NCBI GenBank assembly: GCA_036804025.1
Contig: DAIRTE010000004.1
Coordinates: 1 to 59,159, forward strand
Reading direction: 5' to 3'
Length of the DNA: 59,159 nt
Source of the DNA: Clostridia bacterium
GTDB taxonomy: Bacteria > Bacillota > Clostridia > Christensenellales > CAG-138
Made by a program: the position numbers and the translations under genes. Of this stretch, positions 1 through 59,159 are shown piece by piece. The notes beneath the pieces were generated by a model. It saw only the letters and a list, made by a program, of their open reading frames with translations, made no database searches and had not been told where the DNA came from. Numbering within the stretch: the stretch's first letter is position 1; the number at the start of each line of letters is the position of its first letter.

Positions 1-10
1 ACGAATCGCG

Positions 11-41
11 TAAAACAGAACCCCGCCTTCCAGCGGGGTTC
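11..41 (-). terminator. Rho-independent terminator downstream of the LRR-kinase gene
   Basis: On the minus strand, hairpin GAACCCCGC-TGGAAG-GCGGGGTTC (18..41) is followed by TGTTTTA (11..17), about 25 nt past the stop at 67..69. Confidence 0.7.
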
Positions 42-66
42 CTTGCGTAAGACTCGATTGCTATCT

Positions 67-2007
67 CTATAAAACCGAAATCTTGAAATTGACCGTTTCT
101 CCAGTGGCCTCAATAGCTTCCTTCTGGGGTGCTTTGCAGAACAGTTCGCTGAGATTCGGAATCAGAAAGATTGCGGAGTAGTCCTCCAACTGCTGCGAAA
201 CGATGTCCAGCGTGGTCAACTTTGATAATTGCGCCAACGGCGTAAGGTCAATGTCCGGCGCGCAGAACACCAACAGATAGTTGAGCTGCGACAACGCTTC
301 AATGCCTTCCAGACTCGTAAACTGCGTGTCGAATATCGACAGTCTCGTGAGATTTGTTAATTTCAGAAAAGGCTTGAAATCGGGCGCCGATCCTCGATAA
401 TCCAGCGAGGTGAGCGAGGCAACCTGCGAGATGGTGTTGAGCTGCCGCTCGCCGACGTTGGAAACCGAAAGACTCTCCAAAGATGGCATGCCGGTCAGCA
501 ACGAATAGTCGTCGCAAAGCGAATCCTTGAGATACAGCGAGCGGAGCTCTAGACGCGCGATGGGCGAGAGATCCATCACACTGGTTCCGCTTACGTCGAG
601 TACGCGCAGGAGCGGGCACTCGCTGAGCGCGTTGATCTGCACCAACGGATTGTAGCCAACGTAGAGCTCGTTGAGATACGCCAGATCCTTCAGGGGCGAC
701 AGGTCGGAAATCTGGTTTCCGCCGAGCGCGAGGCGGGTGATCTGCATGCCGGTGAGCGGCGAAAGATCGGTAATGCTCTGATTGCACACGGCAAGATCGG
801 TCAAATTTCGAAATTTCGAAATATCCGCGAGCGTGCGAATCGTGCCGCTGGGGTCGGAAGTCCGATAGAGCGAGCGATACGTAATGTCGCTCCAATCCGG
901 GTATGTTTCCGTGCCAAAGAAGTAGAGCTTCGTGACCCGATCCAGATCGGCCTGCGTCAGCGGCGTTGTCGCGCTTATGCCGAGCTGGTTTCGCACAGCC
1001 TGTTCAATCTCCGGCGATTCAAACGTGACAACGGAGCTGGTTGCGACCGGGCTCGGTTTTGCGAGAGAAACGCTCGCTGCAACCGCCTGCTTTGAACTCC
1101 ATTGCTGCGGAAGCACGCCAACCGCGCCGAGCAGCAACGCGAGTCCAAATCCCGCCGCGAGGCCAACGCCCGTTCCGCGCAAAAACAACCGCTTGGGCAG
1201 CGATTGCGCCTTGGCGGCGAATCGCAAATCCGACTGCAATTGCCGGATGTTTGCGTACCGGCGCTCGGGATCAAACTGCGTGCAGGTTTCGATGACGCGC
1301 GCGAGCTTGCGGTTCTGCAGCGATGCTAAACCGTCCAGATCGTAGGAACCCGTACAGAAATAGAGCAACAGAACACCGGTGGAGTAGATGTCCGAGCGCT
1401 GATCGGTCTGCTTGTAGCCAAACTGTTCCGGCGCGGCGGTCGTTTGCGTGCCGAGGCAGACGGTGTCACTTCTGCGCTTGGGCTGGTAATGCCGCGCGGC
1501 GTCAAAGTCGATGAGCGCGAGCCCGTGCTCCCGCGTATAGATCAGGTTTTGCGGTTTGATGTCGCGATGGATCACCGGCGGATTCTGCCTATGCAGCATG
1601 CTCAACGTGTCGCAAAAACCGATCCCGATGCGAATCGTTTCCCGCTCGCTCAGCGGCCCGTATTGTTCGATATAGTCCGAAATGGGCGTGCCGGGGATAT
1701 AGCCGCGCAGAAAATACTCCGTGTGATCGTCCGCCTGATATAAAAGCGCTTTCGGAAACACCGGCGAATCCAGCGCGTCGAGGATTTGATACTCCCCAAG
1801 CAGGTTTCGGCCTGCGCGCTTAGCGGCGACCTTGAGAATGCTGAGCGAGCCGTCCGCCTTGTTTTTTACCAGAAAAGTGGAGGACGCCTCCGATCCGTGC
1901 AGGCAATCTACAAGCGTATACTGCTTGGCAATGCTGGGCGGCAGTGAGACGGAAGAATCCAAAACGACCTGATAATCCGCGAGAAACGACGAAAGCAGAT
2001 CTTCCAT
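67..2007 (-). CDS. Membrane-spanning Ser/Thr protein kinase with extracellular leucine-rich-repeat (internalin-type) domain
   Basis: ORF 67..2148 trimmed to the ATG at 2007 (MEDLLSS) because the upstream gene stops at 2018. Kinase motifs HRDIKPQN, DFD (in place of DFG) and TTAAPE. One TM helix (GVGLAAGFGLALLLGAVGV). The C-terminal ~300 aa are ~22-residue repeats of the LxxLxLxxNxIxDLSPL type. Confidence 0.9.
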   Translation of the reverse strand: MEDLLSSFLADYQVVLDSSVSLPPSIAKQYTLVDCLHGSEASSTFLVKNKADGSLSILKVAAKRAGRNLLGEYQILDALDSPVFPKALLYQADDHTEYFLRGYIPGTPISDYIEQYGPLSERETIRIGIGFCDTLSMLHRQNPPVIHRDIKPQNLIYTREHGLALIDFDAARHYQPKRRSDTVCLGTQTTAAPEQFGYKQTDQRSDIYSTGVLLLYFCTGSYDLDGLASLQNRKLARVIETCTQFDPERRYANIRQLQSDLRFAAKAQSLPKRLFLRGTGVGLAAGFGLALLLGAVGVLPQQWSSKQAVAASVSLAKPSPVATSSVVTFESPEIEQAVRNQLGISATTPLTQADLDRVTKLYFFGTETYPDWSDITYRSLYRTSDPSGTIRTLADISKFRNLTDLAVCNQSITDLSPLTGMQITRLALGGNQISDLSPLKDLAYLNELYVGYNPLVQINALSECPLLRVLDVSGTSVMDLSPIARLELRSLYLKDSLCDDYSLLTGMPSLESLSVSNVGERQLNTISQVASLTSLDYRGSAPDFKPFLKLTNLTRLSIFDTQFTSLEGIEALSQLNYLLVFCAPDIDLTPLAQLSKLTTLDIVSQQLEDYSAIFLIPNLSELFCKAPQKEAIEATGETVNFKISVL

Positions 2008-2017
2008 AGCTTGCCCC

Positions 2018-2455
2018 TTAGCCCAAAAGTTTCTCGCCGATTTGCTCCAGCAGAATCTCGGCGTCGATGACGTTGGTTTGATGTTGTATGCAGTAGATGA
2101 GCGCGGCATCCCGGCGATTTCTCGGATAAAGCTCGCCGCGCTGCGCAATTTTCAGCAGCCGCTGCGTCTCGTTTATCGTTAAACCAATGCCGAGCGCGAG
2201 GCGAATCAGCGCGTTTCGGCTGGGGTTTCGATATCCATTGAGAATCTGATAGCCGAGGGAATAGTTCAGGTTGGCGGCTTCCAACGCGCTTTGCTTTGAA
2301 ATGTTGTGCTGGGTCAGCATCTGTTGCAGATAGGCGGGGGTGCTGATGGACGGCAGGTCCTCCTCGTGCGCGGTTAAAAATTCCTCCAGCTGCTGTGTGT
2401 TTTGCAACAGTTGAAACAGTTCCTCGGTTGAGGCGGATTTCTTTTTGACTGCCAT
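2018..2455 (-). CDS. XRE-family helix-turn-helix protein, translationally close-coupled to the kinase
   Basis: HTH segment ISKQSALEAANLNYSLGYQILNGYRNPSRNALIRLALGIGL. Start moved to the ATG at 2455 (MAVKKK), preceded by GGGGGGAGAA. The stop lies 10 nt before the kinase ATG. Confidence 0.8.
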   Translation of the reverse strand: MAVKKKSASTEELFQLLQNTQQLEEFLTAHEEDLPSISTPAYLQQMLTQHNISKQSALEAANLNYSLGYQILNGYRNPSRNALIRLALGIGLTINETQRLLKIAQRGELYPRNRRDAALIYCIQHQTNVIDAEILLEQIGEKLLG

Positions 2456-2492
2456 GCGATTCTCCCCCCGGATCATCTGCCGAACTATCGAG

Positions 2493-2522
2493 ATAGTAAC
2501 ATTCGCCTGTTTATAATGTCAA
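2493..2522 (-). promoter_or_regulatory. Sigma-A type promoter for the HTH-kinase operon
   Basis: Minus strand: TTGACA (2517..2522), 18 nt spacer, TACTAT (2493..2498) preceded by TGT (extended -10). Confidence 0.6.
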
Positions 2523-2642
2523 CACACGTATGCATACATTTTGGATATTTTACGCAATTTGCACACCGAAATCTTTTGAAAAGTTCTATTATAATAGGAT
2601 TACGCTGTTTTACTGGAATCAGAAGTTCAATAGGAAATAATC

Positions 2643-2687
2643 AAAAAGAAGACAACGCCCGGCAAGAGTTCGCCAGACGTTGTCTTC
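2643..2687 (-). terminator. Rho-independent terminator after the 226-aa Nudix-like gene
   Basis: Minus strand: GAAGACAACG ... CGTTGTCTTC long hairpin (with inner CTGGC/GCCGG pairing) followed by TTTTTGATTATTT. Confidence 0.75.
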
Positions 2688-2763
2688 CCTTGGTTGGTTC
2701 GCTGTGACAGTATCGTTACAAACGTATGCGTGGCGTTCTCTACCGAAGGATGCGGCGCTGCGT

Positions 2764-3444
2764 CTATGTCAACCAATAGACAACGCTCGCAAGATAGGGG
2801 CTGACGTCGTCCCGAAAGTTGTGAACGTAGCTCTTCCCCCGTTCCATGGCGCCTTCGAGCGTGCCGAAATACTCGTATGTCGCGTCGTAGCTCCACTCGT
2901 CCGACCCTGCATAGCTGCCCGCGCCCGGGGCGGACCAGGGATCGGTGATGTGGATCGTATAATTACGAATTCCGGTGTAGTGGTGAAGAATCTGCTCGAC
3001 AACGGCGGCGTCCACGGCGTACGTTGGGTCGCCCGCCTGCAAAGCATCGAGCAGGGTTTGCGCGTCAATCCAATCGAACCGATCGGACGGTGCGTTCTTC
3101 AGATACGGCGAATACTGCGCCATGCCCAGCAACAGGTACACGCGGCAGAGCTCCCGATTTGGCCCCGTCGGCAGGTCGAAGCAGAGCAGGCACTCTTCCG
3201 GCTGCGTTTGTTCCAACTGCTCCGCGAGAAGCCGCGGCAATGCCTGTTCAAACGATTCGGCGGACGCGACCCGACCCGCGCAAGGCACGTCGAGCCGACC
3301 CTGCGCCGATTCATCGTTGGCGACGCGCTGGCGCAGCATCAGGGAGAAGCGCCCGTTCTCCGAAATCTCGCTGACGTACCAAACCTGAACCTGCTCCAGC
3401 CGGTAGGTGGAATCATCTTGCAGTTGAGTATTTTTCTTTTCCAT
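2764..3444 (-). CDS. Hypothetical protein with degenerate Nudix box
   Basis: 226-aa ORF with RBS AAAGGGGA. The segment GRVASAESFEQALPRLLAEQLE fits Nudix spacing Gx5Ex7REUxEE, but reads RL and EQ where RE and EE are expected. The C-terminal half matched nothing I recognise. Confidence 0.7.
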   Translation of the reverse strand: MEKKNTQLQDDSTYRLEQVQVWYVSEISENGRFSLMLRQRVANDESAQGRLDVPCAGRVASAESFEQALPRLLAEQLEQTQPEECLLCFDLPTGPNRELCRVYLLLGMAQYSPYLKNAPSDRFDWIDAQTLLDALQAGDPTYAVDAAVVEQILHHYTGIRNYTIHITDPWSAPGAGSYAGSDEWSYDATYEYFGTLEGAMERGKSYVHNFRDDVSPYLASVVYWLT

Positions 3445-3473
3445 ACGAATCCCCTTTCGAGCGTGAAGACGCT

Positions 3474-4592
3474 CTATTCGAGCATGTCGAGCAGTTCCGG
3501 CTCCTCCGACAGGCGCTTGAGTACGCGTTTCAGCCCGTCGTTGGCCTGCTCCGGATGCGCATCAACCTGACGAATCAGCTCGCCGAGCCGCCAAAACCGC
3601 CCGACATACGTCCGCGAGACCGACTCGCCAATGGAGTCGATCCAGTCGTCCTTGATGCGCACTTCACCCGGAATGTTGAGCAAATGCTGCGTCCCGTTGG
3701 TGTAGCGACAGAAGAATACCCAGGAAATCTCGTTGTTCGTTCCCTCCGCGTGCGCGCCGCGGTAGCGGTCGGTAAACCAGAGCGAGAGGTTCTCCTCCGG
3801 CTGGCTCGGGCTGACCAGCTCGCGCGCCAACTCCCGCCGCGCACAGTTCCAGAGTACGGGGTCAACCGGAATCGGCTTTCCCGTGTAGGTACCTTCCGCG
3901 TCCGAAGCGCTGCCAATGAGAGGAAAGTCCTCCTCGCGGACATGGCCGCCGAGAACGTCCAGCGCGGAGGCAACGGGGGAGGAATCGTCTCCCGCGCCGA
4001 GTTTATCCGCCTTGTCAACCACGAGGAAGGCGGGCTCGCCGGTCTTCGGATCGCGCTTGTAGACGACCAGAATCGACGTTGGGTGCAGCAGCCCTGCCTC
4101 GTGGAGCGCGCGCTTGGTTGGGTAAAACGCGAGCACATTGCCCGCCTCGTCCAGCGACGGAATGCGCGTTCGTTCCGGCTCCGGCTTTTTCTTTTTACGA
4201 CGCTTGAGGCTTTCTCCAAGTAATTCGTCCAGCAGCAGCAAACCGCGTGCCTGACGCATGCGATTGTTAAACTGGTTTCGCATGCGCCGCGCCGAGACCT
4301 CCGGAATACCCATCTTCTGAGCAATCTCTTTGTCTTTCAGCCCGGCGAATACAAGGTAGAGATAGCTCTTCTCCTTGGCGGTGAAGGCAAACACGCTGTC
4401 CGCGTTCAGCAGCAGGTCGAACTTCTCCTGTCTGCCGTGGCGGCTCGCGTGCTTCTTTTGCTGGTCGGTGGGCATCCGTTCGCCGCAGTAAATACAGATT
4501 TTCGCGCCGGACGCCGTACTCGTATCTTCCGCCTCATCGCCGCGAAAGCCGCTTTCCAGAATGTGAGTGCTATCAAAGTCGTATATTTGCAT
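3474..4592 (-). CDS. Zn-ribbon + LuxR/sigma-70-region-4-type HTH + Nudix-like domain protein (putative ligand-sensing regulator)
   Basis: ORF 3474..4610 opens with GTG. The ATG at 4592 (MQIYDF) has GGAG 10 nt upstream; alternative starts are 4601 and 4610. CxxC...HxxxH motif (ICIYCGERM...HASRH). HTH: LKDKEIAQKMGIPEVSARRMRNQFNNRMRQA. Nudix-like: LDVLGGHVREED, ~23-aa insert, RRELAREL. Confidence 0.8.
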   Translation of the reverse strand: MQIYDFDSTHILESGFRGDEAEDTSTASGAKICIYCGERMPTDQQKKHASRHGRQEKFDLLLNADSVFAFTAKEKSYLYLVFAGLKDKEIAQKMGIPEVSARRMRNQFNNRMRQARGLLLLDELLGESLKRRKKKKPEPERTRIPSLDEAGNVLAFYPTKRALHEAGLLHPTSILVVYKRDPKTGEPAFLVVDKADKLGAGDDSSPVASALDVLGGHVREEDFPLIGSASDAEGTYTGKPIPVDPVLWNCARRELARELVSPSQPEENLSLWFTDRYRGAHAEGTNNEISWVFFCRYTNGTQHLLNIPGEVRIKDDWIDSIGESVSRTYVGRFWRLGELIRQVDAHPEQANDGLKRVLKRLSEEPELLDMLE

Positions 4593-4672
4593 AAAGTCCA
4601 TACTCCGCACTTAATATTCGCGATTTTTTAACGTTCATTAAATATTTCGTGTGTAAATTACCATTCTGCCTA

Positions 4673-4701
4673 TTGACAGGTTGTTCACCCCGTGCTACCA
4701 T
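4673..4701 (+). promoter_or_regulatory. Promoter of the 369-aa Nudix-like gene
   Basis: TTGACA (4673..4678), 17 nt spacer, TACCAT (4696..4701) preceded by TGC (extended -10). Confidence 0.65.
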
Positions 4702-4732
4702 TCGAATTAAGAAATGTTCACTCTGTATGATC

Positions 4733-4761
4733 ATTATAACAACGACATTCAATTCAGTCAA
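4733..4761 (-). promoter_or_regulatory. Promoter of the HTH-Nudix-like gene
   Basis: Minus strand: TTGACT (4756..4761), 17 nt spacer, TATAAT (4733..4738) preceded by TGT (extended -10). Confidence 0.7.
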
Positions 4762-4786
4762 CGTTTTCTTTTCTGGTTTCTTCTAT

Positions 4787-4816
4787 TAAAAACCATGCAC
4801 CTAAAAACCATGTACC
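4787..4816 (+). repeat. Tandem 15-nt direct repeat in the leader of the 369-aa Nudix-like gene
   Basis: TAAAAACCATGCACC (4787..4801) is followed immediately by TAAAAACCATGTACC (4802..4816), with one mismatch. Confidence 0.9.
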
Positions 4817-4861
4817 GCGCTGCCATCAGACGATGGCGCTACAGAAAGGGAGGAATGATCG

Positions 4862-5971
4862 ATGGAACACAATTCGAATTCGAACGACAACTTTGGGTAT
4901 AGCGGCGCATGCCAGCACCTGTTTGCGAGCAACTCCAACGGCAGCGGAACCGGGCGCGTCGAGGTTTGGTGCGTGCGCTGCGGCGAGCAGGAGATTTACT
5001 ACGACGACACCGGAACGGTGCTCTACAGCGAGCTGGACCCGGACTTCGACAACAGCCGCTATACCGGCGTGATCCATACGCTGGAGGAGCTGAACGACTC
5101 CATTCGCGGGAATCACTTTTGCGAGCGGTATGCGGACGAGCAGAACGTTTGCCTCGTCTGCGGCAAACAGTTGGAGCCCAAGGAACCGGAGAAACCGGTC
5201 ACGCCGCCTCCGCCGAAAGCCGTACCCGCCGAGAAACTGTACATCGTCCAGAAAACCAAGCAGGGCTACGAAATCTGCGGGCTGGAAAAGCGCTCCGTTG
5301 CCGAACAAAAAGGACTGCGTCACCTGACGGTAATCATCGTTCCGTTTGTGGCAAGCGGGCCGGAACAGGGGCGCTGGATTGTCCACGACCGCACCGCAAA
5401 ACTCTGGGCAAAGAAGAAGGCGGCGGGCGCCTCCGCGAGCCTGAACCTCTTTGGCGGGCATTGCTCCGCGGACGAGGGGGCGATCAACCGCATTGGTACG
5501 CTCGTAACCATGGATATCTTCGACGTTGCGGCCGAGCGTGAGCTGGAGGAGGAGCTGCTCCGGCGGGGTACCGGACACAAGCTGGAGGTTTGGGAGAATT
5601 CCGAAGGCGCTTCCGGCAGCCGCGAGGCGGCAAGGTACGCGCACCTGCCGTTGATCCCCGTGGGAATCGTGACCTACTCCAGCGCGAGCAACTGCGAGGC
5701 GAGCTATCTGTATGCGCTGCCCGTTCCGGCGGCGGATGTGGACGCACTGATCGCGGCGGATAACTACACGCGCGGCGGCGAGGAGCGCGACATCGCGCTG
5801 CCGATACTGCGCATGCACGAAGAAGAACTCCGTAAGCTACACAAGAACAATTCTGATGTGGAAATCTGCGACGCGATTTCGCGCCTCTGGCTTGGCGAGA
5901 ACCGAGCCGCGCACAAAAAACTACAGCGCATGATTCGGCACTACTGCGCCGACAAGCAGACGAAGAAGTAG
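4862..5971 (+). CDS. Double Zn-ribbon + Pro-rich linker + Nudix-like domain protein
   Basis: RBS AAGGGAGGA. CxxC pairs (WCVRCGE, CLVCGKQ). Linker PKEPEKPVTPPPPKAVP. Nudix-like LNLFGGHCSADEG, 13-aa insert, ERELEEELL (REUxEE retained). Paralogous to the C-terminal domain of 3474..4592. Confidence 0.8.
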   Translation: MEHNSNSNDNFGYSGACQHLFASNSNGSGTGRVEVWCVRCGEQEIYYDDTGTVLYSELDPDFDNSRYTGVIHTLEELNDSIRGNHFCERYADEQNVCLVCGKQLEPKEPEKPVTPPPPKAVPAEKLYIVQKTKQGYEICGLEKRSVAEQKGLRHLTVIIVPFVASGPEQGRWIVHDRTAKLWAKKKAAGASASLNLFGGHCSADEGAINRIGTLVTMDIFDVAAERELEEELLRRGTGHKLEVWENSEGASGSREAARYAHLPLIPVGIVTYSSASNCEASYLYALPVPAADVDALIAADNYTRGGEERDIALPILRMHEEELRKLHKNNSDVEICDAISRLWLGENRAAHKKLQRMIRHYCADKQTKK

Positions 5972-6021
5972 AGCTCTTTCGAAGCCGCCGACCGACAAAA
6001 CAAGAACAAGACGCATTTGTG

Positions 6022-6063
6022 CACCCGCGAACGGAATGGGTTCGCGGGTGTTTTGTTGTTTTT
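6022..6063 (+). terminator. Rho-independent terminator
   Basis: CACCCGCGAAC (6022..6032), loop, GTTCGCGGGTG (6040..6050), followed by TTTTGTTGTTTTT. Confidence 0.85.
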
Positions 6064-6096
6064 GGTTGTTTGGTTTTCCGAGAAAAAAATAGATGC

Positions 6097-6125
6097 TTGA
6101 CAAGCCGTTTGATGTTTGGTATAAA
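6097..6125 (+). promoter_or_regulatory. Promoter upstream of the MBL-hydrolase / mgl-like genes
   Basis: TTGACA (6097..6102), 17 nt spacer ending in TGG, TATAAA (6120..6125). Confidence 0.65.
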
Positions 6126-6220
6126 TGGGTTGTCAGTTAGAAAACGAAATTACGTAACATACTAATTCATCTAAAAACGATCCATCACAATCATTCAAAT
6201 TTACTCAAGCATTCGAATTC

Positions 6221-6246
6221 AGCATCCAGCACAAGCATCCAGCACA
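6221..6246 (+). repeat. Perfect tandem 13-nt duplication in a 5' leader
   Basis: AGCATCCAGCACA occurs at 6221..6233 and again at 6234..6246. Confidence 0.9.
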
Positions 6247-6297
6247 AATAGAAAAGCGATCCTCTTTCGATTCTGTTACACCGGAGCATAAACCTGC

Positions 6298-7137
6298 ATG
6301 CGCGAAGAAAACACAACCATACACGGGCTGCTCTACGGCAGCTGGCTGATTCGCCCGAACCTTTGGGTTCTCTCGAACGGATGGCAGAATTTTCAATATC
6401 TGTTCGTCGGGGAGCGTCAGGCGGTGCTGATCGATTCCGGATATGGCGAGGGAAACATCCGCGCGGTGGTGGAGGAGAAGACGAACCTTCCGGTCATGGT
6501 GATCAATACGCACGGGCACTTCGATCATACCGGCGGAAACGGCTGCTGGCCGAAAGCCTGGATGGGGGAAGCGTCGCAGCTCGACTGCAAGCACGGGTTT
6601 GCGCCGATTCACGAACAATGGGCCGCGCAGAAGCCGTTTCCCGACTACGAAACCGGTGTGCTCGCGGATGGAACGCGCATTGACCTCGGCAACGAGGTGC
6701 TCGAGATCCTCGCGATTCCCGCGCACCACGACGGCAGCATCGCGATTCTGGCACAGAAAAACCGTTTCCTCTTTACGGGGGACGAATTCGAGAGCGGACA
6801 GGTGCTGATTCTCAAGCGCCGCTCCGATCCGGACTTTCTGCCGACCATTATGCGACACCGCGCAAACGCCGAACGGCTGCTCGCCCGAAGGAGCGAATAC
6901 GACGCGCTGTTTCCGGCGCACAACGGCTACCTGCTCGACCCGGATTGTTACCTGAACGACTTTATCGCGCTGGACGGCGAAATTCTCGCGGGAACGGCGC
7001 AGGCACAGCCGAACACGGTGGGGTTCAATTTTCCGGCGGACGCGGTCGCCAGCGGCTCGGTGTTTGGCGTGTTTGGCAAACAGATTCGCGTTTGCCACGG
7101 CGCGGCATCGATCGTATATCGAGATGATTCGGAATAA
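6298..7137 (+). CDS. MBL-fold metallo-hydrolase
   Basis: HxHxDH motif in VINTHGHFDHTGGNG; later IPAHHDGS and FPAHNG. 279 aa. Confidence 0.9.
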   Translation: MREENTTIHGLLYGSWLIRPNLWVLSNGWQNFQYLFVGERQAVLIDSGYGEGNIRAVVEEKTNLPVMVINTHGHFDHTGGNGCWPKAWMGEASQLDCKHGFAPIHEQWAAQKPFPDYETGVLADGTRIDLGNEVLEILAIPAHHDGSIAILAQKNRFLFTGDEFESGQVLILKRRSDPDFLPTIMRHRANAERLLARRSEYDALFPAHNGYLLDPDCYLNDFIALDGEILAGTAQAQPNTVGFNFPADAVASGSVFGVFGKQIRVCHGAASIVYRDDSE

Positions 7138-7221
7138 AACCTGACCGCCGACGGCGAAGCAACACGTTTTCAAGCAGCCCGATTGACTGCTGAAATACAT
7201 CAAAAATGGAGGAGAAACCGA

Positions 7222-8337
7222 ATGAAGAAAATCGTAGCTCTGGTTCTGGTTCTTGCCTTGTGCCTGTCGATGGTCGCTTGCAAGGCGCAGGCGCCAGCCG
7301 CAAGCACCGAACCCGCCGCCACCGAAGCAGCCGCCGCGGAAGCAACCACTGCGCCCGAGGAAGCCGCTGCTCCCGAGACCAAACCCGCAACCGCAGGCGT
7401 CTGCTGGTACAACTTCGCCGATACGTTTATCTCCAGCGCGCGTCAAACGCTGGAAGACGCGGCGGACGGCAGCGGCTGGCTGACCCTCTCCTCTGCGGAC
7501 AGCGCGTTCGACGTGCCGACGCAGGCCAACAACGTCAACCTCTTCCTCACGCAGGACGTCGACTACCTGCTCGTCAACAACCTCGACACCGCAGGCACCG
7601 CCAACCTGATTCAGCAGGCCAAGGACGCCGGCAAGACCATCATCTTCCTCAACACGAACACCCCGACGGACGAAGAGTTTGCCATGTATGACAACGTATG
7701 GTTCATCTCCTCGCTGGCGGATCAGTCCGGCACGATCATGGGCAACTATGCCGCGAAGTACTGGCAGGAGCATCCCGAAGCGGATCGCAACGGCAACGGC
7801 ATGCTGGACTACGTGATGCTGATCGGTTTCGAATGGCACTACGACTCCCTCGCGCGCCGCGACTACTCGATCAAGGCCGTGGAAGACGCGGGCATCAAGA
7901 CCAACAAGGTCTACGAAGCGGTCTGCAACTACAGCCGTGCGGACGCGATGAACACGATGCAGTCGATTCTGACCTCCAATGCGGACGACGTGGAAGCCGT
8001 CTTTGCGGCGAACGACGACATGGCCCTCGGCGCAATCGAAGCCATGAAGGCAGCCGGTTGGTTCGACGACGACGGCCCGAAAATCCCGGTTTGCAGCGTA
8101 GACGCAACCGCGGTTGGCTGCGAAGCCCTCACGGAAGGCACGCTGCTCGGCACCGCGCTGAACAACCCGGTTACGCTCGGCAATCTGGCTTATCGCCTCA
8201 TGTACTGCTTGCAGAACGGACTCGAAGTGAACGCGGAGAACCTCAACTACGACGCGGGCTTCAAGGTAGAAGGCCACCGCATCTGGATTGACTACATCCC
8301 GATCGACGCGAGCAACGTCGCAGACGCAACGTACTAA
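7222..8337 (+). CDS. mglB: Galactose/methyl-galactoside-type ABC transporter substrate-binding lipoprotein
   Basis: Start trimmed to MKKIVALVLVLALCLSMVAC (lipobox), RBS GGAGGAG. Ala/Thr/Pro linker. Blocks collinear with E. coli MglB: AANDDMALGAIEAMKAAG, GTALNNP and the Ca-loop-like ADRNGNGMLDY. Confidence 0.85.
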   Translation: MKKIVALVLVLALCLSMVACKAQAPAASTEPAATEAAAAEATTAPEEAAAPETKPATAGVCWYNFADTFISSARQTLEDAADGSGWLTLSSADSAFDVPTQANNVNLFLTQDVDYLLVNNLDTAGTANLIQQAKDAGKTIIFLNTNTPTDEEFAMYDNVWFISSLADQSGTIMGNYAAKYWQEHPEADRNGNGMLDYVMLIGFEWHYDSLARRDYSIKAVEDAGIKTNKVYEAVCNYSRADAMNTMQSILTSNADDVEAVFAANDDMALGAIEAMKAAGWFDDDGPKIPVCSVDATAVGCEALTEGTLLGTALNNPVTLGNLAYRLMYCLQNGLEVNAENLNYDAGFKVEGHRIWIDYIPIDASNVADATY

Positions 8338-8351
8338 CGCCGTCTCCCTCC

Positions 8352-8380
8352 GCCGGCGGCCCGGTACAAAGGCCGCCGGC
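8352..8380 (+). terminator. GC-rich intercistronic hairpin after the SBP gene (partial terminator or mRNA stabiliser)
   Basis: GCCGGCGGCC (8352..8361), 9-nt loop, GGCCGCCGGC (8371..8380), followed by TCTTCTTGTATT. Confidence 0.5.
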
Positions 8381-8496
8381 TCTTCTTGTATTCAAGCGCT
8401 CTTTGGGGCAAAATGAAACAAGAAGAATCGCACGGAAAACAGCAAGAAAGAGTGGCATCCGGCCATTTTCTTTCGAAGTGGAACAAGGAGAATAGC

Positions 8497-10041
8497 ATGG
8501 ACCAAAACAGTATAGTTCTGGAAATGCGGAACATCAGCAAGCAGTTTCCCGGCGTCAAAGCGCTGGACGGCGTGTCCATCACGGTGCGCGCGGGCAGCGT
8601 CCACGCGGTCATGGGCGAAAACGGCGCAGGAAAGTCGACGCTGATGAAATGCGCCTTCGGCATCTATCAGCCGGACGAAGGCGAAGTGCTCGTGAACGGA
8701 GCGCCCGTTCACTTCGTCGATACGCGTGACGCAATCGACGCGGGTATTTCGATGATCCACCAGGAGCTGCAGGTTGTTCGCAGTCGAAACGTCATGGAAA
8801 ACGTTTGGCTCGGCCGAATTCCCTACAAGCGCACGCTGGGGGTCAAATGGGTCGATTACAAAACGATGTACAAGAACACGCTGGAAATCTTTCAGGGGCT
8901 GGGAATTGAGATTGACCCCAAGGCAAATCTTTCGCGCCTTTCCGTTTCGTATTGCCAGCTCATCGAGATTGTTCGCGCGGTCTCAAGCGACGCAAAGGTC
9001 ATCATCATAGACGAGCCGACCTCGTCGCTTTCCGAGAACGAAGCGGAACTGTTATTTCGAATTATCCGCCAACTCACGGCAAAAGGCGTTGCAATTATTT
9101 ATATCTCACACAAGATCGAAGAGATTTTGCAGATTTCCGACGAGGTCACCATCATGCGCGACGGCACGAAGGTTGGCACCTGGCCGGCTAGCGAGCTCGA
9201 CAACCGCACGATCATCAACCGCATGGTCGGCCGCGAAATGACGAACCGTTTCCCGGCACGGGACTACGTGCGCGGGGACGTGCACCTCGAGATCAAGCAC
9301 CTTACCTCCGCCGACCCGAAGTCCTTTCAGGACGTCAGCTTCTCCGTTCGAAAGGGCGAAATCTTTGGCATCGGCGGCTTGATCGGCGCGCAGCGCACCG
9401 AGTTGATGGAGTCCATCTTCGGCCTGCGCGCGGTGAAGTCCGGCGAGATCGTCAAGGACGGAAAAACCCTGCGCCATACCTGCGCGCGGGACGCGATTCG
9501 AAACGGCTTTGCGCTGCTCACGGAAGAACGGCGCGAGACGGGCATTATCCCGATGCTCTCCATCGTGGAGAACATGGTCATCGCGAACCAGGCGATCAAT
9601 CGCAAGCGCTACACCGGAAAGATCGGCTTCCTGCGCTCGAAGAAGCGCAAGGAGGACACCGCGAAATACGTCGACGCGCTCTCGATCAAGACGCCGAGCA
9701 TTGCCACGCAGATCAAGTACCTCTCCGGCGGCAATCAGCAGAAGGTGGTTCTCTCGCGCTGGCTTTTGACCGAGCCGGACATTCTGATTCTGGACGAACC
9801 GACGCGCGGCATTGACATTGGCGCGAAGTACGAAATCTACTCGCTGCTGGTTGAAATGGCCAAACAGGGCAAGAGCATTCTGATCGTCTGCTCGGAGATG
9901 CCGGAGCTCATTGGCATGTCCGACCGCGTGATGGTTATGTGCGAAGGGCGCGTTTCGGGTTTCCTCGAAGGCGAGCAGATTCAGGATCAGGCGATTATGC
10001 ACCTCGCCAGCTCTTATCAGAATCCAGCGGAACAGAACTAG
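8497..10041 (+). CDS. mglA: Sugar ABC transporter ATP-binding protein, duplicated ABC cassette
   Basis: Start trimmed to MDQNSIVLEM, RBS AAGGAG. Walker A GENGAGKST, signatures LSVSYCQ and LSGGNQQK, Walker B IIIDEPTS and LILDEPTRGID. Confidence 0.9.
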   Translation: MDQNSIVLEMRNISKQFPGVKALDGVSITVRAGSVHAVMGENGAGKSTLMKCAFGIYQPDEGEVLVNGAPVHFVDTRDAIDAGISMIHQELQVVRSRNVMENVWLGRIPYKRTLGVKWVDYKTMYKNTLEIFQGLGIEIDPKANLSRLSVSYCQLIEIVRAVSSDAKVIIIDEPTSSLSENEAELLFRIIRQLTAKGVAIIYISHKIEEILQISDEVTIMRDGTKVGTWPASELDNRTIINRMVGREMTNRFPARDYVRGDVHLEIKHLTSADPKSFQDVSFSVRKGEIFGIGGLIGAQRTELMESIFGLRAVKSGEIVKDGKTLRHTCARDAIRNGFALLTEERRETGIIPMLSIVENMVIANQAINRKRYTGKIGFLRSKKRKEDTAKYVDALSIKTPSIATQIKYLSGGNQQKVVLSRWLLTEPDILILDEPTRGIDIGAKYEIYSLLVEMAKQGKSILIVCSEMPELIGMSDRVMVMCEGRVSGFLEGEQIQDQAIMHLASSYQNPAEQN

Positions 10042-10101
10042 TCTAAAAGAACTAGTTCTACAGAACTAGCCTTAACAGATCTTGGAAGGAAGAACCGATT
10101 T

Positions 10102-11106
10102 ATGAAAACGAAAAGCAAGTTTGATTTTCGGCTGTTCATGATGAACAACGCGATCTATGCCATCATGCTGGTCATGATTGCGCTGGTCGTCGTGATTAAG
10201 CCCTCGTTTTTCTCGCTGCGCGTGCTGCGCGACATCCTGATGCAGAGCAGCGTCCGCATCGTCGTTGCGCTGGGCTGCATGTTCGTCATCCTCTCCGGCT
10301 CGGCGGACCTTTCCGGCGGGCGCATGGTCGGCTTGACGGCGGTCATCGCCGGCTCGCTGGCGGAGCAGGCAACCTACTACTTAAAATACTACGCAAACCT
10401 GCCGGAGCTGCCCGGGTTCGTTCCGCTGCTGGTTGCGGTTCTCGTTGGCCTGCTCTTCGGCTTGTTCAACGGCCTCGTGGTCTCCAAACTAAAGGTACCC
10501 GCGTTCCTGGCCACGCTGGGCACGGCCATGCTCGCGTTTGGCATTGCGAATCTCTATATGGATGCCGAACCGAACAGCTCCCAGCCGCTCGGCAGCTATA
10601 CCGCCGGGTTTAAGGCGATTGGCTCCGGTTCGTTCCACGACATTCCCTACATTCTGCTCATCGCGCTGGCCTGCGTTGCCATCGTTTGGATTTTGCAGAA
10701 TAAGACGGTGCTCGGCAAGGAAATCTTTGCCGTCGGCGGCAACATGGAAGCGGCCAAGGTCAGCGGCATCAACGTGCTCAAGATTCAGCTTTTCACGTTT
10801 GCCATTGCGGGCGCGCTCTACGGGCTCGGCGGCGCGCTGGAAGCGGCGCGCACGGGCAGCGGCACGGCGGCCTACGGCGCGGGCTATGAGCTGGACGCCA
10901 TCGCGGCCTGCATCATCGGCGGCTGTTCGGCGGGCGGCGGCATCGGCGGCGTCGGCGGCGTGGTCGCGGGCGTCATCATCTTCAACATCATGAGCTATGG
11001 TCTGACGTTTATCGGTCTGAGCCCGTATTGGCAGTATGTTGCCAAGGGACTCATCATCATTGCCGCGGTGGCGATCGACGTTCGGAAATACGCGAGAAAA
11101 CACTAA
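10102..11106 (+). CDS. mglC: Sugar ABC transporter permease (CUT2, MglC/RbsC-like)
   Basis: 334 aa, multi-TM, typical GGxxEAAxxSGINV motif (GGNMEAAKVSGINV). Confidence 0.85.
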   Translation: MKTKSKFDFRLFMMNNAIYAIMLVMIALVVVIKPSFFSLRVLRDILMQSSVRIVVALGCMFVILSGSADLSGGRMVGLTAVIAGSLAEQATYYLKYYANLPELPGFVPLLVAVLVGLLFGLFNGLVVSKLKVPAFLATLGTAMLAFGIANLYMDAEPNSSQPLGSYTAGFKAIGSGSFHDIPYILLIALACVAIVWILQNKTVLGKEIFAVGGNMEAAKVSGINVLKIQLFTFAIAGALYGLGGALEAARTGSGTAAYGAGYELDAIAACIIGGCSAGGGIGGVGGVVAGVIIFNIMSYGLTFIGLSPYWQYVAKGLIIIAAVAIDVRKYARKH

Positions 11107-11117
11107 GGGGAACCAAC

Positions 11118-11909
11118 ATGGCATTTTTTGACGGGGTTCTCTATTCCAAATCGCTGCAGATTGACACGCGCCTTGCCGTGATTCTGCCGCAGGACAGCCG
11201 CGAAGCGCGCGTGGACGCGCCCGCGCAGAAACCGACCAACGCGCCCCAGCGGACACTGATTCTGCTGCACGGACTTTCGGACAACGCAGCCGCGTGGTGG
11301 ATGCGCACGTCGATCATCCGCTACGCCGAGGCGCACGGAATCGCGGTGCTCATGCCGCAGGGCGAGAAGAGCTTTTATCACGACATGGTCTTTGGTGACG
11401 ACTACTTTACCTACCTGACGGAGGAGTTGCCGCAGATGGCTTCGCGCCTGTTTGGGTTGTCCGTCGCACCGGAAGACCTGATGATTGCGGGGCTTTCCAT
11501 GGGCGGTTACGGCGCGCTGCGCTGCGCGCTGACCTATCCGGAGCGCTACCGCGCCTGCGCCGCGTTTTCGAGCGCCTGCGACATTCGGCAGATTTCCGAA
11601 CACGCGGAGGTCATTGAACAGACAAAGGGCATTCACCAGACGTTTGAGGCGATCTTTGGCTCACCCGTTGCGGTGCCGGATTCGAGCGACCTGTTTGTGC
11701 TCGCAAAACAAAACGCAGAGCGGTTGAAGCACTTGCAGCTGTATTTGGCCTGCGGGCGGCAGGACTTCCTCTACGAAGCCAACGTTCGCCTAGCGGGAGA
11801 AATGCGAAACGCGCCGCTTTCGCGCCTGCTCTACGAGGAATGGGACGGCACGCACGAATGGGGCTTCTGGGACACGGCGATTCAAAAAGCGCTGAACTGG
11901 ATCGAATAG
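11118..11909 (+). CDS. Alpha/beta-hydrolase esterase (esterase D / tributyrin-esterase-like)
   Basis: Start trimmed to MAFFDGVLYS. LILLHGLSDN, nucleophile elbow GLSMGGYGA, C-terminal GTHEWGFW. Confidence 0.85.
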   Translation: MAFFDGVLYSKSLQIDTRLAVILPQDSREARVDAPAQKPTNAPQRTLILLHGLSDNAAAWWMRTSIIRYAEAHGIAVLMPQGEKSFYHDMVFGDDYFTYLTEELPQMASRLFGLSVAPEDLMIAGLSMGGYGALRCALTYPERYRACAAFSSACDIRQISEHAEVIEQTKGIHQTFEAIFGSPVAVPDSSDLFVLAKQNAERLKHLQLYLACGRQDFLYEANVRLAGEMRNAPLSRLLYEEWDGTHEWGFWDTAIQKALNWIE

Positions 11910-11920
11910 CGAAGCACAAC

Positions 11921-11956
11921 ACCCGCGCTGCACCAAACGGCGCGGGTTCCTTTTCC
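11921..11956 (+). terminator. Rho-independent terminator of the mgl-like operon
   Basis: ACCCGCGC (11921..11928) pairs with GCGCGGGT (11940..11947), followed by TCCTTTTCC. Confidence 0.6.
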
Positions 11957-11993
11957 GCAGCGCGACACGAAGCGAATATACGGTTCCCTCGTG

Positions 11994-12022
11994 TTGCAAA
12001 CAAGCTGGGCGTTGTCTATAAT
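11994..12022 (+). promoter_or_regulatory. Promoter of the first ROK regulator gene
   Basis: TTGCAA (11994..11999), 17 nt spacer, TATAAT (12017..12022). Confidence 0.7.
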
Positions 12023-12072
12023 AGAGTTACCTAACAAATTGTCGTAACGAATAACGGTCGGAGAAATGCGCA

Positions 12073-13323
12073 ATGGAATACGAAAACAGGCCTTCGCAGG
12101 TTGCGATTCCCAAGGAACTCAAGGTGAAAAACCGCCAGACGGTGCTCACCGCGTTCCTGCGCGGGGAACCGCTGACCGCTGTGGAAATATCCGAAAAAAC
12201 GCGCATCAGCCGCCAGACCGTGCAAAAGAGCATTGAGCATTTCTTGAGCAACGAGCTGCTCGTACCTTTTGGAAAAGGTACTTCGGGCAGTCTCGGCGGT
12301 AAGCGGCCGGAGCTCTACGTGCTCAATCCGGATCTGTATTTTCTCGCGATTCAAAACCGCGAGGGCGGCTTTGTCTTCTCGCTGACCAACCTCGCCGGAA
12401 CCGTGATCCGCAGCGGACTCTGCATGCACGGGGACAACAAAACGCCGGAGGACATCTACCGCGCGCTGTCGAACTATGCGGCCTCGTTCTTTACGCCGGA
12501 GGAGCGCGCGCATCTGCTGGGCGTTTGCTACTCGCTCGGCGGCGTGATCGACCGCAAGACCGGGCGTATTCGCTACAACCTCGCGTATATGACGATGCCC
12601 TCGGAGGAGGATTTGGACTACAACCGGCTCACGGAGATCTTTCCGACCGCGCGATACGCGATTGTCGAAAACGACGCCCGCATCGCCGCGTTCGCAACGC
12701 TCAAGGAGCACGCCGAGCGCTTTGAGGACGTGCAGGCGATTACGGTGTTCGCCGGCGTTGGCATCGCGGGCGGGTTCTTCAGCGACGGAAAGATGATCTT
12801 CGGCTGCCACTCGCTCGTGGGCGAAATCGGGCACATCGTCGTTGACCCCGGCGATGCGGAGCTCTGCAAATGCGGCAACCACGGCTGCCTGGAGCGGCTG
12901 GTCAGTATTCAGCGGCTGCGCTCGCTGCTCACGCGCGACCCGGCGCGGTATCAAAAGAGCGCGCTCGGCGGGCGGGCGATTGAGTCGATTGAATACACAG
13001 ATGTGTTTGAGGCTTCCGGCGCAGGGGATGCGCTCTGCCGCGAGGTTTCCGAGTATATGGCGCGCTGGTTTGCCGCGGCGCTCAAGAGCATATTTGTCAC
13101 GTTCGACCCGCAGATTGTGGTCTTTCAGGGGTATTTTGCGTTTGCCGACGAGTATTTTAAGCAGGTGCTGCTCGAGGAGGTAAAAAAGTTTCTTTACTAT
13201 CCGTCGAACCACAAGCTGGAGCTGGTCTTCGACCGGCGCAGCTGGGCCGAGGTGGAGACGGTCGGCGCGGTTGCCGCGCTGAGCACGCGGATTCTGGAGG
13301 ACGACAGCGTCTTTGCGGGATAA
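12073..13323 (+). CDS. ROK-family transcriptional regulator (NagC/XylR type)
   Basis: N-terminal winged HTH (LTAVEISEKTRISRQTVQKSIEHF). ROK glycine-rich blocks. Zn motif HIVVDPGDAELCKCGNHGCLE. Confidence 0.9.
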   Translation: MEYENRPSQVAIPKELKVKNRQTVLTAFLRGEPLTAVEISEKTRISRQTVQKSIEHFLSNELLVPFGKGTSGSLGGKRPELYVLNPDLYFLAIQNREGGFVFSLTNLAGTVIRSGLCMHGDNKTPEDIYRALSNYAASFFTPEERAHLLGVCYSLGGVIDRKTGRIRYNLAYMTMPSEEDLDYNRLTEIFPTARYAIVENDARIAAFATLKEHAERFEDVQAITVFAGVGIAGGFFSDGKMIFGCHSLVGEIGHIVVDPGDAELCKCGNHGCLERLVSIQRLRSLLTRDPARYQKSALGGRAIESIEYTDVFEASGAGDALCREVSEYMARWFAAALKSIFVTFDPQIVVFQGYFAFADEYFKQVLLEEVKKFLYYPSNHKLELVFDRRSWAEVETVGAVAALSTRILEDDSVFAG

Positions 13324-13340
13324 CTCCATACGAGAATCTT

Positions 13341-13370
13341 GCACGCGGAGAACCACCGCGTGCTTTTTTG
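13341..13370 (+). terminator. Rho-independent terminator
   Basis: GCACGCGG (13341..13348) pairs with CCGCGTGC (13356..13363), followed by TTTTTTG. Confidence 0.85.
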
Positions 13371-13420
13371 ATTCGGTTTTGCTCGAAACAGGGAAATTGC
13401 CGAGGATTCTGAAAGAAGCA

Positions 13421-13450
13421 TTGCCCCGGCCCTGCCGAATCTGGTAAGAT
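13421..13450 (+). promoter_or_regulatory. Candidate promoter of pfp
   Basis: TTGCCC, 18 nt spacer, TAAGAT preceded by TGG (extended -10). Confidence 0.45.
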
Positions 13451-13515
13451 GGCGACGGACCATTTCGAATGCTTGAGCATGGTCCAATGCTTCGATAGAT
13501 GAGAGGATACACACT

Positions 13516-14802
13516 ATGGCAAACGTCAACGCGGTCGTCGCGCTGGGCGGCGGCCCTTCGCCCGTCATCAATGCTTCGCTGCTCGGCGCCGTTAAGCGCT
13601 GCTTCGATTACAACGACCGAATCCAAACGGTCTACGCGGCGAAACACGGCATTGAGGGCGTGCTGCGCGAGGAATTGATCGACATGAACGCGCAGGACCC
13701 CGCCGAGCTGGAACGGCTGATCCATACGCCCGGTTCCGGCGCGGTCGGCACCTGCCGCTACAAGCTGAACAGCGAATGCGAAGAGGACTTTTCGCGCATT
13801 CTCGACGTGTTTGCCGCGCACGACGTCGGGTACTTCTTCTACATTGGCGGCAACGACTCCATGGACACCGCGGACAAGGTATCCAAGCTAGCGCATCAAC
13901 GCGGCTACGACCTCGTTGTGGCGGGGATTCCGAAGACGATTGACAACGATCTCGGCGACGAGGCGTTTACCATCATCGACCATACGCCCGGCTACGCCAG
14001 CGCGGCGCGCTACTGGGCAAACATCATTCAGATTACAAACGAGGAAAACCGGGGCATGCGCGTTTCCGAACCGGTCGCGGTGCTGCAGGCGATGGGGCGC
14101 AAGGCGGGCTACATCACGGCGGCGGCGCGGCTTGCAGACCCGAACCGCGAGATGCCGCTCCAGCTGTATTTTGCGGAGTCCGGTCACAACCTCGATTCGA
14201 TGACGGAACTCGTGCATGCCGAACTCAAGCGCAGCGGGCGCTGCATCGTCGTCGTCAACGAGGGGTTCGACGTAGGCTCGCTGGGCGAAGCGCGGGACGG
14301 GTTTGGTCATGTGGAGTATGGCGCGAGCCAGACGACCGCGGCGCAGGTGGTCGTCAATCACCTGAACCGCTCGAAACTGCCGGTGCGCGGCAACGCGACC
14401 GGTCAGGTGCCGGGGATCCTCCAGCGCTCCACATCAATCTTTCGCTCCAAGGTGGATATCCAGGAGGCATACGAGGTAGGCGCCCACGCGGTGGATATGG
14501 CAATGGCGGACGGAACAGGCTACATGGCGACCATTCTGCGCGCGCCGGGATCGACGTATCGCGCCGTGTACGATAAGGTTTCGCTGCGAACGGTGGCCAA
14601 CTCCGAGCGGCATTTGCCGAAGAGCTGGATTGCGCCAAACGGAATCGACGTAACGGACGATTTTCTCCGCTACGCTGAGCCGCTGCTGGGCGACGGCTGG
14701 CCGGAGATTCCGGTCGAAAACGGTCTCCAGCGCTTTGCGCGGCTGAAGACGGAGACGATTGCAAAGCGACTCGATACCTACGTTCCCTTTCAGCACCGCT
14801 AA
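13516..14802 (+). CDS. pfp: 6-phosphofructokinase, pyrophosphate-dependent type
   Basis: GGGPSPVINA, IGGNDSMDTA and PKTIDNDL. The Asp in GGNDS and the Lys in PKTIDND occupy the two positions that separate PPi-PFK from ATP-PFK (GGDGS / PGTIDND). Confidence 0.85.
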   Translation: MANVNAVVALGGGPSPVINASLLGAVKRCFDYNDRIQTVYAAKHGIEGVLREELIDMNAQDPAELERLIHTPGSGAVGTCRYKLNSECEEDFSRILDVFAAHDVGYFFYIGGNDSMDTADKVSKLAHQRGYDLVVAGIPKTIDNDLGDEAFTIIDHTPGYASAARYWANIIQITNEENRGMRVSEPVAVLQAMGRKAGYITAAARLADPNREMPLQLYFAESGHNLDSMTELVHAELKRSGRCIVVVNEGFDVGSLGEARDGFGHVEYGASQTTAAQVVVNHLNRSKLPVRGNATGQVPGILQRSTSIFRSKVDIQEAYEVGAHAVDMAMADGTGYMATILRAPGSTYRAVYDKVSLRTVANSERHLPKSWIAPNGIDVTDDFLRYAEPLLGDGWPEIPVENGLQRFARLKTETIAKRLDTYVPFQHR

Positions 14803-14863
14803 GCGGTTTCGAAACATGGCTCGCAAGAGAGAATCAGATTCTTAGAACAATCGAAAGAAAACA

Positions 14864-14894
14864 CAAAAAGCCGGGAGGAGTAACCTTCCGGCTT
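14864..14894 (-). terminator. Terminator between the convergent pfp and GH5 genes (T-tract on the minus strand)
   Basis: AGCCGGGAGG, AGTAA loop, CCTTCCGGCT (14869..14893). AAAAA at 14864..14868 supplies the minus-strand U-tract. Confidence 0.7.
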
Positions 14895-14914
14895 ATCTGC
14901 TGTCGTATCCGTGG

Positions 14915-16627
14915 TCAGGATGCCGGAGCACCTGAATATTCTTTGAGCATATCGAAGATTTCCTGGCTGTAAACCATCGGCGTACCGGGAATCGAAATCA
15001 GCGTAGACGCATCGCGAATCTGGAACGGCCAAAGGCGATTTGGCACACCGCAGACGTTATCCAGATAGTTCCACATCCACGGAATTCGATTCTCCTGCAA
15101 TATTCTCAGCCACTCGGAATGGTAAGCAATATACTCCGGCAAGGTGAGGTCCTCTGTGTCGGTGCCAACCTCTGTAAGCAGGAATCCAACGTTGTTTTTC
15201 TTTGCGCAGTCGATTCCGTGTTGCAGATACGCCTGTTGCAGATAGGCTGCGTCGAGCACATGCTGCGGCGAGTCCTCATTCTGCGTAGTGCCGTCCGCAC
15301 GGATCAGAATTGTGGGCATGGGTTCATAATCGGCGGCGGTGTACATGTCGTGCGTGGCGAGCGTAACGTCCGTTCGACCGGGCTGCAACAACTCCAGCGC
15401 ATTGAAGCGCACGTATTGATCGGAGCTGAAGATTCTCAGTTCCTTGGTTCCCTCGGGAACCGCGGCTTCAACGACGCCGCTGCTTTCATCGCCAACGGTG
15501 GGAAGGGTCTTTCCATCGGCCTGAAAAACGAGCTTACCCGGAACACCCCACGAGGCTTCCACATAGAAACGCAACGTTCCGGCAACGAAAGCATCCTCGC
15601 TGCGCAGGGTCAACACGCCGGAAGAATCGCCGGGGTTCATGTTGCCGGGCAGATACTCCATTGGCCAATGTCCCGTATAGTTCACGTTCGGGATTCGCTC
15701 GCTGTCCACGGTGTAAATATGGGTATGAAGAGAAATGCAGGCGCCCAGTTCGGCCAGCTGCTCGGGAATCTGCTTCCACAAGTCGTTGACAATCACAATT
15801 CGATCCGGATTGAACGACCAGATAGACTGAATCACCGGCGTAAGCGTCTGTGTATATAGGTTCAAATCCCCATCCGGTACGGTTGGTTCCGCAAGGAGTT
15901 CGAAACTTAAATACTTGCTCGGAATGTCGGCGTAGCGGCGGGCAAGCATGGACCAATACTGTGAAAACACGTCTAGCATAGCGTCGTTTGTAAAAATCTC
16001 TCCGTTGACCAGCACGTTCTCCTCTTCGGCGGAGGCATTCTGCTTATCGGGTAATCCAGTAATGCTGATCATGATGTGCAGGTTGTATTTCACACCCCAG
16101 GCGAGAACCTCGTCGAGCTGTTCCAGCTCGGATTCGTTGATTGAGAGGGGCTCGCCGGGCTTTCCCAAATACGACATGGAATAGAGAATGCGCATGCAGT
16201 TAAAACCGTTCTCACTGACGAATTTGAACTGTTCTTCAATGAAGTGCCCTTTGCCGGGTGTATTGTCCCAGTTCGTATCCGGATCATTCATTAAGAACTT
16301 GTTTCCAACGCAGAACCCCGTCCAATACGGCAAATTGGCAGCGGAGGCTTCCGGCAAGGAAGAGGGCTGGTTGAGCAGTTCGTCCGGAAGAATGGCCTTG
16401 TCGTATGTGCCAACCTGGTCGATCGGAATATAGTTTGGTTCTTTTTGAGCGGCAGCGGAAGGTTCCAGTTTCGTTACTGGAGCGGCTGTGGCGCTGCTTT
16501 CGGCAGAAGTGCTGGTCTGCGAATCGGTTATTGCGGGTTCCGCGTCAGGCTGACCGGAGCATCCGCAGAGAAACAGAGGAAAAACGAGACAAAGAAGAGT
16601 CGGAAGAAGCCATTTCCATTTGTTCAT
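14915..16627 (-). CDS. Glycoside hydrolase family 5 lipoprotein (extracellular endoglycanase)
   Basis: Lipobox LFLCGCSG and a Ser/Thr/Ala linker. GH5-like blocks GFNCMRILYS and FELLAEP (acid/base E); later LTEVGT. Confidence 0.8.
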   Translation of the reverse strand: MNKWKWLLPTLLCLVFPLFLCGCSGQPDAEPAITDSQTSTSAESSATAAPVTKLEPSAAAQKEPNYIPIDQVGTYDKAILPDELLNQPSSLPEASAANLPYWTGFCVGNKFLMNDPDTNWDNTPGKGHFIEEQFKFVSENGFNCMRILYSMSYLGKPGEPLSINESELEQLDEVLAWGVKYNLHIMISITGLPDKQNASAEEENVLVNGEIFTNDAMLDVFSQYWSMLARRYADIPSKYLSFELLAEPTVPDGDLNLYTQTLTPVIQSIWSFNPDRIVIVNDLWKQIPEQLAELGACISLHTHIYTVDSERIPNVNYTGHWPMEYLPGNMNPGDSSGVLTLRSEDAFVAGTLRFYVEASWGVPGKLVFQADGKTLPTVGDESSGVVEAAVPEGTKELRIFSSDQYVRFNALELLQPGRTDVTLATHDMYTAADYEPMPTILIRADGTTQNEDSPQHVLDAAYLQQAYLQHGIDCAKKNNVGFLLTEVGTDTEDLTLPEYIAYHSEWLRILQENRIPWMWNYLDNVCGVPNRLWPFQIRDASTLISIPGTPMVYSQEIFDMLKEYSGAPAS

Positions 16628-16669
16628 AACAACACCTATTACACCTTATACCACACCATTTTGAAAGGG

Positions 16670-16698
16670 ATTATACACCGATCGTATAGACAAATCAA
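16670..16698 (-). promoter_or_regulatory. Promoter of the GH5 gene
   Basis: Minus strand: TTGATT (16693..16698), 17 nt spacer, TATAAT (16670..16675). Confidence 0.6.
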
Positions 16699-16903
16699 GC
16701 GCGTAAAACAGCAACAGGAACCGTTGCCAAGACCGGCACGCAGCCCGTTCAATTTCGCGCGCCGTTCTTTCAGGAAGCGCAACATTCGCAATGTATCTAG
16801 CAAGAAAAGGATAGAACCTGTCGAATCCGGTTGATATGATAGAGTGGAATTGAAGTAGCACAACCCATCGATCGAATCGGTTCATTTACGGAGAGAAAAG
16901 AAT

Positions 16904-18304
16904 ATGCAGCATGCGTTCAGCGAAGACCTGTTTTTAACGAACTCAACCGGAAAACACCTATACGAGCGGTACGCCAAGGATATGCCCATCGTGGATTTCC
17001 ATTGTCACCTCGTGCCGAAGGAAATTTACGAGAACCAGCCGTTTCAGGATCTCGGCGAAATGTGGCTGGCGCACGATCACTACAAATGGCGCGCCATGCG
17101 CACGTTTGGCATCGACGAGCGACTGATCACCGGCGACGCGAGCTACTTTGAAAAGTTTCTCGCGTTTGCCGCGATTCTACCGGAGCTGATCGGCAACCCG
17201 CTCTACATCTGGTGCGCGCTGGAGCTCAAGCGGTTCTTCGGGATCGACGAGCCACTTTGCGAACAGAACGCCGCCCGTATTTTCGAACAAACGAAGGCGC
17301 TTATTCAGGCGGAGGGGATGTGCCCGCGCTGGTGCATGGAGCGCGCAAACGTCGAACTGGTCTGCACCACGGACGATCCGGTGGACGACCTGCGCTACCA
17401 CCGCCTGCTTCGAGAGGATTCGACGTTCCCCGTTCGCGTGATGCCCGCGTTTCGACCGGACAAGGCGATGAACTGCGAGAAAGCGCCGTTTTCATCGTAT
17501 CTGGACGAACTGGAGAATGTTACGGATCAGCGCATCGACTCGTTTTCCGCGTTGATTGCCGCGCTGGAACGGCGGCTGTTGTCGTTTCAAAGCGTCGGGA
17601 GCAGCATCAGTGACGCGGGCGTGGACAACTTTCTTTGGCAGGAGGCGACAAACGCCGAACTGGACGAAATCGTCTTTTGCGCGCGACGCGGCGAACCGCT
17701 GACGCGGACGCAGGTGAATCAGTATCGGAGCGCGTTTCTGCTGCACATGGGTCGTGTGTACGCAAAACACGGGTTTGTCATGCAGATTCACATTGGCGCA
17801 TATCGAAACGCAAACCGCGCGATGGCGGCGACACTCGGCCCCGACACGGGTTACGACTGCATGGATAGCGCAAACGACCTGAGCGCAATGGCGTCGCTGC
17901 TCAACGCGCTCAACGAAACAGGGAGCCTGCCGAAGACGATTCTCTACCCGCTGAATCCGGCGGATATGGAGCCTTACGCGGTGCTCGCGGCGGCGTTTTG
18001 CAAGGCGCCCACGCGGGGGCTGGTTCAGCTCGGCGCGCCCTGGTGGTTCAACGACCAGGTGCACGGCATGGAGCGGCAGTTTGCGGCGATGGCAAACCTA
18101 TATCCCGTCGCCCTGTCCGTCGGCATGCTGACCGACAGCCGCAGCTTTTTGAGCTACCCGCGGCACGAGCTCTACCGCCGCGTGTTCTGCAACTATCTCG
18201 GCGGGTTGATCGAACGCGGGGAGTATTTCTCCGGCGGGGACGAGCAGAAGAAGATCGTGGAAAACGTCTGTTATCGCAATGCGGTGGCATATTTCGGGCT
18301 GTAA
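16904..18304 (+). CDS. uxaC: Glucuronate isomerase
   Basis: 466 aa with the conserved N-terminus PIVDFHCHL, plus DHYKWRAMR and a WWFND block. Confidence 0.92.
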   Translation: MQHAFSEDLFLTNSTGKHLYERYAKDMPIVDFHCHLVPKEIYENQPFQDLGEMWLAHDHYKWRAMRTFGIDERLITGDASYFEKFLAFAAILPELIGNPLYIWCALELKRFFGIDEPLCEQNAARIFEQTKALIQAEGMCPRWCMERANVELVCTTDDPVDDLRYHRLLREDSTFPVRVMPAFRPDKAMNCEKAPFSSYLDELENVTDQRIDSFSALIAALERRLLSFQSVGSSISDAGVDNFLWQEATNAELDEIVFCARRGEPLTRTQVNQYRSAFLLHMGRVYAKHGFVMQIHIGAYRNANRAMAATLGPDTGYDCMDSANDLSAMASLLNALNETGSLPKTILYPLNPADMEPYAVLAAAFCKAPTRGLVQLGAPWWFNDQVHGMERQFAAMANLYPVALSVGMLTDSRSFLSYPRHELYRRVFCNYLGGLIERGEYFSGGDEQKKIVENVCYRNAVAYFGL

Positions 18305-18355
18305 TTCGGGCGAAATGTCTGTAATGTACGCATTTGAAACTGGACAGGAGATTGT

Positions 18356-19753
18356 ATGAACGTCTACCCAAAATCGGAACATCGCTTGGCGAATGCAACC
18401 GTCTGCATGGTGCGCGGAAAGGACGCGGACTACCTATGCGTGTCCGGTGCGAACCCCGGCTTTGCCGGCGAAATGTCGGACGGGGCGTTTCTCGCGCCGC
18501 TGACACACGAAAACGCCGAGGTGCTCCGCGCGGTTTTTCCGTTTACCGCGCCAAAGTCCGTGTTGGGTGAGCGGCGCACTTTTGGCGTTGGCGATCGACT
18601 CGGCATTGCGACGCCCGGGCACCTGCGCGTGTTTGAAGCATACGACGCGCTGCCCGTGCTCGCGCAGCAGTCCATTCGCGAGCTGAACCTGACGAAGCGT
18701 ACGTTTGCGGACGTGCTGGACTGCGCGTCGTTTGCGGTGTTTCGGGAGGATTTTCAGCGTGGGTTTGGTGCGGACGGCGACCATCTCAAGACGGACGAAG
18801 AGGTGGAATACGCGCTCGCCAACGGGTATACGATGATTACGCTCGATTGCAGCGAGCACATTCGAAACGACGCTGCCGCGTGGACGGACGAGGCGGTCGA
18901 CGCCGCCTACCGCCCGCGCGCCGACTGGGAGGCGCTTTACTGCGACAAAACGTTTGCTGTGGAGGATCAGCGCGTGTCGTTCAGCCAGCGGGACTTTCGC
19001 CGCGCGTCCCTGATCTATGGCGACGCGCTGGATCACGCCGCGCGCATCTACGAAACCCACCTTCGCAGTAAAGCGGTCGATTTCGAAATCTCCATCGACG
19101 AAACCGCCACGCCGACGACGCCCGCGCAGCACTACTTTGTTGCGAGCGAGCTGCTGCGCCGCGGGGTGCAGTTTGCGACCATCGCGCCGCGCTTTTGCGG
19201 CGAATTTCAAAAGGGCATCGACTACATTGGCGATCTAGAGCAGTTCGAAGCCGAGCTGCGCGTGCACGCCGCGATTGCGAGAAGCCTCGGCTACAAACTC
19301 TCGATTCACTCCGGATCGGACAAGTTCTCCGTGTTTCCGCTCATCGGGCGGTTGACGCAGGGCAATTTCCACGTGAAAACCGCGGGCACAAACTAGCTGG
19401 AGGCGATGCGCGTGGTCGCGATGACGGAGCCCGTGCTCTATCGCGAAGTGCATGCGTTTGCGCTTCGTTCGTTCGAAGAGGCGAAGCGGTACTACCACGT
19501 GACCACCGATCTAACTAAAATTCCCGCACTCGACACGCTGACAAACGCGGAGCTGCCGGGCCTGTTTGAGCAGAACGACGCGCGACAGCTGATTCACATT
19601 ACCTACGGGTTGATTCTAAACGCGGTCGACGAGCGCGGCGCGAATCTCTGGAAGCAGCGGTTATACCGCTGCTGGCGTGAGCACGACGGGCTGTATTGCG
19701 ATCGGCTTGAGGCGCACATTGGCCGCCACCTCGCGCTGCTGGCGGGGGAATAG
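18356..19753 (+). pseudogene. uxaE: Tagaturonate/fructuronate epimerase UxaE interrupted by a single in-frame TAG
   Basis: ORFs 18356..19396 and 19406..19753 share one frame, separated only by TAG at 19394..19396 (..KTAGTN*LEAMRVV..). Their combined length of ~465 codons fits UxaE. Confidence 0.8.
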
Positions 19754-19936
19754 ACAATTTCGTCCGCCTTCGGCGGAAACTTCTTCTAATAAAAAACGAG
19801 ACAGCTCAGACCGACAAACTTCAACGCTCTAAATCAAACATCTTTCTAAATCAACCGACACTTGAACAACAGAACCAGCAATAATCGGAACCAATTCAGT
19901 ATTCATTTCAAATCGGATGGAAAGGTATTGGCATCT

Positions 19937-21379
19937 ATGAAGAAGCTCAATTTCGGCGTGAAGCTCTCCTATGGCCTCGGGGATTTCTATGGCGGCGCCT
20001 CGGCCAGCATCATCGGCCTGTTTTTCCTCTTCTTTCTGACCAATGTCGTTGGCATTTCGCCGCTGGTCGCGGGGTCGATTGTGCTCTTTGGCCGCGCGGT
20101 GGACGCGGTGACCGACCCGCTGATAGGTGCCATCAGCGACCATACGCGCTCCAAATGGGGGCGTCGCGTCGCCTGGTTTTTCTTTGGAATTCTGCCGGTC
20201 GGGCTTTCGTATGTGCTCATGTGGGTGGTTCCGCCGTTTTCGCGCGGGTTGCAGGTTGCGTATTACTTCTTTGCGTATGCGTTCTTCTCCTGCGCGTTCA
20301 CGATGGTCATGGTGCCATACGGCGCGCTGCCGCAGGACCTGACGGCGGACTCCAACGAGCGGACGGTGCTGGTCAGCTTCCGCATGGCGTTCTCCGTGCT
20401 CGGCGGGCTGCTCTCCGCCGTGGTGCCCGATCTGATGATCAAACGCGCGGCGAACCTGAACACGGGCTACTTCATTATGGGCCTTTCGTTTGCCGTGCTT
20501 TTTATGCTCATTTGGCTCGTGATGTTCCTCTCGCTGCGCAACAAGGTGCAGGCGGAAATGCCCGCGACGACGGCGTCCCTCGGCGAATCCGTCAAGTACT
20601 GCGTGGGCAACAAGAGCTTTCTGCTGCTCTGCGCAATCTACCTGCTCTCGTTTATTCCAAACGACATCATGAGCAGCAACTTCAAGTACTTTATCAACGA
20701 CGTGCTCTTTATGGGCGACAAGTTTGCGCTGACCATGGGCGCGTTGATGATCTGCGCCGTGCTGAGCCTGCCGCTGTATGTCGCCGCGTGCCGCAAGGTC
20801 GGCAAGCGCAAGACGTTTATCTACGGTTCCGCGTTTCGCATGGCGGCGCTGCTGCTACTGTTCTTGCTGGGGCCGGATTCCTCGACGTTTCGGCTCGTGG
20901 CAATCGCCGTCGTCATCGGCATTGGCACCGGCGTTGCATATGCAATTCCCTGGTCCATGCTGCCGGACGTGACCGACCTCGACGAAGCCTACACGGGCTA
21001 CCGGCAGGAGGGCATTTACGCGGGCATGATGACGTTTATTCGAAAGCTCTCCAGCGGACTTGCGATTTTCCTCGTCGGGCTGCTGTTGCAGGTGTCCGGC
21101 TACACGGCGGGCGCACCGGAGCAGGCCGCGGTGACGAAGGACGTAATCGTCGGCATCCTCACGATTGTGCCAATTCTCTTCGTGCTGCTCGGCGTCTTCG
21201 CGGCGTTGCGCTACCCGATTGACAAGCATAATTTCCAGTCGATTCGAAACGTGGTGGAACAGCGCCGAAACGGCACCTTTGCCGCGTTGGACGAATCAAC
21301 GCAGAAGAGCCTGCTTGCGCAGATGAAGGAGATACTGGACGCGAAACGAAAGGGGCGCGCACATGCAGACCAAGATTGA
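19937..21379 (+). CDS. Glycoside-pentoside-hexuronide (GPH):cation symporter, glucuronide-type
   Basis: Start trimmed to MKKLNFGVKLSYGLGDF. Signature GRAVDAVTDPLIGAISDHTRSKWGRR. Multiple predicted TM segments (~12 expected for the family). Confidence 0.88.
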   Translation: MKKLNFGVKLSYGLGDFYGGASASIIGLFFLFFLTNVVGISPLVAGSIVLFGRAVDAVTDPLIGAISDHTRSKWGRRVAWFFFGILPVGLSYVLMWVVPPFSRGLQVAYYFFAYAFFSCAFTMVMVPYGALPQDLTADSNERTVLVSFRMAFSVLGGLLSAVVPDLMIKRAANLNTGYFIMGLSFAVLFMLIWLVMFLSLRNKVQAEMPATTASLGESVKYCVGNKSFLLLCAIYLLSFIPNDIMSSNFKYFINDVLFMGDKFALTMGALMICAVLSLPLYVAACRKVGKRKTFIYGSAFRMAALLLLFLLGPDSSTFRLVAIAVVIGIGTGVAYAIPWSMLPDVTDLDEAYTGYRQEGIYAGMMTFIRKLSSGLAIFLVGLLLQVSGYTAGAPEQAAVTKDVIVGILTIVPILFVLLGVFAALRYPIDKHNFQSIRNVVEQRRNGTFAALDESTQKSLLAQMKEILDAKRKGRAHADQD

Positions 21380-22835
21380 TCAGGCGAAAGCCCGCGCAAA
21401 AGAGTATCTATTCTCGTTGCAGGTTCGCCCCGGCGTGTTTGACTACTCCGCCTATAACGGCGGGCGGGAAGAGGGCATGCTGCTGCCCGGCACCTACAAC
21501 GCCGTAAACGCGCTCGGGCTGATGAAGCGGTTGGACGCGGTCAACGCGGCGGAGTCGGCTGCGTTCTTGCGCGCGCACCGCCAGCGGAACGGTTTTTTCC
21601 GGATGCACGGCATGCGAAAAAACGAGCTGACCTATCCGAGTTTTGAATACGACGATTTGCACATCACGAACTACGCCATGTCCGCGCTCGACTACCTCGG
21701 TCAGCGTCCGCAGGCGGGCGGGCTGCGCTTTTTGAGCCGCTACACCGGCAAGCGGCTGGAACGTTGGCTTCAAAAGCGCGATTTGTCGAAACCCTGGAGC
21801 GAGGGGAACTACCTCGTAAACGTTGCGTCGTTCCTCATTGAGGGCGCAAACCTTGGCCTACGCGGCTGCGAGGCGGGCGTTTGTGCCATGCAGCGCTGGC
21901 ACGAAACCGCGCAGGACGAATTCGGCTTCTTTCACGACACGTCGATTCAGGATCTGACGAACGCCTTTGCCGGAGCCACACACGATTATCACCTCTACTA
22001 TTTTTACGATACGCCGATTCCGCAGTACCGCGCGGTAGTGGACTATATCCTGACGCGTCCCACCGATGCGGACAGCGCCTGCATCGACGTGGACGAGATG
22101 GACGTTCTTTTTCACTTCTATCGATTTGGCTACCGCGAGGCGGACATCCGCGTCTGGGTGGAGCGGAAGCTTTCGAGCATTCTTGCGCTGCAACGCGAGG
22201 ACGGGGGCTTTCCGGATGCGCTGGTTGGCGAGCTGATGTTTGACGGCTGGTCGAAATACCGCGAACCGCAGGGGAATTCCAACGCGTTTGCCACGTGGTT
22301 TCGGCTCATCGCCATCGGCATGGCGGACGTGCTGCTCTATGACGGGGCTGATCGCTGGACGTTTCGGCGAACGATTGGCATTGGCTACGCGAACCCGAAC
22401 TATCTGCCGAACGGATTTTCGGAGGACGAGCTGCTGCCCAAGCAGGCGGCGGTGCTGCGCCGCGCAGAGGAACAGCGCGAGCGGATGCAGAACGATCCGG
22501 TGTTTCAAAATTTGCAGGACGCGCGCGTGGCCGACCTCGTGGAGACGTTCACGAAAAAGATGGAGACCTGCGACAAAACGCTGCTCAACTACAACGCGCG
22601 CTTTACGTTTGTGCTGCTCAACGAGGGCGCGTTCGGTATCGCCATTGAGGACGGCGCGGCTACGGTGTCCGCCGGGGTACTGCCGGGCAGCCAGCTCACC
22701 GTGATTACGGATCGCAAGACGCTCGGCAAGCTGATGAGTAAAAAGCTCGACAGCAAGATGGCCTACGCGCTGGGAAAAATCAAGATTCGCGGAAACATTT
22801 CGCTCGCGTTGAAACTCGGAGGACTGCTGGTATGA
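21363..22835 (+). CDS. Alpha/alpha-toroid (prenyltransferase/terpene-cyclase-like repeat) protein fused to a C-terminal SCP2 sterol-carrier domain
   Basis: QxxDGGF/QxxNGFF-type repeats (LQREDGGFPD, HRQRNGFFR). C-terminal SCP2-like KLDSKMAYALGKIKIRGNISLALKLGGLL. Overlaps the upstream gene by 17 nt and the downstream gene by 4 nt. Confidence 0.7.
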   Translation: MQTKIDQAKARAKEYLFSLQVRPGVFDYSAYNGGREEGMLLPGTYNAVNALGLMKRLDAVNAAESAAFLRAHRQRNGFFRMHGMRKNELTYPSFEYDDLHITNYAMSALDYLGQRPQAGGLRFLSRYTGKRLERWLQKRDLSKPWSEGNYLVNVASFLIEGANLGLRGCEAGVCAMQRWHETAQDEFGFFHDTSIQDLTNAFAGATHDYHLYYFYDTPIPQYRAVVDYILTRPTDADSACIDVDEMDVLFHFYRFGYREADIRVWVERKLSSILALQREDGGFPDALVGELMFDGWSKYREPQGNSNAFATWFRLIAIGMADVLLYDGADRWTFRRTIGIGYANPNYLPNGFSEDELLPKQAAVLRRAEEQRERMQNDPVFQNLQDARVADLVETFTKKMETCDKTLLNYNARFTFVLLNEGAFGIAIEDGAATVSAGVLPGSQLTVITDRKTLGKLMSKKLDSKMAYALGKIKIRGNISLALKLGGLLV

Positions 22836-24784
22836 CCGGATGGGTTGTACTCTTTGCGGTGCTGGGCGTCGTCGCTTGCCTGCTGCTGTTCGTGATTTGG
22901 CAGCTGTTCGGGGTTCGGCGGGCGCCGCGTCCGAAGCTGCCGCTGGAGCGGCCAAACGGGCTGCCCGTGCTGCTGCAAAACGGCCTGCCGTATCCCGGCA
23001 GCTTTGCGCGAACGAGCAACTCCACGCGCTCGCTCGACGGCAACTGGCGTTTCGGCCTCGGCGACGTAATCCGCGATCCCACCATAGAGATGAAGAATGT
23101 TACGGTGCCGGTGTCGTTCAACACGCTCGACTGCGATCTGGCGTTCTATCAGGGGCCGTTCTCTTATATAAAGACGTTCTATGTGGACGCGCTGGAACCG
23201 GGGCTTGATCGCCTCTGTCTCAAGAGCGTCGGCGGAGCATGCAGCGTAACCCTCAACGGGCAAAAACTCTGCGACAACACGGACTCCTACCAGCCAATCT
23301 TTTGCGACGCCACCGGCGCGCTGCGGGCGGGCGAAAACACGCTCGTCGTCGTTGGGGACAACACCCCGACGCAGACGACGCTTCCGCCGAGCCAGTTTCC
23401 GGGTTCCAAACTCGGCTGGCATGTCTACGCGGGCATCACGAAGGGCGTGCTGCTGGAGCACCTGCCAAAGCAATACTGCGTGTACCTACGAATTGCGGCG
23501 GAAGGGGAGCGGCTGCGCGGCTGCGCCGTGTACGCCGGGCACCCGAAGGGGTGCCGCATTCGCCTGCTGGACGGCGCGCGCATACTCGTTGAACAGGAGC
23601 TGACGCTGCGCCCGGCCGGGGACTATTCGACCGCCGAGTTCGAGCTGGAACGCCCGCAGGGGTTGCTCGATTGGCAGCCGAACGAGCTAAAGCTCTATAC
23701 GCTCGAAGCGCAGACGGAAGGGGAGACCGTTGCCATCGAAACGGGCTTTCGCAGCATCCGGGCGGAGGGGCAAGCGTTGCTGCTGAACCAATCGCCCTTT
23801 ACGGTGCGTGGCGTCTGCATGCACGAGGAGGATATTCGGTTGGGCAGCGCGCTGGATCGCGCGGCGGTCGAACGAAATCTCTCGCTCGCGCAGGAGTTGG
23901 GCTGCAACTTCGTCCGCCTCGCGCACTATCCGCACGCGGACGAAACGCTGGAGCTTTGCGACCGGAGCGGGCTCTGCTGCTGGAGCGAAATTCCGAACTA
24001 TCAGGCGGGGTTGGGACTTGTGCAGCGGCTGTTTGGCAAGAGCAAGCAGCTTCGGCAGCGCGTGACGGCGGCAAAGGTCGTCGAAAGCCTGCTTGGCACG
24101 AGGCAGCTGCTCAACGAGCAATACCTGCTGGACGCGGGCGTTCAGCTCGCGAAGATGGTACTCCGCTTTCAAAATCACCCTAGTGTGCTCTTCTGGGGCG
24201 TTGGCAACGAGTGCTTTGCCTACACGCCCGCCAGCCGCCGCGCGCTGCGCTTTCTTCGGGATACGGTGCGCGCGTTTGACCAGACGCGACTCGTCGGGTA
24301 CGCGGCGTTTACAATTCCCAAAATCACACAGCGGTTTGAGCAGTCCTTTCGGGAGTTTGACGTGGTTTGCGCCAACGAATACTTCGGCTGGTACTATGGT
24401 GAGCCGGACGACTGCGAAACCTTCTGGCGGACGCTGAGCCGCAAGTACCGAAAACCGATGCTCTGCACCGAAACAGGCAGCGATGCGCGCTTTGGCGCGA
24501 GCGGCGTTGACCTCGTGAGCAAAAACGCCAACAGCGAGGACTATCAGGTACGCATGCTGGAGCGGCACCTGCGGCTCACCGGTGAAGTGCCGGGGTATTG
24601 CGGCACCTGCATCTGGGTGCTCAAGGACTTCTTCTGCGACGAATACGGGGCGGAGGATCTGGTTCCGCACTGCAACGCAAAAGGGCTGGTTTCTGCTCAG
24701 TACCAGAAGAAGAAGGCGTTTTTTGCGGTACAACAGCTCTACCAAGCCGAACAGGAACAGGAAAATGGCGCACAAAACCGATAG
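22832..24784 (+). CDS. Glycoside hydrolase family 2 (beta-glucuronidase/beta-galactosidase-like) with N-terminal membrane anchor
   Basis: N-terminal TM WVVLFAVLGVVACLLLFVIWQLF followed by RRAPRPK. GH2 blocks NFVRLAHYPH, WSEIPNY, WGVGNEC (acid/base) and LCTETGSDA (nucleophile). Confidence 0.85.
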   Translation: MTGWVVLFAVLGVVACLLLFVIWQLFGVRRAPRPKLPLERPNGLPVLLQNGLPYPGSFARTSNSTRSLDGNWRFGLGDVIRDPTIEMKNVTVPVSFNTLDCDLAFYQGPFSYIKTFYVDALEPGLDRLCLKSVGGACSVTLNGQKLCDNTDSYQPIFCDATGALRAGENTLVVVGDNTPTQTTLPPSQFPGSKLGWHVYAGITKGVLLEHLPKQYCVYLRIAAEGERLRGCAVYAGHPKGCRIRLLDGARILVEQELTLRPAGDYSTAEFELERPQGLLDWQPNELKLYTLEAQTEGETVAIETGFRSIRAEGQALLLNQSPFTVRGVCMHEEDIRLGSALDRAAVERNLSLAQELGCNFVRLAHYPHADETLELCDRSGLCCWSEIPNYQAGLGLVQRLFGKSKQLRQRVTAAKVVESLLGTRQLLNEQYLLDAGVQLAKMVLRFQNHPSVLFWGVGNECFAYTPASRRALRFLRDTVRAFDQTRLVGYAAFTIPKITQRFEQSFREFDVVCANEYFGWYYGEPDDCETFWRTLSRKYRKPMLCTETGSDARFGASGVDLVSKNANSEDYQVRMLERHLRLTGEVPGYCGTCIWVLKDFFCDEYGAEDLVPHCNAKGLVSAQYQKKKAFFAVQQLYQAEQEQENGAQNR

Positions 24785-24823
24785 AAATGGATGCAAGCTT
24801 GCTGGCTCATTCCTTCAGAAACT

Positions 24824-24856
24824 AAGAGCAACCCCATTACGGAGTTGCTCTTTTGG
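24824..24856. terminator. Bidirectional terminator between the convergent GH2 and fda genes
   Basis: AAGAGCAAC ... GTTGCTCTT hairpin, followed by TTGG on the plus strand and TAGTTTCT on the minus strand. Confidence 0.6.
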
Positions 24857-24913
24857 TTGCGGCGTACTGGTTTGTGCGACCAGAGATTTTGAACAGTCGT
24901 TTTCAGCCCTTTA

Positions 24914-25804
24914 TTATTTCTCAATCGACGCGGCATAGATGCTCCGAATGGAGGCCGATAGCGTTTCGTTGAACTGCTCGTCCGTCTGCCCAGCGAAGAG
25001 CCCTTCGGCCAGCGCGCGGGAGAAACTCGCAATCAGGCCGGGGTTGCGGGCGAGCTTTTCGTTTGCTTCCGCCTGCGTGTATCCGCCGGAGAGCGCAACC
25101 ACGCGCAGCACGCGCGGATGGCGCATTACGTCGCTATAGAACCCGTCCACCGAGGGAATGGAAAGCTTGAGCATCACGTTCATCGATGCGGGCAACGCGT
25201 CCAGATGCCTGAGCAGCGCCTGCTTGAGCAGCACCTCGGATTGCGCTTTGTCCGCACTGTGGATATCCACCTCGGGTTCGATGATTGGAACCAGCCCGGC
25301 ATCCAGAATCTGCCTGCCATACAGAAACTGCTGCTCTACGACGCGGTCAATCCCTTCCTCGGTAGCCTGACTGATGACGGAGCGCATCTTCGTGCCAAAG
25401 ACGTTGCGGGCGACCGCACGCTCGAGCAACGCGTCCAGACCGTTGATCGGTTTCATGAGCTGCACGCCGCCTTCCAGCGGGGCCAAGCCCTGATCCACCT
25501 TTAGAAACGGAACAATGCCTTTCACATTCCAGAGGTAGTCCGCCGTGAATTGGCCTTCCACCTTGCGATCCATGGTTTGTTCAAACAGGATCGCGCCCAG
25601 TATGGATTGGCTCGTAAACGCCGGACTCGTCATGATGCGGGTGCGCATCTGGTGCACGAGATCAAACATCTGCTCGTCGCCGGAGTACGCGCTGCGTGGA
25701 ATGCCATAGTGCTCCAGCGCCTTTGGGGTACTGCCGCCACTTTGATCCAGCGCCGCCAGAAAGCCCTTGCCCGTACGAATCAATTCCTGTTGTTTGTTGT
25801 TCAT
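24914..25804 (-). CDS. fda: Fructose-bisphosphate aldolase, class I (Gram-positive Fda type)
   Basis: 296 aa, collinear with staphylococcal Fda: [56 protein letters not shown]. Confidence 0.92.
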
Positions 25805-25997
25805 CGCAATGCCTCCGTTTCATCATCAATATTTTAGGGGATACCGGTTGCAACCGTTGAACCGAATGGGTCTATTCGAACGCTCGGAAAAATCGGGATG
25901 TTGCCGGAAATAATCCTCTTGTTTGAATCAACTTTACAGTAGCAGAGTGCGTTCGTTTGTTCTGTAACTGTCTTACGATTGAGCCGTTTGCCGGTCT

Positions 25998-27257
25998 TTA
26001 CTGAAAGGAGCTGATTAGAAGCGCAATGTTCAGCACCGTCACGATGATGCCGATGGACCAAAGAATGACCTTGCCCAGCTTGGAGTTTGCGTATTTGCCC
26101 ATCACCTTCTTGGATGATGTCAGATACACGAGCGCAAAGATGGTAATCGGCAGCTGCACGCTGAGCAACATCTGCGAATAGATCAGCCCGTCGAACGGGG
26201 AACGAATCAAAAAGATGATCAGCGTCGCGGGAACCATGGTGAGCAGAACGCCGATCTTCGTGTGCTTGTCCTTAATGTCGTACGGTTCACAGAAGATGCC
26301 CGCAAAGATGCTGCCGCCCGCCATACCGGCGGTGATGCTGGAGGAAAGTCCCGCAAACAAGAGGGCAATGGCAAAGACGATGCTGGCGGCGTTCCCCAGC
26401 AGGGGCTTGAGCATCTGCTCCGCCTGCGTCAGATCCGTTACCGTCGTATTCGTGGCAAAAAACGTTGCGGCGGCCATGAGGATCATCGCGCTGTTGATCG
26501 CCCAGCCGATCATCATGGAGACCAGCGTGTCGGTGAACTCAAACTTCAGTTGTTTGTGAATAACGGCTTCGTCCTGCAGGTTCCATTGCCGACTCTGGAT
26601 GATTTCCGAGTGCAGAAATAAGTTGTGCGGCATGACGACCGCGCCGAGCACGCTCATGATGACGAGCATGGCGCCCTTGGGAAACGACGGCGTCACCCAA
26701 CCGGCGGCAGCCGCGCCCCAGTCGGTATGGATGATGCAGATTTCAAAGAGAAACGACAGGCCGATTAAGGAAACAAACCCGATGATGATCTTTTCGATCT
26801 TTTTATAGGAGTTGGTAAACTGAAGCACGAGCGCAACCGCGAGCACCAGCACGGCACCGAGCTTGAGCGGCAGATGAAACAGCATGTTCAGCGCGATGGC
26901 GGCGCCCAGAATTTCCGCCAGCGCCGTGGAGACCGCCGCGGCAATGGACGAGCCCAATACAATGTTGCGAATCCAAGGCGCGAAATACTCGGTTGTCGCT
27001 TCGGAAAGGCACTTGCCGGTAACGATGCCGAGGTGCGCCGCGTTGTGCTGTAAGACAATCAGCATAAACGTGGACAGCGTGACCATCCAGAGCAGCGTAT
27101 AGCCGTATTGTGATCCCGCCGCAATGTTGGACGCCCAGTTTCCGGGATCGATGAATCCAACCGTGACCAGAAGGCCGGGCCCGAGATACTTGAGAAACGC
27201 CGCCGCTTTGCTGTTGTATGCGTCCGGCTTAAAAAAGGACTTCCACTTTTTTTCCAT
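25998..27257 (-). CDS. mntH: Nramp-family divalent metal (Mn2+/Fe2+):proton symporter
   Basis: DPGNWASNIAAG signature, MPHNLFLHS motif, 419 aa, multi-TM. Confidence 0.92.
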   Translation of the reverse strand: MEKKWKSFFKPDAYNSKAAAFLKYLGPGLLVTVGFIDPGNWASNIAAGSQYGYTLLWMVTLSTFMLIVLQHNAAHLGIVTGKCLSEATTEYFAPWIRNIVLGSSIAAAVSTALAEILGAAIALNMLFHLPLKLGAVLVLAVALVLQFTNSYKKIEKIIIGFVSLIGLSFLFEICIIHTDWGAAAAGWVTPSFPKGAMLVIMSVLGAVVMPHNLFLHSEIIQSRQWNLQDEAVIHKQLKFEFTDTLVSMMIGWAINSAMILMAAATFFATNTTVTDLTQAEQMLKPLLGNAASIVFAIALLFAGLSSSITAGMAGGSIFAGIFCEPYDIKDKHTKIGVLLTMVPATLIIFLIRSPFDGLIYSQMLLSVQLPITIFALVYLTSSKKVMGKYANSKLGKVILWSIGIIVTVLNIALLISSFQ

Positions 27258-27301
27258 ACAATCCCTTGCATACGGGTATATTTACTGCATTGATTATGCT
27301 T

Positions 27302-27312
27302 AGTATAGCACA
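27302..27312 (-). promoter_or_regulatory. Extended -10 element for mntH
   Basis: Minus strand TGTGCTATACT, about 45 nt upstream of the mntH ATG. Confidence 0.5.
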
Positions 27313-27473
27313 ATCTGGAAAAAATCGATCGTGGTGATATACAACTAAAAGGTGTCAAAAGGCGGCGCATGCGGGAACAGCACCCGCCCCAAAGGAGCGC
27401 GGGAAGACGCGAAAAGATTCGCCGTATGGATTCATATCAGACGGCGATCGTCGGGGCTCATATGAAATACGTA

Positions 27474-27502
27474 TGATTTCAGTTTTCCGATTGTGGTATA
27501 CT
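27474..27502 (+). promoter_or_regulatory. Extended -10 promoter for the tocopherol-cyclase-like gene
   Basis: TGTGGTATACT (27492..27502), nearly identical to the mntH element, with a weak -35 TGATTT. Confidence 0.5.
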
Positions 27503-27625
27503 CGAACTAAACAGCTCTATATTCTTGAAATTGAGGCATAGGCTTTGTGCTTCGGTGCATAGCCCGTTCTATCAAGATAGACGCAATATCGAACCGAAAT
27601 GCGAGTTGGATCGGAGTACCAGATC

Positions 27626-28618
27626 ATGAGCATTGGCAAGATGTGGAGGCCGGAATCGTTCCAAGGCGGAAATCGGAAACGGCACTATTTTGAGGGCTGG
27701 TACTTCAAGCTGATTGACGCTCGGCGGGAGACGGTGCTGGCGATTATTCCGGGAATTGCAATCGGCGAGAGCCGCGCGGATGCGCACGCCTTTGTGCAAG
27801 TGATTGACGCGAAAACAGGTGAAACGGAGTATTTTCGTTTTCCATTTTCGGATTTCCACGCGGATTCCCGCAAATTCCTGGTCACAATCGGGAAGAACAC
27901 CTTTTCGGACAGCGGAATCCGGCTTGACCTGAACAACGAACACTCCATTCTGTCGGGCGAACTACAATTTACCGACATCGACCCCTACCCAAAGTCCTTG
28001 TTCCATCCCGGCATCATGGGCCCGTTTTCCTTCGTACCCGGCATGGAATGCTACCACGGCGTGGTCAACATCCACCACAAAATCAGCGGCAGCCTGCTTC
28101 GAAACGGAATCCAAATCGATATGACGGGCGGGGAAGGGTACATTGAAAAGGACTGGGGGCGGTCTTTTCCGGACGCCTGGATCTGGGTGCAGGCCAATCA
28201 TTTTGAAGAGGCTGGCGCATCGTTTCTGTTTTCGGTTGCGCGCATCCCGTGGCTGGGCACAAGTTTTACGGGCCTGATCGCTTTTTTGAGGACGAAGCGC
28301 GGGTTTGAGAGATTCGCAACCTACAATGGCGGCAAGATCCGTTCCATTCAACTCGAAGAGAATCGGCTGGATATTACGCTGACCAACGTAAAACATCTCC
28401 TGCACTTTTCCACGAGCATTCCCCGCGGCGGAATCCTCAAAGCGCCGAAAAACGGACTCATGAGCCGCGAAATTGAGGAAAGCATCACCTCAACGACCTC
28501 GTTGCAACTGCTCCATCGAAACGGCGAAGTGCTCTTTCAAGGCAAAAGTCAATGGACGGGAATCGAGATTGCTGGAAGCTTGTCCGAAATAATCGATGAA
28601 TTGCCCAACAAAACATGA
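27626..28618 (+). CDS. Tocopherol-cyclase-family protein
   Basis: N-terminal HYFEGWYFKLID motif typical of the VTE1/tocopherol cyclase family. Start chosen at 27626 (GGAG 9 nt upstream); 27599 and 27641 are alternatives. Confidence 0.75.
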   Translation: MSIGKMWRPESFQGGNRKRHYFEGWYFKLIDARRETVLAIIPGIAIGESRADAHAFVQVIDAKTGETEYFRFPFSDFHADSRKFLVTIGKNTFSDSGIRLDLNNEHSILSGELQFTDIDPYPKSLFHPGIMGPFSFVPGMECYHGVVNIHHKISGSLLRNGIQIDMTGGEGYIEKDWGRSFPDAWIWVQANHFEEAGASFLFSVARIPWLGTSFTGLIAFLRTKRGFERFATYNGGKIRSIQLEENRLDITLTNVKHLLHFSTSIPRGGILKAPKNGLMSREIEESITSTTSLQLLHRNGEVLFQGKSQWTGIEIAGSLSEIIDELPNKT

Positions 28619-28695
28619 TCGCAAGACACAATGATCGAAAAGCGAAGAACGCAACGAACCTTGTTCCAACAAACCGATAGGAAAGGACAGGAAGA

Positions 28696-30366
28696 ATGTA
28701 CAATTTGCTGATTGGAGGCGCTGCCGGTCAAGGCATTGAGACCATGGCAGCCATACTGGAAAAGCTGCTCAAGCGTTCCGGTTACTATGTGTTTACCATT
28801 CGGGACTTCATGTCGCGCGTGCGCGGCGGGCATAACTTTTCGCTGATTCGGTTTGACACCGCTCCGGTGTACTCGCACAGCAGCAGCCTCGACGGCATTC
28901 TTGCGATGGATGACGAGACGGTTCTGGAGCACCTGGGTCAGCTCAAGGAAGACGGGTTTCTTCTTTGCGATCAAAAGGTGTCCGCCAACGATCCGCGCGC
29001 GATGCAGTTTGATCTGGCCGGAATGGCAAAGACGTTAGGCAATCCGCGTGTTGCGGGCATTCTCGCGGTTGGCATCGTTTTGAAATTTTTCGGGGAGACG
29101 CTGGACGGCGCGGAGGAAGTGCTCCGTGCGTTTGTCAAGCAGCAGTATCTCGAAATCAACGTCAAGGCGCTGCAGGCGGGGTATCAGATAGCGCAGGCCC
29201 GCTATGCGCATCAGCGCGGGAGCTATCGGGACTGGATGCTGGTCTCCGGCAGCCATGCAGTGGCGTTCGGCGCGGCTGCGGCGGGGTTGCGATTTTATTC
29301 CGCCTATCCCATGTCGCCGTCTACGTCCATCATGGAGACGCTGGCGGCGCTGGGCGACGAGGCGGGGCTGGTGGTTGAGCAGGCGGAGGACGAAATTGCC
29401 GCAATCAACATGGCAATCGGCGCCTCATTTGCGGGTGCGCGGGCGATGACGGGTACATCCGGCGGCGGGTTCTCGCTCATGGTAGAAGCGCTGGGTCTAT
29501 CCGGCATGGCGGAAATACCGCTCGTGGTCATCGATGTACAGCGTCCGGGTCCCGTAACGGGGCTTCCAACGCGCACGGAGCAGAGCGATCTGCGGTTTGT
29601 AATCTCCGCGTCGCAGGGGGAATTTCCGCGGATGGTCATCGCGCTGCGGAACCAAGCCGATGCGTTCTACCAAACCATGCGCGCGTTTCATCTGGCGGAA
29701 GCCTATCAGATTCCGGTGATCTTGCTCAGCGATCAGTATCTGGGCGACGCAACCGCTACCGTGGAACCGTTTGATCCGAATCGTATCCAGACGGCGCAAC
29801 CGGCTGCCGGGTACGACGAGAACGGCGAGTATCTGCGGTATCGTTACACCGAAAGCGGAATTTCCCCGCGTTTGATTCCGGGCACGACAAAACACCTCGT
29901 CACTGCGGATAGCGACGAGCACGACGAGCGCGGCTGGATTACGGAATCCGCCGAGGTGCGCACCAGGATGATGGATAAGCGCATGAAGAAGCTGGATGGA
30001 ATTCGCGACGAGCTGCAGGAGCCGGAATTCATCGGCGAGGAAGACTTCGACACGCTGCTGCTTGGCTGGGGCTCGACCTGGGGCCCGATTACGGAGGCAA
30101 TTCGACTGCTCAACGATGCGGGCGGTCGGCGTTACGCTGCGCTGGTATTTGGGGACGTTTACCCGCTGCCGCAAAAACGGCTGCTCGAACACGCGCCAAA
30201 AGCCAAACGCATCATCAACGTGGAGCAGAACGCAACCGGGCAGCTGGCAGGGCTGATTCGCGAACAGACGGGAATTGCGTGCACCGGCAGCGTTCTAAAA
30301 TACGATGGCAGGCAGATTTCTGCCGAGGAGATTGTGAGCAGCGTTCAAAAGGAGGAGCTAAAATGA
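28696..30366 (+). CDS. 2-oxoacid:ferredoxin (acceptor) oxidoreductase, fused gamma-alpha subunit
   Basis: N-terminal gamma domain (LIGGAAGQGIETMAAIL...RGGHNF) followed by the alpha domain (YPMSPSTSIME, GTSGGGFSLM). Confidence 0.88.
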   Translation: MYNLLIGGAAGQGIETMAAILEKLLKRSGYYVFTIRDFMSRVRGGHNFSLIRFDTAPVYSHSSSLDGILAMDDETVLEHLGQLKEDGFLLCDQKVSANDPRAMQFDLAGMAKTLGNPRVAGILAVGIVLKFFGETLDGAEEVLRAFVKQQYLEINVKALQAGYQIAQARYAHQRGSYRDWMLVSGSHAVAFGAAAAGLRFYSAYPMSPSTSIMETLAALGDEAGLVVEQAEDEIAAINMAIGASFAGARAMTGTSGGGFSLMVEALGLSGMAEIPLVVIDVQRPGPVTGLPTRTEQSDLRFVISASQGEFPRMVIALRNQADAFYQTMRAFHLAEAYQIPVILLSDQYLGDATATVEPFDPNRIQTAQPAAGYDENGEYLRYRYTESGISPRLIPGTTKHLVTADSDEHDERGWITESAEVRTRMMDKRMKKLDGIRDELQEPEFIGEEDFDTLLLGWGSTWGPITEAIRLLNDAGGRRYAALVFGDVYPLPQKRLLEHAPKAKRIINVEQNATGQLAGLIREQTGIACTGSVLKYDGRQISAEEIVSSVQKEELK

Positions 30367-31214
30367 GCACGGAATCGTTTTGCACCTACGAAACCGCCTG
30401 GTGCCCGGGCTGCGGAAATTTTGTGATTCTCGAATGCCTGAAAACCGCTCTGGAGCAGCTGGGCAAGGAACCCTCGGACGTTCTGCTCGCGGCCGGAATC
30501 GGGCAGGCGGCAAAAACGCCGCAGTACCTAAGCGCAAACGAGTTTTGCGGGCTCCACGGACGCTCGCTTCCGGCTGCGATAGCGGCGAAGATTGCCAACG
30601 AATCGCTCACGGTCATCGTCAACACCGGCGACGGGGACTCCTACGGCGAGGGCGGCAATCACTTCGTGCACAACATCCGCAGAAACGTAGACATCACGCA
30701 TTTTGTGCACGACAATCAGATCTACGGCCTGACCAAGGGACAGGCGTCGCCCACCTCGCTGTTTGGAATGGTGACCGGCGTGCAGACCGACGGCAACATC
30801 AGCGAGCCGCTGAATCCGGTGCTGCTGGCCATTGCCTGCGGCGCGGGGTTTGTCGCGCGGGGCTTTACGGGGCATAAGGCACAGCTGATTGAACTCATGA
30901 AACAGGCGATTTCCTACAAGGGGTATGCGCTGGTCGACATTTTGCAGCCCTGCGTCAGCTTTAATAAAATCAACACATTCGGCTGGTACAACGAACGTGT
31001 TTATGAGCTGGGGGACACGTACAACTCGCAGAATAAGGCGGCCGCGATGCAAAAGGCGATGGAGTTCAACGAAAAGATTCCCCTCGGCGTGCTCTATCGC
31101 GAGGAAAAGAGCACCTATCACCAGAAGAACGCCGTCCTACAGCAGGGAACACCCTTGCTGGAAAGAAAGACGGATTCAAACGTGCTGAAAAGGCTCATCG
31201 CGTCGTATATCTGA
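30363..31214 (+). CDS. 2-oxoacid:ferredoxin oxidoreductase, beta (TPP-binding) subunit
   Basis: Start at the ATGA overlap with the upstream stop. WCPGCGNF, then TPP motif GDGDSYGEGGNHF ... N. Confidence 0.88.
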   Translation: MSTESFCTYETAWCPGCGNFVILECLKTALEQLGKEPSDVLLAAGIGQAAKTPQYLSANEFCGLHGRSLPAAIAAKIANESLTVIVNTGDGDSYGEGGNHFVHNIRRNVDITHFVHDNQIYGLTKGQASPTSLFGMVTGVQTDGNISEPLNPVLLAIACGAGFVARGFTGHKAQLIELMKQAISYKGYALVDILQPCVSFNKINTFGWYNERVYELGDTYNSQNKAAAMQKAMEFNEKIPLGVLYREEKSTYHQKNAVLQQGTPLLERKTDSNVLKRLIASYI

Positions 31215-31276
31215 GCCGGAGCGGGATTCACAGCAAAAATGCAACGAGCGAAGAACAATACTTTGGTTGCAAGCGC

Positions 31277-31318
31277 AAAAAAAACCAAAAGGCCACCAAT
31301 TGGTGGCCTTTTGGTTTG
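31277..31318. terminator. Bidirectional rho-independent terminator
   Basis: AAAAAAAA-CCAAAAGGCCACC-AATT-GGTGGCCTTTTGG-TTT, with A/T tracts on both sides. Confidence 0.9.
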
Positions 31319-31534
31319 CTCGTGATACCCCGGCAAAGCTGCCGGGTCGCATCGATTGGGGAAAATGCTGCGCAATTCGTTGAGTATACCCGGTCGGAAG
31401 GAGGAAGAAAACCGACGCATGCGCACGCATCTTAAAACAAGGGATTTGCGGAGCAGCCGGTCTTTCAAACTGCAACGCGCAATGCTTCGAACCTTTGTGG
31501 GAACAACCGCTACTGCGAAATGCTGCCGTTTCGC

Positions 31535-32485
31535 TCAGTTGGTATCCGCGCAGAGCGGGCCGGCCAGCTCCTTCATGAAGAACAGCTTGCCCGGCATGGT
31601 CGGGATGAAGCTGGAGGTGATGCAGGTGGTCGGGCCATAGCGAAGCGTCATCCAGAAGGACATACCCTGCCACTGCATGCCGCGCGCGAACACACCGTCC
31701 GCCCCGCCGATGATGTAGTCGGACTGGAAGATGATGCCCGGTCCAATCGTATTGGCGTAGCAGGGGATCAGCGCGTAGTTGCTGCGGAAGCTCGTCAACG
31801 CGTTTTGCTCAATCGTCAGCGGATGCAGGCGAGCGCCAACGCGATGGGTTGCGGCCATCCAGTCTGCCTGGGTTGCATAATCCTTGGCAAAGTGCGGTTC
31901 CCAGAACGCAATGTGGCAAACCCGGCCAATGCCGAACACCAGCACCTGCTTGGCGCCTTTTGCCTTGAGCGCGGCAATCTGCTCGGCATAGCGCGGCAGT
32001 TCGTCGCGCGTGGCAAAGTGACGCTGCGATTCCGGAACGGTCAGCTCGCCAAGCGGCCCGTAGAACGCGCCGAGCATCGCGTTTTGAAACGCGGCGGGAT
32101 CGCTCGCGGGCAGCGTGTTGCCCTGCTCGTCGGACCACTCGTCCATGTTGAATCCGTGCACGTGCTTGCAGTCCACGTTCCATTCCTTCAGGAAGTACAC
32201 GGCCCACTTATACATGCCCATCGGCCCGACCGGAAGAATCAGAATCAGGTCGTGCTTTGCTTCTCTAGCCAGCCGAATCTGCCAGGCGATCTCGTGCCCC
32301 ATATACGCGCCAAACTCTTCGAGATTCTCGCAGGATACCGGGCGAAAATCCTTGTTCCAGAACGGCTGGGGCTGCAATACATCCTCGGGTTTGTTGGAGC
32401 AGCAGTCGCGAATTCGGGCGATATCCCAACCGGCGGGGAATACCGTTTCGAAGTACGAACCGTGCAGCGTGCTTAACATGTCCAT
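31535..32485 (-). CDS. Glucosamine-6-phosphate deaminase/isomerase-family (NagB-like) protein, long form
   Basis: LILILPVGPMGMY and HGFNMDEW match the NagB GxTP and FNLDEY blocks. 316 aa. RBS GAGGAGG. Confidence 0.75.
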   Translation of the reverse strand: MDMLSTLHGSYFETVFPAGWDIARIRDCCSNKPEDVLQPQPFWNKDFRPVSCENLEEFGAYMGHEIAWQIRLAREAKHDLILILPVGPMGMYKWAVYFLKEWNVDCKHVHGFNMDEWSDEQGNTLPASDPAAFQNAMLGAFYGPLGELTVPESQRHFATRDELPRYAEQIAALKAKGAKQVLVFGIGRVCHIAFWEPHFAKDYATQADWMAATHRVGARLHPLTIEQNALTSFRSNYALIPCYANTIGPGIIFQSDYIIGGADGVFARGMQWQGMSFWMTLRYGPTTCITSSFIPTMPGKLFFMKELAGPLCADTN

Positions 32486-32600
32486 GGCAGAGGCCTCCTC
32501 GTTTTTTTGAATGTTGGATTAAGCGGCGCGAATGTCCGCATGGGGTTGACGAAACGCGAAGAATGGATTAAATAATAATGTCACTGGAGGAATTAATCGT

Positions 32601-32629
32601 ATTATGAGCGCTAATATCCGGTTTGTCAA
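32601..32629 (-). promoter_or_regulatory. Promoter of the NagB-like gene
   Basis: Minus strand: TTGACA (32624..32629), 17 nt spacer, CATAAT (32601..32606). Confidence 0.65.
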
Positions 32630-32673
32630 CGTTTTTTGAAGAGACAAAAATGCAACGCATTATGAACCCGCTC

Positions 32674-32702
32674 TTGACGGCGCCTATGCCTGCGGTTAGA
32701 AT
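32674..32702 (+). promoter_or_regulatory. Promoter of the ceramidase-like gene
   Basis: TTGACG (32674..32679), 17 nt spacer, TAGAAT (32697..32702). Confidence 0.65.
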
Positions 32703-32760
32703 GAACTCGCACAGAGTCGGTTGGACGTTTAAAAAATCCGCATCGGAGGGCAAAATCTGC

Positions 32761-34116
32761 ATGAAGACGAGTTTTCGCTCCATCGTTATTACCGCGCCAA
32801 TCGGCGTTCCTCTGGCGGGAAACGGGCGGGAGGACTCGCGCTCGCGCGGCGTCCACGACGATCTTTGCGCAAATTTTGCCTATGTCGAGAGCGGGGATCG
32901 GCGCAATCTCTTCATCGGACTGGACCTGTTGGGGCTCAAGCGCGGCGAAGCGGACGCGATCAAACAACGCGTTTTCGCAAGCTGCGGTATTGCGCCCGAG
33001 CAGATCACCATTTTTGCGACGCATACGCACAGCGGCCCGAACACGCTGGAGATCTTTCGCTCGTTTCTAACGCAAGAAGACCTCGCGGCCTGCGGCGAAT
33101 ATTGCGCCTGGCTGGTGGAGCGCATATCCGCCGTGGTGCCGGAGTTGGTGGCCTCGGCGGCGGAGTCCCAACTGGCGGTCGGCAGCGACGTGGTGGAGGG
33201 GTACTCGTTTAACCGCCGCGTCATCCTGAACGACGGCTCGCTCAAAATGGTGTTTGAAGACTACGATCGCGCGCAGATTGCGCGGCTATCCGGGCCAAAC
33301 GGAGACCCGGTGATGCATGTATTTGCGTTTGCGGACTTGCAGGATCGGGTGCAGGGTGTGATCGTTCGCTTTACCAGCCATCCGGCAATCGTATGCGGCG
33401 AGGACTGGCTCTACACGAGGGATTATGTAAACGCGCTCACCGTCGCGCTTCAGCGGCGGTACGGGCCGGAGCTGGTCGTGCTGTATGCCAACGGCGCGCA
33501 GGGAAATCAGGTTGCGTCCGATCCCTACGGGCCGTTTGTAACGGGCTTTGCCGAGGCGGATCGCGTTGGAAGAGGGCTTGCGCAGGGCGCGATTCAAATC
33601 ATCGACCGGCTGCTGCTTCGGCGTGCGTTCCGGCGGGAAGCGGAGCTGTCCGCGGCAACGGCGCGTCTGACATTGCCCATTCGGCGCATTTCGCCGGAGG
33701 AACGCGAGCGCGCTTTGGCGGTTATTCGCGGCGCGGAACATGGAGCGGGCGCGCAGCTGCACGGTCTGGACCCGCGCGTTGAGGCGGAGAGCATTCTGGA
33801 GATGGCAGACAAGGAGCAGGAGAACGACGAGACGCTGATTCAGGCCATTCGGCTTGGCGGCGCGCTGATATTGACGTTTCCGGGCGAGGTATTTCTGGAG
33901 CATGCGCAGAGCGCGCTGCGCGATTTACCGGTGGAGTCGTCCATGATCTTTGGTCTTGCGAACGATTATGTCGGCTACATTCCGACGCGGGAGGCATTCG
34001 CGGAGGGCGGATATGAGGTGAAAACCTCGTTCGTGTCCAGCCGGTTTGATCCATCGGCGGGCGAACGGCTGGTTTCGGCCTGTCGGGCGCTGGCGACGGA
34101 GTTGCTGGCGCGTTGA
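32761..34116 (+). CDS. Neutral/alkaline ceramidase-like amidohydrolase, cytoplasmic
   Basis: Start trimmed to MKTSFRS (RBS GGAGGG). N-terminal family pattern ITAPIGVPLAGNG...GVHDDL...FATHTHSGP. No signal peptide. Confidence 0.7.
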   Translation: MKTSFRSIVITAPIGVPLAGNGREDSRSRGVHDDLCANFAYVESGDRRNLFIGLDLLGLKRGEADAIKQRVFASCGIAPEQITIFATHTHSGPNTLEIFRSFLTQEDLAACGEYCAWLVERISAVVPELVASAAESQLAVGSDVVEGYSFNRRVILNDGSLKMVFEDYDRAQIARLSGPNGDPVMHVFAFADLQDRVQGVIVRFTSHPAIVCGEDWLYTRDYVNALTVALQRRYGPELVVLYANGAQGNQVASDPYGPFVTGFAEADRVGRGLAQGAIQIIDRLLLRRAFRREAELSAATARLTLPIRRISPEERERALAVIRGAEHGAGAQLHGLDPRVEAESILEMADKEQENDETLIQAIRLGGALILTFPGEVFLEHAQSALRDLPVESSMIFGLANDYVGYIPTREAFAEGGYEVKTSFVSSRFDPSAGERLVSACRALATELLAR

Positions 34117-34141
34117 TTTGACGAACCTGTAACGAGAGCGA

Positions 34142-34177
34142 CAAAAAGCGAGCAGCCCAGTGGGCTGCTCGCTTTGA
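34142..34177. terminator. Bidirectional terminator between the ceramidase-like and ROK genes
   Basis: AAAAAGCGAGCAGCCC-AGT-GGGCTGCTCGCTTT. Confidence 0.85.
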
Positions 34178-34178
34178 T

Positions 34179-34282
34179 GCTGGAGTGAATACTGAATCGA
34201 ATACGCTCAGGTCTGCTCGTTTTTGAAGATGTTGGAGTGAATGCTGAATCGAATGCGCTCAAGATTGCTCGTTTTTAAAGAT
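34179..34282. repeat. 52-bp tandem duplication spanning the 3' end of the ROK gene
   Basis: Copy 1 at 34179..34230 and copy 2 at 34231..34282 differ at 7 of 52 positions. Copy 2 holds the real C-terminus and stop (..IFKNEQS*). Copy 1 encodes a ghost ..IFKNEQT*. Confidence 0.9.
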
Positions 34283-35491
34283 TTCGTCCATGCTCATCAT
34301 GACGGCGGAACGGCGAAGCGTCTCAAAATCACCGGAGGACGCTTCAATTGCGACGTCCTGCGCATGGAGCAAGCGGAACTGACTGTGAATCGTCTTTCGC
34401 ACCATGTCGAGGAAGCCCTCGCCGAGCATGGTGATGGAGCCGCCAATGTGAATCACGTGGACGTCGTAGAGGTTGATCGCGCTGACCAGCCCGCAGCAGA
34501 GCGCGTAGACATAGTCGTTGAGCACCTCTAGAACCGCCGGTTCGCGCGCGAGGAAGCGCGTGGCAACTTCGCGCATGGCAACTTCGTTGATCTGCGCGGC
34601 AAAGCAGTCGTTGTAGGTCAGGTGAAGCCCGGCGCGCTCGTTCAGCGCGCGAAACAGCGCGGCGGTGGAGCAGATGCTCTCGAGGCAACCGCGGTTGGAG
34701 CAGCGGCACATCGGCCCGTTTCGGTCTACGATGATATGGCCGATCTCCAGCGAAAAGCACTGCGCGGGGTCCTTGTGCGCGTCGCCCAACACGACGCCGG
34801 CGCTGATGCCTTCGTCAATGTTGATGGCCAGCACGCGCTTTCCGGGGGAGTAGTCGTCCGAACTGTACTCCATAAACGCGAGCACGCTCGTGTTGTTGCT
34901 CATGAGCACGCGCGAATCGGGGAACTTCTCGCGCAGCTGCGCAACCAGATCCGCCTCGGTGAGCTCCTCGGCGGGAATGACGGCGGAAAACTGGATGCAG
35001 CCGGTTTCCGCGTCGAAGATGCCGGGAAAGATCACGTGAATCCCGATCAGCCGATACATGGGAATACGCTTTGCCTTGAGCAGTTTCTTGATCTCCGCGG
35101 AGATCTGCTCGCTCGTGTGCGTGGCGCCGTGAATGCGAACGCTGCCGAGCTTGCGGAAGCAAATGTCGTAAAGCGAACAGATGAAGCTGTGGCTGATGAT
35201 TTCTACCGTCGCAATGCAGCCGCCCGCCGCGTTGACCTCGAGCATAATCGGCTTTCGGCCGCGCATCGTGGACGCGCCTGCGCCCGTTTCGCGAATCCAT
35301 TTGTTCTGAATCAGCTCGTCCACGAGCATGGAGACGGTGGTTGGCGAAAGATTGGTTTGGGTTGCCAGCGTCGCGCGCGAAGTAGGCATGGTCTTACGAA
35401 TGATATTAAAGAGCAGCATGGTGTTGCTTGCTTTAATCTTTTGCTGCGAGAAGTTCGTCGGTGCTTTATCGGCGACGATTGGATGAATCAT
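34259..35491 (-). CDS. ROK-family transcriptional regulator
   Basis: N-terminal wHTH (TSRATLATQTNLSPTTVSMLVDEL). ROK Zn motif HIIVDRNGPMCRCSNRGCLE. RBS GAGGTG. Confidence 0.9.
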   Translation of the reverse strand: MIHPIVADKAPTNFSQQKIKASNTMLLFNIIRKTMPTSRATLATQTNLSPTTVSMLVDELIQNKWIRETGAGASTMRGRKPIMLEVNAAGGCIATVEIISHSFICSLYDICFRKLGSVRIHGATHTSEQISAEIKKLLKAKRIPMYRLIGIHVIFPGIFDAETGCIQFSAVIPAEELTEADLVAQLREKFPDSRVLMSNNTSVLAFMEYSSDDYSPGKRVLAINIDEGISAGVVLGDAHKDPAQCFSLEIGHIIVDRNGPMCRCSNRGCLESICSTAALFRALNERAGLHLTYNDCFAAQINEVAMREVATRFLAREPAVLEVLNDYVYALCCGLVSAINLYDVHVIHIGGSITMLGEGFLDMVRKTIHSQFRLLHAQDVAIEASSGDFETLRRSAVMMSMDEIFKNEQS

Positions 35492-35567
35492 AGGAACACC
35501 TCATTGTTTTTGCAGAATACAGATTTCTCCATCGCACGAAATAATAATTGTGACATATGTTGTTAGT

Positions 35568-35597
35568 ATTCTAGCATCAACAAAGGGCTTCTTGCAA
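35568..35597 (-). promoter_or_regulatory. Promoter of the second ROK regulator gene
   Basis: Minus strand: TTGCAA (35592..35597), 18 nt spacer ending in TGC, TAGAAT (35568..35573). Confidence 0.65.
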
Positions 35598-35751
35598 GCG
35601 GCGCGTAGAAAAGCTTTTGGCGTAAATCACGCAAATACGTCCTTTTCGCTGGCGGGCAAAACCGCCAATCGCGGGGAAGGACTGCACGAATCTCGCATCA
35701 AACCGCCGTTTCAGCCAAAAACGACTGAAAAACTGGCGTTTTCTGGTCGAA

Positions 35752-35766
35752 ATTTGAAATTCAAAT
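35752..35766. promoter_or_regulatory. AT-rich perfect palindrome, candidate operator
   Basis: ATTTGAA-A-TTCAAAT, lying between the divergent ROK and ABC promoters. Confidence 0.35.
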
Positions 35767-35813
35767 GGAAAAATTACAATAAAAATAATTCAGCGAAAAA
35801 AATAAAACAAGTT

Positions 35814-35827
35814 ATAATTCGAATTAT
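35814..35827. promoter_or_regulatory. AT-rich perfect palindrome, candidate operator
   Basis: ATAATTCGAATTAT, a 14-bp perfect palindrome. Confidence 0.35.
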
Positions 35828-35915
35828 GGCAATAAAAAGCCAGTAAAATAGCACATAATATTAGTCCAAGAAAAATAATATAAAATGTAAAAAGCAAGAA
35901 ATGCAAAATTTTATA

Positions 35916-35944
35916 TTGATTTTTGAATATTGGTATTGTATCAT
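35916..35944 (+). promoter_or_regulatory. Promoter of the CUT2 ABC importer operon, with a ~300-nt leader
   Basis: TTGATT (35916..35921), 17 nt spacer, TATCAT (35939..35944). Confidence 0.55.
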
Positions 35945-36251
35945 GACATCAATCGAACTGCGATGCAGCACGCAAAGGCGCATGCACGTATCAACTGGAA
36001 ATATTCTCGAAAATCCTTAAAAAACATTCGGCATCGAAATCCAATTATCAGCAAACCGCGAAAACCAACGATCCCGCAAGCATTGCCGCGACGACCCGTA
36101 ACATTGTTGTTACCCGCAATCGTGCAGCAAGTAGTTTTCGTTGCGTTTACGAAACCCCGCAAGCACAAAGCGGTCAAGCGTGAGTCCAAACAAACCGGTG
36201 ATACAGCATCAATACTGGCATGGTAAAACCGCCATTAAAGGAGTGAAAGCG

Positions 36252-37256
36252 ATGAGTGACCCCTGCGTATCCAAAGTGAGCTATTCCAATTCCGATTTTG
36301 CGAAAAAGGTATCTAATTTTACAAAAGAGAATATGGCCATTGTGGCGATTGTTCTCATGAGCGTTGTGTTCTCTTTTACGTCGCCCTATTTCCTCTCCTG
36401 GGAAAACTGGAAGAACATTCTGCTTCAAACCTCTACGGTATCCATTGCGGCAATGGGACAGGCGATTGTTCTGCTCACCGGTAACTTCGACCTGTCGCTC
36501 GGACGCAACGTCGCATTCACCAGCTGCCTGGGCGCGGTTCTGATGAAGGGGATGACCGCCGACGCAGCGCAGATGAATCCCTGGCTTGCAATCATCATCA
36601 TGCTGCTGGCCGGAACGGCGATTGGCCTTGCCAACGGCGTGCTCACGGCGTATGCCGGTCTGCCGGCGTTCATCGCCACGCTGGGATTGCAGAACATCTG
36701 CTACGGCATGGCCAAGGTCATTACCAACGCCACGCCGATTGCAACCTTCTCCGATCAGATTGCGTTCTTCGGCCGCGGCTATCTCGGCCCGATTCCGTAC
36801 TGCGTCATCATCATGATTGCCCTGTATGTTGTAGCACAGTTCCTCTCGACGAAAACACGACTGGGCCGGAACATCTACGCGGTTGGCGGCAGCAAGGAAG
36901 CCGCGTTCTTCTCCGGCATCGACGTGAAAAAGTATACCTGCCTCGCGTTCGTCATCGCGGGATTGCTCGCGTCGTTCAGCGGCGTGGTACTGATGAGCCG
37001 GTTGAACTCCGTCGCCATTACGAACGGCCAGAACTACGAGTTTGACGCGGTCATCGGTTCCATCATCGGCGGCATCAGCCTCGCGGGTGGCAAGGGCAAG
37101 ATCATTGGCACCATGTTTGGTTCCATCTTCCTCATTACGCTGTTCAACGGCATGGCACAGCTGCACGTGGACCCATTCGTACAGGACGTTCTCAAGGGCG
37201 TTGTACTGCTCGCGGCCATCGGTCTGGACGTGCTGCGCAACCGGAAACGCGCTTAA
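36252..37256 (+). CDS. Monosaccharide (CUT2) ABC transporter permease, RbsC-like
   Basis: Start trimmed to MSDPCVSK (RBS AAAGGAG). Multi-TM. GGSKEAAFFSGIDV motif. Confidence 0.88.
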   Translation: MSDPCVSKVSYSNSDFAKKVSNFTKENMAIVAIVLMSVVFSFTSPYFLSWENWKNILLQTSTVSIAAMGQAIVLLTGNFDLSLGRNVAFTSCLGAVLMKGMTADAAQMNPWLAIIIMLLAGTAIGLANGVLTAYAGLPAFIATLGLQNICYGMAKVITNATPIATFSDQIAFFGRGYLGPIPYCVIIMIALYVVAQFLSTKTRLGRNIYAVGGSKEAAFFSGIDVKKYTCLAFVIAGLLASFSGVVLMSRLNSVAITNGQNYEFDAVIGSIIGGISLAGGKGKIIGTMFGSIFLITLFNGMAQLHVDPFVQDVLKGVVLLAAIGLDVLRNRKRA

Positions 37257-38779
37257 TGGCGACGTTTTCTGAAGATCAAGAAAGGGCTGACAGCACGATG
37301 GAGAAAGACTACATCCTGAAGATCGAGGGGATAAGCAAGAGCTTTCCGGGCGTGAAAGCGCTCGACTCGGTATCGTTTCAAATCGAACGCGGAACCATTC
37401 ATGCGCTGGTTGGCGAAAATGGAGCCGGAAAGAGCACGCTGATCAAGATTCTGGCGGGCATCTATCATGCGGAGGAGGGGAAAGTTCTCCTCAACGGAAA
37501 TTGCGTGGGGTTCCGCACGCCCCATGAATCCCGCATGGCCGGAATCGCGGTTGTCCATCAGGAAGTGAAGCTCGCCGAGCCGCTCTCCGTAACCGAGAAT
37601 CTGTTCGTCGGAAACCTGATTATGCGCGGGCACCTCGTGGACTGGAAGGAGATGCGCCGCCGCGCGGCGGAGACCATTCAGAACCTCGGCGTGGAGATCG
37701 ACGTAGACGCGCCGGTCGAGTCGCTGACCGTCGCCAAGAAGCAGATCGTTGAGATTTGCCGCGCGGTCAACATGAACTGCAAACTCCTGATCATGGACGA
37801 GCCCTCGGCAACGCTGACCGACCGCGAGCTGGACATTATGTTCGGAATCGTAAAGAAGCTCCGCTCGGAAGGAATTACGATCATCTATATTTCGCACCGG
37901 TTGGACGAGGTGTTCAATCTGGCGGACAACGTTACCGTTCTGCGGGACGGCAAGCATGTTGCGACGCAGCCGGTTGCGGACGTCTCGCGCGAAAAGCTGA
38001 TCTCGCTGATGGTTGGCCGCGAGCTCGGGCAGGAGTACCCAAAGATCGCCGCTTCACAGGGGGACGTGATCCTCGAGGTCAAGAACCTCTGCCGCAAGGG
38101 CGTGCTGCACGACATCAGCTTTTCGGTTCGAAAAGGCGAAGTGCTCGGCATCTCCGGCCTGGTCGGCGCGGGACGCACCGAACTTGCGCGCGCCATATTG
38201 GGCATTGACCGCATCGATGCCGGCGAAATCTTCGTCCGCGGAAAAAAGGTGCAATACCGGTCCTTCCGCGAGGCAATTCACGATGGACTGGGTCTGATTC
38301 CGGAGGATCGCAAGCTGCAGGGGTTGGTTCAGGTGTTCTCCGTCAAGTGCAACATCTGCATGGTGAGTCTCGACAAGATCATTCGCCACGGCATTGTGCG
38401 CGAGAAACTCGAGACCAAGTACGCGGAGGAATACTCTAAGAAACTGCGCGTTGCAACGCCGACGCTGGACACGCAGGTGCAGTACCTCTCCGGCGGAAAT
38501 CAGCAGAAGGTCGTCGTTGCAAAGTGGCTGCTCCAGAACAGCGACATTCTGTTTCTGGACGAGCCGACGCGCGGCATCGACGTCGGCGCGAAGGCAGAGA
38601 TCTACGGGCTTATCAACGTGCTCGTGGAACAGGGCAGAACCGTCATCATGATCTCGTCCGAGATGCCGGAGATTCTGGGCATGTGCGACCGCATCGTCGT
38701 GCTGCACGAAGGCAAGAAGATGGGCGAACTGCTGCGCGAAGAAGCGACGCAGGAAAAGATCATGGCGCTCTGCGTGTAA
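37256..38779 (+). CDS. Monosaccharide ABC transporter ATP-binding protein, duplicated cassette, RbsA-like
   Basis: TAATG overlap with the permease stop; alternative start at 37298 (MEKDY). Walker A GENGAGKST, LSGGNQQK, LFLDEPTRGID. Confidence 0.9.
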   Translation: MATFSEDQERADSTMEKDYILKIEGISKSFPGVKALDSVSFQIERGTIHALVGENGAGKSTLIKILAGIYHAEEGKVLLNGNCVGFRTPHESRMAGIAVVHQEVKLAEPLSVTENLFVGNLIMRGHLVDWKEMRRRAAETIQNLGVEIDVDAPVESLTVAKKQIVEICRAVNMNCKLLIMDEPSATLTDRELDIMFGIVKKLRSEGITIIYISHRLDEVFNLADNVTVLRDGKHVATQPVADVSREKLISLMVGRELGQEYPKIAASQGDVILEVKNLCRKGVLHDISFSVRKGEVLGISGLVGAGRTELARAILGIDRIDAGEIFVRGKKVQYRSFREAIHDGLGLIPEDRKLQGLVQVFSVKCNICMVSLDKIIRHGIVREKLETKYAEEYSKKLRVATPTLDTQVQYLSGGNQQKVVVAKWLLQNSDILFLDEPTRGIDVGAKAEIYGLINVLVEQGRTVIMISSEMPEILGMCDRIVVLHEGKKMGELLREEATQEKIMALCV

Positions 38780-38807
38780 ATACTAATAGAAGCTACAACA
38801 TAATCTA

Positions 38808-38857
38808 ACGGATTTAACGGGGAATGTTTTAAACAAACATACGGATTTAACGGGAAA
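38808..38857 (+). repeat. Direct repeat ACGGATTTAACGGG in the ATPase-SBP intergenic region
   Basis: ACGGATTTAACGGGGAA at 38808..38824 and ACGGATTTAACGGGAAA at 38841..38857, a 33-nt period. Confidence 0.85.
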
Positions 38858-38893
38858 CTGTTAAAAATAAAACATCAAGGAGGAGTCTCAAAC

Positions 38894-39940
38894 ATGAAGA
38901 AGTTTCTGTCCATGCTGCTGGTAGCAATGCTTGCAATCTCCATTTTCGGTTGCGCGGCACCCGCCGCCGTGGCCCCCGCCGCGGAAGAACCCGCCGCCGC
39001 AACGGAAGCCCCCGCTGCCGAAGCAGCCGCCGAAGCCCCTGCCGCGGATGCGAGCAAACCGCTGGCCGGCCTCAAGATCGGCAATACCATCGTCTACAAG
39101 GGTGACGTATGGTGCGCTCTGCTGGCCGAGGAATTCGAAAAGCAGGCTACCGCGCTTGGCGCCGAAATCACCGTGGAAGACGGCGACCTGAACGCAGAGA
39201 CACAGTCCAAGCAGATCGAGAACATGATCGCACGCGACGTGGATGTTATCTTCGCCGATCCCGCGACATTTGACGGCTGCACCGCGGCCTTCGAAAAGGC
39301 AACGGCCGCCGGTATCCCGGTGTTCACCTACGACAGCGCGCCTTCCTACGAAGGCATTGTCACCCACACCGGTTGGGACAACGTGGAAACCGGCAAAATG
39401 GTTGGCGACTACGTGCTGGAATGGGTCAAGACCAACATGGCGGACAAACTCCCGGCGCGCATCATCCTGCTGGGCAACTATGCTTCCGAGCACTGCATCA
39501 CGCGTGAAGACGCCTTCATGGAAGTTGTCAACGCCAACCCGGATGCACTGACCGTCATCTCCCGCCAGGATTGCGAAGGCAACCGTGAAAAGGGCGCGAA
39601 TGCCGTTACCAACATCGTGGAACCGTTTGACATCGTCGTGAGCGTTGTGGACAACGGCGCGTGGGGCGCGGTCTCCGCAATCGAAGCGCGCGGCCTGACC
39701 GGCGTAAAAGTGTTCTGCATGGGCGCATATGGCGACGAACCGTTCCGCGCGCTGCGCGACGCACACCCGATCTACGAAGCCTGCCTGATTGTTGATCCGG
39801 CCGCGATTGCCCGAATCACGCTGGACAGCTACACGAAGTATGTGCAGGGTCAGACCGAGTTTGAGAAGGTCACCAACATCCCGCTCTACATCTGCAACAC
39901 CGAGAACATTGCGGACTTCTATTCGTTCCCGAACGGCTAA
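38894..39940 (+). CDS. CUT2 ABC transporter substrate-binding lipoprotein (RbsB/Peripla_BP_4-like)
   Basis: RBS AAGGAGGAG. Lipobox LAISIFGCAAP. Ala/Pro/Glu linker, then the periplasmic-binding-protein type I fold pattern. Confidence 0.88.
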   Translation: MKKFLSMLLVAMLAISIFGCAAPAAVAPAAEEPAAATEAPAAEAAAEAPAADASKPLAGLKIGNTIVYKGDVWCALLAEEFEKQATALGAEITVEDGDLNAETQSKQIENMIARDVDVIFADPATFDGCTAAFEKATAAGIPVFTYDSAPSYEGIVTHTGWDNVETGKMVGDYVLEWVKTNMADKLPARIILLGNYASEHCITREDAFMEVVNANPDALTVISRQDCEGNREKGANAVTNIVEPFDIVVSVVDNGAWGAVSAIEARGLTGVKVFCMGAYGDEPFRALRDAHPIYEACLIVDPAAIARITLDSYTKYVQGQTEFEKVTNIPLYICNTENIADFYSFPNG

Positions 39941-39966
39941 GGTACGCAAACGATCAAACGAACATG

Positions 39967-40094
39967 CCCGCGAAGGAACCGGTTTCGGTTCCTTCGCGGG
40001 AAACACGAGAGTTCAATCGCATACTATAGATCGCATCTGTTCCCGTGGAGCCGATTCCGGTTCCCTCACGAGAAACACAAGAACGCAATCACAT
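39967..40094 (+). repeat. Strong 15-bp-stem hairpin without U-tract, plus a degenerate second copy of its 3' half
   Basis: CCCGCGAAGGAACCG-GTTT-CGGTTCCTTCGCGGG at 39967..40000. CGGTTCCTTCGCGGGAAACACGAGAGTTCAATCGCA (39986..40021) recurs as CGGTTCCCTCACGAGAAACACAAGAACGCAATCACA (40058..40093). Confidence 0.8.
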
Positions 40095-40291
40095 GTATCA
40101 AGGGCTTATTAGCTTTACGGTTGACTGCCGCAGGCAAAGACCGTTTCTCTTGCTCCGGTAACGCGCGGAGCGCGGGCAGTGAAAGGTACTATTTATTGCG
40201 CCGCGACACATGAACAAGGAATTCCCGATCGATTGCACGATCTTTTGATAAAACAATTCCGAAAAAATCCAGATAAAAATGCGCATCCTTG

Positions 40292-40320
40292 TTGACAAAG
40301 GGTGGAAAGAATAGTATTAA
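40292..40320 (+). promoter_or_regulatory. Promoter of the aminotransferase/dehydrogenase operon
   Basis: TTGACA (40292..40297), 17 nt spacer, TATTAA (40315..40320). Confidence 0.65.
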
Positions 40321-40363
40321 TATATTAAGTCACTGGACTAATTAAATAACAGGGAGCGAAAAC

Positions 40364-41641
40364 ATGAAACAGCCGAACGAGCAATTGGTGATGAATGCTG
40401 CGGGCATCCTCGAGCTTGGATTCCCGATGTGGCCGCAGTTTGCGCCGGAAACGCCGCAGGACGTTGCGGATATTCTCAAGAGCGGACTGGTCAACTACTG
40501 GACCGGCAAGAAGGGCATGGAGTTTGAAGAACAGTTCCGCGCGTGGTCCGGAGCAAAGATGGCGATTTCCTGCACGAACGGAACGGCGGCGCTGCACATT
40601 GGTCTGGCGAGCCTTGGCATTGGACCCGGGGACGAGGTGCTGGTGCCTTCCTACTCGTTTATCGCTTCGTCCTTCTCCATCGTGCAAGCAGGGGCAATCC
40701 CCGTGTTCTGCGACGTGACGGAGGATCACACCGTGGATCCGGACGACATCGAGCGCAAGATTACGCCGCGCACGAAAGGCATCGTCTGCGTCCATCTCTA
40801 CGGCGTGGTGTGCGACATGGCGCGCATTCTGGACATTGCCAAGCGGCATCATCTGTATGTGATTGAAGACGCGGCGCAGTGCATTGGCGGCAAGTTCAAC
40901 GGCAAGATGGTTGGCACGATTGGCGACGTCGGCTGCTTCAGCTTCTGCCAGTCGAAACACTTCACGACGGGCGGCGAGGGCGGCATGGTGCTGACCAACG
41001 ACGAGAACATCGGCTGGGAAGCCCGCTCGTTCCGCGACCACGGCTACGACGTCAAGAAGCGCATGAACATGCTTGCGCTGGAGGAAAAGCTGCCGTACAT
41101 CCACACCCGCGTGGGCTTTAACTACCGCATGACGGAGATGCAGTCCATGATTGGCATCAACGAAATGAAGCGGTTCGACAGCTGGAACCTGCCGCGCAGA
41201 CTGCAATACGCAAAGATGTATGACGAAGCGTTTCAGGGGCTAAAGGGCATTGCGAAGCTGCCGGTCAACACGGCGGAACGACAGAATTCCTACTGGTGGT
41301 ATCCCATCACGCTCAATCTGGATGAGCTGACGACGGACGCGCAGGGCATTTTACACGCGCTGCATGAGGAGAAGATTCCGTGCTACGGAATCCAGTGGCC
41401 GGAGGCCTATGAGGAGCGCGCGTACAAGGAGCTGAACGGCTTTGGCACGGCGCAGTTCCCCTTCCACTCGAAGGAGTATACGGCGCAGGGGTTGAGCTAC
41501 GAACAGGTGCTCTGCCCGGTTGCAAAGTCGCTGCGCGCGAGAACGGTCAATCTCTTCCTGCATCCAACGTGGGACGAAGTACATATCCGCCGGGTGATTG
41601 AGGCGTTTACCGCGGTGCTTTCCGCGCATACAAAAGCGTAA
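40364..41641 (+). CDS. DegT/DnrJ/EryC1/StrS-family PLP-dependent sugar aminotransferase (copy 1)
   Basis: CTNGTAALHIGL, GDEVLVPSYSFIAS, VIEDAAQ, and the Schiff-base Lys in FSFCQSKHFTTGGEGGMV. Confidence 0.9.
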   Translation: MKQPNEQLVMNAAGILELGFPMWPQFAPETPQDVADILKSGLVNYWTGKKGMEFEEQFRAWSGAKMAISCTNGTAALHIGLASLGIGPGDEVLVPSYSFIASSFSIVQAGAIPVFCDVTEDHTVDPDDIERKITPRTKGIVCVHLYGVVCDMARILDIAKRHHLYVIEDAAQCIGGKFNGKMVGTIGDVGCFSFCQSKHFTTGGEGGMVLTNDENIGWEARSFRDHGYDVKKRMNMLALEEKLPYIHTRVGFNYRMTEMQSMIGINEMKRFDSWNLPRRLQYAKMYDEAFQGLKGIAKLPVNTAERQNSYWWYPITLNLDELTTDAQGILHALHEEKIPCYGIQWPEAYEERAYKELNGFGTAQFPFHSKEYTAQGLSYEQVLCPVAKSLRARTVNLFLHPTWDEVHIRRVIEAFTAVLSAHTKA

Positions 41642-41717
41642 TTGTTCGGGCGCCGGTCTGCGCACAGGGGATGGACCGGCGCTCTCCTCCCTTTTTTGAC
41701 GGTTAGGAGATAACACA

Positions 41718-42770
41718 ATGGCAGAACAGAAAAAAGTACGTTGGGGCGTCATCGGCGCCGGCGGCATTGCAGATCGAAGGACGATTCCCGGCATGATGCT
41801 GGCGAACAATGCCGAGCTCATCGCGGTGATGGAGATTGACCTGCAGCAGGCAAACCGGCTGAAGGAAAAGTACGGCGCAAAGCGCGCCTACGACTCGGAA
41901 GCGGAACTGCTCGCGGATTCCGAGGTGGACGCGGTCTACATTGCGTCTCCGGTGGTATTGCACGCCAAGCAGGCGAAGATGGCCGCGGACGCTGGCAAGC
42001 ATATTTTAATCGAGAAACCGCTCGCCATGACCAGCGCGGAAGGACAGGAAGTGCTGGACTACTGCAACGCGCGCGGCATTTTGATTGCGGCGGGGCTGAT
42101 GATGCGCTTCGGCGCAAACGTGATGGCGATGCGCGAGGCCGTTCAGGCGGGTCAAATTGGCGCGGTCGTTTCCGGCTTTGCGCAGTTCACCTGCTGGTAC
42201 CCGGATATCCCCGGCAACTGGCGCCAGCAAAAGAGCACCGCGGGCGGCGGGGCGCTGATGGACATGGGCGTGCATTGCATCGACTTGGTTCAGTACGTCA
42301 CCGGCAGCAAGGTCAAACAGGTCGCGGGATTTCACGATACGCTGACTTTTGGCTACGAGGTGGAGGATTCCTCCAGCGTGCTGCTGCGACTGGAGAACGG
42401 CGCAATGTGCACCGTACAGTCGAATTTCAACATTCCGGACGAAGCGGCCAAGTGGCGGCTGGAGTTCTTTGGAACGCGCGGACGGTTGCTGGGCGATTCG
42501 GTCATCGGTCAGGTGGACGGCGGCAGCGTGGACGCCATGTTCCTTGCGGACGTCGGCGGTTACGACGCGGCGCAGGACGGCAAGGAAGCGCAAAAGACGA
42601 CGCTCAACGTTGCGCTCGGCAACATGTATACGCGCGAGATTGAGAGCTTTGGCGAGTCGCTGCTCAACAAAACGCCGCTTACGACTCCGGCTTCGGAGGC
42701 GGTGCAGGTGCAGCGCGTGATTGAGGCGGCGTATCGCTCCTGCGAGGAGAAGCGGATCATCGATCTGTAA
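41718..42770 (+). CDS. Gfo/Idh/MocA-family NAD(P)-dependent sugar/cyclitol oxidoreductase (copy 1)
   Basis: Rossmann VRWGVIGAGGIA; EKPLA motif (ILIEKPLAMT). 350 aa. Confidence 0.9.
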   Translation: MAEQKKVRWGVIGAGGIADRRTIPGMMLANNAELIAVMEIDLQQANRLKEKYGAKRAYDSEAELLADSEVDAVYIASPVVLHAKQAKMAADAGKHILIEKPLAMTSAEGQEVLDYCNARGILIAAGLMMRFGANVMAMREAVQAGQIGAVVSGFAQFTCWYPDIPGNWRQQKSTAGGGALMDMGVHCIDLVQYVTGSKVKQVAGFHDTLTFGYEVEDSSSVLLRLENGAMCTVQSNFNIPDEAAKWRLEFFGTRGRLLGDSVIGQVDGGSVDAMFLADVGGYDAAQDGKEAQKTTLNVALGNMYTREIESFGESLLNKTPLTTPASEAVQVQRVIEAAYRSCEEKRIIDL

Positions 42771-42793
42771 ACGAAATCAAACGGGAGGCACCG

Positions 42794-43636
42794 ATGAAGA
42801 AGAGCATCAATTTCTGGTCGTTTGCCGCGGGTACAACGGTTGCGGAAGGAATCCGGCTCGCGAAGGACGCCGGTTTTGCGGGAATTGAACTTTCCATGGG
42901 CGAAGTGGGGTTGATGGGGTTGCCAACCGCGGACGCGGCCAAGACGGCGCGGAGCATTGCCGAGAGCGAAGGCATTGCGCTGCCCAGCCTTGCCTGCGGA
43001 CTGTGCTGGGACGCGCTGTTGACCAGCGCGATTGCAAAGAAGCGCAATGAGGCGAAGGACATGATCCGCCGTCAGGTGGACATGGCGGCCGAGCTCGGCG
43101 CGGACAGCATTCTCGTGATTCCCGGTGCGGTCGGTGTGGATTTTTTAAACGGAAACGAGAACCTGCTGCCGTATGACGAAGCATACGACGCCGCGCTGGA
43201 AGGCATTCTGGAGCTCGCGCCCCATGCGGAGCAGGCGCGCGTGAATCTGGCGCTGGAGAACGTTTGGAACAAGTTTTTGCTCTCGCCGCTCGAGCTAAGG
43301 GACTTTATCGACAAGATCGGCTCCGACTATGTCGGCAGTTACTTTGATGTTGGCAACGTGGTGCTGACGGGATATCCGGAGCAATGGGTGCGAATCTTGG
43401 GCAAACGGATCAAGAAGGTGCACTTCAAGGACTACCGGCGCGACCCCGGCGGGTTCAACTGCTTCTGCGATCTGCTGTCGGGCGACGTGGACTATCCCGC
43501 CGTCGTCGAGGCGCTTGAGGCGGTTGGTTACGACGATTATTGCGCGGCGGAGATGATTCCGAACTATCGGCACTACACCAGCCAAACGATCTACAACGCG
43601 TCCAAATCGATGGACCGGATTATAGGCAAAGCGTAG
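42794..43636 (+). CDS. Xylose-isomerase-like TIM-barrel sugar(-phosphate) isomerase/epimerase/dehydratase
   Basis: 280 aa with the AP_endonuc_2-type pattern (GFAGIEL ... LALENV ... YFDVGN ... HFKD). Confidence 0.85.
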   Translation: MKKSINFWSFAAGTTVAEGIRLAKDAGFAGIELSMGEVGLMGLPTADAAKTARSIAESEGIALPSLACGLCWDALLTSAIAKKRNEAKDMIRRQVDMAAELGADSILVIPGAVGVDFLNGNENLLPYDEAYDAALEGILELAPHAEQARVNLALENVWNKFLLSPLELRDFIDKIGSDYVGSYFDVGNVVLTGYPEQWVRILGKRIKKVHFKDYRRDPGGFNCFCDLLSGDVDYPAVVEALEAVGYDDYCAAEMIPNYRHYTSQTIYNASKSMDRIIGKA

Positions 43637-43714
43637 GTCTTACGGCTGCATATTTCATTTCGACGGATCGAATTGTTGAAAAGTTTAATCGCAGAGAACA
43701 GAAAGAGGTAGCGA

Positions 43715-44722
43715 ATGGCACGCATTGGCATCATTGGCGCGGGATTTATGGGCACCGCGCACTCGGCGGCGATTCTGAAGTCAACGAAGCATCCCCTCGT
43801 CGGCATTGCGGACATCGACCGCAAAAAGGGCGAAGCGCTCGCGAACGAACGCGGCTGCAAGTATTTTTCGACGGCGGAGGAGCTGCTCGCGCAGCCGGAC
43901 GTCGACATCGTCCACATCTGCCTGCCGACCAACCTGCACTGCGCCTATATTCAGAAGGCGGCGGCGGCCGGGAAACACGTGCTCTGCGAAAAGCCGTTTT
44001 CGCTGCACGACAGCGAGATTGCCGCGGCAATCGACGCGGCCAAGGCAAACCACGTGAAGCTCATGATCGCGCAGGTGGTGCGCTTCTGGCCGGAAAACGT
44101 CGTCATCAAGCAATACAAGGAAAGCGGCGTGTTGGGCGAAATCAAGATGTGCAGCGCGCATCGGCTGGGACAGATTCCCGCCTGGGCGGACTGGTATCGC
44201 AATCCGGAAATCAGCGGCGGCGGGCTGTTTGACCTGCATACGCACGACATCGACAACATGATCGACCTGTTTGGCGCCTGCACGGAGGTATACTCGATTG
44301 GAGCCAAGCGCGACGGCTGCTGGAACTATATGTCGACCTCGCTGACGTTTGCCAGCGGCAAGAAGAGCATTGTGGAATCCAGCCTGAACATGCCGGGCGA
44401 TTATCCGTTTTCCACGTCGTTCCGCCTGCTGGGCGAGCGCGCCTGCATTGAGCAGACCATGCGCGCCGGCGCGAATCTGGACGATATGTCCAACAGCGTT
44501 CGAACGCTCAAGCTCTACGAAGACGGGAAGCCCTGCGTCAATGTGCCGTATGAGGCATACGACGCGTACTGGTGCGAAATTGAGCACTTTGCGGACTGCG
44601 TGGATCAAGGCATTGCCCCGCGCATTTCGCCGGAGGAGTCGCGAAACGTCATGCGCGTGATCCGCGCAATTGAAGCCTCGCTTTCAAGCGGCGAGGTCGT
44701 GCCGACCGGCTGGGTCGGCTGA
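43715..44722 (+). CDS. Gfo/Idh/MocA-family oxidoreductase (copy 2)
   Basis: ARIGIIGAGFMG Rossmann; VLCEKPFS motif. 335 aa. Confidence 0.9.
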   Translation: MARIGIIGAGFMGTAHSAAILKSTKHPLVGIADIDRKKGEALANERGCKYFSTAEELLAQPDVDIVHICLPTNLHCAYIQKAAAAGKHVLCEKPFSLHDSEIAAAIDAAKANHVKLMIAQVVRFWPENVVIKQYKESGVLGEIKMCSAHRLGQIPAWADWYRNPEISGGGLFDLHTHDIDNMIDLFGACTEVYSIGAKRDGCWNYMSTSLTFASGKKSIVESSLNMPGDYPFSTSFRLLGERACIEQTMRAGANLDDMSNSVRTLKLYEDGKPCVNVPYEAYDAYWCEIEHFADCVDQGIAPRISPEESRNVMRVIRAIEASLSSGEVVPTGWVG

Positions 44723-44726
44723 GCGA

Positions 44727-45329
44727 ATGCAGCGCAGTTACGCGGTTTCCAGCTGCGAAGGCGCGCCGGACTGGGAAACGATTCCCGCGGCGCAGATCGA
44801 CGAGGCGCAATGGCTGCCCAACCCCGGCGTTGCGGCCTGGGCGCAGGTCTGCGCTGCGCCAGATGCGCTTTTCGTTCGCCTGTTTGCGCGCGAGGCGGAA
44901 CCGTTGGCCCGGTTTACCGGCGAAACGGACATGATTTGCCTCGACAGCTGTCTGGAGTTCTTCTTTTGCCCGTTGCCGGGCGATACGCGGTATTTCAATT
45001 TTGAGTTCAATCCAAACGGCGCGCTCTATCTTGGCTTTGGACACGACCGCTACGACAGCGTTCGCCAGCTCGTGCCGCGCGCGGGTTCGTTTTTTTGCGT
45101 CGAACAGCTCAAGCAGGGCGACGTTTGGGAAATCGGCTTTCGCATTCCGTTTTCGTTTATCCGGCTCTATGCGCCCGAATTCACGCTGCGCCCCGGCCTG
45201 CGGCTGCGCGGAAATTTTTATCACTGTGGTGAGGAAACGTGCGCTCCGCGCTATCTTTCCTGGAACCGCATTCATTGTGAGACACCGGAGTTTCACCAGC
45301 CCTCGGACTTTGGTTGGCTGGTTTTTTAG
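44727..45329 (+). CDS. Carbohydrate-binding family 9-like (DOMON-like) protein, no signal peptide
   Basis: Start trimmed to MQRSYAVSS. ~200 aa with a beta-rich pattern (DSCLEFFFCP ... YFNFEFNPNGALYLGFG ... GNFYHCGE), typical of CBM9-like proteins. Confidence 0.65.
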   Translation: MQRSYAVSSCEGAPDWETIPAAQIDEAQWLPNPGVAAWAQVCAAPDALFVRLFAREAEPLARFTGETDMICLDSCLEFFFCPLPGDTRYFNFEFNPNGALYLGFGHDRYDSVRQLVPRAGSFFCVEQLKQGDVWEIGFRIPFSFIRLYAPEFTLRPGLRLRGNFYHCGEETCAPRYLSWNRIHCETPEFHQPSDFGWLVF

Positions 45330-45342
45330 GAGGATTTGACTT

Positions 45343-46512
45343 GTGAGGACGACCCTGTACAACGGACAGGTGATTACCCCGCTCGTGGTGCGCCGCGGCG
45401 GAGTGGTGGTGGAAGATGGCAGAATTCTGCGCGTTTTTGAAGACGATGACTTTGAACGAACCGGAGAGTTGATCGACTGCCGCGAACAGTTCATTTCACC
45501 GGGCTTTGTCGACATCCACACGCACGGCATTTTCAACGGCGACACGATGGACGCAACGCCGGAGGCGCTGCATCGCATTACGCGCCTGCATGCCCAGCAT
45601 GGCACGACCAGCCTGCTGCCGACGACGCTTTCGCGCGGGCACGACGAAGTGTTGCGCGCGCTCAACAACATCTGCGTCTGCCGCGAACTGCCGCCGGATG
45701 GCGCGCGGATTCTCGGCGCGCATCTGGAGGGAAACTATTTTTCGCCAAAGATGGCGGGCGCGCAGAACCCCGCCTATCTGTATCCGCCGGACGAACAGGA
45801 CTACATGGAGTACGTAAAAACCGGGTGCGTCGTGCGCGTTGCGGCGGCGCCGGAGCTGCCCGGGGCGCTGAAGATGGCGGAGCAGCTGGTGCCGCTCGGC
45901 ATTCAGCTCTCCATTGGGCATTCAAACGGCACGCCGGAGGATGTTCGAAACGCGATTGCCGTCGGCTATTCCTCGCTGACGCATATCTTTAACGCGCAGT
46001 CCGCGCTCAACAGCGTGTTTGTCTACCCCGAGGCGGGCGTTTGCGAGTCCGCACTCTTGCACGATGAGCTGCGCGTGGAGTGCATTTGCGACGGAAACCA
46101 TCTCTCGCCAACGCTGTTGAAGCTGATCTACAAGATTAAGGGCGCGGACGGCATGATTGGCATTACGGACGCCGTCTATGCCGGCGCGGCGGATGGCGAC
46201 TACGTCATGGGCGGCCTCGACGTCGAGGTAAAGAACAACATCTGCATTCTCAAGAACCAGAGCGCATTTGCGGGCAGCATTGCGACCATGGATCTGTGTG
46301 TGCGGACGCTGCACCTCAAAGCGGGCATTCCGATTCAGGATGCGGTGTATATCTGTTCCTACACCCCGGCAAAGGTCATTGGCCGGCAGAACAGCATTGG
46401 CATGCTGCAACCGGGATTTGATGCGGATATCAACGTGTTCGATTCTGAGATTAACATTCTCTACACAATGGTTCAGGGTAAGACGTTCCAAAACAAGCTG
46501 GCGAATGCTTGA
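45343..46512 (+). CDS. nagA: N-acetylglucosamine-6-phosphate deacetylase family amidohydrolase
   Basis: GTG start with RBS TAGGAGGA. PGFVDIHTHG, HLEGNYFS, SIGHSN, THIFNA. Confidence 0.88.
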   Translation: MRTTLYNGQVITPLVVRRGGVVVEDGRILRVFEDDDFERTGELIDCREQFISPGFVDIHTHGIFNGDTMDATPEALHRITRLHAQHGTTSLLPTTLSRGHDEVLRALNNICVCRELPPDGARILGAHLEGNYFSPKMAGAQNPAYLYPPDEQDYMEYVKTGCVVRVAAAPELPGALKMAEQLVPLGIQLSIGHSNGTPEDVRNAIAVGYSSLTHIFNAQSALNSVFVYPEAGVCESALLHDELRVECICDGNHLSPTLLKLIYKIKGADGMIGITDAVYAGAADGDYVMGGLDVEVKNNICILKNQSAFAGSIATMDLCVRTLHLKAGIPIQDAVYICSYTPAKVIGRQNSIGMLQPGFDADINVFDSEINILYTMVQGKTFQNKLANA

Positions 46513-46558
46513 TCCGTTGAGTCGAAAGAATACATTCGAGTGAGAGAAGGCAGGGCGC

Positions 46559-47875
46559 ATGAAAAAGAAGAATGATTCGGATTTTCGCTACAACACCGGC
46601 GAAACACGCGTTCCTTGGGCGGCAGTCGGCGAAAACTACAACGCGTTGGATACCTTGGAGGTCATCCGGTTTCTGATGCAGGGGGAAGGCGAGGATTACG
46701 AAGCGGCGTTCCAATCGGTCAAAGAAACCATTCACCGTCTGGATGCCGTGTCCAGCCCGCCGGGCAAACTCTCGCTGGACGCGCAGGTGGCGCGCGCGGA
46801 GGCGCTGTGCGACGCGTATCTGCAAACCAGCGGGTGCCTGTTTTTGACCAACGCGACGGCAGGCTTCGAAATTGCCTACAAATACGCGAACATCAGCCCC
46901 GGAGACGAGGTGATTGTTCCGGCGATCACGTTTATTGCAACCATGGCATATCCGCTCTCGGTCGGCGCAAAGCTGGTGTTTGCGGACGTTGACCCCGTTA
47001 CGCTGAACATGGACCCTGCGGATGTGGCAAAAAAGATCACCCCGCGCACGAAGATGATTGTTCCGGTGCACATTGGCGGCTATCCGGTGGACATGGACCC
47101 GATCATGGAACTGGCGCGCGAGCACGATCTCGTCGTGCTGGAGGACGCGGCGCACGCGTTTGGCGCGGAGTATAAAGGGCGCAAAGTTGGAACAATCGGC
47201 CATTTCGGCGCGTTCAGCTTCCACGAGGTAAAGAACATCACCTCGTTCGGCGAGGGCGGTATTCTGACGACCAGCATCGAGAGCTTTCGGCCGGAGATGC
47301 GGCGCGCGCGGTTTCTGGGGCTGGACTTCTCGAAGCAGATTAAGGACTGGCTCTACGATGTTTCCCCGATTGCCGGAAAATACGGCCCATTCGTGGCAGG
47401 CAACCACTCCACAACCGAGATTCAGGCGCTCGGGCTTGCGCGGCAGGTGGGGCGCGTGGACGAGATCATCTCCGCGCGGCGCGCGGCTTCCGCGTATCTG
47501 ACGGAGCGTCTTTCGGCCGACCCCGCGATCATTCCGCAGGATCTGGGCAGCGCGGCGATCAAACCGACGTTTCACCTCTATCGCATGCTGATCGATCCTT
47601 CACAGGCAGGCGCAGACGTGCAGGTGCTCAAGCGCAAACTCGCAGAGAAGGGCGTCACGACGATTCCGCACTTTGGCCCGCTCTACCGTTTTCAGGTGGC
47701 GGCGACCTTCGGGTACAACGGGGACGAAATTGCGAAAACCTGCCCCGTTTGCGAAGAGGTGTTTCATCATCGCTTCACGCATTTTCCGGTCTATGGGCTC
47801 TCGCAGGATCAGCTGACATTTATGGCGGACGCGATTCTGGAGTCGCTTGGCGAGATGCGGCGCGAGGCAAAGTAA
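46559..47875 (+). CDS. DegT/DnrJ/EryC1/StrS-family PLP-dependent aminotransferase (copy 2)
   Basis: TNATAGFEIAY, GDEVIVPAITFIAT, VLEDAAHA, and Lys in FSFHEVKNITSFGEGGIL. Confidence 0.9.
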   Translation: MKKKNDSDFRYNTGETRVPWAAVGENYNALDTLEVIRFLMQGEGEDYEAAFQSVKETIHRLDAVSSPPGKLSLDAQVARAEALCDAYLQTSGCLFLTNATAGFEIAYKYANISPGDEVIVPAITFIATMAYPLSVGAKLVFADVDPVTLNMDPADVAKKITPRTKMIVPVHIGGYPVDMDPIMELAREHDLVVLEDAAHAFGAEYKGRKVGTIGHFGAFSFHEVKNITSFGEGGILTTSIESFRPEMRRARFLGLDFSKQIKDWLYDVSPIAGKYGPFVAGNHSTTEIQALGLARQVGRVDEIISARRAASAYLTERLSADPAIIPQDLGSAAIKPTFHLYRMLIDPSQAGADVQVLKRKLAEKGVTTIPHFGPLYRFQVAATFGYNGDEIAKTCPVCEEVFHHRFTHFPVYGLSQDQLTFMADAILESLGEMRREAK

Positions 47876-47915
47876 CGCGCAGAGTGCGCGCACAGGAGAG
47901 AAGAATTGAAACAGC

Positions 47916-47950
47916 GAGCGCATCGGAAAGATGCGCTCCTTTCCTCTTAT
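47916..47950 (+). terminator. Candidate terminator or attenuator before the RmlD-like gene
   Basis: GAGCGCATC-GGAAA-GATGCGCTC followed by CTTTCCTCTT. Confidence 0.5.
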
Positions 47951-47974
47951 CGAGAAAAAGGATAAAATGCTTCT

Positions 47975-48859
47975 ATGGATTCGATTTTAATCATAGGCGG
48001 AAATGGCTTTCTGGGTTCGCACCTCGCAGCGCGCGCAGGGGCGCTTGGCATGCGCGTCAGCGTGGTTGGAACGGCACAGCGCCCCACGGTACCGAACGCG
48101 GCATACCATCACGCGGACATCGGCGATCTTCGCGCGATGCAGGCCGTGTTTCAAGTGGTGTCGCCGCGCTTTGTCGTGAATTCGGCGGCGATTGCGGACA
48201 TTGACTATGCCGAACAACACCCGGAGGAAGCCCTGCGCGTGAACGCACTCGGCGCGGAGGTCTGCGCAAAACTGGCGGCTGAGCACCATGCGCGGCACCT
48301 GTTCTTCTCGTCGGACGCGGTGTTTGACGGTACAAAAGCGGCCTACTCGGAGGACGACGCGACGAACCCTTGCAACTATTACGGAAGAACCAAGGAGCTT
48401 GCGGAGCAGAAAGTCGCGTTGGCTCATCCGGACGCGGTGATTGCGCGGGTGTCGTTGCTGCTTGGACGAAGCAGCGGAAACTCCGGCGTGGTCGATCCGC
48501 TGATGCGCAGGCTGGAGGCGGGGGATGAGGCGTTTAGCAACAGCGACCAGATTCGCACGCCGATCGACATCTATACGCTGGCGGACGCCGTGTTTGAATT
48601 GCTGGCACGGCAAGAGTGCTCCGGCCTCGTTCATCTGGCGTGTACCGAGGCGGCAAGCAAGCTGGAGATTTGCCGGGGTATCGCAAGAGGACTTGGATAC
48701 GATCCGGAACGCGTGCAGCATTACCCCGCGGGAAGCGCGCGGGGAGCCAAGCGCCATTTAAACGGCGTGCTAAGCGTGGAGAAGGCGGCGCGAGGATTGA
48801 AACAGACGCACCTGCCAACGCTGGAGGAGACCATTGCGCGCGCGATGCTGGGCAGATAA
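47975..48859 (+). CDS. RmlD-like NAD(P)H-dependent (keto)sugar reductase / SDR epimerase-family protein
   Basis: ILIIGGNGFLGSHL Rossmann. SSDAVFDG, YxxxK in NYYGRTK. 294 aa. Confidence 0.85.
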   Translation: MDSILIIGGNGFLGSHLAARAGALGMRVSVVGTAQRPTVPNAAYHHADIGDLRAMQAVFQVVSPRFVVNSAAIADIDYAEQHPEEALRVNALGAEVCAKLAAEHHARHLFFSSDAVFDGTKAAYSEDDATNPCNYYGRTKELAEQKVALAHPDAVIARVSLLLGRSSGNSGVVDPLMRRLEAGDEAFSNSDQIRTPIDIYTLADAVFELLARQECSGLVHLACTEAASKLEICRGIARGLGYDPERVQHYPAGSARGAKRHLNGVLSVEKAARGLKQTHLPTLEETIARAMLGR

Positions 48860-48901
48860 GCAATGGCCCGAACTTCGGCGTGAAAGAATCTTTCGAAACA
48901 G

Positions 48902-48940
48902 AAAAACAGGAGTCCATCTCACGATGGACTCTGTTTTTTG
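48902..48940. terminator. Bidirectional terminator between the RmlD-like and GH30 genes
   Basis: AAAAACAGGAGTCCATC-TCAC-GATGGACTCTGTTTTTTG. Confidence 0.88.
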
Positions 48941-48971
48941 AAATTCTCGCGTTTCGAACGATCACGAACGA

Positions 48972-50306
48972 TTAGTCTTGCGCAATCTCCACGCTGACGA
49001 TGGAATCCGCATGCAGAGGAATCTCGATCAGACTGCCTTCCAGCCGCAGAAAGACACGTCGTTCAGCAGCGGAATTGTTGGAAAGCACCGCGACAATCGT
49101 TCCGTCCGGATTGCGGAAAGCCGCCGCGTCCACCTCCGTTGAGAACGTGGTGGTGGAGATATGCCGGGCGCCGGACGCGATAAAATGGCTGAAGTGCCAG
49201 ATATAGTAGTAGGAGAGGCGCTTTTCAAAGGCGCCTGTTTTCGTGTTGCACAGAATGGGCGCGTCGCAGAAATTCTGCGCGTGGTTGGGGCCGCCGTCGC
49301 TGCCCAACGCGATGTTCCAGTCGAGAAAGGTATTCATGCCCGCGTTGAAATTGCCGATCATGTCATGCGCATACATCCTTGCGCTCTGTAGTTGGTCCTC
49401 GCGGTCAAAACGGTTGTACTCGATGCACCCTTCGGAGAACAGCAGCGAAAGCGCGGGGTATTGCTTACGCACCAGTCGGAGCGCGTCAAAATGATCGCCG
49501 CTGTACCAGTGAAATGCTGCGCCGTGGATCAGCCGCGCGGTGGATTCGTCTACCACTTCGCAAACGCGGTCAAAGAGACGCTCCTTGTTGTGATCCCAGA
49601 TGTAGATCGCGATATCGCCCAAGCCAGCTTTGATCAGAGCGGGATAGAGGAAGTCGCGCAAAAAGGTCTTCTCCTGCTCGCCGGTAAACAGGCAGCTGTC
49701 CCAGAGTTGCGTTGCGTTTGGTTCGTTTTGCACGGAGAGGCGTGTGACGGTTAGCCCGTGCGCCTGATACGAGCGGATGTAGCGGCAGATGTACTCCGCC
49801 CAGACCGAATAACACTCCGGCTTGAGCGTTCCGCCGTGGCTGCGCTCGCCGTTGCTCTTCATATAGGCCGGGGGAGACCATGGAGTCAGCATGACGCCAA
49901 TCGTCTCCGGGCAAACCTTCTGCGCCGCCTGGATATAGGGAATGACGTAGGTTTCGTCGTGCTGAAGGTCAAAGGGCGCGTCGGGCGCGGGCGAAGCCTC
50001 GTATTGCGACAGCGCAAAATCACAGCTGTCAATCGAGGTTCGAACGAGCGTATAGCGCAACCCTTCCGCGCGAAACACGGCGTCGAGAATCTGCTGCTGC
50101 GCGGAAGGCGGCATCAACGAGAGCGTGTATCCGACGGACTCGGTGATTGCGCCGCCGAACCCGTCAATCTGTTGATTGGCGAGTTTCGGGTAGAGATTGA
50201 CGACGTCCCGCTCCTGCGAGCCGGTGTCGGGGGTAATGTTGCATTCTTCGATGGAATGGGTGATGGTGCCGTTGCGGTAGTTTGTAAAGGTAGCCTTTGC
50301 CTGCAT
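48972..50306 (-). CDS. Glycoside hydrolase family 30 (copy A), cytoplasmic
   Basis: Start trimmed to MQAKATF (RBS AAGGAG). IDGFGGAITE, VQNEPN (acid/base), LLFSEGC (nucleophile). Confidence 0.85.
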   Translation of the reverse strand: MQAKATFTNYRNGTITHSIEECNITPDTGSQERDVVNLYPKLANQQIDGFGGAITESVGYTLSLMPPSAQQQILDAVFRAEGLRYTLVRTSIDSCDFALSQYEASPAPDAPFDLQHDETYVIPYIQAAQKVCPETIGVMLTPWSPPAYMKSNGERSHGGTLKPECYSVWAEYICRYIRSYQAHGLTVTRLSVQNEPNATQLWDSCLFTGEQEKTFLRDFLYPALIKAGLGDIAIYIWDHNKERLFDRVCEVVDESTARLIHGAAFHWYSGDHFDALRLVRKQYPALSLLFSEGCIEYNRFDREDQLQSARMYAHDMIGNFNAGMNTFLDWNIALGSDGGPNHAQNFCDAPILCNTKTGAFEKRLSYYYIWHFSHFIASGARHISTTTFSTEVDAAAFRNPDGTIVAVLSNNSAAERRVFLRLEGSLIEIPLHADSIVSVEIAQD

Positions 50307-50341
50307 TGGGGTACTCCTTGCTGATTGATGAATGATCGTTG

Positions 50342-51679
50342 TTATCGAATCAGGATGCTGTTGACCGAGCGCGGCTCCAGCGGGAATCGGAGCGTTTCGC
50401 CGTTGTGCAGCAGCGCGACGGATCGCACTTCGCAAAACGGGTTGAATACGCTGAGCGCGAGGGAACCGTCGGGGTTTTGAAACGCGAGAGTATCCGCGGC
50501 CCAAACGCCCGTCATGCCGAGGCGAACCGCGCCGCGTTGCACGATGGCGGAGGCGCTCTTAATGACGTAGTAGTCCGGATTGAGCGTAAAGCGCTTGCTC
50601 GCGGGATCGACGGTGACCATCGCGTTTTGCGGGTCACCCCAGGTGCTTCGCCCGACCGGCTCCAGAACGGGATTCCAGTAGAGGTAGCTCTCCGCGCCGT
50701 TGCCGATGTAGTGCTTCATCATCGTCCAGACATAGAGCGCGTAGTCCCAGGTGTTGTCGCCAAAGCCGCATTCATTTTCGGACTGCATGAGCCTTATGCG
50801 CGGCCACCAGTTTTCAAACGTCCGCTGGATTGCAATTTTGCCGCCCCACTGATAGCTCACTCCCGTGATGTACTGCAGCGCTTCTTCATCCGAGAGTACG
50901 ATGTTTGCAAAATAGTCGTAATCTTCGGCTGCCCATTTATCGAAGATCAGACGGTTATAATCGCATCCGGGCGCGTTGATCGTGCCAAGCCAGAGCTCCG
51001 TTTCGGGGCACTCCTTTTTCAGAACCGGGCCGATGTAGTCCCGAATGAACTCGCGCAGTTCTTCACCCGTCCACATGCAGGAGGGGAACTTCTGGTTTGC
51101 AACGGGTTCGTTTTGCACGTGAACCTGATCGATTTTCACGCCTTCCGCCGCATACGCCTGCACAAAACGCGCAAAGTAGCGCGCGTAAGCGCCGAGGTTC
51201 TCCGGCGTCCAGATGAGCTTGCCCCAGTTATAGACCGGCGGGTTTTTCATCCAGGTTGGCGGACTCCAGGGCGAAGCAAAGAGCTTTAGTTCCGGCTGAT
51301 ACGACTGTGCTTCTTTGATATAAGGAATCAGACAGCGCTTGTCCCGCTCGATGCTGAAATGCTTCAGCGCATAATCGCCAGCCGTTTCGTCCAGGCTGTA
51401 CCAGTCTTCGGCATAGTCGTTTGCGCCGATTGGCAGGCGGCAGAGATTGAAGTTTGCGTGTTCCGGTGAATAGAGCTCCGTAAACAACGCCGCGCGGTCG
51501 TCGGCGGAAAGGTGCGCCAGCGCGCGGTAGCCCAGCTCGTTGAAGCAGCCGCCAAAGCCCTCCATCCGCTGATAGGTGCGCCCGTCGCAGAGGAGCGTCG
51601 CTTGCGCGCTCGTGCGTTCGCAGCGCTTTTCCTGCCACTGTGCCTGTTCGTTTGATGAATGCCAAATGACTTGTGCCAT
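50342..51679 (-). CDS. Glycoside hydrolase family 30 (copy B), cytoplasmic
   Basis: MEGFGGCFNE, SPWSPPTWMK, VQNEPV, MQSENECG. RBS AGGAGGAA. Confidence 0.85.
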   Translation of the reverse strand: MAQVIWHSSNEQAQWQEKRCERTSAQATLLCDGRTYQRMEGFGGCFNELGYRALAHLSADDRAALFTELYSPEHANFNLCRLPIGANDYAEDWYSLDETAGDYALKHFSIERDKRCLIPYIKEAQSYQPELKLFASPWSPPTWMKNPPVYNWGKLIWTPENLGAYARYFARFVQAYAAEGVKIDQVHVQNEPVANQKFPSCMWTGEELREFIRDYIGPVLKKECPETELWLGTINAPGCDYNRLIFDKWAAEDYDYFANIVLSDEEALQYITGVSYQWGGKIAIQRTFENWWPRIRLMQSENECGFGDNTWDYALYVWTMMKHYIGNGAESYLYWNPVLEPVGRSTWGDPQNAMVTVDPASKRFTLNPDYYVIKSASAIVQRGAVRLGMTGVWAADTLAFQNPDGSLALSVFNPFCEVRSVALLHNGETLRFPLEPRSVNSILIR

Positions 51680-51692
51680 AAAGCGGTTCCTC

Positions 51693-52520
51693 CTATTTTT
51701 CCGATCCGGTGGTCAGGCCGTCGATAATATACCGTGAGAAGATCGCAAACACGATCATAATGGGGATAACGGAGATTGCAACCGCAAGGTACATTGCGCC
51801 ATAATTTGTAACGTACAGCCCCTTGATCATGGAGATCATCACGGGCATGGTGTAAAGTTCCTTGCGCTGGAGTATGATCAGCGGCCCCATGTAGGCGTTC
51901 CACGACGCGACGAAGTTGAAGATGCACATGGTCGCCACCCCCGGCATGATGCAGGGCAACACGATGCGGTTGAAGATGCCAAACTCGGAGCAGCCCTCGA
52001 TGCGCGGCGCCTCGATCATGGAGTCCGAAATGCTCTGCTCAATCATACCTCGCAGGAAAAACACGGTGGTTGCGTTGGCAATGCCGGGAATGATGAACGG
52101 CAGATAGCTGTTGGTTAGCCCCAACTTGAGGCAGAGCCGGTAGAACCCGATGATGCTCAACTGCGAGGGAATCATCATGGAAGCCAGCACGATGGCATAG
52201 AGCACGTTCTGAAACCGGAATTTGTACTTGGCAAACCCGTAGGCGGTAAACGCGCCGAAATAGCCGGTGAGCAGCGTAAACGGAATGGTGATGGCAATAC
52301 TGTTGAAAAACCCGCGCCAGATGTCGACGAGCTTCTGCATCGTTTGGTAGTTTTCCGCCAGCGCGTCGCCCGGCAGCAGATGGAACTTGGTGACGATGTC
52401 GAGACTACTATGTGTGCTGTTGACGAAGACCACGAGAAACGGCACCACGCAGAGCAGCGTCAGCACAATCAGCAGCAGCCAGATGCCAAGCGAGGAAGGA
52501 CGGAAGGTTCGATGTTTCAT
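51693..52520 (-). CDS. Carbohydrate (CUT1) ABC transporter permease, MalG-like
   Basis: 275 aa, 6 TM, EAA-loop-like IEAPRIEGCSEFGIFNRIVLP. Confidence 0.88.
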   Translation of the reverse strand: MKHRTFRPSSLGIWLLLIVLTLLCVVPFLVVFVNSTHSSLDIVTKFHLLPGDALAENYQTMQKLVDIWRGFFNSIAITIPFTLLTGYFGAFTAYGFAKYKFRFQNVLYAIVLASMMIPSQLSIIGFYRLCLKLGLTNSYLPFIIPGIANATTVFFLRGMIEQSISDSMIEAPRIEGCSEFGIFNRIVLPCIMPGVATMCIFNFVASWNAYMGPLIILQRKELYTMPVMISMIKGLYVTNYGAMYLAVAISVIPIMIVFAIFSRYIIDGLTTGSEK

Positions 52521-53449
52521 AGTTTGTACGCACCGTCCTTTCTGCGCATCGATTTGTATGCAAAGCCGCTCATCACCGCGATAAAGAGGAACAGCACGCA
52601 GGAGATGGTGGCGGAATAGCCATAGTTAAAGTTCTTGAACCCCTGATTGTACAGGTACATCGAGACAGTCAGCACCGCCTTGCCGGGGTCGCCAAGGTTG
52701 TTGGATAGCGTCAGCGGCACGTCGAAGAGCTGCATGCCGCCGATGAACGACGTGATCGCGAGGTACACGAGCGTCGGTTGAATCAGCGGGAGCGTGATCT
52801 TCCAGAACGTTTGACTTCTATTCGCGCCGTCCACCATTGCGGCTTCGTAGAGGCTCTTGTCGACCGTGGTGGTTCCCGCGAGGATGATCACGGTGGTGTA
52901 GCCAAACCACATCCACCATTGCACAAACGAGACGAGGCCGCTCGTGAGCGTCTTACTCATAAAAAAGCTAATGGGCGCGCCCTGCACGCCGAGGGAGACG
53001 AGCAGCTGGTTGATCGGCGAGTGGTCGCCGTCCAGAAGCAGGTTGAAGAGCAGGCCGACGGAGGTTGCGGTGATCAGGTTCGGCAGGTAGAACACCGCGC
53101 GGTAAAAGTTTTTACCGCGGACGCGACAGAAGGTGAAGATTGCTGTGAGCACGAGCGCCATGCCAAACTGCGGAATCGCGTTGCCAAGCCAGATGCGAAT
53201 CGTGTTCCAAAGCGCGAGGTAAAACACGTCGTCGCCGAGGATGCGCGCGTAGTTCTTGAGGCCGATCTGGACGGCGGGCATCAACCCGTCCCATTTTTGC
53301 AGGCTCAGCTGAAACGTACTGACGATGGGATACAGCCCGAAGATCAGAAAAACAAGGAAAAACGGGGCAATGAACAGGTAGCCATACCAGCCCTTGTCCA
53401 GCTTGCTCCGCTTTTTGGGAAGCGCGGAATTCGTTGCGTCTGCTTGCAT
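52517..53449 (-). CDS. Carbohydrate (CUT1) ABC transporter permease, MalF-like
   Basis: 310 aa. EAAMVDGANRSQTFWKITLP EAA loop. 4-nt overlap with the downstream permease gene. Confidence 0.88.
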   Translation of the reverse strand: MQADATNSALPKKRSKLDKGWYGYLFIAPFFLVFLIFGLYPIVSTFQLSLQKWDGLMPAVQIGLKNYARILGDDVFYLALWNTIRIWLGNAIPQFGMALVLTAIFTFCRVRGKNFYRAVFYLPNLITATSVGLLFNLLLDGDHSPINQLLVSLGVQGAPISFFMSKTLTSGLVSFVQWWMWFGYTTVIILAGTTTVDKSLYEAAMVDGANRSQTFWKITLPLIQPTLVYLAITSFIGGMQLFDVPLTLSNNLGDPGKAVLTVSMYLYNQGFKNFNYGYSATISCVLFLFIAVMSGFAYKSMRRKDGAYKL

Positions 53450-53523
53450 GGAGGTTCCTTCCTTCCAAAGATGGGTTTACCGCGGCGGAACAAACGACTC
53501 AAGCCCGGCGCGAGGGGAGGCAA

Positions 53524-53548
53524 GGGCCGCCGCAGCCTGCGGCGGCCC
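53524..53548 (-). other. GC-rich hairpin just after the SBP stop (intra-operon stabiliser or attenuator)
   Basis: Minus strand GGGCCGCCGCAG-G-CTGCGGCGGCCC, with no clear U-tract. Confidence 0.5.
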
Positions 53549-53563
53549 CGCTCGATGGTTCGT

Positions 53564-54895
53564 TTAGTCCGCGATGGTGAGATCGGGGTAGGCGTTCAGC
53601 GCGTCCGCTTTGAACTGCGCAATTGCCTCGTCCTTCGTCATCGCGCCGGAAACATAGGACTTCACGGCGGAGAGGAAGGCGTTGTTCAGCGTTCCGTCAT
53701 ACTGCGTCATCAGATCCGCGGGGATCTTGGCCATGACGCTGTTGTAGAAGGCGTAGAGGTTCTGTCCGCCGAGGACCGCGTCGCCGGCTTCGTTGGCAAG
53801 GGCTTCGTCCACGCTCTTGAGCGCAACGTATTCGCCATACTGGCTGGCATACGCCTTGACGGACTCTTCGTTCAGCGTGCAATACTGCAGGAACAGCCAG
53901 GCAAGGTCTTTGTTGGTGCTGCTGTCGTAGATGCCGACCCAGGTGCCGCCCTTGACATAGGGCACCGGCGCTTCGCACATGGCCCACTGGCCGCTCGTCG
54001 TCACGGCGGACGGCTTGATCAGGAACTGGTAGCCCCAGGTGGGCAGAATGTAGCAGAAGCAGTCCGCGCTCTCAACGGCGGCATACCATTCGCCGCTCCA
54101 CGGATCACAGTTCTTATCGTAACCCTTGTCGACGATGGTCTTGGCCATGTCCATGTATTCCGTCAGGCTCGGGTCAATGGTCAGCGTGCCGTCCTTGACC
54201 CAGCCGCTCGCGCGGTTCGTGAATTCCATGTTCATGATGTCCTGCCAGGTGGCAAACATCTTGACGTTCTGTTCGGCCATCTTGGCGGCGACTTCCATCA
54301 TCTTGGCGTTGCTACCCAGCATTTCGCCAACGGCGACGGGATCATCGGTGCCGAGCACGGTCTTGGCGATGTCGCGGCGATAGATGATGCCGCCCGGGGA
54401 GGCCTGCCAGCTCAGGGCTTTGATGACGCCCTTGGAGTCGGTGCCGATGTTGCGGACGTAATCCCAGATGTTATCCTTGTACTGGTCGATGCCAAACTGG
54501 CTCAGGTCGGTCCAATACGGCGTTTCCACGAGGTATTTCACGTAGTCCGATTCGCCGGTAAACATGTCCGGCGCCTGATCGCCGGAGATCGCGGTGGAGA
54601 GCTTGGTGAGGAACTCCGAATTCGGAACAACGGTGACTTCGACCTTGATGTTCGGGTAGATGGCGTTAAAGCCTTCCACGAAGCGGGTCAGTTCCTCGCC
54701 GGAGGACCAAACGGTGATGGTGCCGCTCAGTGATGCGGGATCGGTAGTGGGCGCTTCCGTTGCTTCGGCGGCGGGCGCGGCGGTATCCGCAGCGGCGGTG
54801 TCCGCGGGGGTGGCTTCTGTGGCGGGCGAGCTGGTGCAGGCAAACATTCCGAGTGCCAAAACCAGCGCAAGAACGATAGCAAGGGTCTTCTTCAT
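53564..54895 (-). CDS. Extracellular solute-binding lipoprotein, family 1 (CUT1 oligosaccharide SBP)
   Basis: Start trimmed to MKKTLAIVLALVLALGMFACTSS (lipobox), RBS AAAGGAGGAG. Ala/Thr/Pro linker. Confidence 0.88.
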   Translation of the reverse strand: MKKTLAIVLALVLALGMFACTSSPATEATPADTAAADTAAPAAEATEAPTTDPASLSGTITVWSSGEELTRFVEGFNAIYPNIKVEVTVVPNSEFLTKLSTAISGDQAPDMFTGESDYVKYLVETPYWTDLSQFGIDQYKDNIWDYVRNIGTDSKGVIKALSWQASPGGIIYRRDIAKTVLGTDDPVAVGEMLGSNAKMMEVAAKMAEQNVKMFATWQDIMNMEFTNRASGWVKDGTLTIDPSLTEYMDMAKTIVDKGYDKNCDPWSGEWYAAVESADCFCYILPTWGYQFLIKPSAVTTSGQWAMCEAPVPYVKGGTWVGIYDSSTNKDLAWLFLQYCTLNEESVKAYASQYGEYVALKSVDEALANEAGDAVLGGQNLYAFYNSVMAKIPADLMTQYDGTLNNAFLSAVKSYVSGAMTKDEAIAQFKADALNAYPDLTIAD

Positions 54896-54917
54896 GGATT
54901 CTCTCCTCCTTTTATAT

Positions 54918-54940
54918 ACTGAAATGCAGGTGCATTCAGT
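54918..54940. promoter_or_regulatory. Near-perfect 10-bp-arm palindrome just upstream of the SBP RBS
   Basis: ACTGAAATGCA-GG-TGCATTCAGT, with one extra base in one arm. Confidence 0.4.
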
Positions 54941-54977
54941 TTCCGTTCGTTTCCCCCGCGAAGCCACAGCCCGGTGC

Positions 54978-55952
54978 TCAGCCATTCACCCGCGCAACGC
55001 TGTCGCGCAGAATCAGTTCTGGCGGAACGAGTTCCTTGACGCGCTTCTGGCTGCCGTTCAGGCGGGCAATCAGGGTTTCGGCCAGGCGCATGCCGATTTC
55101 GTAGACCGGCTGGTGGACGGTGGTGACGTTGGGGCGAACGAGCAGGTCGTGCCCCAGTCCGTCGAAACCCACGAGGGAAAGGTCCGCGGGAATCTTCTTT
55201 CCCGCTTTGAGGATTGCGTTTGCGGCTCCGATGGCGAGGGTATCCGTTGCGCAGAAGATGCCGCTGACCTCCGGATGCTCCACAATGAGCCGCTTCATCG
55301 CGCCATATCCGCCTTCTACGTTGTTGACGGCGATGATCTGCGGGCAGGATTGGGGATCGATACCCGCTTCCTCCAGCGCGCGGCGGTAGCCCAACGTACG
55401 GTCGAGGGTATAGTCCTTGTCTTCGTCAACATTGATCATTGCGACGTGGCGGTGCCCGTTTTCAATGAGCAGCTGCGTTACTCTTTTTGCGCCCAGCGTG
55501 TTGTCCACGTCGATGCAGTCGATATCCGGGTGCTCCGTGTGCCCAAAGAGCACGAGTGGGCGATTGCGTTCATTCGTGTATTGGTAGATCTGTTTGACTT
55601 CGTCCTTTAATAAACCCGTGGCGATGTAGCCGTCGCAGAGATGCTCGTTGTCCAGCTCTCGCCGAATGAGAAAGGAGTATACGTGCTTGCTGAGCACCTC
55701 GCTGATCCCCGCGACAAAGTGCATGACAAATGGGTTGGTCAGATCGATGGCGGCGGGAACGTAGACCGCGATGATTCCAATCTTGTTGGAAGCCAGCGCA
55801 CGGGCAACCGGGTTTTGAACATAGTTGAGTTCGTTGAGCGCGCGTTCCACCTTTTCGCGCGTAGCAGGCTTCACCAGCTCCGGTGAATTGATGACCCGCG
55901 ACACCGTAATGATGGATACGCCGGCGAGCTTAGCAACATCTTCAAGTCTCAT
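54978..55952 (-). CDS. LacI-family transcriptional regulator
   Basis: MRLEDVAKLAGVSIITVSRVIN HTH, followed by a periplasmic-binding-protein-like effector domain. 324 aa. Confidence 0.92.
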   Translation of the reverse strand: MRLEDVAKLAGVSIITVSRVINSPELVKPATREKVERALNELNYVQNPVARALASNKIGIIAVYVPAAIDLTNPFVMHFVAGISEVLSKHVYSFLIRRELDNEHLCDGYIATGLLKDEVKQIYQYTNERNRPLVLFGHTEHPDIDCIDVDNTLGAKRVTQLLIENGHRHVAMINVDEDKDYTLDRTLGYRRALEEAGIDPQSCPQIIAVNNVEGGYGAMKRLIVEHPEVSGIFCATDTLAIGAANAILKAGKKIPADLSLVGFDGLGHDLLVRPNVTTVHQPVYEIGMRLAETLIARLNGSQKRVKELVPPELILRDSVARVNG

Positions 55953-55975
55953 TCGATTATCAACTGCCTTTACAA

Positions 55976-55993
55976 AATGATAGCGCTATCATT
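55976..55993. promoter_or_regulatory. LacI-family / cre-type operator O1, overlapping the lacI-family gene -10
   Basis: Perfect 18-bp palindrome AATGATAGCGCTATCATT whose core fits TGWNANCGNTNWCA. On the minus strand TGGTATAAT overlaps its edge. Confidence 0.7.
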
Positions 55994-56030
55994 ATACCAG
56001 AAAAAGAAAAGCGGGAACAGATCAATTTGA

Positions 56031-56048
56031 AATGTTAGCGCTATCATT
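56031..56048. promoter_or_regulatory. LacI-family / cre-type operator O2
   Basis: AATGTTAGCGCTATCATT, one mismatch to O1. Centres are 55 bp apart. Confidence 0.65.
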
Positions 56049-56321
56049 TTTGACAACTTGATACTAGCACATGCTTTTTCCAAAAGCAATACAGAATTCG
56101 AAAATGATTTGACTTTTTTCTGCCGGAACGGATTTCGGTTTGAACGGCATGTTAAAATAGTCCAATGCAACACGCCAAATTCGTACAATCGCGATAGGGG
56201 GAAAAGGCGGGGAGGATGTATTATAATATAGATATCTGGCACTATACCAAAAGGTTCATTGCAAGTCATTCGAAACGATGCCGACGCAGACGACCGCTAC
56301 CCTGACACATCCGGGAGAATT

Positions 56322-58097
56322 ATGAAACAGCCGATCATACGGGGTTCCATTCGGAGAAAATTATTCTACAGCATGTTGGCCTTGAGCGTTTGCATCACGG
56401 CGGCGGTTACGATTGTCGCGCTCATCAGCACATACGGCACCATGCGCGAGCAGCTGATCTACGACCGGCGCACCAACATCGGCTGGCTGGAGAATCGTCT
56501 CTATCTGGAAACAAAGAGCGACATGAACCGCTTTTATGAATTTGAGGTCGACAAAACGCTGAAGAACGACGTGATGACCTGGTACACCCAGGGCAACGGC
56601 GCGGATTACTCGGCAAAGCTCGATTTGATCAACGCGCTGAATTCCGTCATCAGCCTGGACAGCAACATCAATTCGATTGACCTGTTTAACCTTGGCAACG
56701 ACACCGTCCTTCGCGCGCAGCGCTCCGGCGCAAGCATTGTGGAAACGGGCGACCTGCTGGATTCCTGGAACGCGCGCGAACAAGGATTGCAGACCAACAC
56801 GGTCTACCTGAAGGAAGGACGGGAGATTGTCGCCTATCATTTGATCCATCGCTTTTTGGACAATCGACCCGTTGCGCTGATTGCGATTCACCAGCGGCCG
56901 TATAAATTGCAGGATATCATAGCGGACATCAAGATCACGCAAAACGAATCCATTCTGATTTACAACGATCAAAACGATCTGATTGAGTCCAACTACGGAA
57001 CAAACAAGGAGATTGCGCAGGAGCGCTCGCTCGAAGTCATGCAGCAGATTGCGAGCAGCGACACCAGAGAGACCGTTTCGGACGGGAACTTCTGGTTTTA
57101 CCGCGCGGTGAATGGCGGAAAACTGCGCATCCTGCTGGTTGTTGCGGATCAGGCGATTGTTGCGTCGCTGCAAAAAACGCTGATTGCGGGCATATTGGTT
57201 GCGCTCGCCGCGGTGCTTGCCGCGGTTGCCGCTTCGGCGGCGTTTGCGAGGTTTTTATCCAAACCGCTGATCGAACTCGCCGGGAGCATGGGCAGTATTC
57301 GGCTCGACAGCTCGCAGCATCTTGCGCGCAGCAATCGGGACGACGAGATCGGGCTACTGCAAAACAGCTTTGTCGACATGGCGGAGCGAACGCAAAACCT
57401 GATTGCGAGCGAGTATATCGCAAAAATTGAAAAGCGAAACGCACAATTACGCGCCTTGCAGGCGCAGATCAACCCACATTTTATCTACAACACGTTGCAG
57501 GCCGTCGGCGGCATGGCGCTGAAGCACGGCGTGCCGGGGATCTACGAGGTTACGCTGAACCTGATCGATATCATGCGCTATTCGCTGAATTTCTCCAAGG
57601 ATCGCGTTCGTCTGGGCGATGAACTGAAGTATCTGCAAAGCTATCTGCAAATTCAGAATCTGCGCTTTGGCAAGCGGCTCGACCTTTCATTTGACGCGCC
57701 GGAGGATTGCTTTGAGTACCTTGTGCCAAAGCTGATTCTCCAGCCGCTCGTGGAGAACTGCTTTGAACACGGGCTTGCGGAACGCGCAGGCCGCTGGACG
57801 GTGACCGTGTCGGCGCAGGTACGCGGGAACGACCTCTTTTTGAGCGTAACCGACAACGGGGTAGGAATTCCGCTCGAAAAGCTGGAGCAGATTCGCGCCG
57901 AACTCGAAAAGGAAGCGGATTCCTCCCTGCGGGGGGCGGAGCATATCGGCCTGACAAACGTCAACGCGCGGATTCGCCTGATGTTTGCCGGAGAGGACTA
58001 CGGGCTGACGATTGACAGCAGTCCGGACATGGGCACGAGCATCACCGTGCGCCTGCGCGCTGTGAAGGAAGGCGAGGGAAACGATGTGCAGCTATAG
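56322..58097 (+). CDS. Sensor histidine kinase, YesM-type (two TM + HAMP + His_kinase + HATPase)
   Basis: Start trimmed to MKQPIIRG (RBS GGGAGAA). TM segments. HAMP region. INPHFIYNTL H-box. ATPase blocks LILQPLVENCFEHG and DNGVGIP. Confidence 0.9.
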   Translation: MKQPIIRGSIRRKLFYSMLALSVCITAAVTIVALISTYGTMREQLIYDRRTNIGWLENRLYLETKSDMNRFYEFEVDKTLKNDVMTWYTQGNGADYSAKLDLINALNSVISLDSNINSIDLFNLGNDTVLRAQRSGASIVETGDLLDSWNAREQGLQTNTVYLKEGREIVAYHLIHRFLDNRPVALIAIHQRPYKLQDIIADIKITQNESILIYNDQNDLIESNYGTNKEIAQERSLEVMQQIASSDTRETVSDGNFWFYRAVNGGKLRILLVVADQAIVASLQKTLIAGILVALAAVLAAVAASAAFARFLSKPLIELAGSMGSIRLDSSQHLARSNRDDEIGLLQNSFVDMAERTQNLIASEYIAKIEKRNAQLRALQAQINPHFIYNTLQAVGGMALKHGVPGIYEVTLNLIDIMRYSLNFSKDRVRLGDELKYLQSYLQIQNLRFGKRLDLSFDAPEDCFEYLVPKLILQPLVENCFEHGLAERAGRWTVTVSAQVRGNDLFLSVTDNGVGIPLEKLEQIRAELEKEADSSLRGAEHIGLTNVNARIRLMFAGEDYGLTIDSSPDMGTSITVRLRAVKEGEGNDVQL

Positions 58098-59159
58098 CGT
58101 TGTAATCATAGACGACGAGCCCTGGACGCGGGAGGTAGTCAAGCACCTCGGGCGCTGGAAGGAGCTCGGGCTCACGATTGCGGGCGAGGCGTCCGACGGG
58201 GATCTCGGCTTGCAGATGGTGCGCGAGTTGCAGCCGGATATCATCCTGACCGACGTGCGGATGCCTTATCTAAACGGGATCGAGCTGATTCGCACGCTGC
58301 GGGACGAAAACAACGACGCGCAGGTCATCTTTTTCAGCGGGTATGACGACTCCGCCTACATTCGAAGCGCGCTGCGGCTCGGCGCGGACGATTATCTGCT
58401 CAAGCCGATCAAACCGAACGAGCTGAACGAGCGCCTCGAACAATGCGTGGAGGCGCGAAAACGCCGCGCGGCGGAACAAAACAAATCCGGCGCGGCTATG
58501 ACGAAGGCGCCCGGCTTCATCGACACGGCGTGGGCAAAGCCGTTTTACGTGCTTTGCGAGGCGCTGCAACTCGCGCTTCAAAGCGGGGACGTTCCCGCGG
58601 TCGAGAAAAAGCTGGCCGAGATTCGCGCGTTGATCGTTCAAAACGAGGGGGACGAGCCGCGCAGCAGTTCGCTGATTCAGGTGTATTATGCGTTGATGGG
58701 CACATTGCAGCGGTTTATCTCCAGCAGCGGATACAGTGTGGACGAGGTGTTTGGAAAAAACGACACGGCGTTTGTCTTCGGGCGAGAGAGTACCTGCGCG
58801 GCGCTGTTTCGCTTTACCAGAGAGCTGCTGCTGGTTGCAATTGAGCGCGTGTCCGACCTGACCCGCAACAGCACAAAACTCAATCTGGAAGCGGTGCGGG
58901 ACTTTGCCAAGGAGAGCTACACGCGTGGCATCACGCTCGAAGAAACGGCGGCGCATTTCTTCGTGACGAAGGAATACCTGAGCAAGGTATTCAAGATGAA
59001 GTTTGGCGAAGGGTTCACCGAATACGTGACAAAACTTCGCATGGAGCGCGCGCTGCGCCTGATGTGCGAATACGACATTGCGATCAAGGACATCGGCCCC
59101 GCGGTCGGGTATCTGGACACCGCGCATTTTTATCGGGTGTTTAAAAAACACTTTGGATT
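58084..59159 (+). CDS. Response regulator with AraC-type HTH output (YesN-type), 3' end truncated by the window
   Basis: ATG at 58084 overlaps the kinase stop. REC domain VVIIDDEP ... DIILTDVRMP ... LLKP. The C-terminal AraC HTH reaches ..AHFYRVFKKHFGI at the window end. Absent from the ORF track because no stop is reached. Confidence 0.88.
   Translation, partial: MCSYSVVIIDDEPWTREVVKHLGRWKELGLTIAGEASDGDLGLQMVRELQPDIILTDVRMPYLNGIELIRTLRDENNDAQVIFFSGYDDSAYIRSALRLGADDYLLKPIKPNELNERLEQCVEARKRRAAEQNKSGAAMTKAPGFIDTAWAKPFYVLCEALQLALQSGDVPAVEKKLAEIRALIVQNEGDEPRSSSLIQVYYALMGTLQRFISSSGYSVDEVFGKNDTAFVFGRESTCAALFRFTRELLLVAIERVSDLTRNSTKLNLEAVRDFAKESYTRGITLEETAAHFFVTKEYLSKVFKMKFGEGFTEYVTKLRMERALRLMCEYDIAIKDIGPAVGYLDTAHFYRVFKKHFG

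Follow-up and report, generated by a model that had tools for sequence, protein, structure and literature searches.

In an uncultured Christensenella-like gut/digester bacterium, three genes that lie side by side, A, B and C, each encode a highly diverged Nudix-fold protein. One of these, B, joins a C2H2-like zinc finger and a LuxR/GerE-type helix-turn-helix (HTH) to a Nudix-like domain, and looks like a fusion independent of NrtR rather than a member of that family. We consider the chances about even that B is a one-component repressor of the B-A and C transcription units, acting through a pair of operator-like sites, O1 and O2, and relieved by a small phosphorylated ligand.

In the 59,159-nucleotide stretch analyzed here (the window), gene A (2764..3444, minus strand, 226 aa), gene B (3474..4592, minus strand) and gene C (4862..5971, plus strand, 369 aa) were found as open reading frames (ORFs), just as a preliminary description of this DNA had delimited them. 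The B ORF runs on to a GTG at 4610 (378 aa, the numbering used below for B residues), and its homologues begin at the ATG at 4592, about 10 nt downstream of a GGAG, which agrees with the 372-aa product previously proposed. Since gene A begins 30 bp past the B stop codon, B and A probably form one operon, ended by an intrinsic terminator-like hairpin (2644..2691, minus strand) with a 20-bp stem and a T run. A similar hairpin after gene C (6021..6051, plus strand; 12-bp stem and T run) indicates that C is monocistronic. Besides its Nudix paralogues, B has genes for an XRE-like protein, a kinase and an ABC transporter in its vicinity, and no NAD-metabolism genes are among these neighbours.

None of the three proteins reached the gathering threshold of PF00293 (21.1 bits): A scored 13.5 bits, B and C gave no Pfam NUDIX match, and even at E < 0.1 matches were limited to 5 of the 22 members of the B family and 2 of the 45 in that of C. 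Likewise, none has the canonical box, GX5EX7REUXEEXGU, with both its spacing and its three REx2EE glutamates. The altered boxes and insertions quoted in the preliminary description are all present. The B box reads G221 G222 H223 VREE D228, then 29 residues, then R258 R259 E260 LA R263 E264 L, while that of C reads G198 G199 H200 CSAD E205, then 20 residues, then E225 R226 E227 LE E230 E231 L; compared with the canonical 7 residues ahead of RE, the inserts amount to 22-23 and 13 extra residues, respectively. In A (G57-x5-E63-x7-R71 L72 .. E75 Q76), two of the three glutamates are lost.

Despite these deviations, the fold check upheld the Nudix assignment for all three proteins, and all belong to the YfcD/IDI-like branch. 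For A, this came from profile matches of its family to the PDB, with DR0079 (1q27, from D. radiodurans; E 7e-6) and YfcD (E 1e-3) as best matches and IDI also matched. For B (AlphaFold model, pLDDT 82) and C (AlphaFold2 model, pLDDT 88), the best Foldseek match was E. coli YfcD (2fkb), with E values of 2e-6 and 4e-6, respectively, and a TM-target of 0.73 for C. At a Foldseek probability of 1.00, both models matched MutT, IDI and hydrolases of Ap4A and ADP-ribose in addition to YfcD, and the NrtR Nudix domain was matched as well (3gz8, E 4e-4 with B). The shared features with YfcD, DR0079 and IDI are an N-terminal 'H..G..H' strand and an 'NxE' strand, 'GGH' in B and C standing in place of 'CGH' in IDI. 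B and C depart from these relatives in that 13-23 additional residues separate GGH from the Nudix helix and in that further domains precede, and helices follow, the Nudix-like part.

The preliminary description had spoken of three paralogues, a claim that holds for two of them. B and C are homologous (hhalign 95%, E 2e-8; a C HMM finds B at 5e-8) and have the motifs H..GGH..RE..E..NxE in common; they are true paralogues. Comparison of A with either protein gave no significant match, and A is no more than their clade-mate, not a close paralogue. Its Nudix domain (residues ~18-150, 2995-3393, minus strand; box RL..EQ) is clearly degenerate, and distant relatives of A (P0077 and P0078) have a PF00293 match and a near-canonical box. 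The remainder of A (residues 158-226, 2767-2973, minus strand) is a very conserved C-terminal domain with no type assigned.

The family is rare, with 117 clusters at 50% identity among 1.84 billion, and was found in Clostridia only, in uncultured gut and digester members. It has no model and no name in Pfam or NCBIfam, and no relatives were found in the phage and plasmid collections searched. The co-location check was positive, as the B|C pair recurs in other species: the divergent arrangement is kept in the window and in loci L005, L006, L007 (identical to L001), L008, L002, L032, L045 and L055, recurs down to 25-45% identity, and B-like genes also lie beside C-like genes in L009, L011, L023 and L024. 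This recurrence indicates that the clustering is not due to chance. The idea that three unrelated, fast-evolving Nudix genes came together fortuitously, with no common regulation, could draw on the absence of gene A from several B/C loci and on A showing no detectably greater similarity to B or C than to Nudix proteins in general. It is nevertheless already contradicted by the conserved synteny and by intergenic sites conserved across species, and in L002 the C-like gene is adjoined by a different YfcD-like PF00293 protein; we regard it as highly improbable. In other genomes, roughly every second C-like gene stands without a B-like gene beside it, which shows that C can do without B.

At its N terminus, protein C has two zinc modules of the Cys/His type (residues 17-100, about 4910-5161, plus strand), formed by C17/H19/C37/C40 and H85/C87/C97/C100, which are invariant wherever the N-terminal part exists, except for the variable C17 (14 of 28). 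A proline-rich linker leads to the YfcD/IDI-like Nudix-fold domain (residues ~124-318, about 5231-5815, plus strand), whose Nudix loop holds the 13 extra residues, and the protein ends in a helical extension with an EICDAISRLW motif. We found 44 homologues of C, some under the JGI name 'MutT NUDIX family'. Across 45 homologues, H154, GGH198-200, E227 and E231 are invariant and R226, E230, N277 and E279 nearly so. With its conserved REx2EE, C is probably an active enzyme, a hydrolase.

Protein B is built in the order C2H2-like zinc finger, LuxR/GerE-type HTH, long helix, Nudix-like domain and C-terminal helices. In the finger (residues 36-58, about 4437-4505, minus strand), C39, C42, H54 and H58 are invariant in the alignment of B homologues (CxxC-x11-H-x3-H), and the AlphaFold model shows a beta-beta-alpha unit with strands at 36-39 and 45-47 and a helix at 48-55. 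A classical C2H2 finger has the pattern C-x2-4-C-x12-H-x3-5-H on such a unit. Profile matches to this segment were weak only (Kaiso fingers, E 0.25; zf-UBP), and it is the conserved residues and the model that point to a C2H2-like finger with a putative metal site rather than a ribbon. Hence, the N-terminal Cys/His motifs previously noted in B and C are indeed there, but in B the motif is not the ribbon it was taken for.

The HTH of B (residues 76-122, about 4245-4385, minus strand) gave profile matches that agree with one another, though each lies below threshold. Pfam E-values were 0.01 for HTH_23, 0.025 for GerE (14.6 bits, against a PF00196 gathering threshold of 23.5 bits) and 0.096 for Sigma70_r4_2; among 22 family members, these models gave 9, 6 and 6 matches, respectively, again all sub-threshold. 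A PHROG sigma factor model matched at E 6e-4, and a profile of the domain matched solely LuxR/NarL/StyR/DevR HTHs in the PDB (E 0.018-1), the segment FTAKEKSYLYLVFAGLKDKEIAQKMGIPEVSARRM aligning with the HTHs of StyR, NarL, DesR and DevR. In line with this, three helices follow one another in the model, at 78-88, 93-100 and 104-135. B thus resembles LuxR/FixJ/NarL effector domains in its HTH sequence pattern and helix succession; it differs from them in having no receiver or autoinducer domain, in its sub-threshold scores, in a third helix that extends into a helix of about 30 residues and in predicted sites that are direct repeats. The recognition helix, IPxVSARRM, is invariant in 22 of 22 B proteins.

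In the Nudix-like domain of B (residues ~150-341, about 3588-4163, minus strand), which carries the 22-23-aa insert, H170, H176, GGH221-223, R259, E260, E264, N292 and E294 are invariant. We take the metal ligands of E. coli IDI to be H25, H32, H69, E114 and E116, and its catalytic residues C67 and E116. In a sequence-based MAFFT alignment, the equivalents of the metal site are H170, H176, H223, N292 and E294 in B and E148, H154, H200, N277 and E279 in C. A type-1 IPP isomerase was rejected as an identity for either protein, as the position of the catalytic Cys67 is Gly in both and the metal-ligand set is not fully kept in this alignment.

The closest functional parallel is NrtR, in which an N-terminal Nudix domain of the ADP-ribose pyrophosphatase type (COG1051) acts as a sensor and precedes a C-terminal winged HTH, ADP-ribose releases the regulator from DNA, and the regulon consists of NAD-metabolism (or pentose) genes (PMC2330246). 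Like NrtR, B appears as a one-component regulator with a diverged Nudix domain fused to a DNA-binding domain, has a perturbed Nudix signature, as do many NrtR members, and is predicted to control genes in its own neighbourhood. Against this, and as the preliminary description had proposed from the order known for NrtR (PMC2330246), the DNA-binding part of B comes first; it consists of a LuxR/GerE-like HTH after a C2H2-like finger, where NrtR has a winged HTH at its C terminus, the Nudix domain, with its 22-23-aa insert, is of the YfcD/IDI-like branch instead of the ADP-ribose pyrophosphatase branch, and two direct 11-mers make up the predicted operator. Given the reversed order, the other HTH type, the other Nudix clade and the lack of NAD genes nearby, membership of B in the NrtR family was discarded.

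The evidence that B may control its neighbours comes from the B|C intergenic region, where promoter positions were assigned by consensus scan only. The predicted C promoter (4673..4701, plus strand) has TTGACA and TACCAT separated by 17 nt, with TG before the second hexamer, and a corresponding promoter-like site with the 17-nt spacer is conserved in L007 and further loci. The predicted B-A operon promoter (4733..4761, minus strand) has TTGACT, 17 nt and TATAAT (11 of 12 matches, with TG); its -35 TTGAC and -10 TATAAT/TATTAT are kept in L007, L008 and L002. Since both promoters face each other, the transcripts would overlap by about 19 nt (4708-4726).

Superimposed on these elements is the operator-like pair. 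O1 (GTTCACCCCGT, 4683..4693, plus strand) lies in the spacer of the predicted C promoter, and O2 (GTTCACTCTGT, 4716..4726, plus strand), its direct repeat 33 bp on, lies just downstream of the B promoter -10, at about +1 to +11. The 11-mer GTTCRCYCYGT occurs twice per B|C intergenic region, 32-34 bp apart, in all nine loci with a B protein of at least 45% identity, with exact matches at the O1 position in L005, L006, L007, L008, L002, L032, L045 and L055; the pair is exact in all nine although the flanking intergenic DNA has diverged. Both 11-mers have the same orientation while the promoters oppose each other, which argues against a promoter element. No other such pair was found in the 59-kb window, and L002 has a second one ahead of another gene of the same cluster. 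By itself, the 11-mer pair is not specific; in a metagenome scan, 27 of 30 matches did not adjoin a B, C or A gene, and among those inspected the off-locus matches were mostly generic tandem repeats. The recognition helix of B is invariant wherever the 11-mer is present, and distant B-like proteins have a different helix and lack the 11-mer. The only other HTH protein nearby is D (see below), and a search for it in the retrieved portions of L001/L007, L002 and L008, loci that keep the sites, was negative. The earlier suggestion that the HTH member controls its paralogues gains support here, the pair overlapping both predicted promoters in every locus with a close B homologue, in what is predicted to be a repressor-operator layout.

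We infer that the zinc finger and LuxR-type HTH of B recognize O1 and O2, whose 33-bp distance would place them on one DNA face, and that two B subunits are probably joined through the Nudix-like domain. LuxR-type regulators usually bind inverted repeats, as opposed to direct repeats 33 bp apart. With O1 in the C promoter spacer and O2 on the B-A start site, bound B would repress both units, thereby exerting autoregulation together with control of C and A. The sensor would be the Nudix-like domain, a paralogue of the C domain with the same pocket residues, and the ligand, small and phosphorylated, would most likely be a compound that C, a probably active hydrolase, takes as substrate or releases as product. 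Its binding may free B from DNA and induce C (and A), the induced product then removing the ligand. A nucleotide or nucleotide sugar would be a purely conjectural ligand, and isoprenoid diphosphates are equally possible, because YfcD and IDI are nearer in structure than the ADP-ribose pyrophosphatases.

The same proteins might instead be enzymes of one small pathway acting on a nucleotide or isoprenoid diphosphate, with B a bifunctional enzyme-regulator or mainly an enzyme and the 11-mers bound by another factor. C keeps all Nudix-helix glutamates, and distant B-like proteins retain the full REx2EE, so B-type proteins may be enzymes too, or instead of pure sensors. The aligned IDI metal-site positions read H, H, H, N, E in B and E, H, H, N, E in C; PHP-type or calcineurin-type phosphoesterase genes lie near C-like/B-like genes in L002, L009, L024 and L014; and NrtR members with an intact signature include active enzymes (PMC2330246). 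On the other hand, the invariant zinc finger and HTH module of B argues for DNA binding, the operator-like pair tracks B and no other regulator, one of three glutamates is replaced by Arg in the Christensenellaceae B branch (RELxREL) and this substitution is conserved, and A is without two of its three glutamates. We judge an enzymatic pathway of this kind unlikely. The preliminary view of a catalytically impaired sensor fits the degenerate A and, in part, the Christensenellaceae B branch, but not C or the distant B-like proteins with their REx2EE.

Apart from the repressor reading of B, we observed a recurrent Ser/Thr kinase unit near A, B and C which had not been remarked before. In the window, this is the D-K unit (67..2476, minus strand), possibly linked to A/B/C, which encodes the XRE-like HTH protein D (152 aa, 2018-2476, minus strand) and the Hanks-type Ser/Thr kinase K (67-2148 as ORF, minus strand), with leucine-rich repeats (LRRs) and a hydrophobic, probably membrane-spanning stretch; a promoter-like site lies at 2493-2522. 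D-like and kinase genes flank the B-like/C-like pair again in L003/L004/L011, and in L013-L015 AAA/FtsH-like, LRR and kinase genes are directly upstream of a C-like gene.

The Nudix trio could belong, as one arm, to a wider signalling or conflict cassette that also includes the XRE-like protein and the membrane LRR kinase, the kinase sensing an external cue while A, B and C make, sense or destroy a nucleotide-type signal or are phosphorylation targets; we see only a slim chance of this. Kinase genes do occur near C-like genes in three separate lineages with differing architectures (K in the window; in L003/L011, a D-like gene and a glycosyltransferase-kinase-propeller protein of 1286 aa; and the genes of L013-L015 described above), an integrase and transposases lie beside L002, and K matches PADLOC PD-T4-6 kinase models. 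This last match reflects generic kinase-domain similarity, however, and A, B, C and D have no PADLOC match at all; the phage and plasmid collections contain no relatives, D-K has a promoter-like site of its own, no O site and a strong terminator between it and B-A, and neither the retrieved portions of L007, L008 and L002 nor most stand-alone C-like loci showed a kinase. In its fullest form, which we likewise hold to be quite improbable, this would be an undescribed signalling cassette of anaerobic Clostridia in which a Nudix-derived sensor-regulator and a paralogous hydrolase set the level of a small phosphorylated signal, either a nucleotide derivative or an isoprenoid diphosphate. If true, a role in regulation would be seen for the first time in the YfcD/IDI-like branch, and the 'split-box' domain with its insert would stand for a ligand-binding family that is new.

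To our knowledge, NrtR is essentially the one family of transcription factors in which Nudix domains serve as sensors. An independent second fusion would mean that Nudix enzymes were converted into ligand sensors on more than one occasion, here with a different HTH, in the opposite order and from a different Nudix clade. The locus also offers a ready test system, made up of B as the proposed regulator, the pair of 11-bp operators predicted for it, two promoters that face each other and its paralogue C, probably an active enzyme, the substrate of which suggests itself as candidate effector of B. It would also open a first route to the function of the YfcD-like Nudix branch, so far poorly understood, and of a family that lacks a Pfam or NCBIfam model.

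The three neighbouring Nudix-fold genes of the preliminary description, here termed A, B and C, are real and present in the region. Gene C (4862-5971, + strand) encodes a protein of 369 aa, and gene B (3474-4592, - strand) one of 372 aa when read from the ATG common to all homologues; the B ORF reaches a GTG at 4610, and B residues are numbered in this 378-aa frame. Gene A (2764-3444, - strand; 226 aa) starts 30 bp past the B stop codon. Terminators lie after A (2644-2691, 20-bp stem) and after C (6021-6051, 12-bp stem) and, together with a separate promoter-like site for the D-K pair (an XRE-like protein gene and a Ser/Thr kinase gene on the far side of A), they define C, B-A and D-K as transcription units. 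The long opposite-strand ORFs of this region (56% G+C DNA) were supported by no homologue. The nearest public relatives are hypothetical proteins from a Christensenella sp. MAG, with 94% identity, and NCBIfam, PADLOC and PHROGs gave no useful match for A, B or C.

It is almost certain that A, B and C all adopt Nudix folds, as had been proposed. When compared with the PDB, the A-family profile retrieved DR0079 (E 7e-6), YfcD (1e-3) and IPP isomerases (IDI). Sequence-profile searches of the PDB with B and C returned no Nudix match, the fold of these two being seen by structure prediction only. AlphaFold models built from the family alignments (pLDDT 82 for B and 88 for C) both matched E. coli YfcD (2fkb) best in Foldseek (E 2e-6 and TM-target 0.66 for B; E 4e-6 and TM-target 0.73 for C), followed by IDI, Ap4A and ADP-ribose hydrolases, MutT and the Nudix domain of the transcriptional regulator NrtR. 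The three proteins belong to one Nudix branch, but the claim that they are three paralogues held only for two of them. No pairwise BLASTP comparison of A, B and C was significant, so that profiles were required: hhalign aligned B155-327 with C132-304 at a probability of 95% (E 2e-8), and the C-family HMM detected B proteins at about 5e-8, which makes B and C true paralogues. Neither A vs. B nor A vs. C was significant in hhalign, and A is a clade-mate of B and C, not their close paralogue.

A MAFFT alignment of B and C with E. coli YfcD and Idi, in which equivalence is by sequence alignment only, contained four shared elements: H..G..H, GGH, the Nudix helix and an NxE strand. The first would correspond to H170/H176 in B and E148/H154 in C, and the last to N292/E294 and N277/E279, respectively. 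We take the IDI residues aligned there to be C67-G-H69 at GGH and E114/E116 at the NxE strand. An IDI function of C or B was rejected, as the catalytic Cys appears to be absent from both.

The altered Nudix boxes were found as initially read. The box of A reads G57-x5-E63-x7-R71 L72 .. E75 Q76; that of B consists of GGH(221-223)VREED, 29 residues and RRELAREL, and that of C of GGH(198-200)CSADE, 20 residues and ERELEEEL. None of the three reached the Pfam NUDIX threshold (A, 13.5 bits vs. a cut-off of 21.1; B and C, no match), and assignment as canonical PF00293 hydrolases was rejected for this set. The glutamates are conserved in C and partially lost in B and A, so the proposal of a catalytically impaired sensor fits each protein to a different degree. 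It applies to A: in this protein and in those closely related to it, two of the three Glu are gone (RL..EQ). PF00293 and a box close to the canonical one, GHVAAGDTFYSAALRELDEELG, are present in distant A homologues (40-43% identity). It applies in part to B of the Christensenellaceae, whose helix reads R259 E260 .. R263 E264, with Arg in the place of one Glu in 22/22 sequences; distant B-like proteins retain RELNEEL, REFLEEV or REIIEE. It does not apply to C, where E227 and E231 are invariant across the family of 45 proteins and R226 and E230 are kept in 40 and 42 of them, respectively. Judging from this conservation, C is probably a metal-binding enzyme, active despite the insert.

B is predicted to be built in the order finger, HTH and Nudix. 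C39, C42, H54 and H58 are invariant (CxxC-x11-H-x3-H) and fall on a modelled beta-beta-alpha unit, which suggests a C2H2-like finger. The following segment, FTAKEKSYLYLVFAGLKDKEIAQKMGIPEVSARRM, aligns with the LuxR/GerE-type HTH of StyR, NarL, DesR and DevR, and the model places helices at 78-88, 93-100 and 104-135. Pfam matches to this segment were below threshold but mutually consistent (GerE 0.025, HTH_23 0.01, Sigma70_r4_2 0.096), and a PHROG sigma factor model (6e-4) and the best PDB domain profile (E 0.018) were also below threshold. The Sigma70_r4_2 and PHROG matches could be taken to mean that B is a sigma factor; this was rejected, since a region-4-like HTH alone is present. In NrtR, an N-terminal Nudix domain is followed by a C-terminal winged HTH (PMC2330246), so that the predicted order in B is indeed inverted, as first described. 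B would work like NrtR but is not a member of its family, from whose definition the B set departs in the order of its domains, in HTH type, in Nudix clade and in regulon. Literature searches turned up no account of a LuxR-HTH-Nudix architecture, and a survey of ADP-ribose conflict systems names Nudix-HTH regulators only for NrtR-type factors (PMC9503650).

The N-terminal part of C holds two Cys/His modules, C17/H19/C37/C40 and H85/C87/C97/C100, whose residues are invariant wherever this part exists, except for C17 (14/28); many C homologues are forms of ~250 aa devoid of the modules. In A, the most conserved part is a C-terminal domain of 70 residues (158-226; 2767-2973, - strand), with no match in Pfam, NCBIfam, PDB chains or viral contigs. 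The end of the protein, YTIHITDPWSAPGAGSYAGSDEW...SPYLASVVYWLT, is nearly invariant down to 40% overall identity, and the Nudix part is much less so. The tail of A is an undescribed domain joined to a decaying Nudix domain.

Two promoter-like sites face each other in the B|C intergenic region: that predicted for C (+ strand) comprises TTGACA (4673), 17 nt and TACCAT (4701), and that predicted for B-A (- strand) comprises TTGACT (4761), 17 nt and TATAAT (4733), matching at 11/12 positions. Across all 59 kb of the window, there are exactly two copies of the 11-mer GTTCRCYCYGT, one at 4683 and one at 4716 (operator-like copies O1, 4683-4693, and O2, 4716-4726). Among the comparison loci from other genomes and metagenome contigs, a pair in like orientation, 32-34 bp apart, was present in L005, L006, L007, L008, L002, L032, L045 and L055, within flanking DNA that has diverged between loci. 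In every such locus, copy 1 lies between the TTGACA-like -35 and the C-ward -10, and copy 2 abuts the -10 (TATAAT/TATTAT) of the B-ward promoter, which has a conserved TTGAC -35 and a 17-nt spacer. Since both copies run in the same direction and the promoters in opposite ones, the 11-mer is not a promoter element. Its placement, in the spacer of one promoter and at about +1 to +11 of the other, corresponds to classical repressor positions.

The recognition-helix residues I-P-x-V-S-A-R-R-M are invariant in 22/22 B proteins (46-94% identity), and the 11-mer is absent from loci where the B-like protein has a different helix (L009, L011, L023 and L024). D, the other HTH protein of the neighbourhood, was not detected in the retrieved portions of L007, L002 and L008, loci that keep the sites. 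These correlations point to B as the candidate binder of the 11-mers. A metagenome-wide scan for the pair yielded 30 contigs, three of which, those carrying B, C and A, have it next to B/C genes; the others that were read are mostly tandem repeats of whole 33-45-bp units, and no further regulon members emerged. The pair pattern alone is therefore not diagnostic, and the evidence lies in its conserved placement in diverged promoters by B. A second pair, GTTCGCTCTGT, about 34 bp and GTTCGCTCTGA, one copy with a single mismatch, was observed at 5480-5560 (- strand) of L002, each copy beside a -10-like hexamer. It precedes a 93-aa gene of the same cluster, in a run of uncharacterised genes beside an integrase and transposases, and possibly represents an extended regulon of the B-type regulator.

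Regulation of C through a riboswitch or leader was dropped, as the Rfam and folding results spoke against it: Rfam gave only sub-threshold chance matches in 1900-6400, and the fold of the predicted C leader (154 nt) was no more stable than that of shuffled sequence (z -1.06). This leader contains a 15-nt tandem duplication, TAAAAACCATGCACC / TAAAAACCATGTACC (4787-4816, + strand), which is recent, given the single copy in L005 and L006.

A search of 1.84 billion proteins with the C profile yielded just 117 representatives (50% clusters), of which 46 had E<1e-30. When one genome per GTDB species was scanned, 20 loci were obtained, and almost all of these come from Clostridia MAGs (Christensenellaceae, Oscillospiraceae/Ruminococcaceae, Anaerofustis, Syntrophomonas and Defluviitaleaceae). 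The expected co-location of the three genes was borne out for B and C in many loci, and for A only with the Christensenellaceae B. A B-like gene, defined by an HTH plus a Nudix-like domain, adjoins a C-like gene in the window, L005, L006, L007 (=L001), L008, L002, L009, L011 (=L003/L004), L023 and L024, and in the metagenome contigs L032, L045 and L055. A follows B in Christensenellaceae loci only. L002, where B is 45% identical, encodes another YfcD-like protein directly after the C-like gene, one of 227 aa that passes the PF00293 threshold (22.3 bits), so that a set of three Nudix genes is found again in this locus, differently arranged. The C-like gene stands alone in L013-L020 and L022; its neighbours in L016, L018 and L022 are housekeeping genes with no common theme. 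Carriage by mobile elements was not shown, as tblastn found no relatives of C in phage and plasmid collections or of B in a plasmid collection.

Downstream of A lie D (2018-2476, - strand; XRE-like, 152 aa) and K (ORF 67-2148, - strand), a Hanks-type Ser/Thr kinase whose sequence includes a hydrophobic stretch and, at the C-terminus, LRRs; in 67-2476, D precedes K, the ORFs overlapping or abutting. K matches PADLOC PD-T4-6 kinase models (E 1e-29), which is probably generic kinase similarity. A D-like gene and a large kinase gene also flank the B-like/C-like pair of an Oscillospiraceae or Fastidiosipilaceae genome (C 48%, B 25% identical); in L003/L004/L011, the large kinase gene beside such a pair with a D-like gene encodes a 1286-aa glycosyltransferase-kinase-propeller protein. 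In three Anaerofustis-type loci, AAA/FtsH-like, LRR and kinase genes lie directly upstream of the C-like gene. The products of these three genes (L013, L014 and L015; one strand, about 2650-9770, with the C-like gene at about 9920) are an FtsH-like protein that combines a double AAA with Peptidase_M41 (1169 aa), an LRR protein (519 aa) and a protein bearing a kinase domain at its C-terminus (625 aa), and four conserved uncharacterised genes follow the C-like gene. The retrieved portions of the other B/C loci showed no kinase, and the link of the B/C set to the kinase unit is suggestive.

Other neighbours recur. Small Cys-rich proteins carrying H-x-W-x-x-C-x-C-x-x-C(G) repeats that resemble the N-terminal Cys/His modules of C adjoin C-like genes in at least six loci (L008 6035-6230; L012 333; L013-L015 about 11000; L024 2739-3060); the window has none. 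In two distant genomes (L001 10176-13408; L003/L004 8929-12272), the B/C cassette has VTC (PF09359) and DUF4956 genes within 1-3 kb, accompanied by a CotH or Cthe_2159 gene; the counterpart side in the window holds other genes or lies beyond its edge. A conserved protein of 212-220 aa with a faint PHP (metal-dependent phosphoesterase) signature recurs by B-like or C-like genes (L002 842-1486, L009 1802-2440 and L024 6768-7430, in the last directly before the C-like gene), as do MraZ-like domain proteins (L002 352-831, L021 1108-2148).

In the proposed mechanism, B would be a repressor whose finger and HTH bind O1 and O2. It would probably bind as a dimer, with the Nudix-like domain holding the subunits together; dimers are common among Nudix proteins. 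DNA binding by B is likely, and its action through O1 and O2 is slightly favoured. Bound B would shut off both facing promoters, and a small phosphorylated ligand, fitting a Nudix-like pocket common to B and C, would relieve repression. C, and perhaps A, would then act on that ligand; that the effector is a substrate or product of C is a tentative and rather doubtful suggestion. As predicted from sequence, B would be a testable, independently evolved Nudix-sensor regulator of a rare, unnamed family.

Follow-up and report, generated by a model that had tools for sequence, protein, structure and literature searches.

What does a bacterium do with two DegT-family aminotransferases and two Gfo/Idh/MocA oxidoreductases that are encoded beside a ROK-type repressor gene and a sugar importer? 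We addressed this question for a cluster in contig DAIRTE010000004.1 of a Clostridia bacterium, the whole 59,159-nt stretch of DNA that was analyzed being termed the window. The reading we favor, at a probability of roughly 0.55, is that the cluster forms a catabolic regulon under ROK repression, devoted to an N-acylated amino monosaccharide that is imported and is most likely of the hexosamine type, stemming from host or microbial glycans; the reaction direction, the substrate class, and the order of steps are what we infer. If this reading is true, the gene set would serve the removal of amino groups from the imported amino sugar. The first-pass annotation knew of no characterized pathway with this gene set; our literature searches likewise found no published description of one, and NCBIfam has no equivalog.

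Gene Content and Extent of the Locus

The 12 genes of the first-pass annotation were all recovered at their positions and with their Pfam families (ORF listing and Pfam scans), and profile-HMM searches (Pfam, NCBIfam) upheld every domain assignment. The regulator gene (34259–35491, minus strand) encodes an N-terminal wHTH and a ROK domain (Pfam ROK, 3e-31), with the CxCxxxxC zinc motif present and the DxGxT kinase motif absent; its best NCBIfam matches are NagC and Mlc, both under cutoff, and it is 53–64% identical to the ROK genes of L003 and L009, two loci of other genomes. The importer, on the plus strand and assigned by Pfam, consists of a CUT2 ABC permease (BPD_transp_2, 36141/36252–37256, with an AAGGAG ribosome-binding site before the ATG at 36252), a fused double ABC_tran ATPase (37256–38779), and a lipoprotein substrate-binding protein (Peripla_BP_4, 38894–39940, lipobox IFGC) that only distantly resembles ribose-binding proteins (best PDB match 2fn8, E 2.5e-23). 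Then follow, on the same strand and again with Pfam support, the genes for the PLP aminotransferase DegT1 (DegT_DnrJ_EryC1, E 7e-97; 40364–41641), the oxidoreductase Gfo1 (GFO_IDH_MocA, EKP motif; 41718–42770), a xylose-isomerase-like TIM barrel of the isomerase/epimerase/dehydratase class (AP_endonuc_2; 42794–43636), the second GFO_IDH_MocA oxidoreductase, Gfo2 (EKP motif; 43715–44722), a stand-alone cytoplasmic CBM9-fold protein (CBM9_2; 44727–45329), a NagA-like amidohydrolase (Amidohydro_1; 45343–46512), the second DegT_DnrJ_EryC1 aminotransferase, DegT2 (E 1e-74; 46559–47875), and an RmlD-like extended SDR reductase (RmlD_sub_bind, GxxGxxG and YxxxK motifs; 47975–48859). Both DegT proteins retain the Schiff-base lysine (Lys198 in DegT1, Lys225 in DegT2). 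For the CBM9-like protein no signal peptide was found, and its AF2 model (pLDDT 96.6) gave 4jpq, 7nwo, and 1i82 as best Foldseek matches. The RmlD-like protein stays under the RmlD equivalog cutoff (170.6 vs 224.05 bits). The proposal of two paired dehydrogenase/aminotransferase modules holds only in part: in the window DegT2 adjoins the RmlD-like reductase gene and has no Gfo gene beside it.

While the genes assigned to the locus stand, its supposed start at 34259 does not, as the system reaches upstream to two further, divergent genes, which have an operator-like motif in common with the DegT1 promoter. One (32761–34116, plus strand) encodes a cytoplasmic neutral-ceramidase-like Zn amidohydrolase of ~451 aa with an HTHSGP motif and a weak PF04734 match (E 4.7e-7, under cutoff); a signal peptide was not seen in its sequence, and the gene is found together with ROK, ABC, and DegT1 genes in L009, L087, and L088. 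The other (31535–32485, minus strand) encodes a NagB-like protein of 316 aa (GlcN-6-P deaminase/isomerase superfamily), which has no Pfam match and scores far below the nagB cutoff (TIGR00502, 44.5 bits, cutoff 236.9); its family profile matches GlcN-6-P deaminases at 1e-9, it is 62% identical to a Wansuia protein (L003:19557–20507), and the family recurs adjoining DegT loci (neighbor cluster 8). The cluster contains no kinase gene, and, as had been claimed, Pfam scans of the submitted window ORFs, several of which are without any Pfam match, revealed no glycosyltransferase, nucleotidyltransferase, flippase, or polymerase domain.

Promoters and an Operator-Like Motif

The TTGACA-17-TATTAA promoter postulated in front of DegT1 is present on the plus strand (sequence scan; TTGACA at 40292–40297, 17-nt spacer, TATTAA at 40315–40320). 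Behind it lies an operator-like motif, GTCACTGGACTAATTAA (40329–40345), which reappears as GTCACTGGAGGAATTAA (32580–32596) directly downstream of the -10 element of a TTGACA-17-CATAAT promoter facing the NagB-like gene and as a half-site, TGGACTAATAT (35858–35868, minus strand), in the divergent ROK/ABC region, making it common to three promoter regions of the window. The consensus, TCAnTGGAC[AT]AATTA, is positioned just 3' of the -10 elements at the DegT1 and NagB-like promoters and is likewise kept in front of DegT1 in L003, L008, and L089; in L087, sites of this type precede the ceramidase-like gene and the permease gene. Four of the six exact matches in 1.3 Mb of loci fall at such promoter sites, the motif having been derived from these same sequences. 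We infer from the sequence that it is a candidate operator of the ROK protein. A perfect 15-bp hairpin (39967–40000) separates the binding-protein gene from the DegT1 promoter, and a bidirectional terminator hairpin (48909–48932) 3' of the RmlD-like gene closes the operon.

Conservation and Neighborhoods in Other Genomes

The full cluster is syntenic, with differing flanking genes, in L006, L007, L008, L087, and L090 (related Christensenellaceae-like genomes); because gene order is conserved in these independent assemblies, the genes have not come together by accident. The core is kept in permuted order in L010, L015, L085, L089, and Wansuia (L003), and other gut Clostridia, numbering hundreds of species, carry a shuffled core of DegT1, DegT2, Gfo1, TIM barrel, Gfo2, CBM9-like protein, CUT2 importer, ROK or AraC regulator, and deacetylase. 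DegT1 has more than 120 homologues of 71–82% identity. The deacylase position is taken by different families across genomes (NagA-like, PIG-L, creatininase-like), and L090 keeps the RmlD-like gene inside the cluster; both this gene and the NagA-like gene are accessories confined to particular lineages.

These arrangements bear on the notion that no single pathway is encoded and that a ribose-like importer, inositol-like dehydrogenases, a nag gene, and a stray rml gene are merely together in a carbohydrate-utilization island. Sugar loci unconnected with the cluster do crowd the window (a second CUT2 system along with a ROK gene of its own, UxaC/UxaE, GH5, GH2, GH30 operon), and DegT1-Gfo1, TIM-Gfo2-CBM9, and DegT2 are found apart as separate modules in other genomes. 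Such a mosaic nonetheless appears highly improbable in view of the tight packing of eight genes, DegT1 through DegT2, on one strand behind a single promoter, of the operator-like motif tying three promoter regions together, and of the recurrence of the set with different flanks (L008, L087, L090) or in permuted order (L010, L015, L085, L089).

The gene-neighborhood test proposed in the first-pass annotation covered ~85 genomes/contigs with orthologous DegT1/DegT2 loci, none of which is a glycan-biosynthesis locus, and the objection that such clusters are always embedded in biosynthesis loci thereby fails. Their neighbors are regulators, transporters, further Gfo/TIM enzymes, deacetylases, GH20, PfkB, and NagB-like genes, with nucleotidyl- and glycosyltransferases not among them. 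The 136 immediate neighbors of DegT2 orthologues recurrently include Gfo, AP_endonuc_2, transporters, AraC, PfkB, and GH20, and the 25 commonest families listed include no glycosyltransferase or NTP-transferase family; N-acetyltransferases are not among the frequent neighbor families either. GH20 hexosaminidases adjoin DegT2 in L013 and L035, and DegT1-Gfo1 in L088. Where DegT2 orthologues have full flanks, roughly one in two is without an adjacent Gfo gene, regulator, or amidohydrolase, and some have hprK and a gene resembling glucokinase next to them (L046, L071, L074), a context that could reflect a housekeeping role.

Reaction Direction and Substrate

In the route envisaged here, the unphosphorylated sugar would enter by way of the CUT2 transporter with its lipoprotein binding protein, whereupon the cytoplasmic NagA-like enzyme and the ceramidase-like amidase would take off its N-acyl group(s). 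DegT1 and DegT2 would then act as deaminating enzymes, with a 2-oxo acid as acceptor of the amino group and a keto-sugar as the remaining product, which NAD(P)H-dependent Gfo1, Gfo2, and the RmlD-like protein together with the TIM-barrel isomerase/epimerase would convert to an ordinary sugar; a leftover C2 amine would be handled by the NagB-like enzyme. Among solved structures, 1,5-anhydro-D-fructose reductase, which reduces a keto-sugar, is nearest to Gfo1. The NagA-like enzyme clears the NagA cutoff (TIGR00221, NCBIfam; 245 vs 225.65 bits), and its orthologues carry VF(V/M)YPEAG in place of the H(H/R)RE(P/I)G loop and miss the phosphate-binding Arg, which is consistent with a predicted unphosphorylated, ABC-imported substrate. 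With the nag pathway (NagC/Mlc-NagA-NagB) the cluster shares a NagC/Mlc-type ROK protein, a NagA-family deacetylase, a NagB-superfamily protein, and an apparently common operator. It differs in scores that are far below or only just at the nag equivalog cutoffs, in the lost Arg, in an ABC importer instead of a PTS, in the lack of a kinase, and in DegT, Gfo, TIM, and RmlD-like enzymes that have no nag-pathway counterpart.

Transaminase reactions are reversible, and all Gfo plus DegT pairs characterized to our knowledge aminate (NtdC/NtdA, WbpB/WbpE, GnnA/GnnB). An imported neutral sugar or cyclitol might accordingly be oxidized by Gfo and aminated by DegT, in an anabolic or salvage direction, to yield an amino compound destined for export or the cell envelope, with NtdC/NtdA and IdhA/MosB as models. 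In L003 and L005, CN_hydrolase genes lie near or beside DegT1; they might encode omega-amidases, which would suit and pull glutamine-dependent amination. ThrE-type exporters and housekeeping contexts accompany some DegT2 genes. We nevertheless hold this direction to be quite improbable, as the neighborhoods, judged by the Pfam-scanned window ORFs and the frequent neighbor families listed, are devoid of N-acetyltransferase, nucleotidyltransferase, glycosyltransferase, and phosphatase genes. What recurs in them is an importer, regulators of the substrate-responsive type (ROK, AraC, PocR), deacylases, GH20, and the NagB-like deaminase. The catabolic direction suggested in the first-pass annotation is supported by deacylases of unlike families in one position and by the operator-like motif in common with the NagB-like gene. 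The kanosamine systems NtdABC/KabABC of Bacillus do resemble the cluster in having Gfo/Idh/MocA dehydrogenase and DegT aminotransferase genes side by side for a sugar that is not nucleotide-activated. They are, however, biosynthetic (glucose-6-P to kanosamine) and require the HAD phosphatase NtdB, whereas in the cluster a phosphatase is missing and deacylases accompany an importer and a NagB-like protein; nor is NtdA the nearest solved relative (E 1e-37 vs 1.7e-74 for the best match). WbpB/WbpE, GnnA/GnnB, and the rml pathway share the Gfo, DegT, and RmlD-like SDR families, but the cluster has no nucleotidyltransferase, 4,6-dehydratase, acetyltransferase, or glycosyltransferase, and its orthologues lie in regulator/transporter contexts.

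As to the substrate, an aminocyclitol (scyllo-inosamine or another inosamine) might be imported, converted from inosamine to inosose by DegT, and passed on by Gfo/TIM to an inositol route of the iol or the Thermotoga type, a scenario that we regard as unlikely. IolG is the best-scoring profile for both Gfo proteins, the TIM barrel (no PDB sequence match at 1e-8) weakly matches IolO and IolE, and a creatininase-like neighbor weakly matches IolN. The nearest PDB relatives of DegT1 and DegT2 are nucleotide-sugar or cyclitol aminotransferases, Gln:scyllo-inosose and 2-deoxy-scyllo-inosose aminotransferases among them. A CUT2 binding-protein importer, a Gfo dehydrogenase, and a xylose-isomerase-like TIM barrel also make up the core of the rhizopine mos/moc and iol systems, whose DegT-type MosB interconverts inosose and inosamine, and the Gfo, TIM, and creatininase-like/IolN-like partners would suit cyclitol chemistry equally well. 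Scyllo-inosamine is a known product of IdhA plus MosB (PMC6668481). UxaC and UxaE, encoded 20 kb upstream of the cluster, would also fit. Yet every iol match, including those to IolE and IolO, is far under its equivalog cutoff (e.g., IolG 150 vs 355 bits), and MocDEF, IolC, IolD, and IolJ are absent. The cluster has deacetylases, superfluous for free cyclitols, and a NagB-like gene, and hexosamine markers abound in its context (NagA-like, PIG-L/BshB-like, NagB-like, GH20, PfkB). Moreover, we know of no abundant gut aminocyclitol. Genomic context favors a hexosamine derivative over a diaminocyclitol.

Catabolic loci for 3-keto-glycosides (ThuAB, LgdA/LgdB, DgpA/B/C, BT2156-2160) likewise combine Gfo/Idh/MocA proteins and xylose-isomerase-like TIM barrels with small beta-sandwich proteins, but lack the aminotransferase and deacylase, and the cluster reaches only 42–45 bits against the BT_2158/BT_2159 families (cutoffs 650–750). 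A pair of RmlD-like and DegT genes also occurs in another catabolic-looking locus, which further encodes GalK, an ABC importer, and a fragment of a mutarotase (weak Aldose_epim match).

Gene layout and upstream extension

Every gene named in the first-pass annotation was recovered at its proposed position by ORF listing and Pfam/NCBIfam scans. A ROK-family regulator gene on the minus strand (34259-35491) is divergent from an ABC importer on the plus strand, whose BPD_transp_2 permease (36252-37256), fused double ATPase (37256-38779) and Peripla_BP_4 binding protein, a lipoprotein with a lipobox (38894-39940), together identify it as CUT2, i.e. of the monosaccharide type. The genes that follow, likewise on the plus strand, encode the DegT-family aminotransferase DegT1 (40364-41641), the Gfo/Idh/MocA oxidoreductase Gfo1 (41718-42770), an AP_endonuc_2 TIM barrel (42794-43636), a second oxidoreductase, Gfo2 (43715-44722), a CBM9_2 protein (44727-45329), a NagA-family amidohydrolase (45343-46512), a second aminotransferase, DegT2 (46559-47875), and an RmlD-like SDR (47975-48859). 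The claimed promoter, TTGACA-17-TATTAA, was found at 40292-40320 ahead of DegT1, and a bidirectional terminator (48909-48932) marks the operon end. Directly 3' of the binding-protein gene and before this promoter lies a perfect 15-bp, GC-rich hairpin without a T-run (39967-40000); a partial resemblance to it occurs about 50 nt further downstream (40040-40075). The locus had also been said to lack glycosyltransferase, nucleotidyltransferase, flippase and polymerase genes, and no such domain was present in the window ORFs put through Pfam, several of which gave no match at all. An Rfam scan of 31-49.5 kb, including the long leaders, returned no known RNA element.

The system extends past the interval originally delimited (34259-48859), with NagB-like and ceramidase-like genes upstream. 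The NagB-like protein (316 aa; 31535-32485, minus strand) has no Pfam match, is 62% identical to the protein after PIG-L in the Wansuia locus, and belongs to a family whose profile matches GlcN-6-P deaminases at 1e-9; as it scores under the NCBIfam nagB equivalog (44.5 versus 236.9 bits), its membership is at superfamily level only. The product of the gene beside it (32761-34116) is a cytoplasmic, neutral-ceramidase-like Zn amidase with a weak PF04734 match and an HTHSGP motif. Its arrangement with ROK and ABC genes is repeated in two related loci from other genomes (L009, L087), and a third (L088) has the order DegT1-Gfo1-GH20-ceramidase-like.

These units also share a cis element. An operator-like motif, GTCACTGGACTAATTAA, lies at 40329-40345, 9 nt downstream of the DegT1 -10 element, and another, GTCACTGGAGGAATTAA, at 32580-32596, just 3' of the -10 element of a TTGACA-17-CATAAT promoter facing the NagB-like gene; a half-site, TGGACTAATAT, is located in the ROK/ABC intergenic region. 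The core TCA(A/G)TGGAC(A/T)AATTA also precedes DegT1 in L003 (the Wansuia locus), L008 and L089 and, in L087, the ceramidase-like and permease genes. The pattern TGGAC[AT]AAT[AT]A has six exact matches across 1.3 Mb of loci, four of them at such positions; the count is only indicative, since the sequences searched are also those from which the motif was drawn. We infer that the motif is the ROK operator, and predict that the units form one regulon.

Enzyme families and relation to known systems

Both aminotransferases score above the PF01041 gathering cutoff of 19.8 bits (DegT1, 325; DegT2, 252) and keep the Schiff-base lysine (SFCQSK198HF in DegT1, SFHEVK225NI in DegT2). A reading as PMP-dependent dehydratases was discarded because the catalytic residue is Lys, not His, and the two are therefore regarded as aminotransferases. 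All DegT equivalog scores fell under their cutoffs, the best being that for PseC (231 versus 423.5 bits). Most characterised DegT/DnrJ/EryC1/StrS members act on nucleotide-sugar substrates; no enzymes making NDP-sugars were found in the DegT genomic context. Gfo1 and Gfo2 each have an N-terminal Rossmann and a C-terminal domain (Pfam) and an EKP motif (IEKPLA and CEKPFS, respectively), and among solved structures Gfo1 is nearest to a keto-sugar reductase, 1,5-anhydro-D-fructose reductase. The RmlD-like SDR carries GxxGxxG and YxxxK, and a PDB sequence search with the TIM barrel gave nothing at 1e-8. The ROK protein combines a wHTH, a ROK domain and the zinc motif CxCxxxxC with the lack of a DxGxT kinase motif, which fits a regulator; it scores 122.5 versus 650 bits against the NagC and 109.5 versus 530 bits against the Mlc equivalog.

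For the CBM9-like protein, an AF2 model (pLDDT 96.6) gave Foldseek matches to 7nwo and 1i82 at probability 1.0, placing it in the CBM9 fold; the model also resembles 4jpq, an uncharacterised Bacteroides protein, while the true CBM9 matches bind glucose or cellobiose. Unlike classical CBM9 modules, the protein stands alone without fusion to a glycoside hydrolase and is cytoplasmic, with no signal peptide. Public annotations of the partner proteins offer generic names only, and NCBIfam (June 2026) holds no specific model for these proteins.

The NagA-like protein passes TIGR00221 (245.3 versus 225.65 bits) and fails the stricter NF008371 (168.8 versus 483 bits). The Arg of the H(H/R)RE(P/I)G loop, a residue that binds the 6-phosphate in the enzyme structures from E. 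coli, B. subtilis and M. smegmatis, is missing, and the protein and its orthologues in L008, L087 and L090 have VF(V/M)YPEAG instead. Loss of this residue would suit an unphosphorylated substrate brought in by the ABC importer.

The locus works like a hybrid of the Nag regulon, the NtdC/NtdA or IdhA/MosB pairs and Gfo-plus-TIM catabolism of the iol/moc type, and is a member of none. Its likeness to the Nag regulon lies in a ROK protein, a NagA-family enzyme and a member of the NagB superfamily; scores against the NagC and NagB equivalogs fall under cutoff, and the phosphate-binding Arg of NagA is missing. With NtdC/NtdA or IdhA/MosB it has the oxidise-and-transaminate pair in common and, with kanosamine NtdABC, the adjacency of Gfo dehydrogenase and DegT aminotransferase, but no HAD domain, as in the phosphatase NtdB, occurs in 31-49 kb. 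The iol equivalogs are not reached (IolG, 149.7 and 140 versus 355 bits; IolE, 29 versus 290; IolO, 46 versus 300), nor is that of RmlD, and NDP-sugar biosynthesis loci of the rml/wbp/pgl type differ in having the nucleotidyltransferase and glycosyltransferase genes that are absent from the ORFs scanned here. It is because of these missing components, together with the unmatched NagC, NagB, IolG, IolE, RmlD and PseC equivalogs, that we place the locus outside these systems. An aminocyclitol as substrate is possible in view of IolG-, IolO- and IolN-like similarities, although all of these lie far under cutoff. Full-text literature searches on DegT/Gfo catabolism, sugar aminotransferase catabolic clusters, PDB codes 8GYH/7B0D/7B0M and inosamine catabolism turned up no account of a pathway with this gene set, and the first-pass annotation likewise knew of none. 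For glucosamine, the GapMind paper gives the NagX route only.

Conservation in gut Clostridia

The window itself matches MAGs of Christensenella sp. (L006, L007). For DegT1, homologues at 71-82% identity fall into more than 120 clusters, mostly from Clostridia where a source is named, and DegT2 has 562 confirmed relatives in a collection of species-representative genomes, the 80 loci kept being nearly all from Clostridia MAGs, most of animal or human gut origin, at about 70% identity. Across Christensenellaceae, Oscillospiraceae and Lachnospiraceae each of the two is conserved at roughly 70-80% identity, and the genomes come for the most part from the guts of humans, ruminants and poultry. When all window proteins were compared with the kept loci by tblastn, complemented by contig look-ups, the complete cluster proved syntenic in L008, L087 and L090 with differing flanking genes; L008 has a Zn-ADH in place of the RmlD-like gene, and on the L087 contig DegT2 lies upstream with its own ROK gene. 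A permuted core, composed of CBM9-like, AraC, TIM, Gfo2, PIG-L, (ROK), CUT2 ABC, Gfo1, and DegT2 and/or DegT1, is found in L010, L015, L085 and L089. The cultured Wansuia hejianensis, at about 1.257-1.278 Mb of CP060635, has a minimal unit, ROK-DegT1-Gfo1-ROK, adjoining an AraC/TIM/Gfo/Gfo/PIG-L/NagB-like/aldolase operon. DegT1 lies next to Gfo1 in the window, L003, L087, L088 and L089. A second, very common minimal unit has the order [AraC-PocR or ROK][209-aa protein]-DegT2-[creatininase-like]-Gfo paralogue. In many Clostridia, at L013:4528-5154 and in 18 further loci, the gene directly preceding DegT2 encodes this conserved 209-aa protein. Trp, Gly and Asp residues are invariant at many of its positions, and it has no Pfam, NCBIfam or PDB match; its interpretation as a diverged CBM9-like protein was discarded at an hhalign probability of 0.2%.

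The first-pass proposal would have been undermined if such clusters always sat inside glycan or antibiotic biosynthesis loci, and this was not seen around DegT2. Pfam assignment of 136 otherwise unclassified ORFs within 1.7 kb of DegT2 orthologues returned, as recurrent families, further Gfo/Idh/MocA proteins, AP_endonuc_2 barrels, transporters, AraC, PfkB and GH20; the listing of the 25 most frequent families included no glycosyltransferase or nucleotidyltransferase. Biosynthetic loci of this kind are therefore not the setting of the clusters. The association of DegT2 with its partners is not universal. Where both flanks span 5 kb or more (37 loci), a Gfo gene lies within 5 kb in 19, an AraC/ROK regulator in 18 and an amidohydrolase in 12, and in several Oscillospiraceae (L046, L071, L074) DegT2 is followed by the HPr kinase gene (hprK) and a ROK glucokinase-like gene, with no Gfo or deacylase there, a possible sign that the enzyme serves a broader or housekeeping function in some lineages.

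A DegT1 homologue of 71% identity was also encountered on an 838-kb contig (L005:8898-14860), in the order AraC-DegT-small ORF-TIM-Gfo-CN_hydrolase. Neighbours on this contig (ThuA, many Gfo, FGE-sulfatase, TPR) may point to a non-Clostridial origin, and the high identity may reflect transfer over a large phylogenetic distance. Plasmid-borne homologues of DegT1 (tblastn) were all below 47% identity; the context of the best, from Eleftheria terrae, was uninformative, and Ralstonia matches were set aside as EPS-biosynthesis aminotransferases. In L091 (6363-11539), an RmlD-like reductase of 40% identity adjoins a different DegT aminotransferase, together with two Amidohydro_2 and two URO-D-like genes, GalK, a mutarotase fragment (weak Aldose_epim match), GH172 and a CUT1 ABC importer; this looks like a second, different catabolic setting of a DegT and reductase pair.

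Direction, substrate and surroundings

Of the first-pass interpretation, a utilisation system for (di)amino sugars or aminocyclitols, the general part stands as likely, namely that this is a catabolic amino-carbohydrate system, and the substrate class is probably N-acylated amino sugars; two successive deaminations, also envisaged there, are a possibility. Catabolism of such a sugar is favoured by the filling of one slot with unrelated amide-hydrolase families in different genomes (NagA-like, PIG-L/BshB-like, creatininase-like), acetyltransferases not being recurrent. It is also favoured by GH20 hexosaminidase, NagB-like, PfkB and aldolase genes as neighbours, by inducible-type regulators and importers, and by the lost Arg of the NagA-like orthologues. 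The anabolic direction is possible: every characterised Gfo/DegT pair we know of aminates, and the CN_hydrolase genes nearby in L003 and L005 may encode omega-amidases. In the catabolic direction, the substrate would be imported and deacylated, the DegT enzymes would hand its amino group to a 2-oxo acid, Gfo1, Gfo2, the RmlD-like enzyme and the TIM barrel would reduce or isomerise the resulting keto-sugar, and the NagB-like enzyme would handle a C2 amine.

A bolder reading, to which we would give perhaps one chance in five, is that gut Clostridia widely feed on unusual amino sugars from the envelopes of other microbes or from host glycans by an unrecognised route under ROK/AraC control, in which 'biosynthetic' DegT enzymes run backwards on free, unactivated sugars together with Gfo/RmlD-like keto-sugar reductases and promiscuous amidases, the cytoplasmic ceramidase-like enzyme included. 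Candidate substrates would be 4-amino, 3-amino and di-N-acyl-diamino sugars (e.g., bacillosamine), FucNAc/QuiNAc-type sugars and N-acyl-glucosamines. If true, this would constitute a new class of catabolic pathway. All DegT-family sugar aminotransferases characterised to our knowledge make amino sugars or aminocyclitols destined for glycans and antibiotics; a dedicated catabolic role of DegT enzymes on imported non-nucleotide sugars would in itself be a new route in amino-sugar metabolism. Given the conservation of the core genes and the gut hosts, the substrate may be a relevant, overlooked gut nutrient or cross-feeding currency. The system is widespread in gut Clostridia and experimentally tractable, part of it being carried by cultured W. 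hejianensis, and the locus provides testable handles on unannotated families (the cytoplasmic CBM9-like protein, the ceramidase-like amidase, the divergent NagB-like protein and the 209-aa protein).

The whole window is a carbohydrate-utilisation island. On the minus strand at 48972-55952 lies a separate operon with a LacI regulator, an SBP_bac_1 binding protein, two CUT1 permeases and two GH30 enzymes, the latter best matched in NCBIfam, under cutoff, by BT3312-type endo-beta-1,6-glucanase. We discarded the GH30 and CUT1 genes as members of the system since they adjoin it only in the closest Christensenella genomes; L008, L087 and L090 have other genes there. Pfam gave no match for several long ORFs at 2680-8277. 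Another CUT2 ABC system, again made up of binding protein, ATPase and permease, lies at 7183-13323 along with an esterase gene and a further ROK-family regulator; a PFK-family kinase (13516-14802) comes next. The interval 14915-24784 encodes two glycoside hydrolases (GH5 and GH2), the glucuronate isomerase UxaC, the tagaturonate epimerase UxaE, an MFS_2 transporter and a prenyltransferase/SCP2-like protein. The window also contains genes for a Ser/Thr protein kinase with leucine-rich repeats (67-2148) and a tocopherol-cyclase-like protein (27599-28618).
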